Shown: one piece after another, positions 1 to 64,000 of the stretch
Layout of the letters: every line of letters begins with the position of its first letter
Position numbering within the stretch: the stretch's first letter is position 1
Assembly (NCBI RefSeq): GCF_004010195.1
Contig: NC_057754.1
Coordinates: 5,381,781-5,445,780, forward strand
From: Chiloscyllium plagiosum
Lineage: Eukaryota
DNA: 64,000 nt
Direction of reading: 5' to 3'
The notes under the pieces: generated by a model
Told to the model about the DNA's origin: nothing
What the model saw: the letters and a program-made list of their open reading frames with translations, nothing else
Databases searched by the model: none
Translations under genes and position numbers: made by a program

Positions 1-230
1 GGGGGGTCGGAGGGGGGGGGGGGAGGGGGGGGGGGGCGGGGTGGGAGCAGACAGGGTTGGGGTTGTGGGCGGGAGCGGATCGGGGGACGGGGTCTCATGC
101 ACAGTGTGCTTTTGCCCAGTCTCCTGAAAGGGGACCAGACTTCGCAGAAAACTCCTGAGCCCCAGAGGAAAACCGAATAATCAATTATCCGAATGAAATA
201 GTGCCCGCCCGGATAATCGAGGTTCCTCTG
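1..230. mobile_element. Right end of a Tc1/mariner (Tigger/pogo-like) MITE, with a G-rich tract at 1-90
   Basis: Ends ggataatcgaggttcctctg|TA. Its reverse complement matches the left TIR at 14517. Confidence 0.65.
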
Positions 231-580
231 TACAAGTACTTTACTGAAACTGTAGGGTCTGAGTTATAAAGAGAGGCTGGATAAACTGGGACTACTTTCC
301 CTGGCGTGTAGGAGGTCGAGGGGGTGACCTTATAGAGGTTTATAAGATCATGGGAGGCATAGATAAGGTAGATAGCCAAGGCCTTTTCCCCAGGGTAGGG
401 GAGTATAAAACTAGAGGGAATACGTTTAAGGTGAGAGGGGAGATGTACAAGACTCCTGAGGGGCAATTTCTTCACACAGAGGGTGGTGAGTGTCTGGAAC
501 AGGCTGCCAGAGGTAGTGGTGGAGGTGGGTACAGTTTTGTCATTTAAGAAACATTCGGACAGGTACATGGATGGGATGGG

Positions 581-795
581 ACAGCAGGTCAGACAGCATC
601 CGAGGAGCAGGAAATTCGACGTTTTGGGCAAAGGCCCTTCATCAGGACCTCTATAAGGTCACCCCTCTCAACCTCCAACACTCCAGGCAAAGAATTCCCA
701 GCTTACCCAGGGCTTTTGCCCGAAACGTCGAATTTCCTGCTCCTCGGATGCTGCCTGACCTGCTGTGCTTTTCCAGCACCACTCTGATCTTGACT
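581..795. mobile_element. Penelope-like hammerhead element, inverted pair with a short CR1 fragment as spacer
   Basis: Arms 581-646 and 709-795 are reverse complements. 647-708 resembles CR1 sequence. Confidence 0.65.
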
Positions 796-1642
796 ATGAT
801 GTCCAGCCGATGTAGCTTTGCCTGCGTGCATGGGATAGCTATGGAGGGATATGGACCAAACACAGAGCAAATAGTTTAAATTGTGAAAACTCTGCAGCAT
901 GGACAAGTTGGACTGAAGGGGCCTGTCTCCATGCTGTAGACCTCTATGATTCTGTGAGTGTGTCTACAAATCGCACTTTGTGAAAGAGACAACAGGAGGA
1001 ACTAACAAGTTTCAGTAAGTCAATGGTCAATGGCAACTATTTAACAGCCAAATAGATTGCAGGAGAAGTGGATGCTGGTAAAAAGTTTTACAATTTGTAC
1101 ATCCTTCTGGATCGTGTGGACGGACCCTCAATCTCTTGTTCTTATTTAATTCATTTGAGGGATATGGGTTGGCCAGCATTTCTTGCCCGTCCCTAGTTGC
1201 CCCCTTGAGAAGGTGGTGGTGACCTGCCTTCCTGAAGCGCTGCAGCCCACCTGCTGTGAGCTGACCCACAATGCCCTGAGGGAGGGAATCCCAAGATTCT
1301 GACCCAGGACAGCAAAGGAATGGCCGATATATTCCCAAGTTGGGATGGGGAGTGGAGGGAAACCCGAAAGTGGTGGTGTTCCCGTGAATCTGCTGCCCCT
1401 GTCCTCCTAGATGGAAGTAGTCGTGGGTTTGGAAGGTGCTGTCCAAGGAGCCTCGGGGAGTTGCTGCAGTGCACCTTGTAGATGGTACATACTGCTGTGA
1501 CTGATGTCAGTGGTGGAGGGAGTGGACACAAGTGGAAAAAATGCCAATTATTATAATTTGATTTGAAATGCTTCTAAAAAGACAGAGGGTTGCTGCGTAC
1601 ACCACTGCTAGAGAAAACTGAGAAGACTGTACCCCCTAATTA

Positions 1643-1951
1643 TAAGGGACTGTTTAACCAGACTTTTCAAATGTTGATGACTAATATAACATTGAGCAAT
1701 AAACTCACCCAAGCCCCCACCAACCGCAACTCCGTGGCCTTCCTTTCGCAGTGTTTAGACTTGTTCAACCAGGTTAGAGAGAAAAAGCAAGGTCTGTTAT
1801 CACCAGCTTAAACATTACTTAAATTTATGGATTAATGATCAGTTCAGCCCCAAAGGCATTCCATCTCTGCTACAGCCTCTCCGTCAGTGTCATGATCTCT
1901 CCCTCAGCCACAGTCCTTCTCCTTCAGTGCTGCCATCTCTGAGCCGCAGCC
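1643..1951 (+). promoter_or_regulatory. Gene A proximal promoter/5'UTR block with two HNF1-like sites (1807-1819, 1831-1843)
   Basis: Aligns with 47891-48206 upstream of gene B. CTTAAACATTACT and ATTAATGATCAGT resemble GTTAATNATTAAC, and HNF1 is an established regulator of mammalian OAT1/OAT3/URAT1 promoters. Confidence 0.6.
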
Positions 1952-2353
1952 ATGGGGTTCGAAGATATCCTGGAGGATGTCGGAAGTATGGGGAAGTTCC
2001 AAATCATCCACATTTTGTTGCTGGTGTTGCCATCGTTTCTCTCACCTAGTCACAACCTGCTTCAGAACTTCGTGGCTGTTGTTCCTGATCATCACTGCAG
2101 GATCCCTTTGGAAGTGAATGACTCGAGGTACGCCAATGTCACGGGGAGGCTGCAGACGGAGGAACTTCTCCGGGTTTTCATCCCTCTGGACCAGGACCAA
2201 CAGCCGGAGAAATGCCTGATGTACTCCTCACCTCAATGGCACCTTCTGGATCTCAACGGGACGCACGCAAACGTGACTGAGTACCACACGCAGAAGTGCA
2301 CTGACGGGTGGACCTATGACAACTCTAAGTTCAAAGCCACAATTGTCACAGAG
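1952..2353 (+). CDS. SLC22A6-like: Gene A exon 1 ([11 protein letters not shown]...KATIVTE; TM1 and large extracellular loop)
   Basis: Kozak gcagccATGG. Typical SLC22 N-terminus, four N-glycosylation sequons (NDS, NVT, NGT, NVT). Donor GAG|gtaacc at 2354. Confidence 0.95.
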
Positions 2354-5300
2354 GTAACCCCTAAGGATTTCTATCTATTGAAGGTTTCAATGCCATTGAA
2401 TATGTTGTGAAATGGAACGAAGGGGTTTATCTGAGTGTGTACACACCTTTTCTTGCTGAGGGGTTTTTAACTCAACCAGCGGGTAGTGTTTGCAGGAGAT
2501 GGACCACAGATAAAGGTGTGCCTTTGTTTAGTCTGAAGGGCAAAGTGATTCCTGATAAAGGAGTGAAGTCTCAATGCTTATTTTTCGTCCTACATTACCT
2601 CATCTCATTTCGGTAAAACAAACAAAGACAGGACTCATACAATTAAAAGGTCCTTGGGTAAGGTTGTAGAACAGAGAGAGATTAGATTAGATTACATTAC
2701 AGTGTGGAAACAGGCCCTTCGGCCCAACAAGTCCACACCGACCCGCAACCCACCCATACCCCTACATTTACCCCTTACCTAACAAACGTGCAAACTCCAC
2801 ACAGTCAGTCGCCTGAGGCGGGAATTGAACCCGGGTCTCTGGCGCTGTGAGGCAGCAGTGCTGACCACTGCGCCACCATGCCGCCCACGATTTAGGGCTT
2901 CAGCTACATACTTTTCTGGTGTTTGCTTCACATGTGAACAGGCTAGTCAGGAAGGCATTTAGCACGCTTGCCTTCATTACTGAGGCCTTTGAGTATAGAA
3001 GTTGGGATGCAATATTGAGGATGGACAGGACATTGGTGAGGCCCCTTCTGGAATACTGTGTCCAGATCTGGTCACCCTTTTACAGGAAAGATATTATTGA
3101 AGTCTTAGGTGCATTAGTCAGAGGGAAATGGTCTGGGTGGGTAACTCTTCGGAGGGTTGGTGTGGACTTGTTGGGCTGAAGGGCCTGTTTCCACACTGTA
3201 GGTAATCTAATCTAAACTGGAGAGGGTTCAGAGAGCTTTACCGGGATGTTGCCGGGTACGGAGGGTTTGAGTCATAAGGAGAGGCTGGATAGGCTGGGAC
3301 TTTTTTCACTGGAGTATAGGAGGTTGCGGGGTGAACTTATTGAGATTAATAAAATCATGACAACTATAGATGAGTGACAAGTATCTTTTCCCTATGGTGG
3401 GGAGGGTTTTACGACCAGGGGGCCGCATTTTTAAGGTGAGAGGAGAAAGATTTTAAAAAGACCTAAGGGGAACTTTTTTTTGACACAGAGAGTAATTTGT
3501 GTGAGGTAAAGTTGCAACATTTAAAAAACATTTGTATAAGTACATGAATAGGGAAGGTATATGGGCCAGGAGCAGGCAGGTGGGACTAGTTTAGTTTGGG
3601 AATATGCTCGGCACGGACTGGTTGGGCCGAAGGGTCTGTTTTCATGCTGTATGGCTCTATGATTCAATGAGTGACAGCAAATGAACATACAAATAAGGAA
3701 CACTTGGAGGCCATTTGACCCCTTCAAGGTAACCTACCATTTAATAAGAACGCAGCGGATCTGGTTATAACCAAATTCATACTCCTATCTCCTCCTGATA
3801 AAATTCCACCCTCTTGCTTTCCGAGAATCGGTACATTCCTACCTTAAAAATATTCAGAGGTTCTGCTTCTACTGTCTTTGGATGAGAAGAGATGTGAAGG
3901 TGCATGATGAATCTGTGAGAAATTTCTTTACCTCCATGTGTAAAACATGACAGGGTTCAGAAAAGATTTACAAGGATAATGCCAAGGTTAGAGGGCTTGA
4001 GCTGTAGGGAGAGGCTGAATAGACTGGCACTGTTTTCCCTGGAGTGTTGGAGGCTGAGGGGTGACCTTATAGAGATTTACAGATAGGGTGAATAGGCAAA
4101 GTCTTTTCCCTGGGATGGGTGAGTCCGAAGCTAGACGGCATAGATTTAGGGTGAGAGGGGAAAGATTCTAAAGGGATAGAAGGGGCAACTTTTTCACGCA
4201 GAGGGTGGTGCATGTATGGAATGATCTGCCAGAGGAAGTGGTGGAAGCTGGTACAATGTCAACATTTAAAAGGCATCTGGATGGGTATATGAATAGCAAG
4301 GATTTAAAGGGATATGGGCCAAGTGCTGGCAAATGGGACTAGGTTAATTTAGAGTATCTGGTCAGCATGGACAAGTTGGACCGAAGGGTATATTTCCATG
4401 CTGTACAGTTCTGTGACTCTATCTCCGTCTTAAAAGGGCCTCTCCTTACTTTGAAACAGTGACTCCTGGTTATTGATCCTCCCATAGCGGACAACATCCT
4501 TGCCACATCTTCCTCATCAGGATCTTAAATGTTTCACTCAAAACACCTTTTATTCCTCTTAGGTCTGGCAAATGCAAGTCTGTCAAGTCTTTCCTCATAA
4601 GACAACTTGCTCGGTCAAGGTTAATAAACCTTTACTGGACATCTTCCAAAGCATCAACAATTCTTCCATTAGTCAGAGCTGAAAATGTGTTGCTGGAAAA
4701 GCGCAGCAGATCAGGCAGCATCCAGGGAACAGGAGAATCGACGTTTCGGGCATAAGCCCTTCTTCAGGAATGATGCCCGAAACGTCGATTCTCCTGCTCC
4801 CTGGATGCTGCCTGACCTGCTGCGCTTTTCCAGCAACACATTTTCAGCTCTGATCTCCAGCATCTGCAGACCTCACTTTCTCCTTCCGTTAGTCAGGTGA
4901 CCAATACTGTAAATAGATGGGGTCTTCCCCATATAAGTGAAACATGACCTCCTTATTTTTGTATTTCATTTCCCTTGTAATAAAATACTTGCATTCTATA
5001 AACTTTCCTAATTACTAGTACCTGCATTGCAGCCTTTTGTGATTCCCCTGCTCCTTAGAGCGCTGAAATCTCTTACATGCGTCTTTTTAGTCGCCTTGCT
5101 AAAATGGACACTTTCGCATTTTGTCACATTATTCTTTAGAACAAAGAAAATTTCCAGCCCAGGAACAGGCCCTTCGACCCTCCAAGCCTGAGCCAATCCA
5201 AACGTACTGTCTAAACCAGTCGGTCATTTCCTAAGCATCTGTATCCCTCTGCTCCCCACCTACTCATGCATCTGTCCAGACGCATCTTAAATGAATCCAC

Positions 5301-8300
5301 CGTGCCTGCCTCTACCACGTCTGCTGGCAACGCGTTCCAGACACCTACCACCCTCTGTGTGAAGTACTTGCCGCGTGTATCCCCCTTAAACTTTTCACCT
5401 CTCACCTTGAACGCGTGACCCCTCGTTATTGAACCCCTCACCATGGGAAAAAGCTTCTCTCTATCCACCCTGTCTATACCCTTCGTGGTTTTGTAAACCT
5501 CAATCAGGTCCCCCCTCAATCTCCTTTTTTCTATTGAAAATAAACCTAACCTACTCAACCTCTCTTCACAGCTAGCCCTTTCCATACCAGGCAACATCCT
5601 CGTTAACCTTCTCTGCACCCTCTCCAAAGCGTCCACACCCTTTTGGTAATGCGGCGACCAGAACTTTACACAGTATTCTAAATGCGGCCGAACCAAAGTC
5701 TTGTACAATTTTAACATGACTTGCCAACTCTTATACTCAATACCTCGTCCGATGAAGGCAAGCATACCATATGCCTTCTTGACCACTCTATCCACCTGTG
5801 CAGCAACCTTCAGGGTACAATGGACCTGCACTCCCAGATCTCTCTGCCCATCAACTTTGCCCAAGGCTCTTCCATTCATTGTATAATTCGCTCTAGAATT
5901 AGACTTGCCTAAATGCATCACCTCACATTTGTCTGGATTGGAAGCCATCTGCCACTTTTCCGCCCAACTCTCCAGTCTATGTATATCCTCCTGTATTCTC
6001 TGACAGTCCCTTATGCTTTCTGCCACTCCTCCAATCTTTGTGTCATCTGCAAACTTGCTGACCATACCAACAGTGCCCTCTTCTAAATCATTTATATATG
6101 TATATCACAAACAACAGTGGCCCCAATACTGATCTCTGTGGAACACCACTGGTCACCTTTCGCCATTTCGAGAAACTCCCTTCAACTACTACTCTCTGTC
6201 TCCTGTTGCTCAACCAGTTCCTTATCCACCTGCACGCCATGTGACTTCACTTTCTCCATTAGTCCACAATGGGGAACCTTATCAAACGTCTTACTAAAGT
6301 CCATGTTTATGAAATCAACAGCCCTTCCTTCATCTAACAACTTGGTCACTTCCTCGAAGAAATCTATCAAGTTGGTAAGGCATGATCTCCCCCTCACAAA
6401 ACCATGTTGCCCAACACCGATCAGCTCATTCCTTTCCAAATAGAAATAGATCCTATCTCTCAGTAACCTCTCCAGCAACTTCCCCACCACCGACGTCAGG
6501 CTCACTGGTGTGTAGTTACCCGGAGTATCCCTACTACCCTTTTTGTACAGGGGGGACAACATGAGCAACTTTCCAGTCCTCTAATTTTTGCCCCTCACTT
6601 ATAGAGTCATACAGCACGGAAACAGATCCTTCGGTCCAACCAGTCTATAATCCTAAACTAAACTAGTCCTACCTGCCTGCTCCCGGCCCATTCATGCACT
6701 TATCCAAACCTTTCCCATTCATGCACTTATCCAAACCTCTCTATAAACAGTGTGTGCACCACTTCCTCAGGAAGTTCACTCCACACGCGGACCACCCTCT
6801 GTGCAAAACAAAATTGCCCCTTGTGTCTTTTTTAAATCCCTCTCCTCTTACCCTAAAACTGTGCCCACTGTGTCTTGAAACCCCTTATCCTAAAGTAAAG
6901 ACAACTGCCCATTAACCCTATCTGTGTCCCTCATGGCTCAATGGTTAGCACTGCTGCCTCATGGCACCAGACACCCGGGTTCAATCCAAGCCTTGGGCAA
7001 TTGCCTGTGTGGAATTTGCACGTTCTCCCTGTGTCTAGGTGCTTGGTTTCCTCCCACAGTCTAATAATGCGCAGGTTAGGTGGATTCGCCATGGGAAATG
7101 CCATTCCAGGGATGGGGTAGCAGGGTGGGTCTGGATGGGATGCTCTGTGTGGACTCGATGGGCCAAACGGCCTACTTCCACACTGTAGGGTTTCTATAAG
7201 TGAGGTACAAATCTTAGATATAAAAGAGGAATTAAGAGAAAATTAATGGCATTACATTACAGGGTTTAAAGAATAAGTTAGAAATAAGACATAGTTACAG
7301 GATTGACATTACAGTCAGAACAACAAATTGCAAATAAACACTACAGTGCAGCAGCTCAACATGTGATGTGACCGCCCGCACTAGAGCCAGGTCCAGTAAT
7401 TGTCCCCGCTCCACTCCAAGCCTGCAGTCCGCTCCGCACCAACTCTCAGCTGTTCCAAGGTAAGTTCCAGGACTGCTTCCCCCTTGCTTCCCACTGTCCT
7501 GGGGCTGCTTCCCCGCCTCTATAACCCCCCCCCACCTCCACCGGTGCTCCGGGATTCGCCTCCGGGGCTCGCCAGCTCCTCCATTCCCCTGCCACAGAAG
7601 GGGGAAGGAACAGAAGAGAAAAGAAGAAAGAAAAAGAACGCTCAGAGCAGAGGACTACTTACTCTGCCACCAGCTGGCTTTCGATCTCGGGGAGCCCTTC
7701 CTGCTCATGATGTTGGATGGCGCATTGGGAATGCTGATGGTCACGCCGATTGGTTGTTGTCACGTGTACCAAGATACGGCGTGCTGTCCAGGTAAATCAC
7801 GTCACACAGACTGCATCGGGGTAGCAGAACAGAGTGCAGGACACGGTGTCACAGCCAAAGGGAGGTGCAGGGTCAGCGAGATCAGAACTAACATTCGGGA
7901 GGTCGATTCAGAAGTCTGATAACCTCGTGGGGAAGAAGCTGTTCTTGAATCTGTTAGTAAGTGTTTACAAACCCTTATCCATTCCGCCTGACGGAAAAGG
8001 TGGGAGGGATTATAACCGGGGTGGGAGGAGTCTTTGATGATGTCGGCAGTGGGAAGTGTGGATGGAGTCAGTGGATGGAAGGTTGGTTTGTGTGATAGAC
8101 TGGGCTGTATTCACAGCTCTCTGTAGTTTCTTAGAGTCCTGGGCAGAGCAGTTGCCGTACCAAGCTGTGATGCATCCTGAAAGGGTACTTTCTATGGTGC
8201 ATCTATAAAAATCAGTCAGAGTTCTTGTGGGCATGCCGAAGTTCCTTAGCCTCCTGAGGAAAGTAGAGGCGTCGGTGCTTGGTCAGTAATTTGATCTCCG

Positions 8301-11300
8301 CGTGCCAATTTTGCAATGCCAAACTCTGCAAAAAAAAAGGATTTGCAGACAATAGGCAGAAAACTGCTGAATGAAATTGTCAGCATTCCTGCCACATCTC
8401 TGAGTTAAGGACACCTTGGAGATTTCCCATCACAATGCAGTAGCCAACATTTGGCTGTTGGGGCTGGGATGAGTATCTAACCTCCTGATTTTCCACTCCA
8501 TACGTCCCCCCCAACAACCAACTGTCCTATTTGTGTAGGCCTTATAAAACTCACCTCTGTGTGTGTGTGTGTGTGTGTCTCTGTGTGCTTGTGTCTCTGT
8601 ATGTCTGTGCCTGTGTCTGCCTGTGTGTGCGCGCGAGTGTGTGTATGCATGTGTGAGTGTGTGTTTATGTGATCATGCGAGTGTGTGTGTATGAGAGACT
8701 GGGTGTATGTTTGTGTGTGAGTGTGTGTGTCGATCTGTGTGTGTGTATGTGTCAGTCTGGGTGTATTTGTGTGTGTGTGTGCGTCAGGCTGTGTGTGTGT
8801 CAGGCTGTGTGTGTGTCTGTGTCTGCGCATGTGTCAGTCTGTGTGTTGTTGTGTGTGCATGTTTGTGTGCGCATGTCTGTGTGTGATAGTGTGCAGTGAC
8901 CTTTACACTATCCTAAAAATTGCTGAGGAAACAAGAGCTTTTTGCTCCTTGATAATGAAACAAAACTGCCAAGACCTACATAATGATCAGTTCTGAGCTC
9001 ACTGGGTCAGCATGAGTGTGGTCAAAACAATCTTTAACCTGTCAAAGAAACAGAAATTCTACTTAAATCCACAATGAATAATCCATCCCCCACTGAACAC
9101 CTAGAAATCATTGCACAGCAGTGGAGTGAGTAAGCCATATTGTCATAGACTAAGGGGATGTCAACACTATAACATAGAATCTTTTTCATTCCCTGGTGAA
9201 TTAATTCTCATTTGTTGGAGTTACAAGATGGAAAAATAAAATCACCCTGCACATTCTTGAAAACCCCAGAGAATATGGGCCTAAAGTGCTCAAGCTCTTC
9301 CCAAGACAAACCTTCTCATCCCTCACATCAACTGAGTGAACCTTCTCTGAACTGTCTCTAACTGAATTACATCTCTCCTCAAGTAAGGAGACCAAACCTG
9401 TCCTCAATACGCCAGGTGTGGACTCATTAATGCCTTGTACAGATGCAGCAACACTTCCCTATTTTTATACTCCATTCCTTTAGCAATAATGGAGGGATTC
9501 TATGAAATAAAAAAAAAGTGAAAAGCTCAGCAGTCTTGCTTAAGCGCTGAGCCATGCCTGGCCCAGACTTTCTGCAAGGGATCGATCTCCTCCTCTTTGG
9601 CCCACGTTCCACTCACTGGCTCAGTCTCGCCTACCCTCATCATCGGAGGAATCTCCATTGCCATGTTGGGCTTGTTCCCTGGATTTCAGACCACCAATAT
9701 GACAATAACTATTCTTGTCATGACAGTGGGACCTTGTCTGCAACTGGAAATCCCTGAAGCGGATCACACAATCGATCTACATGGCCGGATTGCTGGTGGG
9801 AGCCATTGTCCTGGGCAGGCTTTCTGACAAGTAAGAGAGGCCGGGAGTATTGCGATGCCAAGCATTATGTCAACTCAGTGTGTTTTCCGGGGAGGCGATG
9901 GCCAAGCGGCATTTTTGCTGGAATTACGAATCTACTCTTGACCATAAATCCATTGTCAATTGCTGGGAAAAACCCATCTGGTTCACTAATGTCCCTTTAG
10001 GGAAGGAAACGGCCTTCCTTAACTGGTCTGGGCCTACACGTGACTCCAGACCCACAGCAACGTGGTTGACTCTTAACTGCCCCTCTGGCGGGGGGAATGG
10101 CTCAGTGGTTAGCACTGCTGCCTCACAGCACCAGGGACCCAGGTTCAATCCCATCCTCGGGCAACTGTCTGTGTTGAGTTTGCACGTTCTCCCCAGAGTC
10201 TGCATAGGGTTTCCTCTTACAATCCAAAGATGCGCAGGTTAGGGTGGATTGGCCGTGCTAAATTGTCCCATAGTGCCCAGGGATGTGCAGGCTTGGTGGA
10301 TCAGCCATGGGAAATGCAGGGTTACAGGGTGGGTCTCTCTTCAGAGGGTCGGTGTGTGACTCAATGGACCGAATAGCCTGCTTCCACATCGTAGGGATTC
10401 TATAATGTAGTTGCGACAGCTCAGTGTTGACATACAGGTTGGAGAGAGCACGCATTTAAATGCAGACAAGCTATAAAAGTTCTGCACAACATCAATTAAA
10501 AGCTGAATTGAGCGGGTTCCAAACATTGACCATATCACCAGGCAGGTGAATGACTAACCCAAGACTATTTTGTAACAGTTAACCGCGTTGTTTTTTTTAT
10601 TTTGAATTCATGTTTACTGGGTGCTTGTTACAGGTTCGGGAGGCGGACTTTCCTGCTGTGGTCCCATTTCCAGTTAGCTGTCTCCGGAACCTGTTCTGCG
10701 TTCGCCTCCTCCTATCCCTTATTTTGCTTTTGGAGGTTCCTCTGTGGAGTGGCACAGTCGGGGATCATACTCAATGCTTTCTCCCTCAGTAAGTGAAATG
10801 ACGTGTACGTTTGTCAGCTCAAGCCCATTCCAACAGAACAGAATGTAATCGTCCGTCTTTGATGTTCAATAGCATGGCCATTTTTGAATCTCCCCAAGCG
10901 TTACCATTGTTCTGGAACGTAATCAAACCAACTGTTGAGGCCTGTTGTGGTAGCGTCCATACCTTGGGACCAGGAAATTGGGTTTGAGTCTTACCTGTTG
11001 CACAAGTATGTTGTAATACACCCAGACGAGTTAATTGAAAATAACTACACCAGCTATTATGAATGCTACGAGAGCAAGTAAGAGGCTGGGAGTTCTGTAG
11101 TGAGTAACGTCTCACCAATTCCCCCAAAAATCTGTCCATAACGCAGAGTTCTCAACATCTCAACAAGAGAATCAGATCCAGGCTTGTGCTGGATATTGTC
11201 CCCTTTATCCTTTAAGCAAGCTGCCCAGCTCCTTGTTCTCCCTCTCTTTCTCCCACTCATAAGGTCTCACTAACTTACAAAGGTTAAGAAGGTTTTTAGC

Positions 11301-14300
11301 ATGAGATTAGATTAGATTCCCCTACAGTGTGGCAACAAGCCCTTCGGCCCAACCAGTCCACACTAACCCTCCGAAGAGTAACCCACCCAGATCCATTTCC
11401 CTCTGACTAATGCACCGAACGCTAGCACGCTTGCCTTCATTACTCAGACCTTTGAGTGGAGGAGTTGGGCCGTCATATTGAGGTTGTACAGGACATTGCT
11501 GAGGCCTCTTCGGGAGTACTGTGTCCCGTTCTGGTCCCCCTGTTATAGGAAGGATAGTATTAAGCTGGGGAGGGTTCAGAAAAGATTTACCAGGATGTTG
11601 CTGGAAATAGAGGGTTTGAGTTACAAGGAGAGGCCGAATAGGTTGGGAAGTTTTTTTCACCAGAGGTTGAGAGGTGACCGTATTGAGGTTTGTAAAATTA
11701 TGACGGGTATAGATAAGGTAGATGGCAGGTGTCTGTTCCCTTGGGTGTGGGATTTCAAGACCAAGGCGCATATTTTTAAGGTGAGAGGAGACAGATTTAA
11801 AAAAGACAACTTGGAGAGTTTTTTTTTATACAAGAGAGTTGTTTGTGTGTGGAATGAACTTAAACCTCAATTCTAAACCTAAAACTAGTCCCCTGTGCCT
11901 GCACTTGGCTCATATCCCTCCAAGCCTTTCCTATCCACTACATATCCAAACGTCTTTTAAATGTTCTAACTGTACCTACATCTATCACTTCTTCTGGAAG
12001 TTCATTCCACATACAAACTCCCCCAGTTGTCTTTTTTAAATCTCTCTCCTCTCGCCTTACAAATGTGTGCCTTCGTCTTGAAATCCCCCATCCTATCCAC
12101 TACATATCCTTCATAATTTTATAAACTTCAATAAGGTCACCTCTCAACCTTCCATGCTCCGGGGAAAAAAGTCCCAGCCTATTCAGCCTCTCCTTTTAAC
12201 TCAAGCATACCCGGCAACATCCTGGTAAATCTTTTCTGAACCCTCTCCAGTTTCATAACTTCCTCCCTATAACTGGACGACCAGAACTGGGCACAGTATT
12301 CCAGAAGAAGCCTCACCAATGACCTCAACATGACGTCCCAGCTCCCTAAACTCAAAGGTTTGAGAAATGAAGGCAAAAATGCGAAACACCTTCTTAACCT
12401 TCATATGTTGTGGATTCCTTGGGCACTGGGGTATGGGATTAATGTCAACAGCATATGGTTCAGTTTGCAACTCCAGATGGGTTGAATTTGGGAACTGCCT
12501 CCTTGCCCTTACCCGTGGAAGGTATCATCGTTGTTGTGGGTTGGGTAGGCAAGTGAAGAACCTAAAGGAAGTTCCTTAAATGTGCTCTGATGAGGCTCAT
12601 GATTTTCCAAATCAGTATTGGCAGAAGCTGCTCCGATTCGTTCAGTTTCTTCCACCTGTCTTTGTGCTTCTGCAGAGGTCGAATGGATCCCAACAAGATT
12701 TCGAACGCCTATTTCAATGCTGAGTGGTTTTCTTTACACCTTTGGTCAACTACACCTGGCTGGTTTAGCGTATGGAATCCAAGACTGGCGGTGGCTTCAG
12801 TTCACAGTGTCTCTACCTTACTTCATTTTCTTCCTTTACTCTTGGTACGTTCACATTCTACTGGTCTCCTTCACAGATTGCACCATCGATCAGTACATAC
12901 GAGGGAAAGGTTAGGAGAGGTGGTGGAACTCACTCTGGTAGGATTCTGGGTAATCCAAGATGGAGGACGGGAGAAAATTGTGGCTGTGGCAGCTGCTCCT
13001 TTTCTGAGGTATTTTCAGTGTTGCAGCTGATTTTCTCGAACGCTTGGAGCAGTAATTGCCTTTTTATAAGCTGTTGCGTTGTTTTGGAATGTTGTAAATA
13101 AAAAGAGATCAAACAGCGGCATTTTAAAATGGTGAGAAAGAGTGAGGGAGAGAGAGAACAGCTACCAGGTACCAAGAAAGATCAGTGAACCTTCATAGCG
13201 GTCTGACCAGGCAGTGATCCTTCACAGCTGACTGCCTCTGCTGTTAGTTTCAAGCATCTTTGGACATTGGAGTTCTTCTAAGAAAAATAAACAGACAACA
13301 AAATTCACAGTTGATCTTGGAGAAATCTTTGTGGGGGAGCTCAAGGTAGAGGAACAGCTAAATGTTTTTTTAAAAAGTGTAACTTATTGTTTTTTGTTTG
13401 TAAATCTATAATTGGGAGTAGAGAAGGTGTTTTTGATTATATGTTTTATTGAGGTAGAGTCATAGAGTTATAGAGATGTACAGCACGGAAACAGACCCTT
13501 TGGTCCAACCCGTCCATGCCGACCAGATATCCCAACCCAATCTAGTCCCACCTACCAGCACCCGGCCCATATCCCTCCAAACCCTTCCTATTCATATACC
13601 CGTCCAGATGCCTCTTAAATGTTGCAATTGTACCAGCTTCCACCACTTCCTCTGGCAGCTCATTCCATACTCATACCACCCTCTGCGTGAAAAAGTCCCT
13701 GTAGCTCAGATCCTCCAACCCTGGCAACATCCTTGTAAATCTTTTCTGAACCCTTTCAAGTTTCACAACATCTTTCCAATAGGAAGGAGACTAGAACTGC
13801 ACGCAATATTCCAAAAGTGGCCTAACCAATGTCCTGTACAGCCACAACATGACCTCCCAACTCCTGTACTCAATAATCTGACCAATAAAGGAAAGCATAC
13901 CAAACGCCTTCTTCACTATCCTATCTACCTGCGACTCCACTTTCAAGGGGCTATGAACCTGCACTCCAAGGTCTCTTTGTTCAGCAACACTCCCTAGGAC
14001 CTTACCATTCAGTGTATAAGTCCTGCTTTCCCAAAATGCAGCACCTCTGCATTTATCTGAATTAAAGTCCATCTGCCACTTCTCAGCTCATTGGTCCATC
14101 TGGTCAAGATCCTGTTGTATCTGTGTCTTGATTAAACTTTTTTTAACGTAAGTATTAAGTTATTCTAGGGCAGTGTTTTTAGAGCAGTAAGACTAGGCTA
14201 TTTTCTGGGTCTGTAGATTGTTAAAGTGCAAGACGGCCTTTAGTAGAGTGATGTGGGAGATTATGGAGAGTTTCCACGTTCCTGATGATTATGTCTGCAG

Positions 14301-17300
14301 GAAATGTCTTTGGTTGCAAATCCTATCAGATCACATGGATTGTTTGGAGCAGCAGCCAGAGGCAGTGAGGGATTTACATGAGCTGACGGGTATGATGGAT
14401 GGTACTTGCAGGAAGGTAGAAAAATCACAGATCCAGTCAGGTAGGTGGGTTTTCTTGAGGAAAGGTAAGAGAAGTAGGCAGGAGTCTCCTATGGCTATCC
14501 CTATCTCAAACAAGTACACAGGAACCTCAATTATCCAAACGAGATGGGCCGGCAGTATGTCACTCGCATAACTGATTATTCAGATAATCGATTTGACCTT
14601 AAACAAGGGAAGCCATACTGATCTAATGCTGGAGAGTTTGTTTAAATCTATAATTTTGAGGAGTTTGCTATTTAAACAATCTAATCTTTGTGTTCTGCAA
14701 ATTGCAGGTTACACTGAGAAGGGCTAAACCCTTACCATCACATAAATATATGAAATCTCAGCATTAAGCAAGGTCCCGAACAGCTTCTACAATTGCAAGA
14801 GCATTTGTCAGTTTCTGCTGAACTCAGTGTCGCGATAGAAAGACATAAGTGCCACCTTGCGCATGTGTTTACTTTCCCTGTCATTTTTTTCATGAATGGT
14901 CCAGTAAAGTGACAGGAATAAAGCACTTACTTTTGCAAAGGGCTGTGTAACTAACCTTTACGTCAGAAATATCCAGTCGCTGATGCTTGTGGTGCTTGTG
15001 TACTTTTGATTTTTTGCCAGTGTTTTCACACGTTCTTCAGTACAGGTTGTCCAAATTCACTTTGATGTAATGTTTTTAACGGGGACCTTGAGATCTTGTT
15101 TGGATAATCCGAAATTCGGATTATCGGATAATCAAGGTACTACTGTATGCTGTTTTGGAAAATGTAGGGAATGATGGACTCTCAGGGGAATGTAGCACTG
15201 ATACCCAGGTTTCTGGTAGTGACACTGATGCTACATAATGAGGGGCATGTCAGGAGCAAGTGACTGATTGTGATAGCGGACTCTCTAGTCAGAGGTACTG
15301 ACATTTCTGCAGCTGACAATGAGGCATCAGAATGGTGTGTTACCTCCTGATGCCAGCATAAAGGGAACGTCAGAGAGGGCGCGGAGGGGAGAGAGACCAG
15401 CAGGAGATCGTTTACACATTAGGATTAATGACATGAGAAGAGGAAAGGACGAGATTCTGAAGAGAGAATATAAGAAATTGGGCAGGAATTTAAAAAGGAG
15501 GTCCTCGAGATTAGGAAGAACTGATTACTCCCGGTGCCATGAGGGTAGAAATAGGAGGTTGGAGCAGATGAAAGTGTGGCTGAGGAGCTGGTGCAGGGGA
15601 GAAGGATTCACATTTTTGGATCGTTGGAATCTCTTCCCAGACCTGTATAAGAAGGACAGGATTGGAAGGGGATTAATATACTGCTGGGGGATTTGCTATA
15701 ACTGCTCGGGGGGATTTAAACCAGTATGGAGAGAGTGGGATGGGGAGGCCAGAGACATAGTGAGAAAAGAGATCAGTCTGAGGCTGGTACATTTGGGAAA
15801 AGGAGGTAAAATTGATAAATTAAACTGCATTTATTTCAATGCAAGAGGGCTGATAGGTAAGGCAGGGCATGGTTGGGAACATGGGACTGGGACATCATAG
15901 CGATTAGAGACGTGGCTCAGGGATGGACAGGACTGGCAGTTTAATGTTCCAGGGTATAGATGGATAGATAGGCAGGAAAGGAGAAGGAGTGCTTTTTCTG
16001 ATTAGGGTTAACAATACGGCGAGTACTTAGGGAGGATATTCCTGGGAATATGTCCAGAGAAGTTATTTGGGTGGAACTGACAAGTAAGAAAGGGTGATCA
16101 CCTTATTGAGATTGCACTATAGCTCCCCCCTCCCACCCCCACCCCCCAATAGTCAGCGGGAAATTGAGAAGCAAATTTGTAAGGAGTTCTCAGCTATCAG
16201 GAAGAATAATATGTGGTAATGGTAGGGGCTTTTAATTTTCCAAACATAGACTGGGACTGGCCTAGTGTTAAGGGCTTGGGTGGGGAGCAATTTCTTTTGT
16301 GTGTAAAACGTTTCTGATCCAGTAAGTGGATGTACCTACTAGAGAAGATGCAAAACTTGACCCACTCTTGGGAAATAACGCAGTGGAGGGAGCACTTTAG
16401 GGCCAGTGATCATAATTCTATTAGTCTTAAAATTGTTATTGGAAAGGATAGACCCGATCTAAAAGTTAAAGTTCTAAATTGGAGAAGGGCCAATTTTGAT
16501 GGTGTTAGCCAAGAACCTTCAAGAGCTGACTGGGGGGGGGGGTGCGGATATTCGCACATAAAGGGACAGTTGGAAAATGGGATAACAAGAGTCCAAAGAC
16601 AGTATGTTCCTGTTAGGGTGAAGAGCAAGGCTGGAAGGTGTAGGGAATGCTGGACGACGAGAGAAATTGAGGTATTGATCCAGGGAAAGAAGGAAGCATA
16701 TGTCAGGCATATATCAAGTGAATCCCTGGATGAGTACAAGGGAATATACTTAAAAGGGAAATCAGTAGGGCAAAAAGAGGACATGAGATAGCTATGGCAA
16801 ATAGGGTTAAGGAGAATCCAAAGGTCATTAAGGACAAAAGGGGAACTAAGGAGAGAATAGGGACCCTTAAAGATCAGGGTTGGAGGGATTGAGCTATGGG
16901 GAGATGCCTGGAGTTTTGGAGGCTGAGGGATGGACCTTCTAGAGATTTATAAAATCATGAGGGGCATGGATCGGGTGTATAGCCAAGGTCTTTTTTCCCA
17001 GGGTAAGGGAGTCCAAAACTAAAGGGCATAGGTTTAGGGTGAGAGGGGAAAGATTTAAAAGGGACCAAAGGGGGCAACATTTTCACGTAGAGGGTGGCGC
17101 GTGCATGGAATGAGCTGCCAGAGGAAGTGGTAGATGCAACATTTAAAAGGCATCTGGATGGGTACATGAATTGGAAGAGTTTAGAGGGATATGGGCCAAT
17201 CTCTGGCAAATGGGAATAGATTGATTTAGAATATCTAATTGGCATGGACGAGTTGGACCAAAGGGTCTGTTTCTGCGCAGTACAGCTCCGTGACTCTATG

Positions 17301-20300
17301 ACTCTTTGAGCTTGTTAGAGAGGTTAGGCAAGATGATTAAACAAACTAGTTAGTTAGAAAGGTTAGAAGAGATGGTTGAATTAAATAGTTAGACAAGTTA
17401 GACGAGATGGTGCGACTAACAAGCTAGTTAAGAAGGTTTGAGGGATGATGGAACTAACATTTATTGCCAATCCCTAGTTGCCCAGAGGACCAGTTAAGAG
17501 TCTACCACATGGCTGTGGGTCTGGAAACATATGTAGGCTAGACCAGGTAAAAGGGGAGCAGACTTCCTTCCTTAAAGAACATTAGTCAACCAGGTGAACT
17601 TTTCCAACAATTGACACTTAATTACATGGTCCTCATTAGACCAACTCGTTTGTTTTTTAAATTCAAGATTTTAAATTGAACTCAAATCTCACCATGGCAG
17701 GATTACGGGCCCATGTCGCCAGAACATTAGCCTTTCTCGGTCGCATTTACGTTTTAGTTTTCTTCTTTCACTGCTCTCTTTCCTTTCTTTAACGTACTTG
17801 CTTTCTGTGGAGAGCGGGTTTGTGCAAGGCAGAGGAGAGCGAGCCATCATGGGGAGAATGAGTCCAACATGATGGTGAGAGCAGGCACTCCCAGGTCTCC
17901 TGGAGAGTGAGTCAAAATGGAGGAGCTTAAGGTCATACAGGGAGTGCAAGCTCAGCATGACTCAGCACTTCAGAAAAACTTTTGAACTTTTAACTTTATT
18001 TCTTTTTTTTTCTACTTAATGCTAAGATAGCTGTGAAGTCTAACTTTTAACTTCTTTATCTTTCTACTTTATACTAAGAGGGACTGTAATGTTTAACCTT
18101 TTACTGTTTTTCTACTTTGTACCCAAGATTTTGCACCTAGGTACTTTTGTGCCTAAGATAATGCTGGGAATGGCTACGTTGTATACTTTTCGCTGTACTC
18201 CTGTACCTGAGTACACGTGACAATAAAATCTAATCCCCATTCAACGTCCTATTCATGTTTACGTCCAAAATGGGGTACTTACAAAAGCTTAATGTGTAGT
18301 TGTTATCTGAACAACTACTCAGTTAGCAAGTAACCCCGTGTAAAGGAAGAGAATTGTGAAAATAGGATGTGGTATTGAGAATTTATCCTTCTTTTCCATC
18401 TCTGTGCTGTGGCACCCTCCTAAATGATCTGAAGTTGCCTGAGCGATTTTTTTTTCCCCACTGTTGCGATAATAACCCCTATGTATGTGTGTGTGTGGTC
18501 GTTCTCAAAAGGTGGTTCCCGGAGTCTGCTCGCTGGCTCATTCTGAACGACAAGGCTGATGTCGCTCTGAAACAGCTCAGGAGAGTGGCAAAAATGAATG
18601 GCAAGGAGGAGGAGGGGGAAAAACTCACTATCGAAGTAAGTGATGGTCTTAAAAGTGTGCGTTTTACACTGAAACTCACCCCAGCTTGGTTCCATCACTG
18701 AACCGATGGTCTTTACCCTAATCTTGCAGAGACATATTGTTAGGGCAGCCCGTCCTGATGAAGGGCTTATGCCCGAAATGTCAATTCTCCTGCTCCTCAG
18801 ATGCTGCCAGACCCGCTGTGCTTTTCCAGCACCACACTTGACAAATTGTTCCAAACCTTGGAATGGAGCCAACATCATCAAAGACTCCTTCCACCTCCAA
18901 ATGTAATCTCTTCCAACCTCTTCTGTCAGGCAGCACATACAAAAGTTTAAACACGTGTCCCAACAGATTCAAGAACAGCTTCTTCCCTGCTGTTATCAGA
19001 CTCCTGAGTGGACTTCTCAAATTTCAAACTCATGTTGATCTCGCTGTCTGTGCACCTTCTCTGGAGCCATAACATTGTATTCCTTGCTCTGTTCTATCAC
19101 CCTAATGCGCTTTGTATGGTATGATCTGCCTGTACTGCACGCTCAAAACAAAACTGTCCCTCGGTACGTGTGACAATAATAAATCAAATCAAATCAAAAT
19201 ATATTAACACAGCCTAGATCCTAACGTTTCTTTATTTTAACAGTAAGTGTAAGATGTTGTGTTCCAGATGCAATTCAATTGGTCAAACTTCTCGACTTTA
19301 ACACTTTACTTTTACACTACAGTTAAAATACAGGCAAAATAAAACTCAAAAGAAAAGAATCAGCTTAATTGTAACTATTGAAATGCTTAACAAAATAATA
19401 TATATATATAAAAACTACTAATTAACTGTTCCAACTGAGTAACGTCCCATAAACACACCCTTGGCAAAGGCAAGTTTAGTAAAATAGATTGTCTCACAGG
19501 CAATTCAAGCAGCAAAAACAGAACCCCAGCTTCTCACTGTAACACATAGAGGAAGAAGAGCTTCCACATCCAGCTTCAAGACCCCAGCAACTGCTACTGA
19601 AAACTAGAACTAAAAACCCTGGTTCTGTGGGAGCTTGACCCCACCCATCCAGGCTGCTTCTATTGTTCCAACATTTAAAATCAAGCCCCCAGGCCTCACA
19701 AGCTGCTTGCTTCATTGGTTTTGAGCAGACTGCTTGTCTCAATCTTTCTTCATTACAAAAAAAAAAGAGGACAAAATAGACCTCGTGAAGTCACGCGATA
19801 TTATTGCAATATTTCAGTTGTTTGACATTCTTAGGATCCTGTTAGAAGATATCGCACCTCAATGTTTCAGAGTAGCAAACAGAAATGGCGGGAGATTGAA
19901 GAGGTTAGTTGGGTTCGAAGGCTTCGCTTCAGACCAGCTTGCTCTGGTGTACACTTGGAAGAAACTGGCAGCCTTCCAGCCATGCTGGTGCCATCCAACT
20001 AGGGAGGAGAGATGGTATTTTACATCCGCTACCCTCAGACTAACCTTATCTTCTCCCGCACTCACTCATGTTGGTGGCTCTCTATACACTGAACTTCAGT
20101 TTCATGTCCATGGTTTTGTCATCACCCTTGTTTGTTGTAATACACCTTAAAGAGCACTAAGCTACGGAGCGTTTATGTCATAGAGTCATACAGCACAGAA
20201 ACAGACCCTTCATTCCAACTAGTCCATGCCGAACATAATCCCAAACAAACCGAGTCCCACCTGCCTGCGCTTGGCCCATGTCCCTCCAAACCCTTTCCTA

Positions 20301-23300
20301 TTCATGTCCTTATCCAAATGTCTTTTAAATGTTGTAACTGTATTCGCATCCACCACTTCCTCAGGAAGTTCATTCCGCACGTGGACCACCCTCTATGTAA
20401 AACACAATTGCTCCTCGTGTCTTTTTTAAATGTTTCTCCTCTCACCTTAAAAATGTGCCCCCCCCCCCAGTCTTGAAATCCCCCACCCAAGGGAAAAGAC
20501 GTCAAGCATTAACCCTATCTATACCCCTCATGATGTTATACACGTCGATAAGGTCACCTCTGAACTGCCTACACTCCAGTGAAAAAGGACCCAGCCTTTC
20601 TTTATAACACAAACTTGTAGGAGAAGGGGACACACATTTTAATGACATTATGTCATAGCCTTGGGTGTGTGTTTCACAGATTCTGAAGTCAAATATGGAA
20701 AGTGAACAGTTGGTCAACAACAACAGGCGCAGTGTGTTAGATCTGTTCCGGACTCCTGTCATGCGCAAGATAGCCTGCTGTACCATGCTTGTTTGGTAAG
20801 TTGTTGGGAAATATTTGTTTGCTTTTCAAACGTATGGCAGCAAATGTGGATCATGATTTTTCCTTAACTAGGAGACGATGGCTGAAAATTGGCAGATGGA
20901 ATTAAATCTGGATAAATACGAAGTGTTACATTTTGGTACACGGCTGGGGCTTATACAATTAATGGTTGGATTTTGGGGATGGTTGTAAAACAGAGGGACC
21001 TAGGGTTTCAGGTGCATAATTCCTTGAAGTTTGCATCACAGGGTGGTTAAGAAGGCAACTCGCACGCTTGCCTTCATTGCTTGGGAGTACAGGAGTTGGG
21101 ACGTCATGGTGGGGTTGTACAGGACATTGGTGAGGCCTCGTCTGGATTACTGTGTCCAGTTCTGGTCACCCAGTTACGGGAAGGATATTATGAAGCTAGA
21201 GAGGGTTCAGAAGAGATCTACCAGGATGTTGCCGAGAATGGAGGGTTTGAATTATAAAGAAAGGCTGAAACATCTTATACTGGAACATAGGAAGTTGAGA
21301 GGAGACCATATAAAACTTTATAACAGTCATGGGAGCTATAGATAGAGTTAACAGTAGTTGTCTTTTCCCTAGGGTGGGGGAATTTCAAGACTCGGACATA
21401 TTTTTAAGGTGAGAGGAGAGAGATTTATAAAATATATGGGAGCAAATATTTTTAACAGAAGATGGTTCCACATGTGGAATGAACTTCCAGAGGAAGTGGT
21501 GGATGTGGGTACAGTTACAACGTTTAAAAGACATTTGGATAAGGACATGAACAGGAAAGGGTTTGGATGGATATGGGCCAGGACCAGGCAGGAGGGACTA
21601 GTTTAGTTCAGCGGTTTTGTTCAGAATGGACCGGTTGGACAACATGGTGTGTTTCCGTGCTGTATGACTCTGTGAGCAGGAGATGCCGATGGGCATTATG
21701 TAGCAGGGAAACACTGTTATACTCAATGAGTCGTCAATGTTGATTACAGATTCAGGAATCTAAAATAAGGCTTGACTGCATGAACTCCTGATTCCAAGGA
21801 GTAGGTTTCAGTGGTCTTATACTCAGAAACCAATATTTGCTCATTTGAGACTTTAGCCAACAAGACAACAGGAGACAGAAAAGTGCAGAAACTAAGGAAA
21901 CTTTGCTGAGACTATAATTAATACCTATTAAAACATGGCAGCAACGTTATGGGCACACTTTGGATCTTGCTTCCTGGTTCAGTTCGAAGAGTAGAGTCAC
22001 AGCATCTTGGAGATGTATAGCATTGGAACAGACGCCTTTCATTTGACAGCATTTGGAGATGTATAGCATTGGAACAGACGCCTTTCATTTGACAGCATCT
22101 AAACCCTTCCTATTCACATACCCATCCAGATGCCTTTTAAATGTTGTCATTGAACCAGCCTCCACCACTTCCTCTGGCAGCTCATTCCACACACACACCA
22201 CCCTCTGCGTGAAAAAGTTGCCCCTTAGGTCTGTGTTTAAATCTTTCCCCTCTCACCCTAAACCTATGCCCTCTAGTTTTGGACTCCCTGGGGAAAAAGA
22301 CCTTGGCTATTCACCCTAACCATGACCCTCATAATTTTATAAACCTCTATAAGGTCACTCCTCAGTCTCCGACACTCCAGGGAAAACAGTCTCAGCTTAT
22401 TCAGCCCCTCCTGATAGCTCAATCCCTCCAACCGTGGCAACATCATCATAACTTCCAGGTGGCTCAGTGGTTAACACTGCTGCCTTACTGCACTAGAGAC
22501 CCCGGATCGATCCCAGCCTCGGGTGACTGTCTGAGTGGAGTTTAGACATTTTCCTCGTGTTCTGTGTTTCCTCCCGCAGGCCAGGTGAATTGGCCATGCT
22601 AAATTGCCCATGGTGTAAGATGCATTAGTCAGAGGGGAATGGGTCTGGGTGGGTTACTCTTCCAAGGGTCGGTATATACTTGTTGGGCCGAAGGGCATGT
22701 TTCCACGCTGTAGGGTATCTAATCTAAATGTTTTCTGTACCTTTTCAAGTTTCACAATACTCTTCTTATAGCAAGGTAACCAGAATTGAACGCAGTATTC
22801 CAAAAGTGGCCTAACCAATGTCCTGTACAGCCACAACATGACCTCCCAGCTCTTATCCTCCATGCACTGACCAATAAAGGCAAGGCTACCAAACTCTGAC
22901 TACCTATGTCATGATGTTGGAGTACTAAAGTCCAGGTTGGCTACTGTTAAACAGAAAACTATAATATTAGATTGATCTATAAATTATTACCTTAAATGTG
23001 TGATTATAACTAAACTGAAATCAACCATGAGACATTATTTAGTTCCCTACTCATCCTTCAGAGGTGAGGATGTCACTACTGAACCAAGGCTGGCCTGTCA
23101 TTGGGTAATAACAGAATACCAGACAGTTACTGCCGGTCTGTAAATGTGGTCATGGGGGAGCCAGTCCTTCAGGTCATGAGCAGAGAAGCCATGATTGTGG
23201 AAGTGCCAGGGTTGGACTGGGGTGGACAAAGTCAGAAGTCACACAACATCAGTTTATAGTCCAACAGGTTTATTTGAAATCACAAGGTTTCAAACACGCT

Positions 23301-26300
23301 GAATAGGTTGGGGCTGCTCCTTCGTCAGGTGAAGTGGTACATGACGGCCTCATAATGTTACGACTAGACCGTTAATCCAGGGAGGAAATGAGGACTGCAG
23401 ATGCTGGAGATCAGAGTCAAAAAGGTGTGGTGCTGGAAAAGCACAGCCAGTCAGCCAGCATTCAAGGAGCAGGAGAGTCGACGTTTCGGGCATACGCTCT
23501 TCATCAGGAATTCCTGATGAAGAGCTTACCCTCGAAATGTTGACTCCCGCTCCTCAGATGCTGCCTGAGTGGCTGTGCTTTTCCAGCACCACACTTTTTG
23601 ACTGTTAATCCAGAGATCCAGTAAATGGTTCCGAGGACCTGGGTTCAAATCCAGCCGTGGTCAACGGTTGAATTTAATTCAATAAAAGTGTGTGGAATCA
23701 GAGGGCAGTCAAGAATCAGCCATGTTGCTATGGTCTGGAGTCACACGTGGGCCAGGTAAGGATGGCAGTTTCCTTCCCTAAAGGACATTAGTGAACCAGA
23801 TGGGTTTTTACAGCAATTGGCAGTGGATTCACAGTCATCATTAGACTCTTAATTCCAGATTTTTTATTGAATTCAACGTGCACTATCTGCTGTGGTGGGA
23901 TTCAAACCCAGGTGCCCAGAACGTTACCTGGGTCTCAGAACTAACAGTCGAGCGATAATTCCACTCAGCCATTTCCTCTCCTGAGACAGGCTTCTCACTG
24001 AGAACGAGAATCAGAAGGTTTATTCACAAAGCAACACCCTTAATGGATTACAAATTAAAGATGCGACTAGGCAATCACATGGCAAGGTGTTACACAGATA
24101 TCAAAGGATCCCTACAGTGTGGAAACAGGTCATTTGGCCCAACAAGTCCACACTAAACCTTCGAAGACCATCCCACCCTATCCCTGCAACCCCAACACAT
24201 CCCATGGCTAATCCACCTAGACTGCACATTCCTTGGACACTATGGGATAATTTAGCATGGCCAATCCACCCTAACCTGCACATTCTGGCTATTGAGGGAG
24301 TGCAGTGTAGGTTCACGAGGTCAATTCCTGGAATGGTGGGACTATCTTATGTTGAAAGATTGGAGCGACTGGGCTTGTATACTCTTGAGTTTAGAAGACT
24401 GAGAGGGGATCTGATTGAGACATATAAGATTATTAAAGGATTGGACACTCTGGAGGCAGGAAACATGTTTCCGCTGATGGGTGAGTGCCGAACCAGAGGA
24501 CACAGCTTAAAAATAAGGGGTAGGCAATTTAGGACAGAGTCATGGAGAAACTTCTTCACCCAGAGAGTGGTGGGTGTGTGGAATGCTCTGCCCCAGAAGG
24601 CAGTGGAGGCCCAGTCTCTGGATTCGTTTAAGAAATAGTTGGACAGAGCTCTCAAGGATAGTGGAATCAAGGGTTATGGAGATAAGGCAGGAACAGGATA
24701 CTGATTAAGGATGATCAGCCATGATCATGATGAATGGTGGTGCAGGCTCGAAGGGCAGAATGGCCTACTCCTACACCTATTGTCTATTGTCTATCTTTGG
24801 ACTGCGGGAGGAAACCGGAGCACCCGGAGGAAACGCACACAGACACGGGGAGAACATGCAAACTTCACACAGACAGTCACCCGAGGCTGGAATTAAACCC
24901 AGGTTCCCGGTGCTGTGAGGCAGCAGTGCTAACCAATGAGCCACCGTGCTGCTCTCTTAAAGGTACATGCTTGCCTGCTCATAGACACACGCATCACAGT
25001 GTGGTACGGCAACGGCTCTGCCTAAGACTGCAAGAAACTACAAAGAGTTGTGAACATAGCCCAGTCTATCCTGAAAACCAGCCTCCCTTCCAGTGAATCT
25101 CTAGAGTCTTTTCCCGAGGTTGGGGGGCTTTCAAGACTAGGGGCATATATTTTTAAAGGTGAGAGGAGAAAAATTTCAGAAGGATATAAGAGGCAACTTG
25201 TTTACACAGCAGGTGGTTCATACATCGTATGAACTTCCTGAGGAAGTTGTGGATGTGGGTAGAGTTACACCGTTTAAAAGACATTTGGATAAGTACATGG
25301 ATAGGAAAGGGTTTGGAGGGATATGGACCAGGAGCAGGCAGGTGGGATTAGTTTATGGTCGGCATGGACTGGTTGGACCAAAGGGTCTGTTTCCATGACG
25401 TATAACTCTATTCCATGCATAGTGACTGGCATCAGCACGCTATCACAGCACTGACGTCCGATCCCAAAAGTCGCTGTTGCAAGCACATCGGAGGCAATTA
25501 TCAGTAAGGAAAATTAAAGGGAATGCTGATCCTTCTCTTTGCTGTTGTAGGTTTTCGACCAGTTTTGCCTATTACGGGTTGGCGATAGACCTGCAAGGAT
25601 TTGGAGTTGATATTTACCTCATCCAGCTGATTTTCGGAGCTGTAGACATCCCAGCGAAACTGCTTGCATTTCTCTTCATGAGCCTGATCGGAAGAAGGTT
25701 CACACAAGCCACTTCACTTATCCTGGCAGGGAGCTTTAACCTGGTGAACATCTTTGTCCCAAAAGGTAAGGGTTAATAGTCACAGAACTTGGTCAATTTT
25801 TACCCCAGTTGAGAAATGTTCCACCCCCAGAGGGATGTTCCACAGGTAAGATGTAAGAACTTACGATTGAAGATGCTATAGCAATGGCATGTTGATGAGT
25901 AAAAGGTCATTGGGCAGAGTCTACATGGTTTAGAGAAAGGACAATCATGTTTAGTGAACAATTTATTGAAGTTCTTAATGAAGTAATGTGCATTGTGCAT
26001 AATGGGGAATCAGTGGATTTATGTTTTTAGTTACTCATTAGTGGGATGTGGGTGTCACAGGTTGGGCCCGGCATTTCTTGCCCCTTGAGAAGGTGGTGTT
26101 GAGCTGCCTTCTTGAACTGCTGCAGTCCACCTGTTGTAGGTTGACCCACAATGCCCTTAGAGAGGGAATTCCAGAATTTTGACTCAGCGACAGTGAAGGA
26201 ATGGCTGATATATTTCTAATTCTGGATCAGTGGTGCTGGAAGAGCACAGCAATTCAGGCAGCATCCGAGGACAGGCATAATCGACGTTTCGGGCAAAAGC

Positions 26301-29300
26301 CCTTCATCAGGAATAAAGCTTTATTCCTGATGAAGGGCTTTTGCCCAAAACGTCGATTTTGCCTGTCCTCGGATGCTGCCTGAATTGCTGTGCTCTTCCA
26401 GCACCACTGATCCAGAATCTGGTTTCCAGCATCTGCAGTCATTGTTTTTACCTGATATATTTCTAAGTCAGACTGGTGAGTGGTTCAGAAAGGACTTACA
26501 AGGGGGTGGTGTTCCCATGTCTCTGCTGCCTTTATCCCTAGATGCTTATCCTTTAGATAATACCACATTTAAATTGCTGCAAGGTTATTGTTAAGGAGAC
26601 ACATTAAAGGTCATTGGAGAAATTAAAAGCTCATGGTGTCAGGGGTAACAAATTGATGCAGATGAAAGATTTTGGCAGACAGAAATCAGACAGGAGGAAG
26701 AAATGAGAGTTGGCATTGACTAATGAGTGGGGTGCCACAAGGATCAATGTTGGGCTCTCAACTTTTACAATGGGCATAAATAATTCGGATGAATGGACTG
26801 GAGATATGGTTGCCAAATTTACTGATGACACAGTCAAAGGGAGAGTATAAAATTGTGAAAAGGACATAAGGATATTGCAAAGAGATCGAAACAGATTAAA
26901 TGAATGGGAAAATGGAGTATAATGTGGGAAAACATGAAACTGCCCCTCTGAGAAAAATGACTTCACGAGGAAGCTTTCTGCACCATAGAAAGCATCCTAT
27001 CCAGATGCATCACAGCTTGGTTGGGGAACTGCTCTGTCCAAGATCACGAGAAACTACAAAAAGTTATGAACACAGCCCAATCCATCATGAAACGCCAGCA
27101 TTCCATCCATTGACTCCTGCTACATTTCCCAATGCCTCGGGAAGGCAGCCAACATCATCAAAGACCCTTCCCACCCCGGTTATAATCTCTTCCATCGGAC
27201 AGAATATACAAAGATTTGAGAACACGCACCAACAGTCAAGACCAGTTTCTTCCCCGCCGTTATCAGATTTATGAACAGACGTTTTGTATATTAGAGTTGA
27301 ACTTTCTCTGCAACTCCTCTGTATCTGTAACACTACATTTTGCATTCTGTTCTATTACCCCAATATACTTATGTAAGGTATGATTTCATAGAGTCATACA
27401 GCATGGAAAAAGACCCTTTGGCCCAACCAGTCCATGCAGACCATAATCCCAAATTAAACTAGTCCCACCTGCCTGCTCCTGGTCCATATCCCTCCAAAAC
27501 CTTTCCTACTCATGTACTTATCCAAATGGCTTTTAAATGTTGTAACTGTACCTGCATCCACCATATCCTCTGGGAGTTCATTCCACACACAAACAATTGC
27601 CCCTTGTGTCTTTTTAAAATCTTTCTCCCTCTCATCTTAAAGATATACCCTCTAGTCTTGAACTCCTGCACCTTAGGGAAAAGACACCTGCCATTCACCT
27701 TTTCTATACCCCTCATGATTTTGTAGACCTCTATCAGGTCACCCCTCAACCTACCACTCTCCAGTGAAAGAGGTCCCAGCCAATCCAGCCTCTCCCTATA
27801 ACTCAATCCCTCTATTCCCAGCAACGTCCTGGTAAGTCTCTTCTGAACTCTTTCCAATTTAGTAATCTCCTTCCTGTAACAGGGCGACCAGAACTGGGCA
27901 CAGTGCTCCAGAAGAGGCCTCACCAATGCTCTCTGCTTAGCACGCAAAACAAAACTTTTCACTGTATCTCAGTAGTTGCCAATAATAAATCAAATCAAAT
28001 TGAATAGATTGGTGAGAGATTGCAGCTCTAAGATTCACAAGCGATCCAGTTGCCCTAATGCGTGAACGTCAAAAGGCGACATGCAGGTACAGCAAGAATA
28101 TTAATAGAATGGAATTATGTATTGCGAGGGCAATTCAAGACAAAATAAGGGAGATTATGATTCAGTCAGTTTGGCCACTGGTGAGACCACGTCTGGAGTT
28201 CTATATTGATCTCCTTATTTAAGAAAGAATATAAATGCCTTGGAGGCAGTTCTTACAAGGCTTACTGGGCTAATCCCCTGGAATGGGTGGTTTACCTAAT
28301 GAGAAAAGGTTAGACAGGCTAGGCTGCTGCCCGCTGAGTCTAGAACAGCCAGAGGTGACTTGATTAAAGTGTAAGATACTGAGGAGTCCTGACAAAGTGG
28401 CTGTGAGGTGGCATGTTACCTTGTCTTGAAGAACCACCGTTTGGAATAGTCACCCAATTCTCACAGATTCTCTGGAAATCTCCTACTCGGTGGAAATGGA
28501 GCCTTTGAATATTTTGAGGCAGGGGTACTTAAATTCTTGTTTTTCTTTTATTTTGGTGAACCGAATCGACCTGTTCAAGGATATTATTGCACTCCTCTGG
28601 AGCAGGTGGGGACTTGAGTCCAGACCTCCCAGTCTGCGGGTAGAGACACTACTACTGTCCCACAAGAGGGCCCCCCATTAGATTTTTTTTAACCTATTTC
28701 TTTGAAACAACCCATTCAGAGATATCATTCCACACTTCTGGAGCAAGTGGGATTTGAACCTGGACCTCCCAGACTGGAGTAGGGATAGATTAGATTACTT
28801 TACATTACAGCGTGGAAACAGGCCCTTCGGCCCAACAAGTCCACACCGACCCGCCGAAGTGCAACCCACCCATTCCCCTACATTTACCCCTTACCTAACA
28901 CTACGGGCAATTTAGCACGGCCAATTCACCTGACCCTGCACATCTTTGGACACTACCGCTGTAGGGTAGGGGGGCCCCTCCTTTTGTTTTACTCAACCTA
29001 TTTTTCTAATCAACTTGTTCAGTGATGTTATTACACACCTCTGGAGCCAGTAAGACTTGAACCCCAGGCTTTGCAATCCAAGGGTAGGAACCCTACCTAC
29101 ATACCACAAGAGGGCGGCCTTCTTAGACTCTTGTTAAGCAAAGGAGTGAAATTAGAACAGGAGTACGAGAAATGTGGAGTAATCAGATCTCACTGAATGT
29201 TGGATCAAAGGCTGAGAGGCATGCTCTCACTCCTAACTTATATGATATTGTCTTCGTAGAAATACTGCAAACCTTTTATTAACCTTATCATCTGGCACTC

Positions 29301-32300
29301 TCGATAAACCGGGAAAAATTATATACCACAAATACCATGAATATTCTGTCCAATGATTATAGCTTTTCTAATTTATTTACCTGAATATAAATAATACTTG
29401 TTCTTCAATCAAATGGCCACATTGACAGTTGAGTCAACTTTGAGTTAATTTCTCCTCAAATACCACAATTAGATGATTAGATTATTTACAGTGTGGACAC
29501 AGGCCCTTCGGCCCAACAAGTCCACACCGACGCGCAACTCACCCAGACCCATTCCCCTATACCTAACACGACAAGCAATTTAGCATGGCCAATTCACCTA
29601 ACCTGCACATCTTTGGATTGGGTTGGGATATCTGGTCGGCATGGATGGGTTGGACTGACATGTCTGTTTCCATGCTGTACATCTCTATAACTCTATCTCT
29701 GAGCAGTCTGCCGAGGTGTGAGTGTGAAGGGTCCCTGAATCATAAAATTCCCACAGTGTGGAAGTAGGCCTTTCAGCCCATTGAACCCATACTGACCCTA
29801 TCCCTATAACCCTGCATTTCCCCTTAACTAACCCACTTAACCTGCACGGGCCTGGATGTTACAGGGCAATTTAGTATGGCCATCCCACCCTAACCTGCAC
29901 GCCTTTGGACTGTGGGAGGAAAATGGAGCATCTGGAGGAAACCCACGCAGACACAGGGAGAAAGTGCAAACCCCACACAGACAGTCACCCGAGGGTGGGA
30001 TAGAACCCTGGCCCCGTGAGGCAGCAGTGCGAGCCAGTAAGCCACCATTTTGCCGTTAAGTTTTATTTAAGGCAAAGCTGTAGTGATGTAAACTGTTACT
30101 AAAGTGATGTGTGTACCCCCTGAATTATATTTCTATTACTCAGCGTGTGTTCTTACATTGATTATGTGAACCTCTTGATTATCCGGAATATCCAATCAGC
30201 TGACGTATCCCTTTATCCCATAGCTGCCGATTAATAAAACGTTTGCTGTGCTTCTGTTTGTAACCAACTGGTAAATACTCCAGTGGAATTTCTGCCTGTG
30301 CAGCTCAACACATCACCTCAAAAGGTTGACGACTTTCATCCCACAGTCAATTTGTTCAAAATATTAGTGAGTAAACCTTGTGCTGTTCTGTTTTCCCTAC
30401 AGAGATGCAGTCCTTACGAACGTTATTCGCTGCCCTTGGGAAAGGGTGTCTATCCGCAGCCTTCAGCTGTTGCTATCTCTTTTCAGGTGAACTCTACCCT
30501 ACTGTGGTCAGGTGAGTACACACACACACATTTATTTCCTTCAGCTGCTGTGGTTCAGCAAGTTCATCTTCTGCCTTTACTAGAACAGTGAGTTGACGCT
30601 CTGCCGCAAACACAGCCCAAAACAGACCAGCCTTATCTCGGCTAATCCAGCAGTTGAGGTCACTTTGATCACCCTGGGTTAATGAACAGTAAAATATCCC
30701 AGCATGCTTGGGTTCTTTTTTTCTGCTCCCCAATCGCTGGGAAGTGTGCCACTGAGGTCATGTTTAGCGCACATTGATTGCCCAACAGTATCAGGCGAAT
30801 TTATCTGAGGTTTCTTCTCTCTTTGTACAGCAGCTCAATGGTTGGCGCTGCTGCCTCACGGCGCCAGGGACCCTGGGCCCGGTTCCACCCTCCAGTGATG
30901 CCTGTGTGCAGTTCTTCCCGTGTCTGAGTGGGATTCTGCCAAGTTTCCTCCCACAGTCCTAGGATGTTCAGGCTAGGGTGGATTGGACACACTAAATTGT
31001 CCTGTAATATCCAGGGATGTGTAGGTAAAGGTGGATCGTCAATGCTAAATTGTCCCATAGTGCCCAGGGATGTGCAGGTTAGGGTGGATTGGCCGTGCTA
31101 AATTGTCCCATAGTGCCCAGGGACATGCAGATGAGGGTGGATTGGCCATGGGAAACACAGGGTGACAGGGATAGGGTCGGGTGTGGGTCTGTGTGGGATG
31201 CTCTTCAGAATGTTGGTGCACACTCAACGGGCCGAACGGCCTGCTTCCGCATGGTAGGGATTCTATGATTGTACTACCACTTGGAGCAATGTTCACAAAA
31301 ACCTGGGGGTCGGCGGAAGAAAACAACGCAAGTGCGATCCCGCCACAATCTGGATTTGTACATGATCAGTCCTGAGCTGCCAGTTGCTGTGGGGTCCGTT
31401 TAGCTCATTTGGCTGGATGGTTGGTTTGTGAAAACATATGATGCCGACAGCATGGGTTCAATTCCTGTCACCAGCCTGAGGTTACCATGAAGGATTCCTC
31501 TTCTTGACCGCTTCTCCCTTGCCTGAGGTTGTGACCATCAGGTTAAACTCACTGCCAGTTGTCTCTAACGAAAGAGCAATGCTATGCTCTGGTGAACATG
31601 ACTTGACCAGTTGCTGTGGAATCCACCTCCTAGAGGACTTAGTGATCTCAATGAAGAGAGCAGAAAAAAATAATGAAGCATTTGCAACAGACAGTGCAGA
31701 ATGTTTTTAAGTAATGCATCAGGTTTGTTACAGTGAGATAGAATTGCAAAGGGAATACTTAGTGGGCTTTCTGTTGATAAGAGCCAGAGGTCACCATTGT
31801 TGATAGGAGATTGACCAGATTAAAGAAAGAATTCCCATTAAATAGCAATGTGTCACATCTTTAGGGAAAGCTAAAGCAACTCTTGTAGTAAAAACATTAC
31901 ATTGGACTGCACTCAAACAAGTTATCCAGGCAAACTTTGCAGCATCTGGCAAGGCTCCACATCAGAAAGGTGAATGCAGTTATGGACAGAAAAAAGATGT
32001 TTTCGCCTGTGACACATCCAGCTTTTCATCAAATAGGTGCTTTAACCTCCACTCATCCTAAATTCTGTGCTCATGCCCTTGCAGTAGGCTTAGCTCTAAC
32101 TCAGAAAAGACTGCGAGCAAAAAAGGCAACTTTGGACATGTGCCATGAAGGGTATTACAGTGAAAACAATACAAAGCATTTGCAGAATCATAGAATCCCG
32201 ACAGGGTGGAAGCAGGTCTTTTGGTCCATCAAGTCCACACTGACCCTCCGGCGAGCATCCCACCCAATCCTTCTTCCCCTGCATATCCCAAAGCTAATCC

Positions 32301-35300
32301 ACCCAGCCTCAACACGACAGGGCAATTTCCCACGGCCAATCCACCCTAACCTGCTCATCTTTGGACTGTGGGAGGAAACCAGAGCACCTGGAGGAAACCC
32401 GCACACTCACAGGGAGAATGTGCAAGCTCCACACAGACAGTTGCCCGAGGGTTGGATTGAACCCAGATTCCTGGTGTTGTGAGGCAGCAGTGCTAACCCA
32501 CTGAGCCACTGGTGGACATCATTCCCATCAGAGACCACGTCTTAATGAAGAATGCTGGCGCTATCAAAATGTTGTAATCAAGCTGATAAGCTTTTTTGAT
32601 ACTGAAATGAAAGATACGGTTTAGATTTATGTTAGAGTAAAGAGTGCAAGGTCATTGTGCATTGGTTACATCAGGACGTTGTAGGAAGCTTTGTTAGCTA
32701 AGTTGGCTGGATGTTTGGTTAGAGATTCAATTCCTACACCATTTGAGTTACCTTAAAGGACTCTCCTTCTCAACCTCTCCCCTCAACTAAGAGATGGTGA
32801 CTCTCAGGTTAAGTCACTCTCTCATTCTCTCACTCGTGTGGTTGCTCAGTGGTTAGTACTGCTGCCTCATGGTGCCAGGGACCCGGGTTCAATCCCACCT
32901 TCGGGTGACTGTGGGTGTGGAGTTTGCACATTCTCCCCCCGTGTCTGTGTGTGGGTGCTCCGGTTTCCTCCCACAGTCCAAAGATGTGCAGGTTAGGGTG
33001 GATTGGCTATGGTAAATTGTCCCATAGTGCCCAGGGATGTGCAGGTTAGGGTGGATTGGCCGTGCTAAATTGTCCCATAGTGCCCAGAGACTTGCAGGTT
33101 AGAGTGGATTGGCCGTGCTAAATTGTCCCATAGTGTCCAGGGACATGCAGATGAGGGTGGATTGGCCGTGCTAAATTGTCCCATAGTGTCCAGGGATGTG
33201 CAAGGTAGGGTGGATTGACCATACTAGAATTGTCCCATAGTGTCCAGGTTAGGGTGGACCAGGTTGGGTCCAGATTTGCCATGCTAAATTTTTTAGATTA
33301 GATTAGATTCAATTCGATTCCCTGCAGTATGGAAACAGGCCCTTCGACCCAACAAGCCCACACTGACCCTCCGATGAGTAACCCACCCAGACCCATTTCC
33401 CTCTGACTAATGCATCTAACACTACAGGCAATTTAGCACATCTTTGGACTGTCGGAGGAAGACACGGGGAGAATGTGCAAACTCTACACAGACACCCAAG
33501 TCTAGAATCGAACCTGGGGCCCTGGTCCTGTGAGGCAGCAGTGCTAACCACTGAGCCACTGTGCCGCCCCTTGAAATGGGGGCTCGTCTGGGATGATTGT
33601 CCCATATTATTCAGGAATGTGCAGGTTAGGGTGGATTGGCCTTGCTAAATTGCCTCTTGGTGTGCAGCATAAGGTGGGAAATGCAGGGTTGGGGGGTGGG
33701 GGGATTCTCTTTGGAGAGGTTGGTGTGGACTCGATGGGCTGAATGGCCTGCCACCACACTGTAGGGCTTATGTGATGATTCTAATGAGAGAGTGGGACTG
33801 TGGTGACTTTACCTTATATGGAAAGTAGCATGTGATGCAATAGATTATTACTGTCAGAGCCTGCATTTTCATGGGAAGAGGAAAGGAAGTCAGAAAAATT
33901 GTAATGAGGTGAAATGTTCCGTAACCATCTCCTCCCTCTCACTGTTCTCTTGTGTATCCTGCGCAGGCAGACAGGAATGGGGCTCGTGAGCACAATGGCC
34001 CGCGTTGGGTCCATGTTAGCACCTATCGTAAGGATGAGCGGCGATTACGTCTCGTTTCTGCCCATGACCATATACGGCGGGATGGCAATAATAGCGGGAA
34101 TTGCTGCCTTTCTCCTGCCTGAAACACGGAACACCCCTTTACCGGAAACTATCGAAGAAACAGAAAACAGGTTTGTAACGTCGGAAATTCCCACTGACCT
34201 GAGACACGTGTTAAAAACAAAATGGCCGAAAGGATCTCAATGGATGCCAAGCAATGAGCTCTTTAGTAAGAGTTTGGGTTTGGAATCTAAAATATTTAAA
34301 TACCTTTAAAATAGTTTATTAGGCTTATGTTTTCAATTTGGGTGTGAAGCATGACTTAAATAGGCAGAAAAGGTGTGCAACCCGTGAAAAGGTGAGAGTT
34401 GATCACTGATCCCAAAGATTGGCATAGAGTGTGCTGTATGTGATTACCAGAACTCTTCCCTTCGTTTTCTTCCACCTTTCCTGGTCAACCTGTTATCTGA
34501 GGGTGTCTATCTGACAAGGGCTGATCCTTGCCTCCAAACATTCATTAATCCTTACCCTCATGTTTCAAGGTAGTACACAGGGACAGCAGGTAATCAGGAA
34601 GGGTAATGGAAGGTTGGCCCTTATTTCAAGGGCTTTGGAGTTCATTTTTGTTATTCACTCACGGGATGAGGGCATCACCGGCCAGGCCAGCATTTATTGC
34701 CCCATCCCTAACTGCCCAGAGGGCAGTTAAGAGTCAACCACACCACTATGGATCTGGAGTCACATGTTGGCCAGATCTGGTAAGAATGCCAGTTTCCATC
34801 CATAAAGGACATTAGTGAACCAAATGGGTTCTTCTCCAAGAATGGATTCATGGTCATCATTAGACTCTTAATTCCAGATTTTTCGTGAATTCAAATTCCC
34901 CCATCTCCTGTGGCGGGACTCAAACCCAGGGCCCCAGAACATTACCTGGGACTCTGGATTACTAGTCCAGCGATAATATCGCTAGGCTGTCACCTCCCCC
35001 ATAAGAATAAAGGATGGCACTGCTGCCACACAGAGCCAGGGTTCGATGCCACCCTCGGACAACTGTCTGTGTGGAGTTTGCAAGATCTTCCCCTGTGTCT
35101 GCGTGGGGTTTCCTCCAGGAGATCGGGTTTCCCCCCACAGTCCAAAGATGTGCAGGTCAGGGTGAATTGGCCGTGCTAAATTGCCCCACAGTGTCCAGGG
35201 ATGTGCAGGTTAGGGTGGATTGGCCATGCTAAATTGTCCCATAGTGCCCAGGAATGTGCAGGTTAGGGTGAATTGGCCATGGGAAATTGTCCCATAGTGC

Positions 35301-36011
35301 CCAGGGATGTGCAGGTTGGTGTGGATTGGCCATGCTAAATTGTCCCATAGTGTCCAGGGATGTGCAGGTTAGGTGGGTTAGCCATGGCAGTTACAGGGAT
35401 AAGGATGAGTGTGGGTGGGATGCCATTAAGAGGGTCAATGTGGACTCGATGGGCCGAATGGCCTGCTTTCATACTGGAGGGATTCTCTACTGGGAGAGAG
35501 AGCTCCCAGCCACATTGCTGAACAACATTTAATCCAGGAAATACTGACCAGAGCAGGAAGACGCTTAATCTCGCAAGGAATTATGGGTTACGGGGAGAAT
35601 ATGGGTTAGTGGCATTGAAATGTCCATCAGTCATGATTGAATGGCGGAGTGGACTCGATGGGCTGAATGGCCTTACTTCCACTCCTATGTCTATGGTCTT
35701 AGGGAGATGTGCCAAAAGGCATCAGAAATTCATAGGGTTCCCATCGTCTTCACAATCCAGCCAGTACCTGCTGGGAGGTGTGTGAGGTTCTGGGCGAAAA
35801 CAGGACTTGGTTTAGACCTGAGAGTGAGGCGAACGTAGGAAAAATAGTCAAGGAATAGGAGAGAATTTGAGCGTTTTTGAACCGCTGTTCACGATTTTCT
35901 AACTCATTTATTTCCAGAACAATAAAAGATGCTGAAAAGGCCAAGGACTCCAAGAGGGCTGATGTTGCACTCCAGGAAACCTACCTATCATTGATGAAAC
36001 AGACTGTGTAA
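1952..36011 (+). CDS. SLC22A6-like: SLC22 organic anion transporter (OAT clade), gene A, complete 10-exon CDS: join(1952..2353,9727..9830,10634..10788,12676..12844,18512..18635,20680..20795,25551..25765,30403..30511,33967..34170,35918..36011), 563 aa
   Basis: Manually spliced. Exon lengths 402/104/155/169/124/116/215/109/204/94 sum to 1692 nt, in frame with no internal stop, all GT-AG. SLC22/MFS motifs: [58 protein letters not shown]11 MARVG arginine and TM8 PAK lysine mark anion rather than cation transporters. Exact orthology (A6/A8/A20 etc.) cannot be resolved without a phylogeny. Confidence 0.93.
2590..4420 (+). mobile_element. Cluster of 5'-truncated CR1 3' fragments with nested SINEs
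   Basis: [11 protein letters not shown] motifs and recurrent CR1 3' UTR (gggatatgggcc...gactctatg). Similar fragments recur at about 11430-12400, 13455-14120, 20180-21670, 27390-27930, 36270-37870, 41815-42437, 45225-45870, 49090-49755, 54905-55450 and 60640-62170. Confidence 0.8.
4677..4882. mobile_element. Palindromic Penelope-like hammerhead element with 14-bp TSD
   Basis: About 90-bp inverted arms. Flanks cttccattagtcag (4663-4676) and cttccgttagtcag (4883-4896). Confidence 0.78.
4736..4771 (-). ncRNA. Minimal hammerhead ribozyme motif, intact (N7=A variant)
   Basis: Reverse complement reads attc-CTGAAGA-a-GGGC-ttat-GCCC-GAAA-c-GTC-gatt. Confidence 0.72.
5137..6583 (-). mobile_element. 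CR1 (HER1-like) LINE, 3' part of ORF2 (RT and C-terminus) with 3' UTR
   Basis: ORFs 5211-6065 ([25 protein letters not shown]) and 6182-6568 ([24 protein letters not shown]). Confidence 0.92.
8556..8895 (+). repeat. Degenerate (TG)n microsatellite
   Basis: About 340 bp of TG-dominated sequence. Confidence 0.9.
9727..9830 (+). CDS. SLC22A6-like: Gene A exon 2 ([34 protein letters not shown])
   Basis: Acceptor tgacag|TGG, donor CAA|gtaaga, 104 nt, WDLVC motif. Confidence 0.95.
10634..10788 (+). CDS. SLC22A6-like: Gene A exon 3 ([10 protein letters not shown]...GIILNAFSL)
   Basis: Acceptor ttacag|G, donor TCA|gtaagt, 155 nt, completes the DKFGRR motif. Confidence 0.95.
12676..12844 (+). CDS. 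SLC22A6-like: Gene A exon 4 (VEWIPTRFR...FFLYSW)
   Basis: Acceptor ctgcag|AG, donor TTG|gtacgt, 169 nt, VEW and DWRWLQ motifs. Confidence 0.93.
14224..17300 (+). mobile_element. Degenerate CR1 LINE retaining ORF1 remnants (Cys motif, esterase-like segment), endonuclease start and 3' end
   Basis: [15 protein letters not shown]-like segment near 15280, [15 protein letters not shown], and a CR1 3' tail at about 16880-17300. Confidence 0.8.
14517..15145. mobile_element. 629-bp Tc1/mariner-type MITE with TA target duplication, nested in CR1 ORF1
   Basis: TA|cacaggaacctcaattatcc...ggataatcaaggtactactg|TA. Removing it restores CR1 ORF1 SNKY-AVL. Confidence 0.75.
18512..18635 (+). CDS. SLC22A6-like: Gene A exon 5 (WFPESARWL...EKLTIE)
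   Basis: Acceptor caaaag|G, donor GAA|gtaagt, 124 nt, PESARW motif. Confidence 0.94.
18754..18837 (+). mobile_element. Single-arm Penelope-like hammerhead element fragment
   Basis: CCTGATGAAGGGCTTATGCCCGAAATGTC followed by the family 3' sequence. Confidence 0.65.
20680..20795 (+). CDS. SLC22A6-like: Gene A exon 6 ([10 protein letters not shown]...[18 protein letters not shown])
   Basis: Acceptor tcacag|ATT, donor TTG|gtaagt, 116 nt, DLFRTP motif. Not in the ORF track in this frame. Confidence 0.93.
23381..23603. mobile_element. Palindromic element with two back-to-back hammerhead cores, 10-bp TSD
   Basis: Centre TCATCAGGAA|TTCCTGATGA at 23510/23511. TSD gttaatccag at 23371-23380 and 23604-23613. 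Confidence 0.78.
24286..24795 (+). mobile_element. Young CR1 3' fragment nested in a minus-strand SINE (24108-24948)
   Basis: Uninterrupted [12 protein letters not shown]...[12 protein letters not shown]...FTQRVV frame and (TCTATTG)n tail. The SINE resumes at ctttggactg. Confidence 0.85.
25551..25765 (+). CDS. SLC22A6-like: Gene A exon 7 ([10 protein letters not shown]...NIFVPK)
   Basis: Acceptor ttgtag|G, donor AAG|gtaagg, 215 nt, [12 protein letters not shown] and IGRR motifs. Confidence 0.95.
26220..26451. mobile_element. Near-perfect 200-bp palindromic hammerhead element, 15-bp TSD
   Basis: 26219-26318 is the reverse complement of 26319-26418 with 2 mismatches. TSD ctgatatatttctaa at 26205-26219 and 26452-26466. 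Confidence 0.85.
26279..26314 (-). ncRNA. Minimal hammerhead ribozyme motif, intact (left arm of palindrome)
   Basis: Reverse complement reads attc-CTGATGA-a-GGGC-tttt-GCCC-GAAA-c-GTC-gatt. Confidence 0.75.
29265..30248. mobile_element. Older MITE with degenerate TIRs, carrying nested SINEs
   Basis: TA|ctgcaaaccttttattaacc versus terminal gattaataaaacgtttgctg (17/20 inverted match). Confidence 0.55.
30403..30511 (+). CDS. SLC22A6-like: Gene A exon 8 ([15 protein letters not shown]...ELYPTVV)
   Basis: Acceptor ctacag|AG, donor CAG|gtgagt, 109 nt, LGKG and ELYPT motifs. Confidence 0.94.
31390..31610 (+). mobile_element. Third, older tRNA-headed SINE family
   Basis: tagctcatttggctgg A box, gggttcaattcc B box, gaggttaccatgaagg...caggttaaac core. 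A second copy at 32688-32825 has its tail at about 33780-33815, split by nested SINEs. Confidence 0.55.
32857..33290 (+). mobile_element. HE1-like SINE with an internal 53-bp tandem array (about 5 copies)
   Basis: Unit gatgtgcaggttagggtggattggccgtgctaaattgtcccatagtgcccagg starts at 32983, 33036, 33089, 33142 and 33195. Confidence 0.85.
33967..34170 (+). CDS. SLC22A6-like: Gene A exon 9 ([14 protein letters not shown]...[10 protein letters not shown])
   Basis: Acceptor gcgcag|G, donor CAG|gtttgt, 204 nt, OAT-type TM11 Arg, LLPET and LPETI motifs. Confidence 0.95.
34640..35000 (-). mobile_element. Second tRNA-derived SINE family (possibly DeuSINE-like)
   Basis: Shared block ggacattagtgaacca...gagtcaaccac...gcccagagggcagttaagag also at about 9945-10085, 17455-17735, 23700-23980 and 39290-39515. 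Confidence 0.55.
35014..35488 (+). mobile_element. HE1-like SINE with an internal 53-bp tandem array (about 4.5 copies)
   Basis: Units start at 35147, 35200, 35253, 35306 and 35359. Confidence 0.85.
35918..36011 (+). CDS. SLC22A6-like: Gene A exon 10, coding part ([31 protein letters not shown])
   Basis: Pyrimidine tract atttatttccag| acceptor, phase matches exon 9, charged cytoplasmic tail, TAA at 36009-36011, lies in non-repetitive DNA. The tail is poorly conserved, so this exon is less certain. Confidence 0.75.
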
Positions 36012-36944
36012 CCAAACACAACAACAACCAGTTTTCTTCAGTGTCTACAGATGTAGTGTAGCCGAAGAAAACAGAAAGTGTAATTGATACTCAGCAGAGA
36101 GAAAGAGAGACAGTTAAGGCTTGAATCTGGAACATTAACTCTGTTTTCTTCTGTACAGTTGCTGCCAGATCTGCTGAGTTTCTCCAGCACTTTCTGTTTT
36201 TACTGCAGATCCTCAGCACCCACTGTATGGTGCTTTTATTATACTGTGTGGCATGTGTCTGCTTAAGAGTCATTCAGTCATACAGCACAGAAACAGACCC
36301 TTTATTCCAACCGGCCCATGCCGACCATAATCCTAAACTAAACTAGTCCCACCTGGCTGCTCCTGGCCCATATCCCTCCAAACCCTTTCCTATTCATTAC
36401 CTTATCCAAATGTCTTTTAAATGTTGTAACTGTGTCCTCAGGAAGCTCATTCCACACACGAACCATCCTCTATGTACAAACTTTGCCCCTCATATCTTTT
36501 ATAAATCTCTCTCCCTCACCTTAAACATGTGCCTCCTCATCTTGAAATCCCCACCCTATGGAAAAGACGACTACCATTAACCCTCATGATTTTATAAGGT
36601 CGCCTCTCAACATCCTACTCTCCAGGGAAATAAGTCCCAGCCTACCTAGCCTTTCTTAAGAATTCAAACCTTCCATACCTGGCAACATCCTAGTAAATCC
36701 CTTCTGAACCATCGCCAGCTTAATAGACTCCTTCCTAAAACAGGTCGACCAGGATTGGACACAGTACTACAGAAGAGGCCTCACCAATGTCCTGTACAAC
36801 CTCCACATGACGTCCCAACTCAAAGGATTAAGCAATGAAGGCAAGTGCGCTAAATGCCTTTTTAAACACCCTGCGACGCAAGCTTCAAAGAATTATTGAC
36901 CTGAACCCGCCTCGGTCCTGCTGTTCTACAACACTACTCAGGGC

Positions 36945-37092
36945 AAAAGTGAGGCCTGCAGATGCCGGAGATCAGAGTTGAGAGTGTGGTGCTGGAAAAT
37001 CACGGCTGGTCAGGCAGCATCCGAGGAGCAGGAGAATCGGCGTTTCAGGCAAAAGCCCTTCATTCCTGATGAGGGACTTTTGCCCAAAACGT
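36945..37092. mobile_element. Degenerate hammerhead element inserted in a CR1 fragment
   Basis: Family arm plus attcctgatgagggacttttgcccaaaacgtc. Degenerate duplicated flank caacact. Confidence 0.6.
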
Positions 37093-38972
37093 CAACACTG
37101 CCCATGGCCCTACCATTAGTTATGTAAGCCCTACCCTTATGTGTTGTACCAAAATGCAATACCTCGCATTTATCCAGATTGAACTCCATTTTTCGTCCCA
37201 TTGACCCATTTGATCAAAATCCCTTTGTAATCTTAGAAAACCATCTTCACTGACTACTATGCCACCAATTTTGGTGTTGTCTGCAAACTTACTAACTACA
37301 CCTTCTTGCCACAACTCACTCAATAATGCATTGACATACAGTAGCTCTCAGATGCACCAGATCACTAAGGTAGTAGCACAGATTTCTCAAAGCTTAAAAA
37401 AGAAATCCTCAAACGTCGTGCCAAAGATGGTCTCAATCCAGATTTCATAACTTTTCATTTATTTTCTCTGAAATGTCAGTGGTTGAGGGGGTGACCTTAT
37501 AGAGGTTTATAAAATCATGAGGGGACATGGATAGGGTGAATAGACAAGGTCCTTCACCCCAGGCTGGGGGACTCCAGAATTAGAGGGCATAGGTTTAGGG
37601 TGAGAAGGGAAAGATTTAAAAGGGACCTAAGGGGCAACTTTTTCACGCAGGGGGTGGTGCGTGTATGGAATGAGCTGCCAGAGGAAGTGGTGGAGGCTGG
37701 TACAATGACAACATTTAAAAGGCATCTGGATGGGTACCTGAGTAGGAAGGGTTTAGAGGGATATGGGCCAAATGCTGGCAAATGGGACTAGATAAATGTA
37801 GAATATCTGGTTGGAATAGACGAGTTGGACTGAAGGGTCTGTTTCCGTGCTATACATCTCTATGACTCTATTGTGCATCTCCAATGATTCCATTGTTAAA
37901 ATGGCATGTTGGCTCAGTGGTCAGCACTGCTGCCTCACAGCACCAGGGTCCCAGGTTCGATTCCAACCTCGGGTGACTGTGTGGAGTTTGCACTTTCTCC
38001 CCATGTCTGTGTGAGTTTCCTCCCACAGTCCAAAAATGTGCAGGTTAGGATGGATTGCCCATAGTGTTGGGTACATTAGACAGAGGGAAATGGGTCTGGG
38101 TAGGTTACTCTTCAGAGGGTTGGTGTGGACTTGTTGGGCTGAAGGGCCTGTTTCTACCCACATTAGGGAATCTAATGTAAATTGAACAGCACTGAACTGG
38201 GATCAGCCTTGGGTCCGTGCTAAATAACCTTGGCAGGGAGGCTAGTACACTTGGCCTTAGTGCCTTGGGTCTAGGAAGCCATAATGTGTAAAAATATCCT
38301 CCTTTTGTGAGGTGAAGATCTATCATTTATTGCCCATGGTCTTGGCAGAGGTGATCTATTCAGCTAACTGGAGACAGACATGCACTGCCTCTTCCAGTCA
38401 AAGCCCAATGAATCGAACATTAATTAGATTGTTCATTGAGGCCTGGCAGTGCCCAACCACTCACCAATGGCTGCTACCAGAATGATGCTCAGGAGAATTG
38501 TTTCTGGCGTGACCAAGTGGGCAAGACTGTCACCAGTCACCACCTTCCTCCTCCACCCTATGTCCGATCTCTCAATCAGGTACTGATCGCCAATGATTGA
38601 AGGACTCCCTCCCCTCTCCCCAGCCAATAGGCAGCCCATACTGTTCTACCTGGGCATGGTGACTTCCCCAATGCAACTGGGTAACCAACAGCGGATAAGC
38701 TTTGAGCGGGCCCAAACCTAATACTGGCACAGACGGGAAAGGGGTCAAAGTTCGGGTGTGACATTACACCATCTGTTTATGTGCCTTCCCACTTTGAAAG
38801 CTCCCACCTCTGGAAGCACAAGATTCCGTCCTGTGTGACATTGTTAAACAAGAGGGGGGAGATGACAGCCAAGCAATATTATTGCTGGAGGTTAACCCAG
38901 ATACATGTTCTGGGGACCCAGTTCAAATCCCGCCACGGCAGATGGTGGAATTTGAATTCAATGTTTTTAAAA

Positions 38973-39270
38973 ATTAGATTACTTACAGTGTGGAAACAGG
39001 CCCTTCGGCCCAACAAGTCCACACCGGCCCGCCGAAGAGCAACCCGCCCAGACCCATTCCCCTACACCTAACACTACGGGCAATTTAGCATGGCCAATTC
39101 ACCTGACCTGCACATTTTTGGATTGTGGGAGGAAACTGGAGCACCCGGAGGAAACCCCATGCAGACACGGGGAGAACGTGCAAACTCCACACAGACAGTC
39201 GCCTGAGGCGGGAATCAAACCCAGGTCTGTAGCGCTGTGAGGCAGCAGTGCTAACCACTGTGCCACCGTG
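38973..39270 (-). mobile_element. HE1/V-SINE-like tRNA-derived SINE, near full length
   Basis: Reverse complement has A box tggcacagtggttag, B box ggtttgattcc, core gtgtggagtttgcacgttctcc and a CR1-like tail ending taatctaat. Many other copies, e.g. 2681-2888(-), 6934-7198, 10087-10405, 22458-22727, 29737-30055(-), 32188-32510(-), 33293-33570(-), 37903-38175, 40012-40347(-), 49843-50170 and 60338-60620(-). Confidence 0.85.
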
Positions 39271-41172
39271 GTTTTTGCAAGTTTTTAAAAGCTGGTATTA
39301 CAAGTCTAATGAGGACCATGAATCCATTATCGATTGCCGGAAAACCCTATCTGGTTCACTAATGTCCTTTAGGGGAGGGAACCGCTGTCCTTACCTGGTG
39401 AGGGCCAACACGTGACTCCAGACCCACAGCGATGGGGTTGACTCTCGGGCAATCAGAGATGGGCAATAAATACTGGGCCTAGCCAGCAACACCCTCATCC
39501 AGTGAATGAATTAATAATGTGGCAATTACGTTGATGAATGTATCATTTAAATGGCCAACTGGAACCTTTAATGAAAGAATTCCCGGGAACGTAACGTGTA
39601 TCGGCTCCAGCCCTGAAGCTTATAACTTGTCAGTGGAATTTATCAATGCTGGCCCAGCTGAAATTCCATTTATTAAGGATGCTGATTTTGTTTATGAGTA
39701 GAACCAGTTTTCTTCTGTACTAATCAAACTGCACCATGTTAAATATCCTTTGCAAAGGTTTTAACAATAAAAATTACACTCTGAAATGCTCTCTGACATT
39801 CAAGTCATGTACAATTCTACCCTTGCGGTTATGCAAGCAAACGCGTGAAGAAACTTGAATCATGAAATCAATATGGAGAACGGTTGCAATCCTGTGACAG
39901 ATTTTATGACAGCAATCAGACAGCTCCTGCACACATGAACGACAGAGCGCTGAAGTGGGTCAGCAATCTGACACCTCACCAGTATCATGGACATCAAGCT
40001 GACATTACTCATAAAATCCCCATGGTGTGGAAACAGGCCATTCAGCCAATCGAGTCCACACCAATCTTCCAAAGAGAATCCCATCTAGATTCCCCGATAA
40101 CCCCACATTTCCCATGGCTAAACCACCTAGACTGCACATCCCTGGACACTATAGTTAAGTTCTCATGGCTAATCCGCCCTAACCTGTGCACCTTTGGACT
40201 GTGCAAGGAAACCAGAGCATCCGGAGGAAACCCCATGCAGACACGGGGAGAACGTATCAGCTCCACAGAAACGGTCACCTGAGGAATCGAACCCGGGTAC
40301 CTGATGCTGTAAGGCAGCAGTGCTAACCACTGAGCCACCAGGCCGCCCTACAAGTGAGGAGACTATCAATGACCAAAATTGGCGTGTTGCCGACTGCGTT
40401 ATTTTGGATGTTGGATGAGAAACTGTTTGGGAGTGCTTGAAATCAGGAAGCCACCCAATAGTAGAGGAAAGAGGGACTATAGCTGCACGTTGTTGCAGAC
40501 TTGGGCGATGAGATAGTCAGGATCTGTGTGTGGCTTGTTTTGACTCTTGTTTTCTTGAGACTGTCATAATAAATAAGGTGAGATGAAAAGGGCAGGAAGG
40601 GTTTTGACTGGAGGCCATGCATGACTGCCTGTCCATGGCTGTTTCAGATGAGGTCCTGACCTGGACAACTGACATGGCAATACACCTCCCCTCAAACTTG
40701 TACTGCTAATTAATCACCTTCTGCCAAGCAGTCAGTCATTGGCCATCCATACTTAAATCTCAATGCAGAGACAGGGAAAGCAGACCGCTCCCCATCGGAA
40801 CATTCCATGCCTCGGGCGACTGTCTACATGGAGTTTGCACCTTCTCCCCATGGGTCTCCTCAGGGTGCTCCGGCTAGCCAGCACATCTCTAGACACTGTG
40901 AGAAATTTAGCATGGCTCAACCTGCAGGTCTTTGGACTATGGGAGGAAACCCACATGGACACCGGGAGAACATGCAAACTCCACACAGATGGTCACCCAA
41001 GACTGGAATTGAACCCAGGTCCCTAGTGCTGTGAGGCAGCAGTGCTAACCACTGAGCCACCATGCATGCTCCTGACTGCAACCTAAGTGGAGTTTTGATA
41101 TGGGCTGGGAACCTACAAATACTGGACAGAGGAGTAGAGAAGATAGGGTAATTTAAGGAGTAATCATTTTAA

Positions 41173-41590
41173 ACTTCAAAATTGAATTTTATTCATAAAA
41201 ATATTCATACATAGTCACGGAAGCAGTTCAATTCTGAATATGAAAAAAAGCAAACATTGGAGTGTGACTCTATCCAATAAACAAAACCAAAGGCATTTCA
41301 TACCTGTACCAAGATTATGCTGACATATGTTTGAGGCACTAGGAGGGTCCAATAACTGAGTAGACCCCCATTTACCTTCAGCAGGAAGACCTCAGACAGT
41401 GCTCTTTCCCCACTGCATCTTGGCAGCAGCTGCCCCAAGCTTTAGTACATCCCTCCAGTGCGTAGTCCTGGATCTTGGAATGTGCCAGTCTGCAACACTT
41501 GGTCAGGGTCACCTCCTCACTCTGGAAGACCCGACAGGTTTCGGGCAGACCAAAGGGCACCTTTCACCGAGCTGATGGTACTCCAGTCAC
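41173..41590 (-). mobile_element. L1/Tx1-like LINE 3' end
   Basis: CCRLAHSKIQDYAL...WG C-terminal motif followed by an A-rich tail on the minus strand. Confidence 0.5.
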
Positions 41591-42772
41591 GTCTTGCGAC
41601 GGCTTGATTAAAATTGATTCATTAAAATTGGTTCATTAAAAAGGAACCAACAGCAACAACCACAAAGCCAGGAATAAAAGCACAGCAACTGAAATAAACA
41701 GGGCGCATAAACTGGCCAAAGTACGCTGGGAATACCTCGGTCTAAGACGTACAAACACACTGGGACAATTCTGCCTGGAGACAGGCCCTTACAAGACTCA
41801 TGCCCAGCCAATTAGAGTCATAGGGATGTACAGCACGGCAACAGATCCTTTGGTCCAACTCATCCACGCCAACCAGATATCCTAAATAAATCTAGTCCCA
41901 TTTGCCAGTATTTAGCTCATATCTCTCTAAACCCTTCCTATTCATATAACCATCCAGATGCCTTTTAAATGCTGTAATTGTACCAACCTCCACCACATCC
42001 TCCGGCAGCTCATTTCAAACACGCACCATCCTCTGTGTGAAAAAGCTGCCCCTTAGGTCCCTTTTAAATCTTTCCTCTCTCACCTTAAACCCATCCCTCT
42101 AGTTCTGGACTCCCCCACACCAGGGAAAAGACCTTGTCTATTTACCCTATCCATGCCCCCTCATGATTTTATAAACCTCTATCAGGTCATCCCTCAGTCT
42201 CTGACGCTCCAGGGAAAACAGCCCCAGCCTGTTCAGCCTCTCCCTACATCTCAAACCGTCCAATCCCAGCAAAACCCTTGTCAATCTTTTCTGAAACCTT
42301 TCAAGTTTCATGACAGTCTTCCTAAAGCAGGGAGACCAGAACTGAACACAGTATTCCAAAAGTGGCTGCAACATGACCTCCCAACTCATATACCCAATGC
42401 ACTGGCCAATAATGGCATGCATACCAAATGCCTTCTTCAAAAACCAGAAATGCGCCAGTACACAATAGCAAAAGGGCAGTTTGACACTTCCTCATAATCA
42501 AAACAACCCAAGGTATATGGGGCACAGGCACCTCAGTAAAACAAAAGAGCAAGGGTATATTCTGGGCCCAAAGCAGACACATCAAAGGGCTCAATGTTAG
42601 CAGGCCATTGAAAACTATGAACATCATTTACCCCTGACTGGTTAAATCCTTGTAAAATTCAAGATGGCAGCCAGGAAGATGTCAGACCCCAACCCTGGCA
42701 GGGCCTGACCTTACCCTCACCGTGCGGCCGATCTAGAGGTATGTCCAGACACAGCAGCTCGCTCTTCAACTG

Positions 42773-42921
42773 GATAGACAGACAGACAGATAGATAGATA
42801 GATATTGACAGATTGATAGATTGATTGATGGATAGATAAATAAAAAAAATAGATAGATAGAAAAGTCGATAAATAGATATTGACTGATAGATAGAAAGAT
42901 AGATAGATAGACAGAGAGAGA
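42773..42921 (+). repeat. (GATA)n/(GACA)n microsatellite, continuing at 44109-44230 after the insertion
   Basis: Direct inspection. Confidence 0.85.
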
Positions 42922-42976
42922 GGATTAGTGGTACTGGAAGAGCACAGCAGTTCAGGCAGCATCCGAGGACCAGGAA

Positions 42977-43012
42977 AATCGACGTTTCGGGCAAAAGCCC
43001 TTCATCAGGAAT
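42977..43012 (-). ncRNA. Minimal hammerhead ribozyme motif, intact
   Basis: Reverse complement reads attc-CTGATGA-a-GGGC-tttt-GCCC-GAAA-c-GTC-gatt. Confidence 0.75.
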
Positions 43013-43104
43013 ACAGGCAGAGAGCCTGAAGGGTGGAAAGATAAGCGAGAGATTTTCCTGCTCCTCGGATGCTGCCTGAACTGCTGTGCTTTTCCAGCAC
43101 CACT

Positions 43105-43801
43105 NNNNNNNNNNNNNNNNNNNNNNNNNNNNNNNNNNNNNNNNNNNNNNNNNNNNNNNNNNNNNNNNNNNNNNNNNNNNNNNNNNNNNNNNNNNNNNNN
43201 NNNNNNNNNNNNNNNNNNNNNNNNNNNNNNNNNNNNNNNNNNNNNNNNNNNNNNNNNNNNNNNNNNNNNNNNNNNNNNNNNNNNNNNNNNNNNNNNNNNN
43301 NNNNNNNNNNNNNNNNNNNNNNNNNNNNNNNNNNNNNNNNNNNNNNNNNNNNNNNNNNNNNNNNNNNNNNNNNNNNNNNNNNNNNNNNNNNNNNNNNNNN
43401 NNNNNNNNNNNNNNNNNNNNNNNNNNNNNNNNNNNNNNNNNNNNNNNNNNNNNNNNNNNNNNNNNNNNNNNNNNNNNNNNNNNNNNNNNNNNNNNNNNNN
43501 NNNNNNNNNNNNNNNNNNNNNNNNNNNNNNNNNNNNNNNNNNNNNNNNNNNNNNNNNNNNNNNNNNNNNNNNNNNNNNNNNNNNNNNNNNNNNNNNNNNN
43601 NNNNNNNNNNNNNNNNNNNNNNNNNNNNNNNNNNNNNNNNNNNNNNNNNNNNNNNNNNNNNNNNNNNNNNNNNNNNNNNNNNNNNNNNNNNNNNNNNNNN
43701 NNNNNNNNNNNNNNNNNNNNNNNNNNNNNNNNNNNNNNNNNNNNNNNNNNNNNNNNNNNNNNNNNNNNNNNNNNNNNNNNNNNNNNNNNNNNNNNNNNNN
43801 N
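43105..43801. other. Assembly gap (697 N)
   Basis: Run of N. Confidence 1.
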
Positions 43802-43976
43802 CCATGACTTGTCCTATCTGCCTATCTTCTTTTCCACCTATCCACTCCACCCTCCTCCCGCCCCCGATCTATCACCTTCATCCCCTCCCCTACTCACCTA
43901 TTGTACTCTATGCTACTTTCTCCCCACCCCCACCCTCCTCTCACTTATCTCTCCACACTTCAGGCTCTCTGCCTGT

Positions 43977-44012
43977 ATTCCTGATGAAGGGCTTTTGCCC
44001 GAAACGTCGATT
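43977..44012 (+). ncRNA. Minimal type-I hammerhead ribozyme motif (Penelope-type), core intact
   Basis: attc-CTGATGA-a-GGGC-tttt-GCCC-GAAA-c-GTC-gatt. Predicted cleavage after C44008. Palindromic ACGT helix III. Confidence 0.75.
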
Positions 44013-46100
44013 TTACTGCTCCTCGGATGCTGCCTGAACTGCTGTGCTCTTCCAGCACCACTAATCCACTGCTGTGCTCTTCCAGCATCTGCAGTCATTG
44101 TTATTACCTAGACAGAGAGAGAAAGAGAGAGAGATAAAGAGGTAGAGATAGAGAGATAGATAGTTACAGATAGATAAAGATAGAGATTATGAGAGACAGA
44201 GGGAATGAACCAGCAAAGAGAGAGAGTGAGAGCAAGTGAAACAACAGAACGGATGCCATTTTCTGTCACTAAGCCACCCTTTATTTACATGTGCAAAGTA
44301 CATGCACTCTGACCGGCCAGCTCAGAGCCAGTCCCTAGAGTGAGGACACTGTCTGAGACTCCTGTTTATATCCCAGGGCTCCCTCATTCTAATCCCTACA
44401 GAAAGGAACGGGCCAAAGAATTCAACTAAATGGCGAAAGCTACACATTTTGGGAAGTATTTAAGTTTCTAAAGAATCGAGTAATTACAAGTAGAGCTGTT
44501 AAAGTTAAAATTGTCAAATTTGGTCCTTACCTTTGTTGTTGTCGAATAAAATTGCAACCTGACTGCTCGTGTGCATAGTCCTTTCCCTGAGAGACAGAGA
44601 GGCACCTGAGTAAATTCATCTCCTGGTCGAGTGAGTCCACACGGTCCTGGGGATACCCTGAAGCTAACAACAACAGACACATAAATCTCTACGCTTTTCC
44701 AAATCTGCACAGTTTGAAAAATCGGGAAAATGCTCTTGGTGATTTATCTTTCCCAGATCCAAAGAATGAACCGCCTTTCTCTATGTTGAACTTCTCCTAT
44801 TGTTTTGCAGTCACTTAATCTGCCAATGACCCCTTGGGTTGGCCCAGCAGTTATTGTTCGTTCCTCGTTGTTTTTGAGGAGCTGGACGTCAGCTGCCTCT
44901 TGAACCACTGTTGTGCTTGGGCCATAGATATATCCAAAACCAATATGCTGTCAGGAAGGGAACTCCAGGACTTTGACCCCATTGATAGCGGAGGAATGGT
45001 AATACAGTATCAAGTCAGGCTGGTATGTGGCTTGGAGTGGAACCTTGTAGGTGTTGGGGTGCACATGCGTTAGCTGTCTTTGTTCCACCGAGGTCATGTG
45101 TTTGAAACTCGCTGTCAAAGAAACCTCATTAAGGTCAACTGAACTGCATCTTGTAAATGGCCCACACAGCAGTAAATGCTCACTGGTGATGAAGAAAATT
45201 AGGGGGAAGAGGGTATTGAGATGGATAGAGTCATACAGCATGGACACAGGGCCTTCAGTCCAACCAGTCCATGCCGACCATAATCAGAAAATAAACTAGT
45301 CCCGCCTGCCTGCTCCTGGCCCATATCCCTCCAAACCCTTTCCTGTTCATGTCCTTATCCAAATGTCTTTTAAATGGTATAACTGTACCCACAATCCACC
45401 ACTTCCTCAGGAAGTTCAGTCCAGACATGACAGGCTCTCTGTGTAAAAAAAAAACTGACCCCCGTGTCTTTTTTAAATCTCTCTCTTCTCACCTTAGAAA
45501 TGTGCCCCCTAATTTTGAAATCCACCCCCCCCCCCCCCCCCCCCAGGAAAAGACACCTACCATTCAGCCCATCTATGCCCCTCATGATTTTATAAACATC
45601 CATAAGGTCACTCCCTCAACCTCATACATTCCAGTGAAAAAAGTCCCAGGCCTATCCACCCTCTCTTTATAACCCAAACCCTCCATTCCCAGCAATGTCC
45701 CGACAAATCTCTTCTGAACCCTCTCTAGATTAATAATATCCTTCCTATAACAGGGCAACCAGAACTGGACACAGTACTCCCGAAGAGGTCTCACTAACAT
45801 CCTGTACAACATCAACGTGACGTCGCAACCCCTACACTCGAAGGTCTGAGCAATAAAGGCGAGCGTGCATTTCCATAGCTGCATTTCCCCTACAGCTTCT
45901 TAGTTGCAATCTGTTGTAATAGTTGATTGATTTGACTTATTACTGCCACATGTGCCAAGATACAGAGAAAAATACTGATTTGCATGCTATTCAGACAAAT
46001 CATACCTGGCATAGGTACATCAGGGTGATAGACCCCTCAACCTCCTACCCTTCAGTGAAAAAAAATCCCAGCCTATCCAGCCTCTAGTTATATCTGTTAT

Positions 46101-46255
46101 GAGGCGAAAGTGGGTACTGCAGATGCTGGAGATCAGAGTCAAGATTAGAGTGGTGCTGGAAAAGCACAGCAGGTCAGGCAGCATCCGGAGAGCAGGAAAA
46201 TCGACAAACGTCGATGCTGTCTGACCTGCTGTGCTTCTCCAGCACCACTTTAATC
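46101..46255. mobile_element. Palindromic element of the same family with the hammerhead cores deleted, 13-bp TSD
   Basis: Inverted arms. TSD ttatatctgttat at 46088-46100 and 46256-46268. Confidence 0.72.
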
Positions 46256-46559
46256 TTATATCTGTTATATCTACTTATATAAAGGTGTGCAGGTTAGGGT
46301 GGGTTGGCCATGCTAAATTGCCCATAGTATTCAGCGATGTGTAGGTTAGGGTGGGTTGGCCATGCTAAATTGCCCATAGGGTTCAGGGATGTGTAGGTTA
46401 GGTGCATTAGTCAGGGGTAAATGTAGGATAGGGGAATGGGTCTGGGTGGGTTACTCTTCGGAGGGTCAGTGTGGACTTGTTGGGTCGAAGGGCCTGTTTC
46501 CACACTGTAGGGATTCTATGATCTCAAATGCTCCAGTCCCGGCAACATTCTATTCTAGA

Positions 46560-47860
46560 CAAACAGGGGTTATCATGTCATCAGTGCTTCAGGAGGCTGG
46601 TCACAGCCCACATCAACTCCAGTCTCCCAGCCTGCCCCGAGCCCCTGCAATTTGCCCACCGACATAACAGGTCTGCAGTGGACACCATTCCCCCAGCCCG
46701 GCACTCATCCCTGGAACATCCAGACAACGAGGACACCTACGTCAGACTCCTGCTCATCCACCACAGCTCCACCTTCAACACCATCATCCCTTCCAGACTG
46801 ATCTGAGAACTCTGAGACCTAGGTCTTAGCTCCACTGTCTGCAACTGGATCCTCAGCTACCTGACCCAGAGACCGCAAACAGTGACGATAGACCACAGCA
46901 CCTCCTTTACAATCACCCTCAACACTGGGGACCCCCACGGATGCATTCTTTGCCCCCTACTGTATTCCCTGTACACCCATGACTGTGTTGCCAAACTCCA
47001 AACGAATGCTGTCTACAGGTTTGTTGACGATACCATCGTGGTAGGATGGATATCAAACAATGATGAGTTAGAATACAGAGACAGTGGGTTTGGTGTCGTG
47101 ATGCCATGATAACAATCCCTCTCTCAATTGAGACTAAAGAACCAATCAGAAAGAAGGGAGGAGAATGTGCCTCCATCTACATCAGTGGTGCTGAGGTTGA
47201 CAGGGTGAAAAGCATCAAGTTCCTCGGAGTGATGATAACTGACAATCTGTCCCGGACTTCCCAAGTAGATGCGACGGTGAAGAAGGCACAACCTTCCTCA
47301 GGCGGCTCAGGAGATTTGGCGTGTCCATAACGACTCTCACCAACTTTTACAAACGCTCCACTGAAAGTACACTGTCCAGATGCATCACGGCTTGATATAG
47401 CAACTGCTCTGCCCAGGACTGGAAGAAACTACTGAAGGTGGTGTGCACATCCCAGACCATCATGGAAGGCAACCTTCTATCCATGGCTCCACTTACACTT
47501 CTTGTTGCTGTGGAAAGGCTGCCAACACCATCAAAGACTCCTCCAACCGGCAATGCTCTCCTACAACCTCTTCCATGAGGCAGAAGTTTGAATACACACA
47601 CACCAACAGGTTCAAGAACAGCTTCTTCCCTGCCTTTATGAGACGGATGACTGGACCTCTCTCATTTCAAATAATGCTGGTCTTGCTAATGTTGATCTTG
47701 CCTAGCACATGCCCTTTGCGATGTAACTTATATGCCTCTGGCTAGTGCTTTTTCACTCGATGATCTGTATGTCCTTGCTTACTATGATCTGCCGATACTG
47801 CTTGCAGACAAAGCTTTTCACTGCACTTAGGTACATGTGATCAATCGAATCAAATCAAAG
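46560..47860 (+). mobile_element. Rex1/Babar-type LINE fragment (RT to 3' tail)
   Basis: [55 protein letters not shown] motifs and an (ATCAA)n tail. Related pieces at about 7755-8260(-), 18850-19198, 26960-28000 and 52460-52685. Confidence 0.8.
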
Positions 47861-47890
47861 TAAGGATGCAGAGAAGGTAGTTTTATATAG

Positions 47891-48206
47891 AAGGGACTGT
47901 TTAATGAAACTTCCCAAATGCTAGTGACTAATATAACATTGAGCAATAATTCACCCAAACCCCCACCAACCACAACTCCATGGCCTTCGTTTCATAGTAT
48001 CTAGGTTTGTTAAACCAGGATGATTAAGTTAGCGAGATTAAGCAAGTTCTGTTATCACCAGCTTAATCATTACTTACATTTATGGATTAATGATCAGTTC
48101 AACCCAACAAGCATTATGTCTCTGTTACAGCCTCTCCGTCAGTGTCATGAGCTCTCCCTCAGCCACAATCCTTCTCCTTCAGTGCTGCCATCTCTGAGCT
48201 GCAGCC
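47891..48206 (+). promoter_or_regulatory. Gene B proximal promoter/5'UTR block with HNF1-like sites (48062-48074, 48086-48098)
   Basis: Homologous to 1643-1951. Sites CTTAATCATTACT and ATTAATGATCAGT. Confidence 0.6.
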
Positions 48207-48608
48207 ATGGGCTTCAATGATATCCTGGAGGATGTCGGAAGTATGGGCAAGTTCCAAATCATCCACATTTTGTTGCTGACATCCCCATCTCTGCTCCTGA
48301 CCATGCACAACCTGCTTCAGAACTTCCTGGCCGCTGTTCCTGATCATCACTGCAGGATCCCTTTGGAAGTGAATGACTCGAGGTACGCCAATGTCACGGG
48401 GAGGCTGCAGACGGAGGAACTTCTCCGGGTTTTCATCCCTCTGGACCAGGACCAACAGCCGGAGAAATGCCTGATGTACTCCTCACCTCAATGGCACCTT
48501 CTGGATCTCAACGGGACGCACGCAAACGTGACTGAGTACCACACGCAGAAGTGCACTGACGGGTGGACCTATGACAACTCTAAGTTCAAAGCCTCGACGG
48601 TTACAGAG
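48207..48608 (+). CDS. SLC22A6-like: Tandem paralog gene B exon 1 (MGFNDILEDVG...KASTVTE)
   Basis: 402 nt, colinear with gene A exon 1 (offset 46255), Kozak gcagccATGG, donor GAG|gtaacg. Confidence 0.93.
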
Positions 48609-48989
48609 GTAACGCCTGAGAATTTCTGTCTATTAAAGGTTCCAGTGACATTTATTGTGAAATGGAAGGAAAGTGAATAAATGGATGCGTGTCCCCCAAA
48701 ATAACCTCACACCTGTGAGGTGTTTATAAGTAAAACACCCATGCATATGTGCACATCAACCCAGTGTCCTCAAAATTTCCCAAAGGGTAAAGGTGTGGCA
48801 TTAAGGTATAACGGTTCTACGCTCCTCTTCATGCCTAATCCGCTAATTCCAATGGGTCAAAGCAAAGGCATCTGAACAACCCTGTTACTGTCAGCCAAGG
48901 GCTCAGCTCATAGCATCATTGAGCATGGAAATAGACTCTCAGTCCGAGTGGACCCCATTTACCTCTCCACCCCTGAGGATCCCAGCCTC

Positions 48990-49025
48990 ATTCCTGACGA
49001 AGGGCTCTGGCCCGAAACATCGATT
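48990..49025 (+). ncRNA. Minimal hammerhead ribozyme motif (N7=C, AUC triplet)
   Basis: attc-CTGACGA-a-GGGC-tctg-GCCC-GAAA-c-ATC-gatt. Confidence 0.62.
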
Positions 49026-50552
49026 TTCCTGCTCCTCGGATGCTGCCTGGCCTGCTGTGCTTTTCCAGCAACACACTCTCAACTCACTCTCTCTCAGTCC
49101 AACTCATCCATGCTGTCGAAGCTTCCCAAACCCAAACTAGCCCCCATTTGCTTGCGTTAGGTCCATATCCCCCTAAACCTTTCCTATCCATGTACCTGTC
49201 CAAATGTCTTTTAAATGTTGGAACTGTACCAGCATCCACCACTTCCTCCAATAGTTTGTTCCACACACGAACCACCCATTGTGTGAAAAAGTTGCCCCTC
49301 GGGCCCCTTTTAAGCTTTCCACCTCTCTCACCGTAAAATTATGGCCCTCTATATTTGAACTCCTCCATACGAGGGAAAAGACCTTTGCTACGTTTATTAA
49401 ATCGTGAGAGTATTCCATAGGAGGCCTAACCAATTTCCTGTACAGACGCAACATGGCATTTCAACTCCTATACTCAATGCACTAACCAATAAAGGCAAGC
49501 ATGCTATACACCTTCTTCACTAATCTGTCTACCTGTGACTCCACTTTCAAGGAATAATGAATCTGCACCCCCTGGACTCTTTGTTCAGCAACACTCCCCA
49601 GAACCTTACCACTAAGTGTATAAGTCTTGCTCTGATTTGCCTTTCCAAAGTTGAGCACCTCAAATTTACCTAAATTAAACTCCATTTGCCACGCCTAGGC
49701 CCATCTGATCAAGGTCCTGTTGAACTCTGTGGTAACCTCCTTCACTGTCCACTACTGTGGGTCTCAAGGTCATCTTTAGTCCATGAGGGAAAAAATGGGT
49801 CACTGGTGTTTTTCTCAACATGTAAATGTGCACATGGACAGCGTGATGGCTCAGTGGTCGGCGCTGCTACCTCACAGCGCCAGGGACCTGTGTTCAATTC
49901 CGGGCTTGGGTGACTGTCTGTGTGGAGTTTGCACATTCTCCCTGTCTCTGTGTGGGGTTTCCTCCGGGTGCTCCAGTTTCCTCCCACAATCCAAAGATGT
50001 GCAGGTTAGGGTAGATTGGCCATGCTAAATTGCCCAGAATGTTCAGGGATGTGGAGGTTAGGTGCATTAGTCAGGGGTAGTAGAGGATAATTGGGGTGGG
50101 TAACTCTTTGGAGGGTCGGTGTGGACTTGTTGGGCCAAAGGGCCCGTTTCCACATGAAGGGATTCTATGATATTGATTTTTATATTTTTGCCCTTTTTAT
50201 CTGTCAGGTATGACCACACAAATCAGGAACATGTACGGAGGGTTTGAGTTATAAAGAAAGGCTGGATAGGCTAGGCCTTTTTTCACTGGTGCGTAGAAGG
50301 TTGAGGGTGAACTTATAGAGATTTATAAAATCATGAGGGGTATTAATAAGATGAATGGCAGATGTCTTCTCCCTAGGTGGAGGATTTCAAGACTAGGGGG
50401 CACATGTTTAAGGTGAAAGGAGAAAGATTTTAAGAAGACATGTGGGGCTTTTTTTTTACACAGAGGGTGGTGTATGTGTGGAATGAACGTCCAGAGGAAG
50501 TGGTGGATAAGGGTACAGTTACAATGTTTAAGAGATGTTCAGATAAGTTGTC

Positions 50553-51055
50553 ATCATGTTCATCATCATCGGCGGTCCCTCATGGATGAGGATGACTCTC
50601 TCCCACACTCAGGGTGAGTCCATAGATGGCTGTTCAGACCGAGGGGGCTACTGCAGGCCCTGTTACACTTGGGGTGGTCGTGGGAAGGGGGTGGTGGGTG
50701 GGGCATTGTCATGGCAGTGCACCCCTTACGCTGTTGCTGCTCGGCTTCCGCCTTTTCCCGACGGCAAGCCTCAAGGAGCTCGACACCTTCCCGGCTACTG
50801 CTCTCCAACTTTGGATGGTCTTGGGCCAGTGATTCCCAGGTGTCTGTGGGAATGCTGCACTTCCCCGGTGAGGCCTTGAGGGTATCCCTGAAGTGCTTTC
50901 TCTGTCCACCAGGGGCTCCACTCAGTTTCGGAGCTGGGGTAGAGCACCTGCTCGGATAGTCTTGTGTTGGTCATGCAGACGACGTGCCCAGCCCATCGCA
51001 GACAATCGAGATGGGGGTCAGTGCCTCGATGCTGGGGATGTTGGCCTGGTCAAGG
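50553..51055 (-). mobile_element. RTE-clade LINE 3' end
   Basis: Minus-strand C-terminal CxxC...H-like segment (PKCNRACSSPLGLNSHL) and a (GAT)n tail. Confidence 0.6.
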
Positions 51056-53509
51056 AATCTAGGTAATTACACGAATAGGAAAGGTTTGGAGAGATATGTG
51101 CCAGGAGCAGGCAGGTGGGACTAGTTTAGTCTGGGATTAGGGTCGGCATGGACTGATCAGACCAAATGGTTTATTTCCATGCTGTGTGACTCTATGAGTA
51201 AATCCCTTGTATCTGTTCAACAATTCATTTCTGACTGTAAACTCAAATCTGCATTCCCACCTTGACCTATAACCTTTCACACTCTTGCTTAAAAGAATCG
51301 ATTTACTTCATATTTAAAAAATATTCAAAGCCTCTGCCTTCACCACCCTTTCAAGAAAAGAGCTCCACAACTCTTGGAGATAAAATATTTCAGTTAATTG
51401 TGTTTTTAATGGGCAACTCCTACTTTATTAAATTTTTGATCATTCTTTGTGTGTTTTCATATTCTACCCAATCCTCTGATCTGCTACCTGTGTTTGCACA
51501 TTTTCTAAAGGTTTTTAAAAAAAAATTATTTATTTGTGGGATGTGCTGACTGGCGCCAGCATTTATTACCTCTGTCCCTAGTTATCCCCTTGAGAAGGTG
51601 GGGGTGAGCCGCCATCTTGAACCGCTGCTGTCCACCTGCTGTGGGTTAGACCCACAATGCCCTGAGGGAAGGAATTCCAGGATTCTGACCCACCGACAGT
51701 GAAGGAATGGCCGATATATTTCCAAGTCGGGATGGTGAGTCACTCAGAGGGGAACTTAAAGGGGGTGGTGTTCCCATGCATCTGCTGCCCTTCTTCTGGA
51801 TGAAGCAATCGTAGATTTTGAAGGTGCTGTCTGAGGATCTTTGGTGAATTTGTTTGAAAATACCTTTAATCTTTCAAGTTAACCACGGACCTTAGAATTC
51901 TGCTTATTCATTGCAATGTATCAATTCCGTGTATTCTGAAAATAATTTCTGAAAGGTCAGCTACTGCATTTCCAGTGACCTGTACCTTAATATAACTTGC
52001 TATAATTCACTTTAGCTGGCTCCGTTTTCATTCTTCAATCATGAAACTAAGTTAATAATGACCAAAAACCCTCGCAAATTGGCAGCGCCTACATGCTGTG
52101 AATGAATTTTTTTTAATTCCACTTATTTAAAGTTTAACAAGTTGTCTTGGACCCACTTTATTTCTTCCTCAAACTGACTATAAAATTCAATCATTTTATG
52201 GTCACAAATACCTCGTGATGCCTTTACTGTGAGATCATTAATTGGCCTGATCTTGTTGCACATTGCTAGGTCCAGAGTAGACTGCTCCCTGGTTGGTTCC
52301 TGAACTAGCTATTCTGAGAATCTATGCTCAACAACAGCTTTATCTTAGCCAGCCTCGCCCGCCTGACTGTTCCAGTAGACATGTACGTAGAACTTAGAAC
52401 TACAGAGCACAGGAACAGGCCCTTCGGCCCACAAAGTTGTACTGAATATGATGCCAAACAACTTCTTCCACGCTTTTAAAGACTTCTGAATGAACCTCTC
52501 AAATTTTTAAACCTAATGTTGATCTCGCTTTTTGGCACCTTCTCTGCAGCCGTAACTTTGTATTCCTCACTCTGCTCAACCACTCTACGATCCTTGTATG
52601 ATCCGATCTGCCTGTACTGTACGCAAAACGAAACTTTTCACTGTACGTGGATGCATGTGACAATAATAAATCAAATCGAATCAAGTTAAACTAATCCCTC
52701 CACTCCTTGTGTATTCGTGTGCTTGTCTAAAAGCCCCTCAAACACCCCTGTCGTATCTGCCCCCACCACCACCTCTGGCAGTGCATTCCAGACTCCTACC
52801 ACTCTCTGTGTACGAAACTTGCCCCTCACATTTCCTTTGAACATTTCCCCTCTCACCTTAAATGCACACCCACAAGAATTGGAGAGATGCGGGGATTAAA
52901 GTCTCTCATGATTGTCACTGTGCCTTTCTCGCAAGCTCTCATCGTTCCCTCTTTAATGCTTCACCTTATCAGGTTACTTTGTAAATATGCACAGGCAAAG
53001 CAGATCGGTGAGCCTCTTTTGAACAGTGAGGTGCAGGAGAAGTGCTGAGGGCTTCAGTTGGGGGGGGGGGAAGGGTCCTTGGGTAGGGGGGAATTCCTGG
53101 GTACGTGATGCATCCTTTAAGATATGGCCATGACTGCGACATGGAGGGACGTGTTGTGACTGGGCACCCAAGGTGGGCTTCAGGTGATCCCATTTCTCCC
53201 GGGTCAGAGCCTGAAGTCGGATTCTGATGGCGTTGAGGGCTTCCTGATAACATGTTCGACATCCACATGTAGGGTGTTTCCAACAGGTCGCTCGGTCTCG
53301 CTGGTCAGTACTGAAGTGCAAGGCCATGGATAACGTAACTGTCACAGGTTTCAAAATTTTGAATAACCAGTGTCTGTTTAACATCTACAGGTTCATGGTT
53401 CCTTAAAGGTGGAGTCACAGATAGACAGGGTAGTGAAGAAAGTGTTTGGCATGCTTGACTTTATTGGGCAGTGCATCGAGTATAGGAGTTGGCAAGTTAT
53501 TTTTATTTG

Positions 53510-54470
53510 TTTGTTTTTATGGGATGTGGGTGTCTCTTGCTGGGCCCAGCATTCATTTCCCCTTGTCCCTAATTGCCCCTTTGAGAAAGTGGGGGGGGAG
53601 CTGCCTCCTTGAACCACGGCAGTCCACCTGCTGTGGGTTGACCCACAATGCCCTGAGGGAGGGAATTTCAGGATTCCGACCAGTGACAGTGAAGGAACAG
53701 GGATATATTTCCAGGTCAGGACGGTGAGAGGCTCAGAGGGGAACTGCAGGGGGGTGGTGTTCCCATGTACCTGCTGCCCTTGTCCTTCGAGATGGAAGTG
53801 ATAGTGGGATTGGAAGGCGCTATCTGAGAATCTTTGGTGATTTGCTGCAGTGCATCTTGTAGATGGTACACACTGCTGCTACTGAGCATCGGTGGTGGAG
53901 GGAGTGGGTGCCTGTCGATTCGGTAAAAACAATGACTGCTGATGCTGGAAACCAGATTCTGGATTAGTGGTGCTGGAAGAGCACAGCAGTTCAGGCAGCA
54001 TCCAAGGAGCTTCGAAATCGACGTTTCGGGCAAAAGCCCTTCATCGATTTGGTGCCAATCGAGTGGGGCTGCTTTGTCCAGGATGGTATGGAGCTTCTTG
54101 AATGTTGCTGGGGCTGTGTTCATCCACGGGCAAGCAGGGAGTATTCCCTCACCCTCCTGACCTGTGCCTGGTCGATGGTGGACAGGCTTTGGGGACTCAG
54201 GAAGTGAATTACTTGCTTCAATATTCATAGCCACTGACCTGCTTTTGCAGCCATTGTGTTTATGTGGTGAGTCCCGTTGAGTGTTTGGTCAATGATAAGC
54301 CCCAGGATGTTGATAGTAGGGAAATTAGTGATGGCAACGCCACTGAATGTCAGCGGACAGTGGTTAGATAGTCTCTTATTGGCGATGGTCATAGCCTGGT
54401 GTTTGTGTGGCGTGAATGTTATTTGCTATTTGTCAGCCCAAGTCTGGATATTGTCTAGATCTTGTAGCGG
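53510..54470 (-). mobile_element. 3' end of a second CR1/L2-type LINE family
   Basis: Recurrent gggatgtggg...gcccttgagaaggtggtggtgagc...ggaattccagga block, also at about 1140-1530, 26035-26540, 44835-45190 and 51525-51850. Confidence 0.6.
53922..54045 (-). mobile_element. Single-arm hammerhead-family element truncated inside the core
   Basis: Same sequence family as 26220-26451. Flanks tcgattcggt and tcgatttggt. Confidence 0.65.
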
Positions 54471-55749
54471 CTATATAGGACATTGGTTAGGTCACTTTGT
54501 CTTGTCCTACAGGCAGGGCACAATCACTGGAGAACGCAACATGGTTGTGTGCAGTCAAGAGGAAGTTGCTCTGAGAGACCTCATCATTGATTCCTGACCT
54601 CATGAAGTCTCATGGTATCAGGTAAAACTTGCATCAGAAAATGTCCTGCTGATTTTCACCTACCAACTCCCTTGACCGATGAATTAGTTCTCTGCCATAT
54701 TGAAGACCATTTGGTGGACACACTGGGGATGGCAATATCACAGAGTACAGCCTTGTTGGGGAATTTCAGTACTCATCACCAGGAGCGGCTCAGCAATACC
54801 ATTACTTACTGAACCTGGGGTGCAGGTTCACAGTTCTTTGAAAAAGGAGTCACAGGTAGACAGAGGTAGTGAAGAAGGCGTTTACACACTCGCCTTTATT
54901 GGTCAGTGCATACACGTACCACTCTCTGCGTGAAAAAGGTTGCCCCTTAGGTCACTTTTAAATCTTTCCCCTCTCATCTTACATCTATGCCCTATGGTTT
55001 TGGACTCTCTGACCCTGGGGAAAAGACCTTGGCTATTCACCCTATCCATGCCCCTTGTGATTTTACAAACCTCTATAAGGTCACCCTTCAGCCTCCGATG
55101 CTCCAGTGAAAAGCCTATTCAGCCTCTCCCTGTAGCTCAAACCCTCCAACCCTGGTAACATCCTTGTAAATCTTTTCTGAACCCTTTCAAGTTTCACAAC
55201 ATCCTTCCGATAGGAGGGAGACTAGAATTGCATGCAATATTCCAAAAGTGGCCTAACCAATGTCCTGTACAGCCGCAACATGACCTCCCAACTCCTGTAC
55301 TCAATACTCTGACCAATAAAGAAAAACATAACAAACGCCTTCTTCACTATCCTATCCATTTGCAATTCTACTTTCAAGGAGCTATGAACCTGCACTCCAA
55401 GGTCTCTTTGTTCAGCAACACTCCCCAGGACCTTACCATTAAGTGTATAATGGTGCACTTTATAAATGCCCTGCAGTGTGGAAACAGGCCATTCGGCCCA
55501 ATAAGTCCACACCTCTGAAGAGAACTTCTGTCCCCATTCATCTGTTTGTATGTTCTTAAAAGAAAGTCAATGGTGTTACCCAACATCTACATTAAAACCT
55601 GATGAATAATTTATATTTCTATTCAGATACAAGGTGAGGCAGTAAAATTTTCAGAACGTCTGCTTGGTGTGCTGCATTTTCAGAGCATTCCAGAGTTGTT
55701 CATGCTGTTAACTCTTCAATAACTGAAGGTTCCATTCTTGTCTTGACAG

Positions 55750-55853
55750 TGGGACTTGGTGTGCGATCAGAGGTCGCTGAGATGGATCACACAATCGATA
55801 TACATGGCTGGATTGCTGGTGGGAGCCATGGTGCTGGGCAGGCTTTCTGACAA
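55750..55853 (+). CDS. SLC22A6-like: Gene B exon 2 ([34 protein letters not shown]); the gene presumably continues past the window end
   Basis: Acceptor tgacag|TGG, donor CAA|gtaagg, 104 nt, 17 differences from gene A exon 2. No exon 3 recognised before 64000. Confidence 0.93.
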
Positions 55854-55914
55854 GTAAGGATGGCAGAATGGGCACTGCAAACTGTACTGCCCAGTCAGGT
55901 TGTTCAAGCTGTTA

Positions 55915-56820
55915 AGACCATAAGACGTAGGCGCACAAATTAGGCCATTCAGCCCATCGAGTCAGCTCCACCATTCAATCATGGCTGATATGTTTCTCAA
56001 CCCCATTTTCCCACTTACTCCCTGTAATCTTTGATCCCCTTGATACTCAAGAACCTATCCATCTCAGTCTTGCATATACTCTGTGACCTGGCCTCCACAG
56101 CCTTCAGGGGCAGTAAATTCCATAGATTCCCCACTCCCTGGCTGAAGATGTTTCTCCTTATCTCCATTCTAAAGGGTCTTCCCTTCACTCTAAGGCTGTG
56201 CCCTCCTAGTCTCTCCTACCAATGGAAACATCTTCCCAACATCTACTTTGTCATCATTCTGTATGTTTCAATTAGATCACCCTCCCCCCCCGCCCCCCAA
56301 TCCTTCAAAACTCCATCAAGTATAGACCCAGAGTCCTCAAACATTCCTCACATGTTCAGCTTTTGATTCCTGGGACCATTCTCGTGAACCTCCTCTGGAC
56401 CCGCTCCAGGGCCAGTACATCCTTCCTGAGATATGGGGCCCAAAACTGTGTACAATACTCCAAATGTGGTCTGACCAGCGCCTTACAGAGCATCAGGTGT
56501 ACGTCCCTGTTTTTATATTCAAGTCCTCTAAAAATGAATGCCACCATTGTATTTGCCTTCCTAACTACCGACTCAACCTGCAACTTCACCTTGAGAGAAT
56601 CCTGGACTAGAACTCCCAAGTCTCTTTGCACTTCAGACTCCTGAAATTTCTCCCCATTTACAAAATAGTCCATGCCTCTATTCTTCCTACCAAAAGGGCA
56701 TGACCTCACACTTCCCCCACATTGTACGCCATCTGCCACTTCTTTGCCCACTCTCCGAACCTGTCCAAATCTTTCTGCAGTCTCCCTGCCTCCTCAATGC
56801 TACCTGTCCTTCTACCTATC
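55915..56820 (-). mobile_element. CR1 LINE 3' fragment
   Basis: ORF 56356-56751 with RDLGVLV and LVRPHLEY motifs. Confidence 0.85.
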
Positions 56821-57668
56821 TGTTGGCTCAGGAATTGACTTTGTACGACTTCTGATTAGTCCTCCAGCTACGCTTTCAGCAAATGGTGGTGGAAATTTCT
56901 CAGGAATCCTATCCCACATCCGGCTTGATGATCCGGCCCCTTTAGGGAAAAGAATTAGCTTTATTATGATGAGTACAGTGAAGGGTTTACAAGTCACCAT
57001 TACGCCATCTTAGGTACCAAGGTACAGATTCTTAAGTATAAATTATTCAGTAAGAAAAAAATATAGAAATACAAAGTCCAGCAATTAATCAGAAAAATAG
57101 AGAAATATGAGTTCAGAATTGCTGTTTGTGAGTTATAGACTCATAGCACGGAGAAAGCCCTTTGGCCCAAACTGGTCCATACTGACCAAAATGTCCATCC
57201 ACACTCACCCCATTTCCCTGCACTTGGCCCATATCCTTCTAAAGCTTTCCTATCCATGTGTTTGTCCAAATGCCTTCTAAATGTTGTTAATATACCTGCT
57301 TCAACCACTTCCACTGGCAGCTGATTCCATTCTTTGAACATGGGATGCAATTAATACCGATTAGATTCAGACATCCAGCATGTTCCACAAAGACAGTAGC
57401 CTCTGAATGTTCCGTCATGCAGCTGGACTCACAGTAAATTGCCCTGCACCAACCAAAGAAGAGACGCCTGAATTGATTTATAAAGAAGTCTCACATATTC
57501 CCGATTTAAATTCTACCTCCAACTGGGGATAACTGCCCAATCAACGCAACTACAAAATGCTGATTGACACAAGACAACTTTGACATCACACATGTCTACC
57601 TCAACCATCAGCACCAATAATTACAGGAATCAGCAGACTCCTTCATTAATGAGAGCCTTCCGGCACAG

Positions 57669-59555
57669 TCTGGAGGCAAGGCCCAGAGCGGAATGGAGAC
57701 AAGGCCCAGAGCGGAATGGAGGCAAGGCCCATAGTGGGATGGAGGCAAGTCACAGAGCAAAATGAAGTCAAGTCCCAGAGCAGAATGGAATCAAGGCCCA
57801 GAGTGGAATGTAGGCAAGGGCCCAGAGCAAAATGAAGTCAAGTCCCAGAGCGGAATGGAGGAACGTCCCAGAGCAGAATGGAATCTAGTCCCAGAGCAGA
57901 ATGGAGGCAAGTCCCAGAGCAGAATGGAGGCAAGTCCCAGAGTGGAATGGAGGCAAGGCCCAGAGTGGAATGGAGGCAAGTTCCAGAGCAAAATGGAGGC
58001 AAAACACAGAGCAGAATGGAGGCAAGTCCCAGAGCGGAATGGAGGCAGGTCCCAGAGCAGAATGGAGGAACGTCCCAGAGCGGAATGGAGGCAAGTCCGA
58101 GAGCGGAATGGAGACAAGTCCCAGAGCGGAATGGAGGCAAGGCCCAGAGCGGAATGGAGGCAAGTCCCAGAGCGGAATGGAGGCAAAACCTAGAGCAGAA
58201 TGGAGGCAAGTCCCAGAGTGGAATGGAGGCAAAGCCCAGAGCAGAATGGAGACAAGTCCCAGAGCAGAATGGAGGCAAGTCCCAGAGCGGAATGGAGGCA
58301 GGTCCCAGAGCAGAATGGAGGAACGTCCGAGAGCGGGATGGAGACAAGTCCGAGAGCAGAATGGAGACAAGTCCCAGAGCGGAATGGAGGCAAGGCCCAG
58401 AGCGGAATGGAGGCAAGGCCCAGAGCGGAATGGAGGCAAGTCCCAGAGCAGAATGGAGGCAAGTCCCAGAGCAGAATGGAGGCAAGACCCAGAGCAGAAT
58501 GGAGGCAAGGCCCAGAGTAGAATGGAGGCAAGGCCCAGAGTGGAATGGAGGCAGGTCCCAGAGCAGAATGGAGGCAAGTTCCAGAGCAGAATGGAGGCAA
58601 GTCCCAGAGCAAAATGAAGTCAAGTCCCAGAGCGGAATGGAATCAAGTCCCAGAGTGGAATGGAATCAAGTCCCAGAGTGGAATGGAGGCAAGTCCCAGA
58701 GTGGAATGGAGGCAAGTTCCAGAGCAGAATGGAGGCAAGTTCCAGAGCAGAATGGAGGCAAGTCCCAGAGCAAAATGAAGTCAAGTCCCAGAGCGGAATG
58801 GAATCAAGTCCCAGAGTGGAATGGAGGCAAGTCCCAGAGCGGAATGGAATCAAGTCCCAGAGCGGAATGGAGGCAAGTCCCAGAGCGGAATGGAGGCAAG
58901 TTCCAGAGTGGAATGGAGGCAAGGCCCAGAGCAGAATGGAGGCAAAACACAGAGCAGAATGGAGGCAAGTCCCAGAGCGGAATGGAGACAAGTCCCAGAG
59001 CGGAATGGAGACAAGTCCCAGAGTGGAATGGAGGCAAGTCCCAGAGCAGGATGGAGGCAGGTCCCAGAGCAGAATGGAGGCAAGGCCCAGAGTGGAGTGG
59101 AATCAAGTCCCAGAGCAGAATGGAGGCAAGGCCCAGAGTGGAATGGAGGCAGGTCCCAGAGCAGAATGGAGACAAGTCCCAGAGCAGAATGGAGGCAGGT
59201 CCCAGAGCAGAATGGAGGCAGGTCCCAGGGAGGCAAGGCCCAGAGTGGAATGGATGCAAGTTCCAGAGCAAAGTGAAGTCAAGTCCCAGAGCAGAATGGA
59301 GGCAGGTCCCAGAGCAGAATGGAGGCAAGTTCCAGAGCAGAATGGAGACAAGTCCCAGAGTGGAATGGAGGCAGGTCCCAGAGCAGATTGGAGACAAATC
59401 CCAGAGCAAAATGAAGTCAAGGCCCAGAGCGGAATGGAGGCAAGACCCAGAGCAGAATGGAGGCAAGTCCCAGAGCAGAATGGAGGCAAGTCCCAAGTTG
59501 AATGGAGTCAAGAATCAGAGCAGAATGAAGGCAAGGCCCAGAGTGAAATGGAGAC
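57669..59555 (+). repeat. 23-bp minisatellite, about 80 copies (consensus CCCAGAGCRGAATGGAGGCAAGT), in gene B intron 2
   Basis: Direct inspection. The 69-nt (23-aa) periodicity appears in all frames of the ORF track. Confidence 0.95.
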
Positions 59556-62175
59556 GATATGCCAGCATACACTGTATGAGGCAGTACTACAGTCAATGTT
59601 CATGTGTAAGTCAAGGGTGACTTGGAGTTGGGATACCAGCCTCTGTAGCGTTATTTCAAGCAGGTTCGAACTTCCCCTCAGTTTTGGCGAGCTTCTTATT
59701 GGGCAGACCAGACATCTTTGGGCCTTGCCTGTCTCTGGACCCGGACTGAGACTAGAATGAAGAATATCCCAGTTATACACTCTTTGTCTGGACTGCTAAG
59801 TTGTCTTTAGATTGCTAAACAATTAAAATGATTACTCTGACCACGATTCCATTTTGAATGAGCTTATCCTTCCACGCCCCTTGAACTGGCCAATCGATGT
59901 GAATCATTAGAATTTGAATTAGCTTTCTTGTCACATATACTCACATGACTACAGTGAAAAGTTGCCATTTACAGGGCCATCTTAGGTACCGAGGTACCCA
60001 GGCGCAGAGATTGTTAAGGAAAACTTCTGAGGGAAAAAGAATAGAAAAATAGAGAATTAGTAAGTCCAGCATGACAGATGTTTGGATTAATTATTTTCTA
60101 ATTTAATCCAAAAATTAATCCAAGTTACCCTTTATTTCCACATAAACATTGACTATAGTACTGCCTCATACAGGGTCAGGCACCAGCATATCCCTGACAC
60201 TTGATCCTTTTATCTCAGGCAGGCCTGTCGTTAAGCTTGAAAAGGTTCAGAAAACATTAACAGTGCAGGAAGCTTCCGCTATTTCAGGTGTATAGTTTTT
60301 GCCGGTTTATCAAGAGGGCCCAGTTTAAAACAAAGTTTGATTAGGTTACCTACAGTATGGAAACAGGCCCTTTGGCCCAACAAGTTCACACCGACCCTCC
60401 AAAGAGTAACCCATCCCCCCGTACATTTACCCTGAACACGATGGACAATTTAGCACAGCCAATTCACCTGGCTTACACATCTTTGGACTGGGGGAGGAAA
60501 CCCACACAGACACAGGGAGATTGTGCAAACTCCACAGAGACAGTCACCCGAGGTAGGAAGTGAACCTGGGTCCCAACTGCTGTGCGGCTGCAGTGCTAAT
60601 CACTGAGCCACCATGCCACCCTGCTTTTAAGCTGTTAATTCAGTTCTGGTCTCCCTGCTATAGAAAAGATGTTTTTCAGCTTGAAAGGATTCAGGAAAGA
60701 TTAACAAGGATGTTGCCAGGGTTGGAGCCATGGGAGAGGCTGAATAGGCTGGGGCTATTTTTACTGGAGAGTCAGAGGCTGAGGAGTGACCTTATAGAGG
60801 TTTGTAAAATCACGAAGGGCATGGATAGGGTGAATAGCCAAGATATTTTTCCCAGGGGTGTGGGTGTCCTAAACTAGAGGACATAGGCTTAAGGTGAGAG
60901 GGTAAACATTTAAAAGGGATCGAAAGGGCAGACTTTTTCATGCATTGGGTGGTGGGTGTATGGAATGAGCTGCCAGAGGAAGTGGTGGAGGCTGGTACAA
61001 TGACAACATTTAAAAGGCATCTGGATGGGTACGTGAATAGGAAGGGTTTGGAGGGATATGGGCCAAGTGCAGGCAGGCAGGATTAGATTGGGTTTGGATA
61101 TTTGGTCGGCATGAACGAGATGGGCTGAAGGGTCTATTTCGGTGCCGCACGTCTCTGTGACAGCCAGCCAATAATGAATTGACAAGCAGAAACCTTAGTC
61201 AAGGCCGTTCCTCCAGATTGGCACTGGGTCCCCAATGATGGAACTGAGTGTGTTCATGAACAAAAGACCCAAAGAACCACAGATGATGGACAAAGCAGGA
61301 ACTGTTTCAGAAACTCAGCAGGTCTGGCAGCGTCTGTGGAGAAAGAGCTGAGTTAATGTTTCGAGTCCAGCACTGCAAGACCTGCTGAGTTTTTCCAGCA
61401 ATTCTAGTTGGTGTTGAGGGATATTGGAAACTAACTGAGACGGTTGTGGGCAATCTATGTTAAAATACCATTCACGACCCGACCTTATGAGTGGGTTTAC
61501 GCCCGAAACATTGATTCTCCTGCTCTTCAGATGCTGCCTGACCTGTTGTGCTTTCCTAGCGCCACAGTTTTTGATTTAAGAATGGTAATCTTTAGCTCAA
61601 CATTCAGGAAAACAGGTTGGTGGGGCTAGGTTGTAAGAATAAAACATTGTTGCTGTGAGAGTTTAAAGCTGCAACACTCTGCGCCAATAGCTGTCAGTTC
61701 TGGTTACTCAGTTATATTAAGCTGGAGATGGTACAGAAGAGACTTAACAGGATGTTGCGGGGTATGGGGGGGGTGGTTTGAGTTATAAGGAGAGGCTGGT
61801 TAGGCTGGGACTTTTTTTCACTGGAGTGTAGGAGTTTGAGAGGCGACATTATAAAAGTTTATAAAATAATGAAGGGTATAGATAGTATTAATGGTTTTCC
61901 CTAGGATGGAGGATTTCAAGACTAGGGGCACATTTTTAAGGTGACAGGATAAAGATTTTAAAAAGACACAAGGGACAAACCTTTTACACAGAGGGTGGCT
62001 TGTGTGTGGAATGAACTTCCAGAGGAAGTGGTGCTTGTGGGTACAATTACAACTTTTAAAAGACATTTGGATAGCTACATGAATAGGAAAGGGTTTGGAG
62101 GGATATTGGCCAGAAGCAGGCAGCTGGGACTAGTTTAGTTTGGGATCATGGTCGACACAGACTGGTTGGACAGGA

Positions 62176-62211
62176 ATTCCTGATGAAGAGCGTATGCTCG
62201 AAACATCGACT
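62176..62211 (+). ncRNA. Minimal hammerhead ribozyme motif (compensatory stem II variant)
   Basis: attc-CTGATGA-a-GAGC-gtat-GCTC-GAAA-c-ATC-gact. A G-C to A-U covariation in stem II relative to other copies. Confidence 0.62.
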
Positions 62212-62344
62212 CTCCTGCTCCTTGGATTCTGCCTGACCAGCTGCGCTTTTCCAGCACCACAACTCTATTTAAGCCCATGTCTCTACAAACAGTAGGCAAC
62301 ACACAGCAAACGGGTGAATGACTCACCAGTATCATTACATTGCA

Positions 62345-64000
62345 CTGTTAGAACATACAACATACAGCATTACAACGCAGTACAGGCACTTCGGCCCTCG
62401 ATGCTGTGCCGACCTGTGAAACCGAGCTGAAGCCTACACTATTCCATTATCATCCATATGTTTATCCAATGACTGCAGTGCGTTCCACACCCCTACAAGT
62501 CTCTGAATAAAGAATCTATCTTTGACATCTGTTCTATTATCTATCAGCCCTCAGTTTAAAACTATGTCCCCTCGTGCTAGCCATCACCATCTGAGGGAAA
62601 AGGCTCTCATTGATAAACCATAAATAATCCTCTCATCATCTTGTATGTCTCTATTAAGTCACCTCTCAACCTTCTTCTCTAACAAAAACAGCCTCAAGTC
62701 CCTCAGCCTTTCCTCATAAGATCCTCCCTCCATACCAGGCAACATCCTGCTAAATCTCCTCTGCACCCTTTCCAAAGCTTCCACATCCTTCCTATAATGC
62801 AGCGACCAGAACTTTACGCAGTACTCCAAGTGCGGCCGCACCAGGGTTTTTTGCAGTTGCCACATGACCTCACGGCTCTGAAACTCAATCCCCCTACCAA
62901 TAAAAGCTGACATAACTGTATGCCTTCTTAACAACCCTACCAATCTGGGTGGCAACTTTCAGAGATCTTTCTGCTAATCCACACTACTAAGAATCTTACT
63001 ATTAGCCCAGTACTCTGCATTCCTGTTATTCCTTCCAAAGTGAATCACTTCACACTTTTCCACATTAAACTCCAGCCCAGCTCTGCAGCTTATCTATGCT
63101 CCTCTGTAACCTACAACATCCTTCCACACTGTCCACAACTCCATCGGCTTTAGTGTCATCCAAAATTTACTAACCCATCCTTTTACACCCTCATCCAGGT
63201 CATTTATAAAAATGAAAAACAGCAGTGTCCCCAAAACAGATCCTTGCAGTACACCACTAGTAACTGAACTCCAGGATGAACATTTCCCATCAACCACCAT
63301 CCTCTGTCTTCTTTGAGCTCGCCAATTTCTGATCCAAATCGCTCTATCACCTTCAAGCCCAAACCTCTGTATTTTCTGCAACACCTTACTGAAATCCATA
63401 TACACCACATCAACCACTTTACCCTCATCCACCTGTTTGGTCACCTTCTCAAAGAATCTCAAAGGTTTCACCTTCACAAAACCATGTTGACTATCCCTAA
63501 TCAAATGATTCCTGTCTAGATGATTATAAATCCCATCTCTTATAATCCTTTTCAACACCTTACCCACAACCGGAGTAAGGCTCCCTGGTCTATAATTACC
63601 AGGGCTGTCTCTACTCCCCTTCTTGAACAAGGAGACAACATTTGCTACCCTCCAGTCTTCTGGCACTATTCCTGTAGACAATGACGACATAAAGATCAAA
63701 GCCAAGTGCTCTGCAATCTACTCCCTAGCTTCCCAGAGAATCCTAGGATAAATCCCATCTGGCCCAGGGGACTTATCTATTTTCACACTTTCCAGAACTA
63801 CTAACTCCTCCTCGTTATGAACCTCAATCCTGACTCGTCCAGTAGCCTGTTTCTCAGTATTCTCCTTTGCAACATTGTCTTTTCTCTCTGTGAATACTGA
63901 CAAAAAATATTCATTTAGCTCCTCTCCTATGTCTTCGAACTCCACGCACAACTTTCCATTACTGTCCTTGACAGGCCCTAATCTTACTCTAGTCATTCTT
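62345..64000 (-). mobile_element. CR1 LINE ORF2 (RT) fragment running off the window
   Basis: [36 protein letters not shown] and LVRPHLEY motifs. Confidence 0.9.

What the first reader, a model, noticed from the sequence alone, without database searches (positions are those of the whole stretch)
581..62267. High-copy family of short mobile elements carrying a minimal hammerhead ribozyme
Seen: about 12 insertions (581, 4677, 18754, 23381, 26220, 36945, 42922/43977, 46101, 48960, 53922, 61487, 62172) share an ~100-130-nt unit. Most retain attc-CTGAnGA-a-[4-bp stem, 4-nt loop]-GAAA-c-GTC-gat. Variation fits hammerhead structure: N7 is T, A or C, the stem II loop varies (tttt, ttat, tctg, gtat), stem II covaries (GGGC/GCCC versus GAGC/GCTC), and helix III is the palindrome ACGT. 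Known: minimal type-I hammerheads with a palindromic helix III that work as dimers are characteristic of Penelope-like element termini. Inference: these are non-autonomous Penelope derivatives. At roughly one per 5 kb, this genome could hold a very large number of ribozyme motifs that standard annotation misses.
Basis: partly seen in the sequence, partly recalled or inferred. Interest (0 to 1): 0.85.

Follow-up and report, generated by a model that had tools for sequence, protein, structure and literature searches.

The report
Penelope retroelement stubs with minimal hammerheads
The twelve short repeats are real and carry the small hammerhead self-cutting RNA motif already described for Penelope-like jumping genes; they are likely dead tail-end stubs of such an element, mostly broken and often mirror-image pairs, so the catch is correct but ordinary.

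Summary
The repeats are real: 12 loci with 20 arms. The motif fits the published minimal hammerhead of Penelope-like elements (PLEs): CUGANGA, one extra base, G10.1-C11.1, GAAA, a loop-less ACGU helix III, then GUC. Only 4 of 20 arms pass a blind descriptor (0.005 expected), 7 of 12 full-span cores carry CpG transitions in the core, and covariation is not significant (91/500 shuffles). Seven of 12 loci are head-to-head inverted pairs, 6 of 12 have clear target duplications, and 3' ends fall at two sites about 35-40 nt apart, one of each in 5 of 5 measurable pairs. These are the published PLE inverted pLTR and one-sided tail. One copy runs at least 175 nt further upstream into an assembly gap. 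Best reading: 5'-truncated, dead-on-arrival PLE ends rather than a dedicated non-autonomous family. I could not show a link to a PLE RT/GIY-YIG ORF, and cleavage is untested. No intact core has an intact same-strand neighbour nearer than 16.7 kb, and paired arms are predicted to fold into long hairpins. Earlier notes of this scan report the same kind many times, in this genome and others. New member of a known kind; low interest.

The parts
581..807 (.). Locus A: inverted pair, arm A1 (581-647, minus; core 618-645 with G12A) and arm A2 (709-807, plus; starts inside helix II), about 60 nt apart
   Evidence: no clear duplication (score 8)
4677..4882 (.). Locus B: inverted pair; minus arm has an intact hammerhead (4740-4767) and a short 3' end (cut+63); plus arm lacks the core and has a long 3' end (cut+96); 14-nt target duplication with 1 mismatch (4663/4883)
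18753..18837 (+). Locus C: single arm, core 18755-18782 with C15.2U and a broken first helix I pair, short 3' end (cut+55); possible 11-nt duplication with 1 mismatch
   Evidence: (score 9)
23381..23603 (.). Locus D: zero-spacer palindrome centred at 23510/23511; minus arm long (cut+99), catalytic bases intact but A.C in helix II; plus arm short (cut+64), broken; target duplication 14 nt with 1 mismatch
26220..26451 (.). Locus E: zero-spacer palindrome centred at 26318/26319; minus arm intact (26283-26310), short (cut+63); plus arm G12A, long (cut+97); target duplication of 15-18 nt
36945..37093 (.). Locus F: long minus arm (cut+94) starting inside the core, plus a short plus arm (core 37066-37093, G12A, broken helix II) that stops at the predicted cut site
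   Evidence: duplication not above null (score 7)
42922..44108 (.). Locus G: one insertion in a GA/GATA microsatellite with a 14-nt duplication. Inverted arm G1 (42922-43051, minus, intact core 42981-43008, short end), direct partial arm G2 (43051-43104, starts at about the cut site), N gap, direct arm G3 (43802-44108, long end): two direct repeats plus one inverted
43105..43801 (.). Assembly gap (697 N) where the body of the element would lie; true length and content unknown
43802..43976 (+). Pyrimidine-rich tract upstream of the hammerhead; multicopy in other runs; likely the 3' UTR/pLTR of a longer parent element
   Evidence: protein searches with its translations gave nothing useful
43977..44012 (+). 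Intact minimal hammerhead: helix I 2 bp plus 1 after a U.U mismatch, CUGAUGA 43981-43987, extra A 43988, helix II GGGC/GCCC, GAAA 44001-44004, ACGU 44004-44007, predicted cut after C44008
46101..46255 (.). Locus H: inverted pair without a core (arms join at about the cut site, 4-nt spacer); long (cut+102) and short (cut+60) ends; 13-nt exact target duplication
48948..49085 (+). Locus I: single arm with about 38 nt upstream of the core, core 48994-49021 with G16.2A, short end (cut+64); 10-12-nt duplication
53922..54047 (-). Locus J: single arm truncated inside CUGA, long end (cut+98)
61483..61574 (+). Locus K: degenerate single arm, core lost, short end (cut+61)
62172..62266 (+). Locus L: single arm, GAGC/GCTC helix II variant, G16.2A, short end (cut+59); begins with the same palindromic junction letters as locus D; no duplication

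Best explanation
The twelve loci carry the published minimal hammerhead motif and are likely dead-on-arrival, 5'-truncated 3' ends (pseudo-LTR plus tail) of an endonuclease-bearing Penelope-like retroelement family. SHOWN: the motif, head-to-head arms at 7 of 12 loci, target duplications of about 10-18 nt at 6 of 12, two preferred 3' ends about 35-40 nt apart, variable 5' ends, and CpG decay. INFERRED mechanism: an RT/GIY-YIG protein from an intact copy elsewhere makes staggered nicks in the target. It reverse-transcribes uncleaved element RNA from fixed sites downstream of the hammerhead and usually aborts near the hammerhead. The mirror arm is built in the same event, by fold-back self-priming or by priming from the second nick, leaving the tail on one arm only. 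The ribozyme is inherited baggage. In the parent's tandem transcript it would cleave slowly after GUC as a dimer or with protein help; in these stubs it is mostly mutated, has no near same-strand partner, and is predicted to be buried in a long hairpin.
For: Motif: equals the Cervera 2014 consensus CUGANGAH-G..C-GAAA-N-palindrome-NUH; many published rows have the same C/G,U,C helix III. Blind descriptor 4 vs 0.005. Duplications: score >=10 at 6 of 12 loci vs 0 of 132 cross-locus and 12 of 947 random flank pairs. 3' ends: 9 arms at cut+55..64, 7 at cut+94..102, 2 elsewhere, of 18 measured; one long and one short in 5 of 5 pairs B, D, E, G, H (ends set by hand). This matches the 30-40-bp one-sided tail and inverted 5'-truncated copy (Craig 2021), the inverted pLTR with 31-bp tail, 8-10-bp duplications and palindromic junctions (Arkhipova 2013), and two RT start sites with both strands extended (Frangieh 2024). 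Arms of one locus differ by 5.3% on average (8 comparisons) vs 13.0% between loci (172). Junctions differ at every locus. Raw RNA read depth falls from about 1,100-1,400 on core and tail to about 60-110 on 43879-43955 and 17-40 on 43802-43845. 88,689 contigs of one DNA run lie on the stretch at >=85% likeness (not a copy number). The best-supported variants inside the motif are N7, a loop II base and the G16.2 CpG (83 further rows not shown).
Against: No PLE ORF was reached. The only long copy ends in a gap; Pfam found no GIY-YIG in the 10 of 30 frame segments scanned; a motif regex over all six frames found none; three protein searches with the UTR translations failed. The 697-N gap, if sized correctly, is too short for a roughly 2.5-kb ORF, so locus G may be an internally deleted copy. 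The upstream depth drop is confounded by subfamily divergence at the 85% threshold. Covariation within the window is not significant. 17 of 20 arms begin between about 10 nt upstream of the core and the cut site (read from the alignment), tighter than plain random truncation would give. Six of 12 loci have no duplication at score >=10.
Confidence: 0.8

Rival explanations
1. A dedicated non-autonomous short element (SINE- or retrozyme-like, about 100-130 nt) derived from a PLE end, with its own masters transcribed from just upstream of the hammerhead and mobilised in trans.
For: 5' ends cluster at the hammerhead; 317 loose read ends before 43977 in run X21; D and L share the same junction letters and the GAGC stem; locus G may be too short to hold an ORF; non-autonomous PLE derivatives are described (Craig 2021 passages; bioRxiv 2026.07.22.740005).
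Against: 5' ends range from the cut site to more than 175 nt upstream and junctions differ at each locus; the upstream tract is multicopy; the loose ends at 43977 also mark where subfamilies diverge; no head-to-tail tandem array of the unit, which defines non-LTR retrozymes, is present (one search lists none at these loci).
Confidence: 0.13
2. Some stubs are live ribozymes in host pre-mRNA: intact cores cleave in vivo (in trans-dimers or with protein help), so intact copies on the sense strand of introns are purged.
For: Inside the two host genes, 0 of 7 sense arms vs 3 of 4 antisense arms keep an intact core (Fisher p=0.024; full-span arms only 0/5 vs 3/3, p=0.018). Arm F2 ends at, and arm G2 starts at about, the predicted cut site.
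Against: Post hoc and tiny: over all 20 arms p=0.109, and gene limits are only guessed from exon remnants. The ViennaRNA dimer model (-18.9 kcal/mol) loses to non-catalytic folds (-24.6; monomer -11.4 each). Paired loci fold into hairpins of -51 to -200 kcal/mol. Published PLE minimal hammerheads do not cleave as monomers and cleave weakly as dimers, or need the PLE protein.
Confidence: 0.1
3. The unit belongs to a non-Penelope repeat and the hammerhead look is incidental.
For: No Rfam hammerhead hit, no significant covariation, helix I only 2-3 bp with pair probability 0.00-0.24 in monomer folds, no ORF link.
Against: All four non-descriptor features of published minimal hammerheads are present except significant covariation; the tail, inversion and duplication pattern is PLE-specific; family-wide variation is strongest at N7 and loop II (partial list).
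Confidence: 0.05

Closest known systems
Minimal hammerheads (min-HHR) in the pLTRs of metazoan Penelope-like elements (Cervera & De la Pena 2014, PMC4209133; read: text parts 1-2 of 4, supplement file 2 part 2 of 3; file 1 not searchable)
   Same: CUGANGA, unpaired base between 9 and 10.1, G10.1-C11.1, GAAA, palindromic 15.2-16.2 with no loop 3, short helix I; mostly dispersed single motifs from truncated PLEs, and dual motifs on opposite strands 100-700 bp apart.
   Different: Helix II is 4 bp and helix I 2-3 bp, at the short end of the published range; no cartilaginous fish appears in the alignment part I read; the association with an RT-EN ORF was not shown here.
Insertion structure of EN+ PLEs: inverted pLTR, optional 30-40-bp tail, palindromic junction (Arkhipova et al. 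2013, PMC3846280, passages; Craig et al. 2021, PMC8557442, passages)
   Same: Head-to-head inverted 5'-truncated copy, tail on one end only, short target duplications, two direct plus one inverted repeat (locus G), insertion into a microsatellite.
   Different: Stubs are extremely short (about 85-230 nt); duplications are somewhat longer (10-18 vs 8-10 bp in the rotifer examples); no ORF seen.
Anolis Poseidon element PAc (Frangieh et al. 2024, PMC11167929; read: parts 1-2 of 4)
   Same: Two fixed RT start sites downstream of the hammerhead cut site defining the tail; uncleaved RNA is the main template; both target strands are extended.
   Different: In PAc the tail is the start of the ORF; here tail spacer lengths of 22-25 nt between subfamilies (alignment) do not keep a reading frame, so the tail looks non-coding.
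Non-LTR retrozymes of animals (bioRxiv 10.64898/2026.07.22.740005; read: parts 1 and 3 of 5 and passages; supplements not seen)
   Same: Protein-free, type I hammerhead-bearing sequences related to PLE pLTRs; reported in the one chondrichthyan genome sampled.
   Different: Retrozymes are head-to-tail tandem arrays with a hammerhead in each unit; here copies are single or head-to-head.

Membership tests
PLE minimal hammerhead (min-HHR) | Catalytic boxes CUGANGA and GAAA, NUH cleavage triplet | tested here: met
   All present in 9 of 12 full-span arms (G12A in the other 3); arms were chosen by their CUGANGA, so that box is circular
PLE minimal hammerhead (min-HHR) | Unpaired base between 9 and 10.1 and G10.1-C11.1 pair | tested here: met
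   Extra base in 12 of 12 (A 11, G 1); G-C in 12 of 12
PLE minimal hammerhead (min-HHR) | Palindromic 15.2-16.2 with no or tiny loop 3 | tested here: met
   ACGU in 8 of 12; the other 4 are CpG transitions
PLE minimal hammerhead (min-HHR) | Covariation in helices | tested here: inconclusive
   1 of 9 pairs, 2 cells, 91/500 shuffles reach it; only 12 close sequences
PLE minimal hammerhead (min-HHR) | Self-cleavage as dimer or with protein help | not testable with these tools
   Needs in vitro assay; no begin/end pile-up in single-cell poly(A) reads, a library that is unlikely to show it
Rfam hammerhead families | Covariance-model match | tested here: not met
   No hammerhead family among 21 matches at E<=10
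Endonuclease-bearing Penelope-like elements | Single ORF with PLE-type RT and GIY-YIG endonuclease linked to the repeat | tested here: inconclusive
   No ORF inside duplication-bounded stubs; the long copy ends in a gap; no genome held; searches failed
Endonuclease-bearing Penelope-like elements | Inverted 5'-truncated copy next to the direct copy | tested here: met
   7 of 12 loci
Endonuclease-bearing Penelope-like elements | 30-40-bp tail on one end only | tested here: met
   3' ends at cut+55..64 (9 arms) or cut+94..102 (7 arms) of 18; one of each in 5 of 5 pairs
Endonuclease-bearing Penelope-like elements | Short target-site duplications, no poly(A) tail | tested here: met
   6 of 12 loci score >=10 vs 0/132 and 12/947 in nulls; no A tail at any end shown
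Non-LTR retrozymes | Head-to-tail tandem units each with a hammerhead | tested here: not met
   No tandem array at these loci; same-strand full-span cores are 2.8-18.7 kb apart

The most novel reading that the evidence does not exclude
Intact stubs self-cleave in vivo inside host pre-mRNA, and selection strips intact hammerheads from the sense strand of introns. Here 0 of 7 sense vs 3 of 4 antisense arms inside genes are intact, and two arms end at the cut site. Shark-type genomes would then hold a population-scale record of PLE hammerhead activity, which has never been shown in vivo.
Probability: 0.1. Interest if true: 0.6.

Novelty: new member of a known kind. Interest (0 to 1): 0.15.

Why it matters
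As it stands it matters little: it extends a class described in 2014 to one more family in a lineage that my literature searches did not show being described at motif level, although PLE expansion in whale shark introns and retrozymes in one chondrichthyan are in preprints. Its use would be statistical. A very large set of short, duplication-bounded stubs could test two open points genome-wide: how the inverted arm and one-sided tail are made, and whether the PLE hammerhead ever cuts in vivo (strand bias in introns, ends at the cut site).

Tried and rejected
No genome is held for this window, so no genome-wide count or extension was possible. Exact pattern scans found nothing in viral contigs, metagenome contigs or prokaryote genomes. 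Searches with translations of the upstream tract gave no usable hit: longer proteins, 259 candidates, none at E<=0.001; near-length, 10 candidates, none at E<=0.01; representatives, 2 hits that are unrelated tandem-repeat sequences. Pfam on read-through frames covered 10 of 30 planned segments (4 of 6 frames of 43802-57672, all 6 of 59555-63999) and found one RVT_1 and no GIY-YIG; the other 20 were not scanned by Pfam, and a six-frame motif regex over the whole window found no GIY-YIG-like motif. No RNA holder is on record among indexed runs. In raw single-cell reads both directions are about equal and no start or end pile-up appears, which is uninformative on cleavage. A 1,269-nt contig of run X15 extends 1,177 nt upstream of 43803, but its letters are not given. 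The within/between divergence had two misplaced anchors and was discarded; one search replaces it. Rfam microRNA matches are far below gathering scores and only reflect the hairpins. The tail as ORF start was rejected because spacer lengths do not keep frame. Lunse et al. 2017 is not held; I know it only as cited in PMC6765202 (passages).
Full report
SETTING. The window is vertebrate DNA dense in repeats. It holds exon remnants of two tandem transporter genes on the plus strand; one exon matches MFS_1 below the curated cut-off, and the SLC22 label is recalled from the motifs. Several LINE remnants match RVT_1. That the host is a shark is a recalled resemblance echoed by earlier AI notes; no call established it, and no genome is held. 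The stretch 43802-44110 is found in runs of four coded organisms.

THE OBSERVATION. The unit is at every coordinate given. BLAST and alignment resolve 12 loci with 20 arms. A pattern from the copies gives 12 matches against 0 in 100 shuffles. A blind descriptor modelled on the published minimal hammerhead gives 4 hits (4767-, 26310-, 43008-, 43981+) against a mean of 0.005 in 200 shuffles. Twelve arms span the core. In these, N7 is T 10, A 1, C 1; the extra base after A9 and the G10.1-C11.1 pair are present in all 12; loop II varies. These arms were chosen by their CUGANGA, so conservation of that box is circular. Seven of the 12 carry a CpG transition: G12A in 3, C15.2U in 2, G16.2A in 2. Five keep all catalytic bases and the Watson-Crick palindrome, and one of the five has an A.C mismatch in helix II. 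The claimed covariation rests on one pair in two arms, only one of which has a fully paired stem; 91 of 500 shuffles reach it. Rfam gives no hammerhead match among 21 hits at E<=10.

Seven of 12 loci are head-to-head inverted pairs. Junctions differ at every locus: zero-spacer palindromes at D and E, a 4-nt spacer at H, longer or uneven joins at A, B, F and G. Arms of one locus differ by 5.3% on average (8 comparisons) against 13.0% between loci (172 comparisons). Flank duplications score 10 or more at 6 of 12 loci, against 0 of 132 cross-locus and 12 of 947 random pairs. The 3' ends are bimodal: of 18 arms measured, 9 end 55-64 nt after the predicted cut site, 7 end 94-102 nt after it, and 2 end elsewhere; F2 and G2 were not measured (F2 stops at the cut site, G2 at the gap). 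In 5 of 5 pairs with both ends at these sites, one arm is long and one short (ends set by hand). Coordinates 42922 and 43977 are one insertion in a 14-nt duplication, with an inverted arm, a partial direct arm starting at about the cut site, a 697-N gap, and a direct arm with at least 175 nt of pyrimidine-rich sequence upstream of the core.

OUTSIDE EVIDENCE. Four of the 24 listed runs were laid on 43802-44106. In DNA run X1, 88,689 contigs lie on it at 85% likeness or more; the tool warns that this is not a copy number. In raw RNA run X21, 1,795 of 12,955,460 records lie on it, about equally in both directions, with no pile-up of starts or ends. Depth is about 1,100-1,400 over core and tail, about 60-110 over 43879-43955 and 17-40 at the far left, so the upstream tract belongs to the family but is much rarer; subfamily divergence contributes to the drop. 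Among the 40 variant rows shown (83 not shown), those inside the motif are N7, one loop II base and the G16.2 CpG. One X15 contig runs 1,177 nt further upstream, but its letters are not given.

COMPARISON WITH WHAT IS KNOWN. Cervera & De la Pena 2014 (PMC4209133; text parts 1-2 of 4, supplement 2 part 2 of 3) define this motif, report thousands per genome in coelacanth and Xenopus, mostly as singles from truncated PLEs and sometimes as opposite-strand pairs, and find no monomer and weak dimer cleavage. Craig et al. 2021 (PMC8557442, passages) and Arkhipova et al. 2013 (PMC3846280, passages) describe the inverted 5'-truncated copy, the 30-40-bp one-sided tail, short duplications and palindromic junctions, the latter read as self-priming. 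Frangieh et al. 2024 (PMC11167929, parts 1-2 of 4) show two RT start sites defining the tail, extension of both strands, insertion from uncleaved RNA, and a hammerhead that cuts only with the PLE protein. A 2026 preprint (10.64898/2026.07.22.740005, parts 1 and 3 of 5 and passages) finds tandem retrozymes in one chondrichthyan and cleavage in 1 of 9 Xenopus dimers tested; its supplements were not seen and may list this family. A whale shark preprint (10.1101/443036, passages) notes PLE expansion in introns. PMC6765202 and PMC6155905 were seen as passages. Searches showed no paper describing this family's motif in sharks; subscription papers and repeat databases were not searchable.

MECHANISM. 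The stubs are best read as aborted insertions of an endonuclease-bearing PLE. Shown: motif, inversion, duplications, two 3' ends, variable 5' ends, decay. Inferred: staggered nicks, reverse transcription of uncleaved RNA from the two fixed sites, early termination near the hammerhead, and formation of the mirror arm in the same event. Zero-spacer palindromes favour fold-back self-priming; one long and one short arm also fits priming from both nicks; these data do not separate the two. The ribozyme is unlikely to work in the stubs. Same-strand full-span cores are 2.8-18.7 kb apart, and the nearest two intact same-strand cores are 16.7 kb apart. Paired loci fold into hairpins of -51 to -200 kcal/mol, and the first helix I pairs have probability 0.00-0.24 in monomer folds. 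The ACGU dimer model (-18.9 kcal/mol) loses to non-catalytic folds (-24.6).

WHAT REMAINS OPEN. No RT/GIY-YIG ORF was linked to the unit, so membership in the PLEs rests on the motif and the insertion anatomy. A dedicated short non-autonomous master is possible, since 17 of 20 arms start between about 10 nt upstream of the core and the cut site (alignment) and the gap at G may be too short for an ORF. One post hoc pattern is worth a genome-wide test: inside the two host genes 0 of 7 sense arms and 3 of 4 antisense arms have intact cores (p=0.024), but over all 20 arms p=0.109 and the gene limits are uncertain.

VERDICT. Real, correctly recognised as a PLE-type minimal hammerhead, overstated in intactness and covariation, and of a kind described since 2014. 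Earlier notes of this scan report the same kind many times in this and other genomes; they are unchecked AI notes and were not counted as evidence. New member of a known kind; interest 0.15.

Noticed in passing
window 57671-59553: Minisatellite of a 23-bp unit, about 80 copies, giving long open frames on both strands.
   Followed up: no
window 1943-34120 and 48198 onward, plus strand: Two tandem transporter genes with near-identical first exons (SLC22-like by recalled motifs; MFS_1 below cut-off for one exon); most stubs lie in their introns.
   Followed up: partly
window 37066-37093 and 43051: Arm F2 ends at the predicted cut site and arm G2 starts at about it (2-3 nt ambiguity); possible footprints of cleaved RNA, not beyond chance with 20 arms.
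   Followed up: partly
window 61308-61395 and 36144-36190: Small inverted-repeat elements weakly similar to the tail of this family, probably a second related family.
   Followed up: no
window 23300-23334, minus strand: A CUGACGA box followed by A and a G-rich start with no downstream GAAA, 50 nt from locus D; may be a truncated remnant of another hammerhead family.
   Followed up: no
window 30992-31150, 32976-33248, 35140-35373, 46286-46402: 52-53-bp tandem expansions inside copies of a dispersed repeat, repeated independently or by a roughly 2-kb local duplication.
   Followed up: no
window 5211-6580, 46816-47109, 63094-63717: LINE remnants; three of four fragments tested match RVT_1; none is attached to a hammerhead stub.
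   Followed up: partly
window 23503-23518 and 62172-62184: Loci D and L share the same palindromic junction letters and the GAGC helix II variant; L has only about 7 nt of the inverted arm, so it may be a recurrent junction or a copied junction.
   Followed up: no

Follow-up and report, generated by a model that had tools for sequence, protein, structure and literature searches.

Interlocus gene conversion of the extracellular loop in tandem SLC22A6-like genes of the bamboo shark and other cartilaginous fishes

We have found that two tandem genes of the bamboo shark, referred to here as A and B, share most of one extracellular loop to the last nucleotide, and that this sharing is almost certainly the product of interlocus gene conversion. 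The genes are, as judged from their sequences, old SLC22A6/OAT1-like paralogs, whose proteins differ at about one quarter of their amino acids overall. The original prediction was of an old tandem duplication with recent interlocus gene conversion of the loop; tree and read checks support both parts, although 'recent' understates a process that has taken place again and again, in each of the carpet-shark lineages that we examined and in the majority of cartilaginous fishes.

Both genes lie in the 64-kb stretch of DNA analysed here, which we call the window (Table 1). Comparison with OAT1 structures (E = 5.7e-180) assigns them to the OAT group of SLC22 transporters, with an MFS fold and an extracellular domain between TM1 and TM2, and a structure model of gene B (112 sequences, pLDDT 82) places TM1 in a helix at residues 15-41 and the start of TM2 at residue 139. 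The equivalents of OAT1 residues Asn35, Tyr230, Tyr353, Tyr354, Phe438 and Arg466 are conserved in A and B, and family membership predicts that both are organic-anion transporters. The translation of gene A equals the second half of a fused Chiloscyllium plagiosum model, XP_043538936 (P0110), whose first half represents a third paralog, C. For gene B, exon 1 translates to residues 1-134 of XP_043538650 (P0106), and no exons of gene B after exon 2 were found within the 64-kb window. Between the genes is a gap of 697 N (43105-43801), hence their 46-kb spacing is approximate. We note that P0110 (1192 aa) and a model from Heptranchias perlo, P0003 (1133 aa), each fuse two tandem paralogs; these are probably annotation errors, which hide gene A.

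Table 1. Coordinates of the genes, the shared tract and its surroundings within the window
Feature	Position	Strand	Remarks
Gene A, SLC22A6-like	1952..36011	+	563 aa, 10 coding exons, all introns GT-AG
Gene A, exons 1-5	1952-2353, 9727-9830, 10634-10788, 12676-12844, 18512-18635	+	
Gene A, exons 6-10	20680-20795, 25551-25765, 30403-30511, 33967-34170, 35918-36011	+	
Homology block, gene A	1641..2421	+	from the upstream region through 5'UTR and exon 1 to base 68 of intron 1; 88.9% identity to gene B
Divergence island, codons 25-33 in TM1	2024..2050	+	15 A/B differences in 27 nucleotides
Converted tract, gene A copy	2080..2338	+	last base of codon 43 to end of codon 129
3' tract edge, codons 130-132	2339..2347	+	residues 130-131 Thr-Ile in A, Ser-Thr in B, in all four carpet sharks
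Exon 5 of gene A, first half of intracellular loop	18512..18635	+	not homogenised here, with 8 A/B differences in 42 residues
Matching homology block, gene B	47888..48671	+	
Gene B, SLC22A6-like	48207..55853	+	exon 1 48207-48608, exon 2 55750-55853
Converted tract, gene B copy	48335..48593	+	identical to A copy

A tract of identity within a diverged gene pair

The two copies of the tract are, as first reported, 100% identical over exactly 259 bp, with a mismatch at each side. The tract codes for residues 44-129, most of the extracellular domain, including three cysteines and four predicted N-x-S/T sequons; it starts 2-3 residues past the modelled end of TM1 and stops 15 bases short of the splice donor, and across its 86 codons there are 0 silent differences. 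It lies in a homology block of 781 bases, with 88.9% identity between A and B overall. When the A/B differences were permuted, 0 of 100,000 permutations reached a run of 259 bases; the longest was 149 for the 76 events in 781 bases and 165 for the 27 differences in exon 1. The counts originally given for codons 25-33 (Table 1) and for exon 2 (17 of 104 nucleotides different) were confirmed, the former island being flanked by only 4 differences in codons 1-24 and 3 in codons 34-43. The alignment of the first introns, said to end about 70 bp past the donor, ends after 68 bases (2354-2421, 78% identity), the other 18 plus-strand hits between the introns being non-colinear, as expected of dispersed repeats; past exon 2, the sole further exon that can be compared within the window, homology extends only 16 bases into the intron. 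We saw no clear signature of GC-biased conversion when GC3 of the tract (0.71) was compared with that of exons 2-10 (0.58 pooled, 0.74 for exon 2 alone), and the CpG profile was not discriminating either.

Comparison of the A and B orthologs of four carpet sharks shows that the loop follows the species and the rest follows the gene. At residues 44-128 there are 18 sites with a species pattern and 0 with a gene pattern, and outside them 7 and 64, respectively (Fisher p = 1.6e-13, with sites treated as independent). Within a species, A and B differ at 0, 1, 2 or 3 of 85-86 loop residues and at 103-123 of 478 outside the loop. Orthologous loops differ between species at 5-17 of 85 residues, and purifying selection therefore cannot explain the identity of the A and B loops. 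Trees agree with the grouping by species that conversion predicts: for the loop, grouping by gene is rejected (AU p = 2.9e-7), and for residues 1-43, residues 129-563 and exons 2, 5, 8 and 9 it is grouping by species that is rejected (AU p <= 0.011). Orthologs of B are also present in white shark, cloudy catshark and smooth-hound (FastTree support 0.99, non-loop region), so the duplication is older than the split of these orders.

Near-identical repeats can be mis-polished, and an N gap lies between the two genes. That the identity is an assembly or polishing artefact, or the result of plain purifying selection on a loop that is not in fact conserved between species, nevertheless seems to us scarcely credible. 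Four read sets (X3, X4, X9 and X15) were compared with copy A at 80% likeness, as short-read contigs from which rare variants are dropped. In X3 (organism A) and in X9 a single contig of exactly 259 letters spans positions 2080-2338 with 0 other letters, and in the contig graph A-type and B-type contigs end at 2109 and two contigs start at 2309, giving two paths in and two out. The X4 set, from another study, has a contig across the tract with 13 other letters, which equals the A/B difference count for 2339-2397; the in-tract letters, among those listed for X4, come from a piece with 18 differences in 107 that probably belongs to a further paralog. Contigs of samples S2, S3 and S7 show no second A/B version of the tract. 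In X15 (organism B) one contig of 198 letters covers 2110-2307 with 7 other letters and two paths at each side, and the 5 listed of these 7 letters give residues of C. punctatum proteins; the sister species thus carries its own shared version of the tract in both genes. The independent contig graphs therefore agree that the identity is not a product of mis-polishing, and the pattern recurs in the annotations of 16 species. The 0 differences in 259 bases bound A/B divergence at 1.1%, against 7 in 198 between the sister species, which would make the last A/B exchange younger than about a third of the sister-species split.

We note two peculiarities of the read sets. The X4 piece mentioned above (record 20, window 2159-2265) continues in a manner unlike paralog C and is probably a fourth paralog with an escaped loop. 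X9 is labelled organism B, yet its A-type contigs have 0 other letters relative to the window (1779-2353), unlike those of X15, also labelled B, and a conflict of species labels is possible.

Reach of the exchange along the gene and across species

Conversion extends past the loop, into the 5'UTR and the intron. In X15 the change 1949 G>A in the 5'UTR is at full depth, in both copies, and in intron 1, among the listed letters, both copies are B-like at 2359, 2363, 2366 and 2390, with 2339-2344 in exon 1 still different; at an assumed 2%, at least 4 changes in 44 bases have p = 0.01. Exon 5, of only 124 bases, is apparently a second, sporadic site of conversion in zebra shark and elephant shark, to judge by its paralog differences of 1 in 42 residues in the former and 0 in the elephant shark pair. 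We also note a variable letter of copy A at window position 1945: it is C in the window and likewise in X9, but T, the letter of copy B, in X3 and X4, and X15 has C in both copies. This is possibly a B-to-A conversion in the 5'UTR that is still segregating; the position is a CpG site, and recurrent mutation could also explain it. Residue 174, in exon 3, is Ser in B and C of both Chiloscyllium species and Thr in B and C of epaulette and zebra shark, and in this exon B and C are only 12% different; this one site gives a hint of B-C exchange.

To determine how widely the pattern is distributed, we compared 59 chondrichthyan sequences, which form 65 within-species pairs, 51 of them more than 15% apart outside the loop, with nine isoforms, fragments or unnamed records excluded (P0004, P0009, P0026, P0030, P0040, P0046, P0098, P0108 and P0111). 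A pair was scored as converted if its loop divergence was less than half that of the rest. The converted pattern was found in 31 of the 51 old pairs and in 16 of 18 species, among them rays, a skate and the elephant shark (a chimaera), counts that are at the protein level, rest on automated gene models and concern pairs that share history and are not independent events. All 17 pairs that are 35-50% apart outside the loop still share the loop, some of them although residues 1-24 have drifted to about 40%. In the 19 old converted pairs divergence is 0.39-0.50 over residues 1-30, 0.06-0.28 in 41-140 and 0.36-0.38 from 141 onwards. The 20 pairs that do not qualify include all 8 with the carpet-shark paralog C, whose loop is 34-49% different from those of A and B, and all 5 horn shark pairs; escaped loops are also found in some horn shark and smooth-hound paralogs. 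Unconverted loops evolve faster than the rest, 30 of 86 loop residues having changed in paralog C compared with 35 of 336 elsewhere.

As a control we used 70 reptile, amphibian and coelacanth proteins, hand-picked from the matches listed so as to avoid isoforms; in a comparison aimed at mammalian URAT1/OAT4-type loops, the best 120 of 225 matches comprised only reptiles, coelacanth and an amphibian. The pattern was present in 0 of 35 old reptile or coelacanth pairs from 25 species, and in these pairs the loop is the most divergent region (0.48). As for mammalian tandem pairs, human URAT1 and OAT4 have strikingly similar sequences in this loop.

What maintains the shared loop

We think it probable, on balance, that conversion sustains itself in a part of the protein without paralog-specific function, and that TM1, including residue 31, resists it. 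Exon 1 and its upstream flank would be the one long block of homology left (about 780 bases), in which repair may copy gene onto gene, each event renewing the identity that the next one requires. Tracts within the loop would be tolerated if the loop does a job common to the paralogs (folding, glycosylation, surface delivery); those reaching over TM1 codons 25-33 would wipe out a substrate pocket peculiar to one paralog and hence be purged, and purging would leave a peak of divergence between homogenised flanks, the outcome expected where selection maintains differences between paralogs in the face of conversion (PMC3924837). The 3' limit of the tract, which lies at the exon end and not at the domain end (the model places the start of TM2 further on), would mainly be the end of exon homology. 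More tentatively, a low mutation rate in sharks, reported as 7e-10 per generation (PMC10587355), might let conversion outrun divergence with an occasional escape such as paralog C, and the reptile paralogs would all have escaped; the low rate is a plausible reason for sharks keeping what reptiles lost.

Residue 31, which aligns with Met31 of human OAT1, is Ser or Ala in A and Leu in B, and in OAT1 the substitution M31A raises the IC50 of glibenclamide from 2.4 to 11.4 uM (PMC11827633). Several points weigh against the reading that we favour. Of the 16 pocket residues taken from the OAT1 literature (PMC11827633, PMC10643130), 2 differ between A and B (31 and 361), which is no more than the background of 64 in 478, so that no enrichment of these 16 residues among the A/B differences was found and divergent specificity of A and B stays putative. 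That the loop is still shared by 17 of 17 of the most diverged pairs, with some 260 bases to sustain the exchange, goes beyond what one would readily expect under a neutral model. Conversion can, moreover, be blocked by a diverged patch in a mechanical way, with no selection involved.

This last possibility can be taken further, with the limits of the tract set purely by homology and sensitivity to mismatches, and with a TM1 that diverged early by chance and blocks tracts ever since. The lack of enrichment of pocket residues would suit such a neutral account, as would the loss of intron homology and the fact that exon 1 is the longest exon. We nevertheless consider it improbable: the island is rich in replacement changes and sits between homogenised stretches of one exon, B orthologs from three shark orders have retained the B-type TM1 motif (residues 32-36), and the second exchange site, exon 5, also encodes a non-membrane domain and has so few bases. 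Equally hard to credit is that a pathogen or toxin targets the loop, which then evolves adaptively, conversion spreading escape variants as in CEACAM N-domains. Between C. plagiosum and C. punctatum the loop has indeed changed faster (7 of 85 residues) than the rest (13 of 478 in A, p = 0.02; 17 of 478 in B, p = 0.07), and the listed X15 tract letters all fall in residue-changing codons, but relative to zebra shark there is no excess (p = 0.09 and 0.51), so that only 1 of 4 comparisons has p < 0.05, and the counts are too small to reject neutrality. Unconverted loops, in paralog C and in reptiles, are faster still, which fits relaxed constraint, and we know of no SLC22 protein that serves as a pathogen receptor.

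Selection for identical loops as such, if co-expressed paralogs pair through the loop or share a chaperone or an extracellular partner, is in our view unlikely, yet it has more in its favour. The low-divergence zone of the 19 old converted pairs closely fits the domain, the most diverged pairs without exception still share the loop, and A and B contigs occur together in one probable RNA run (X9), in which the B contig joins exon 1 to exon 2. The SLC22 extracellular domain has been linked to trafficking and dimerisation (PMC11827633), and a reference title in PMC4633038 describes the loop of OCT1 as 'pivotal' for oligomerisation. However, there are escapes, in paralog C and in certain paralogs of horn shark and smooth-hound, none of the reptile or coelacanth pairs shows the pattern, exchange reaches the 5'UTR and intron, the 3' edge lies at the exon end, and purified human OAT1 is a monomer (PMC11827633). 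The purpose originally suggested, of keeping trafficking or oligomerisation surfaces compatible, stays putative, with the escape of paralog C, the lack of homogenisation in reptiles and the monomeric state of OAT1 against it. It is possible, though doubtful, that functionally different OAT paralogs have had one shared domain since before the split of sharks and rays, and that this domain binds a partner that requires identity; candidates would be a sister subunit, a chaperone, or a pathogen or toxin. If true, the cluster would consist of transporters that have one head in common but differ in their pockets, and it would give a clue to what the SLC22 extracellular domain does, the exact role of which has been described as unresolved (PMC11827633).

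Relation to known systems, and repeats in the window

The type of process is known. As in mammalian TLR1 and TLR6 (PMC2077338), one region of tandem paralogs is closer between paralogs than between orthologs, and each species has undergone conversion on its own, within almost identical limits; a need for shared partners is what the authors of that study propose. Whereas the TLR1/TLR6 region comprises about 300 residues of a single-exon-type coding region including TM and TIR (PMC2077338), here it is an 86-codon loop of a 12-TM transporter, between TM1 and a splice donor, and the pattern is clade-wide and has a reptile control. In the primate CEACAM N-domains (PMC8860441), too, paralogs of a cluster have repeatedly converted an extracellular domain, but there bacterial ligands and positive selection have been shown. 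Our island in TM1 codons 25-33, between homogenised stretches of one exon, resembles that of the red/green opsins (PMC3924837), in which a selected island of divergence outlasts converted flanks. In the opsins, however, homogenisation includes the introns, and conversion can act on most of the gene (PMC3924837), whereas here intron homology is lost and only exon 1, and sometimes exon 5, exchanges. With human and rat OAT1 (PMC11827633, PMC10643130) genes A and B have in common a 12-TM fold and a glycosylated extracellular domain between TM1 and TM2, but they differ from human OAT1 at the equivalents of Met31, Ser203, Met207, Ile226, Ser231, Phe346, Asn439 and Phe442, and sharks have at least three tandem paralogs.

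The SLC22 case in sharks is itself unreported in the literature that we searched. Among the matches listed, which were covered as titles and the starts of abstracts, with subscription journals and supplements outside the scope, there was no report of conversion in SLC22 or in the shark cluster; in the main text of a paper on SLC22 evolution (PMC4633038) the word 'conversion' occurs 0 times, and no shark Slc22a6 was found there. These sharks offer natural chimeras, the same loop being carried by transporters that are 20-45% different elsewhere, with escaped paralogs as controls, and the sites that resist conversion (TM1 25-33 and residues 130-131) are candidate specificity residues in a family of drug transporters. 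The contrast between sharks and reptiles within one family could also serve as a test of whether mutation rate sets the lifetime of concerted evolution. In practice, exon 1 is a treacherous guide for anyone who assigns orthology, dates events, maps reads or designs primers in these genes.

Lastly, the window contains two kinds of tandem repeat. A 23-base minisatellite of about 80 copies occupies 57671-59553, in intron 2 of gene B; the C. punctatum model P0040 translates the same minisatellite as a false exon, and the array is therefore common to both species. Related arrays of a 52-53-base unit, with 2-5 copies each, lie at 30992-31150, 32976-33248, 35140-35373 and 46286-46402 and are probably part of a dispersed repeat.

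Follow-up and report, generated by a model that had tools for sequence, protein, structure and literature searches.

A tailed 200-bp palindrome in an SLC22 intron, probably the end of a Penelope-like element

The insertion and its target site

The window, that is, the whole 64-kb stretch of DNA that was analysed, contains an SLC22A6/OAT1-like host gene, and the insertion described here sits in the intron 25766-30402 between two of its exons. The first-pass annotation had placed it in intron 7: the intronic position stands, but the number depends on the exon structure that we assume for human SLC22A6, with some of the exons located in the window. Within the intron, the insertion interrupts an older repeat that we take to be LINE 3'-end-like (BLASTP of this repeat against a piece of CR1 ORF2 gave no match). 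The features are as follows:

25551..25765, + strand: host-gene exon on the upstream side, SLC22A6/OAT1-like, matching residues 347-417 of OAT1 (E 1.6e-22)
26060..26545, - strand: high-copy host repeat of older date, split by the insertion (paralogues at 1201-1413, 51586-51792 and 53573-53785)
26205..26219, + strand: left target site duplication (TSD), 15 bp, 80% A+T; its last base also belongs to the left arm
26219..26318, - strand: tail-less arm, covering family positions 1-100 in - orientation
26283..26310, - strand: minimal hammerhead whose core is intact, in antisense orientation to the host gene
26315..26322, no strand: zero-loop centre, common stop of the arms, with loose contig ends behind 26318 in public runs
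26319..26418, + strand: tail-bearing arm, family positions 1-100 in host sense
26327..26354, + strand: minimal hammerhead with G12>A at 26347 (AAA instead of GAA at positions 12-14)
26419..26453, + strand: 35-nt tail on one side only, which stops at the long 3' terminus of the family and shares its last 2 nt with the right TSD
26452..26466, + strand: right TSD, an exact match to the left one
30403..30511, + strand: downstream host-gene exon with an ELYPT motif, which closes the intron

The two arms are reverse-complementary at 98 of 100 positions and adjoin without any spacer, which bears out the 200-bp spacerless palindrome of the first-pass annotation; the mismatches fall at 26290/26347 and 26278/26359. 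At the centre, the arms end on one and the same family base, from which longer copies continue into an upstream body. The flanking duplication, CTGATATATTTCTAA, obtained a score that only 1 of 1000 random flank pairs equalled, and its sequence is present once in all three uninterrupted paralogues of the host repeat, so that the TSD proposed earlier is genuine. The tail, previously given as 33 nt, is 35 nt long because family contigs diverge behind 26453 (181, 132 and 203 contigs in public runs X3, X4 and X12, agreement 0.34), where the paralogous contigs show an AT-rich flank consensus; a further 93 family contigs in X12 diverge behind 26452. In X4 as in X12, the contigs of the flank break off at 26456, which we attribute to the high copy number of the host repeat.

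Each arm carries one hammerhead motif of the "minimal" type, judged by comparison with the description in PMC4209133. The - strand motif consists of CUGAUGA, an extra A, a 4-bp stem II, GAA and ACGUC, with three of four standard pairs in helix I. The G12>A substitution in the host-sense motif is a CpG-type change that recurs in the arms at 581-647 and 37062-37096. The "two hammerheads" noted at first pass are an overstatement: the motifs lie on opposite strands, and therefore any transcript holds only one, which is the altered motif in host sense. According to PMC4209133, minimal hammerheads probably work as dimers on one strand. Computed RNA folding gave z = -25 for the + strand and -27 for the - strand (none of 200 shuffles reached that stability in either case) and a stem II pair probability of 0.000 on both strands, in agreement with the earlier suggestion that the hairpin masks the ribozyme; the insertion is predicted to be without a working cis ribozyme. 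Rfam returned 0 matches at gathering score in the 64 kb, and its 17 sub-threshold matches were all to generic hairpin families, including miRNA families, and none to a hammerhead model. The ATG inside the hammerhead core was ruled out as an ORF start, as a stop follows after 17 codons, and no conserved ORF start was found.

Sibling copies in the window and in public DNA

The window holds 12 loci of the family, seven inverted and five single-arm, whose 3' ends recur at two fixed family positions 35 nt apart. Strong TSDs of 13-15 bp flank five of the 12 loci, one of them lying in a microsatellite; two further loci have marginal TSDs and five have none (range 10-15 bp; the boundary of the copy at 23385 was shifted by 8 nt after inspection, raising its score from 8 to 11). 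The five inverted copies that our centre-finding script resolved cleanly have loops of 0, 0, 5, 19 and 70 nt, the copies at 46117 and 581 not being resolved by it, and loci 23385 and 62176 have an identical GGAATTCC centre, which would also be obtainable from a palindromic master. Arms are equal in two inverted copies, and in all four asymmetric siblings (three identified with the script and a fourth by visual inspection) the tail-less arm extends further in the 5' direction and provides the loop (one-sided p ~0.06). This count is of window copies; paralogous-contig joints were excluded because a palindromic reference blurs left and right and short contigs bias the unambiguous ones. Family positions 1-24 are the endpoint of 14 of 19 arms, in a detection that favours long arms. 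Longer copies show a 3'-splice-site-like motif 9 nt upstream. The one long family copy, an inverted sibling, contains a 697-base assembly gap. A partial tandem arrangement with direct pLTRs is absent from the 26219-26453 copy and is suggested, interrupted by the gap, at 42922-44110.

The arms of the insertion are 98/100 alike, vs 0.90 for the best other window copy, and both carry variants absent from the other window copies; across the family, arms are clearly more alike within than between copies in only three of the seven inverted copies. In public DNA runs, depth summed over the element reaches 0.9-4.3 million vs ~13 on unique flanks, a figure that is not a copy number. A subfamily base, which is not the alternative allele, makes up ~44% and 38% of depth in two organism A runs but only ~4% in organism B. 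Together with the similarity of the arms and the unmutated TSD, this supports the "young" of the first-pass annotation, relative to the siblings. The paralogues in public runs showed 422 different joints; among the 15 of these that were listed, none skips the element, and among the contigs listed, none bridges the locus.

No RT or GIY-YIG gene was linked to the family. Among 161 window ORFs of at least 80 aa, a set restricted to N-free ORFs outside the 57.5-59.7 kb satellite, Pfam gave no GIY-YIG match and three RVT_1 matches, all away from the arms. Two of the ORFs with RT matches and one unlabelled ORF are presumably CR1/RTE-like, judging from their translations. A protein search with longer proteins and three scans of metagenome and viral contigs returned no Penelope-like ORF, and no description of the family was found in the literature on shark elements.

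Origin of the insertion

In all likelihood, the insertion is the hammerhead-bearing end (pLTR) of an endonuclease-positive (EN+) Penelope-like element (PLE), and the best explanation of the whole is very probably a dead-on-arrival, 5'-truncated PLE end inserted by target-primed reverse transcription. According to the available text of PMC8557442, PLE insertions carry a 5'-truncated copy in inverted orientation, together with a tail of 30-40 bp on one side, and that of PMC3846280 describes an inverted pLTR, a 31-bp tail, an 8-10-bp TSD and junction palindromes. PLE pLTRs contain minimal hammerheads, including nearby opposite-strand motifs (PMC4209133). The available portion of PMC11167929 reports that the PLE protein of anole cleaves AT-rich DNA on both strands and extends each of them, with uncleaved RNA as template and two internal start sites bracketing the tail. 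The corresponding features are present here: a minimal hammerhead in the terminal repeat, a head-to-head inverted 5'-truncated copy (at this locus and at six more of the 12), a tail of 35 nt at one end with two fixed 3' termini, and variable TSDs at AT-rich targets. The retro-type insertion suggested at first pass accords with the TSD, the single-copy target and the two fixed family ends. Its further proposal, that the inverted half was made at integration, is supported because centres vary among the seven inverted copies.

For the exact joining route we tentatively propose two-nick priming with a head-to-head join, to which we give a little under an even chance. In the older repeat of the SLC22 intron, the PLE enzyme would nick both strands of AT-rich DNA, the nicks being ~15 bp from each other. 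From one of them cDNA synthesis would begin at the short start (family position 100), and from the other at the long site (position 135), giving the tail. Both cDNAs would be copied from a single RNA species, would run through its hammerhead, left uncleaved, and would stop at an identical base; the two products would then be joined head to head, here by a blunt join or a sealed hairpin and in the sibling copies by fold-back of the tail-less cDNA, before gap filling produced the TSD. Of the fold-back or template switch named in the first-pass annotation, the origin at integration holds, but a simple fold-back fits the zero-loop centre poorly; end-to-end joining of cDNAs fits better because a self-primed fold-back sterically cannot give a zero-base loop in which the two arms finish on one base. 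It is also possible, if doubtful, that the stumps of ~100-135 nt, instead of being truncated at random, are run-off products, for which reverse transcription would start internally at the two tail sites and proceed to a defined RNA end or stall at the 5' edge of the hammerhead, inversion obeying a fixed rule by which the tail-less cDNA folds back or reaches further. A tail-less-arm rule for inversion was not found in the available texts of the literature searched.

Alternatively, the inverted arm of a PLE insertion may have arisen by self-priming, the zero-loop centre being primary and the asymmetric centres later tip deletions; this bears on the route only and leaves the PLE assignment untouched. 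Tip deletion of perfect palindromes is established, and the copy with the most similar arms does have a perfect centre. Random loss predicts no bias, yet the tail-less arm is the longer one in all four asymmetric copies, and the copy at 23385, although old, has kept its symmetry. Although self-priming is proposed in the available text of PMC3846280, we consider this version unlikely. The inversion might instead have been inherited, hairpin and tail together forming a non-autonomous mobile unit, a palindromic SINE-like master, which would be copied into RNA and inserted again as a whole. The one centre of loci 23385 and 62176 would fit such a master, as would paralogous joints in public contigs, some of which have a summed depth near 1000-1500 vs ~13 for unique DNA. 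However, most window copies differ in centre, no second one has the centre of 26219-26418, the variants of both arms are unseen in other window copies, and a 100-bp duplex would be a poor RT template, all of which makes a palindromic master very improbable. A MITE, that is, a cut-and-paste DNA element, here one whose terminal inverted repeats would be very long, would match the ~200-bp palindrome, high copy number and TSD, and frog has a palindromic DNA transposon of ~200 bp (PMC5625713); five of the 12 copies are single-arm, however, longer copies run into the upstream body, a hammerhead core is present, and the one-sided tail outside the inverted repeat and the variable TSD length (10-15 bp) largely refute this extremely improbable reading, as the first-pass annotation had also concluded. 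An assembly artefact (fold-back chimera) has next to no probability: the gap inside the sibling copy and the want of a spanning contig among those listed would allow it, but the arms differ at two sites, the exact TSD has two bases unlike all three host-repeat paralogues, the tail is asymmetric, both ends match family-wide termini, and six sibling loci have the same design.

Returning to the PLE end, the copy is an ordinary and fairly recent one that follows the published pattern, one of many and not unusual, and it is without coding capacity. Its sole likely effect is to place a hairpin of 100 bp in the pre-mRNA of the host gene; processing of the modelled hairpin by ADAR or Dicer, and cruciform extrusion of the DNA, are plausible. 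As a single locus it carries little weight and cleanly illustrates an insertion pattern already known for PLEs. Should the wider lead be true, junction statistics could separate self-priming, nuclease resolution and two-nick priming, and if the run-off reading were correct, the abundant copies would be a natural read-out of the PLE inversion step. The available PLE literature calls the inverted-repeat step of transposition undefined. Intronic hairpins of 100 bp and almost perfect pairing, if they fill a genome, would mean a large ADAR load, which accords with the published hyper-editing of lizard Penelope.

Comparison with known systems

With EN+ PLE insertions, as described in the available texts of PMC8557442 and PMC3846280, the locus shares the head-to-head inverted 5'-truncated copy, the junction palindrome, the 30-40-nt tail, the TSD, the AT-rich target and the hammerhead in the pLTR. 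It differs in that the 26219-26453 element has no ORF and consists of stumps of 100 and 135 nt, and that its centre is zero-loop. The TSD is 15 bp here (10-15 bp in the family) vs 8-10 bp in the rotifer. In Poseidon of Anolis (PAc), following the available portion of PMC11167929, two fixed ends likewise bracket the tail 3' of an uncleaved hammerhead; ours follow the cut site by 64 and 99 nt, and the main PAc start, on the figures of that paper, follows its own cut site by ~85-92 nt. The PAc ORF starts at stem II, whereas the core ATG here soon meets a stop. The inversion step is not explained in that portion of the PAc paper.

The hammerheads share with the metazoan PLE minimal hammerheads of PMC4209133 the core, the extra base between 9 and 10.1, the G10.1-C11.1 pair, the absent helix III loop, the palindromic 15.2-16.2 and the short helix I. 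Opposite-strand pairs, as found here, are noted there for Schistosoma; stem II has 4 bp here vs 7-8 bp in Schistosoma, and the two motifs are 16 nt apart vs ~100-700 bp, one of ours being the G12>A variant. Non-LTR retrozymes are also non-coding, PLE-related and equipped with a type I hammerhead (available text of bioRxiv 10.64898/2026.07.22.740005), but they form head-to-tail tandems with same-strand hammerheads, whereas the arms here are head to head with one motif per strand, which does not fit this class. Finally, the insertion resembles the palindromic repeats that serve as ADAR substrates (frog Harbinger and lizard Penelope) in being a self-folding pre-mRNA repeat of ~200 nt; lizard Penelope is massively edited, and the elephant shark shows much hyper-editing (PMC5625713).

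The palindrome, its limits and its target site

The element under study is a palindromic insertion at 26219-26453, whose parts and surroundings are as follows.

26205-26219, left copy of the target-site duplication (TSD)
26219-26318, tail-less arm
26319-26418, tail-bearing arm
26419-26453, tail, 35 nt
26452-26466, right copy of the TSD
25766-30402, host intron in an SLC22A6/OAT1-like gene

The first-pass annotation had described a spacerless 200-bp palindrome, and the two arms are indeed reverse complements at 98 of 100 positions (mismatches at 26290/26347 and 26278/26359) with a spacer of 0. The predicted fold of either strand is a hairpin with a free energy near -204 kcal/mol (z -25 and -27), a stability equalled by 0 of 200 shuffles. 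The one-sided unpaired tail of that annotation is also present, but it measures 35 nt rather than 33: since family contigs from three DNA runs part ways behind 26453 (181, 132, and 203 contigs, agreement 0.34), we place the end of the element at this base. Two nucleotides are then common to the tail and the right TSD, and one to the left arm and the left TSD.

The TSD is genuine and, as previously claimed, perfect over 15 bp. The 15-mer CTGATATATTTCTAA is exact at both ends, and an equal or higher score was reached by 1 of 1000 random flank pairs in the TSD scan. The target is an older repeat interrupted by the insertion; when the element and one 15-mer are removed, the locus aligns collinearly with all three uninterrupted paralogues in the window (identities 159/195, 158/197, and 143/193), each of which carries the 15-mer once and thus represents a paralogous empty site. 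Two T's common to both 15-mer copies at the locus are absent from all three paralogues. Among the public contigs displayed, none bridges the locus.

The exon upstream of the element matches OAT1 residues 347-417 (E 1.6e-22) and the next exon after the element's intron contains the ELYPT motif. The intronic location stands; the number 7 given to this intron assumes the human SLC22A6 exon structure. Either side of the upstream exon, two long inverted repeat pairs about 2 kb apart (25229-25411 and 27388-27581; 127 nt at 88% and 59 nt at 90%) could pair in the pre-mRNA, and hence give rise to editing or exon circularisation. The first-exon peptides of two SLC22 genes, at 48198-48677 and 1943-2407, are near-identical, and a tandem paralogue begins at about 48.2 kb.

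As to age, two of the 100 arm positions show a difference, one of them CpG-type, and the TSD has no mutation; siblings (other family loci in the window) show arm identities of 79/82 and 79/99. The flanks differ between the window and organism B, a source of public DNA runs, at 11/517 and 22/445 bases. Both arms carry G at 26409, where most of the family depth carries A (56% and 62% in two runs of organism A, a second source, and 96% in organism B), figures that do not show polymorphism. Indirectly, these allele depths suggest that the subfamily with G spread mainly after organisms A and B separated.

Hammerhead motifs and possible RNA consequences

Two motifs are present, as the wording "back-to-back hammerheads" had it, but they lie on opposite strands. 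The full hammerhead core is found in the minus-strand motif, and the plus-strand motif, on the strand of the host pre-mRNA, carries G12>A at 26347, a change of a catalytic residue. Helix III of the motif lacks a loop, helix I is short, and stem II is preceded by an extra base; an Rfam search gave no match reaching the gathering threshold. PMC4209133 describes a minimal hammerhead in the end repeats of Penelope-like elements (PLEs), where a same-strand dimer is thought necessary; the element's motif is of this kind. Computed folding agrees with the earlier proposal that the hairpin masks the ribozyme, the pair probability of stem II within the full hairpin being 0.000 on both strands. The predicted 100-bp pre-mRNA duplex is also a plausible ADAR substrate; PMC5625713 names Penelope in lizard and a palindromic repeat in frog as heavily edited, and lists elephant shark with hyper-editing.

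Upstream of the arm, longer family copies run into a pyrimidine-rich body. In one of these (43940-43972), a branch-point-like CTCAC and a pyrimidine tract precede a CAG|G that stops 9 nt before family position 1 (the arm spans family positions 1-100, and the long 3' end is 135). The same CAG|G occurs in public-run contigs of a second subfamily, making a conserved 3' splice site possible; PMC4209133 places the end of the intron of D. virilis Penelope at helix I. One of 19 arms, a sense arm at 43051, starts at family position 37, the first base past the site of hammerhead cleavage, possibly by chance and possibly as a copy of cleaved RNA.

The family and the origin of the inverted arm

A BLAST search of the window with the arm returned 12 loci, seven of them inverted, all sharing the hammerhead-bearing end and stopping at either of two 3' termini, some with a tail of 30-35 nt and others lacking it. 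TSDs of 13-15 bp exceed the null at five loci, one of these TSDs lying within a microsatellite; two further loci have marginal TSDs of 7 and 10 bp (2.4% of null), and the scan found none at five. On the 1.4-kb stretch around the element, 37,000-41,000 contigs were placed per public DNA run. Depth, which is not a copy number here, adds up to 0.9-4.3 million on the element, compared with about 13 on the unique flanks.

The arms are closer to each other (98/100) than to the best other copy (0.90), the centre is particular to this copy in the window, and both arms end on the same family base with an overlap of 0. Staggered nicks about 15 bp apart would open the target; one would prime cDNA at family position 100 and the other at 135, both cDNAs would be made on a single RNA species and run through the hammerhead, and the two products would be joined head to head, the TSD arising from gap fill. 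The inverted half had previously been ascribed to fold-back or template switch. Since a self-primed fold-back requires a few base pairs closed by a loop, a blunt join or sealed hairpin fits this loopless centre better. Centres are variable within the family: five resolved copies have loops of 0, 0, 5, 19, and 70 nt, and paralogous contigs hold 422 different joints, 15 of them displayed. The tail-less arm extends further 5' and provides the loop in all four asymmetric siblings (4687, 36950, and 42922 resolved by script, 46117 by eye), as fold-back of a tail-less cDNA predicts and opposite to what fold-back of a tail-bearing one would give; four copies (one-sided p ~0.06) make this no more than a lead. 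Two observations count against the proposed origin: arms are clearly closer within than between copies in only three of the seven inverted copies, and one centre is common to two loci.

Several copies deserve separate mention. The centre GGAATTCC is common to two copies of one older subfamily (23498-23524 and 62165-62190), the latter retaining just about 7 nt of the inverted arm. At 581-807, head-to-head arms about 60 nt apart enclose unrelated repeat-like DNA, possibly captured sequence, and a TSD search there found none. The long inverted and apparently partial-tandem copy at 42922-44110 is bounded by a 14-bp TSD that lies within a GATA/GA microsatellite. A 697-base assembly gap interrupts this copy and might conceal where the parent ORF ends. 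Paralogous contigs of organism A, and not of organism B, join 26309/26311 to 26407, jumping from the CTGAT of the hammerhead core to a CTGAT made by the subfamily G at 26409, seemingly a subfamily-specific microhomology deletion.

Comparison with known element classes

A retrozyme is rejected because a same-strand tandem is absent (definition as in bioRxiv 10.64898/2026.07.22.740005). The first-pass annotation favoured a retro-insertion over a MITE, and the analysis bears this out, the tail being on one side only and the TSD variable in length. No RT/GIY-YIG ORF was tied to the family by Pfam scans of 161 ORFs in the window or by one protein search and three contig scans. The window contains LINE reverse transcriptase fragments at 5214-6580 (-), 63097-63717 (-), and 46816-47106 (+), which we take to be CR1-like and RTE-like; none is PLE-type or adjoins an arm. 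It also holds a tandem array of period ~23 nt at 57670-59530.

PMC8557442 counts among the hallmarks of PLEs a strongly truncated 5' end, a neighbouring 5'-truncated copy in inverted orientation, a tail of 30-40 bp on one side, and a hammerhead within the terminal repeat, or pLTR. In PMC3846280, PLE insertions are reported to have pLTRs in inverted orientation, a tail of 31 bp, TSDs of 8-10 bp, and junction palindromes, and self-priming is proposed. An anole PLE protein was shown to cut both strands of AT-rich DNA and to extend both; it initiates at two internal positions that bracket the tail, and the RNA it uses is uncleaved (PMC11167929). The insertion shows four of the six PLE features tested; of the other two, a partial tandem is absent from this copy but suggested at 42922-44110, where the gap breaks it, and the searches for a linked RT/GIY-YIG ORF gave none. 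The element is very probably one more case of this known kind of PLE insertion, common in this genome.
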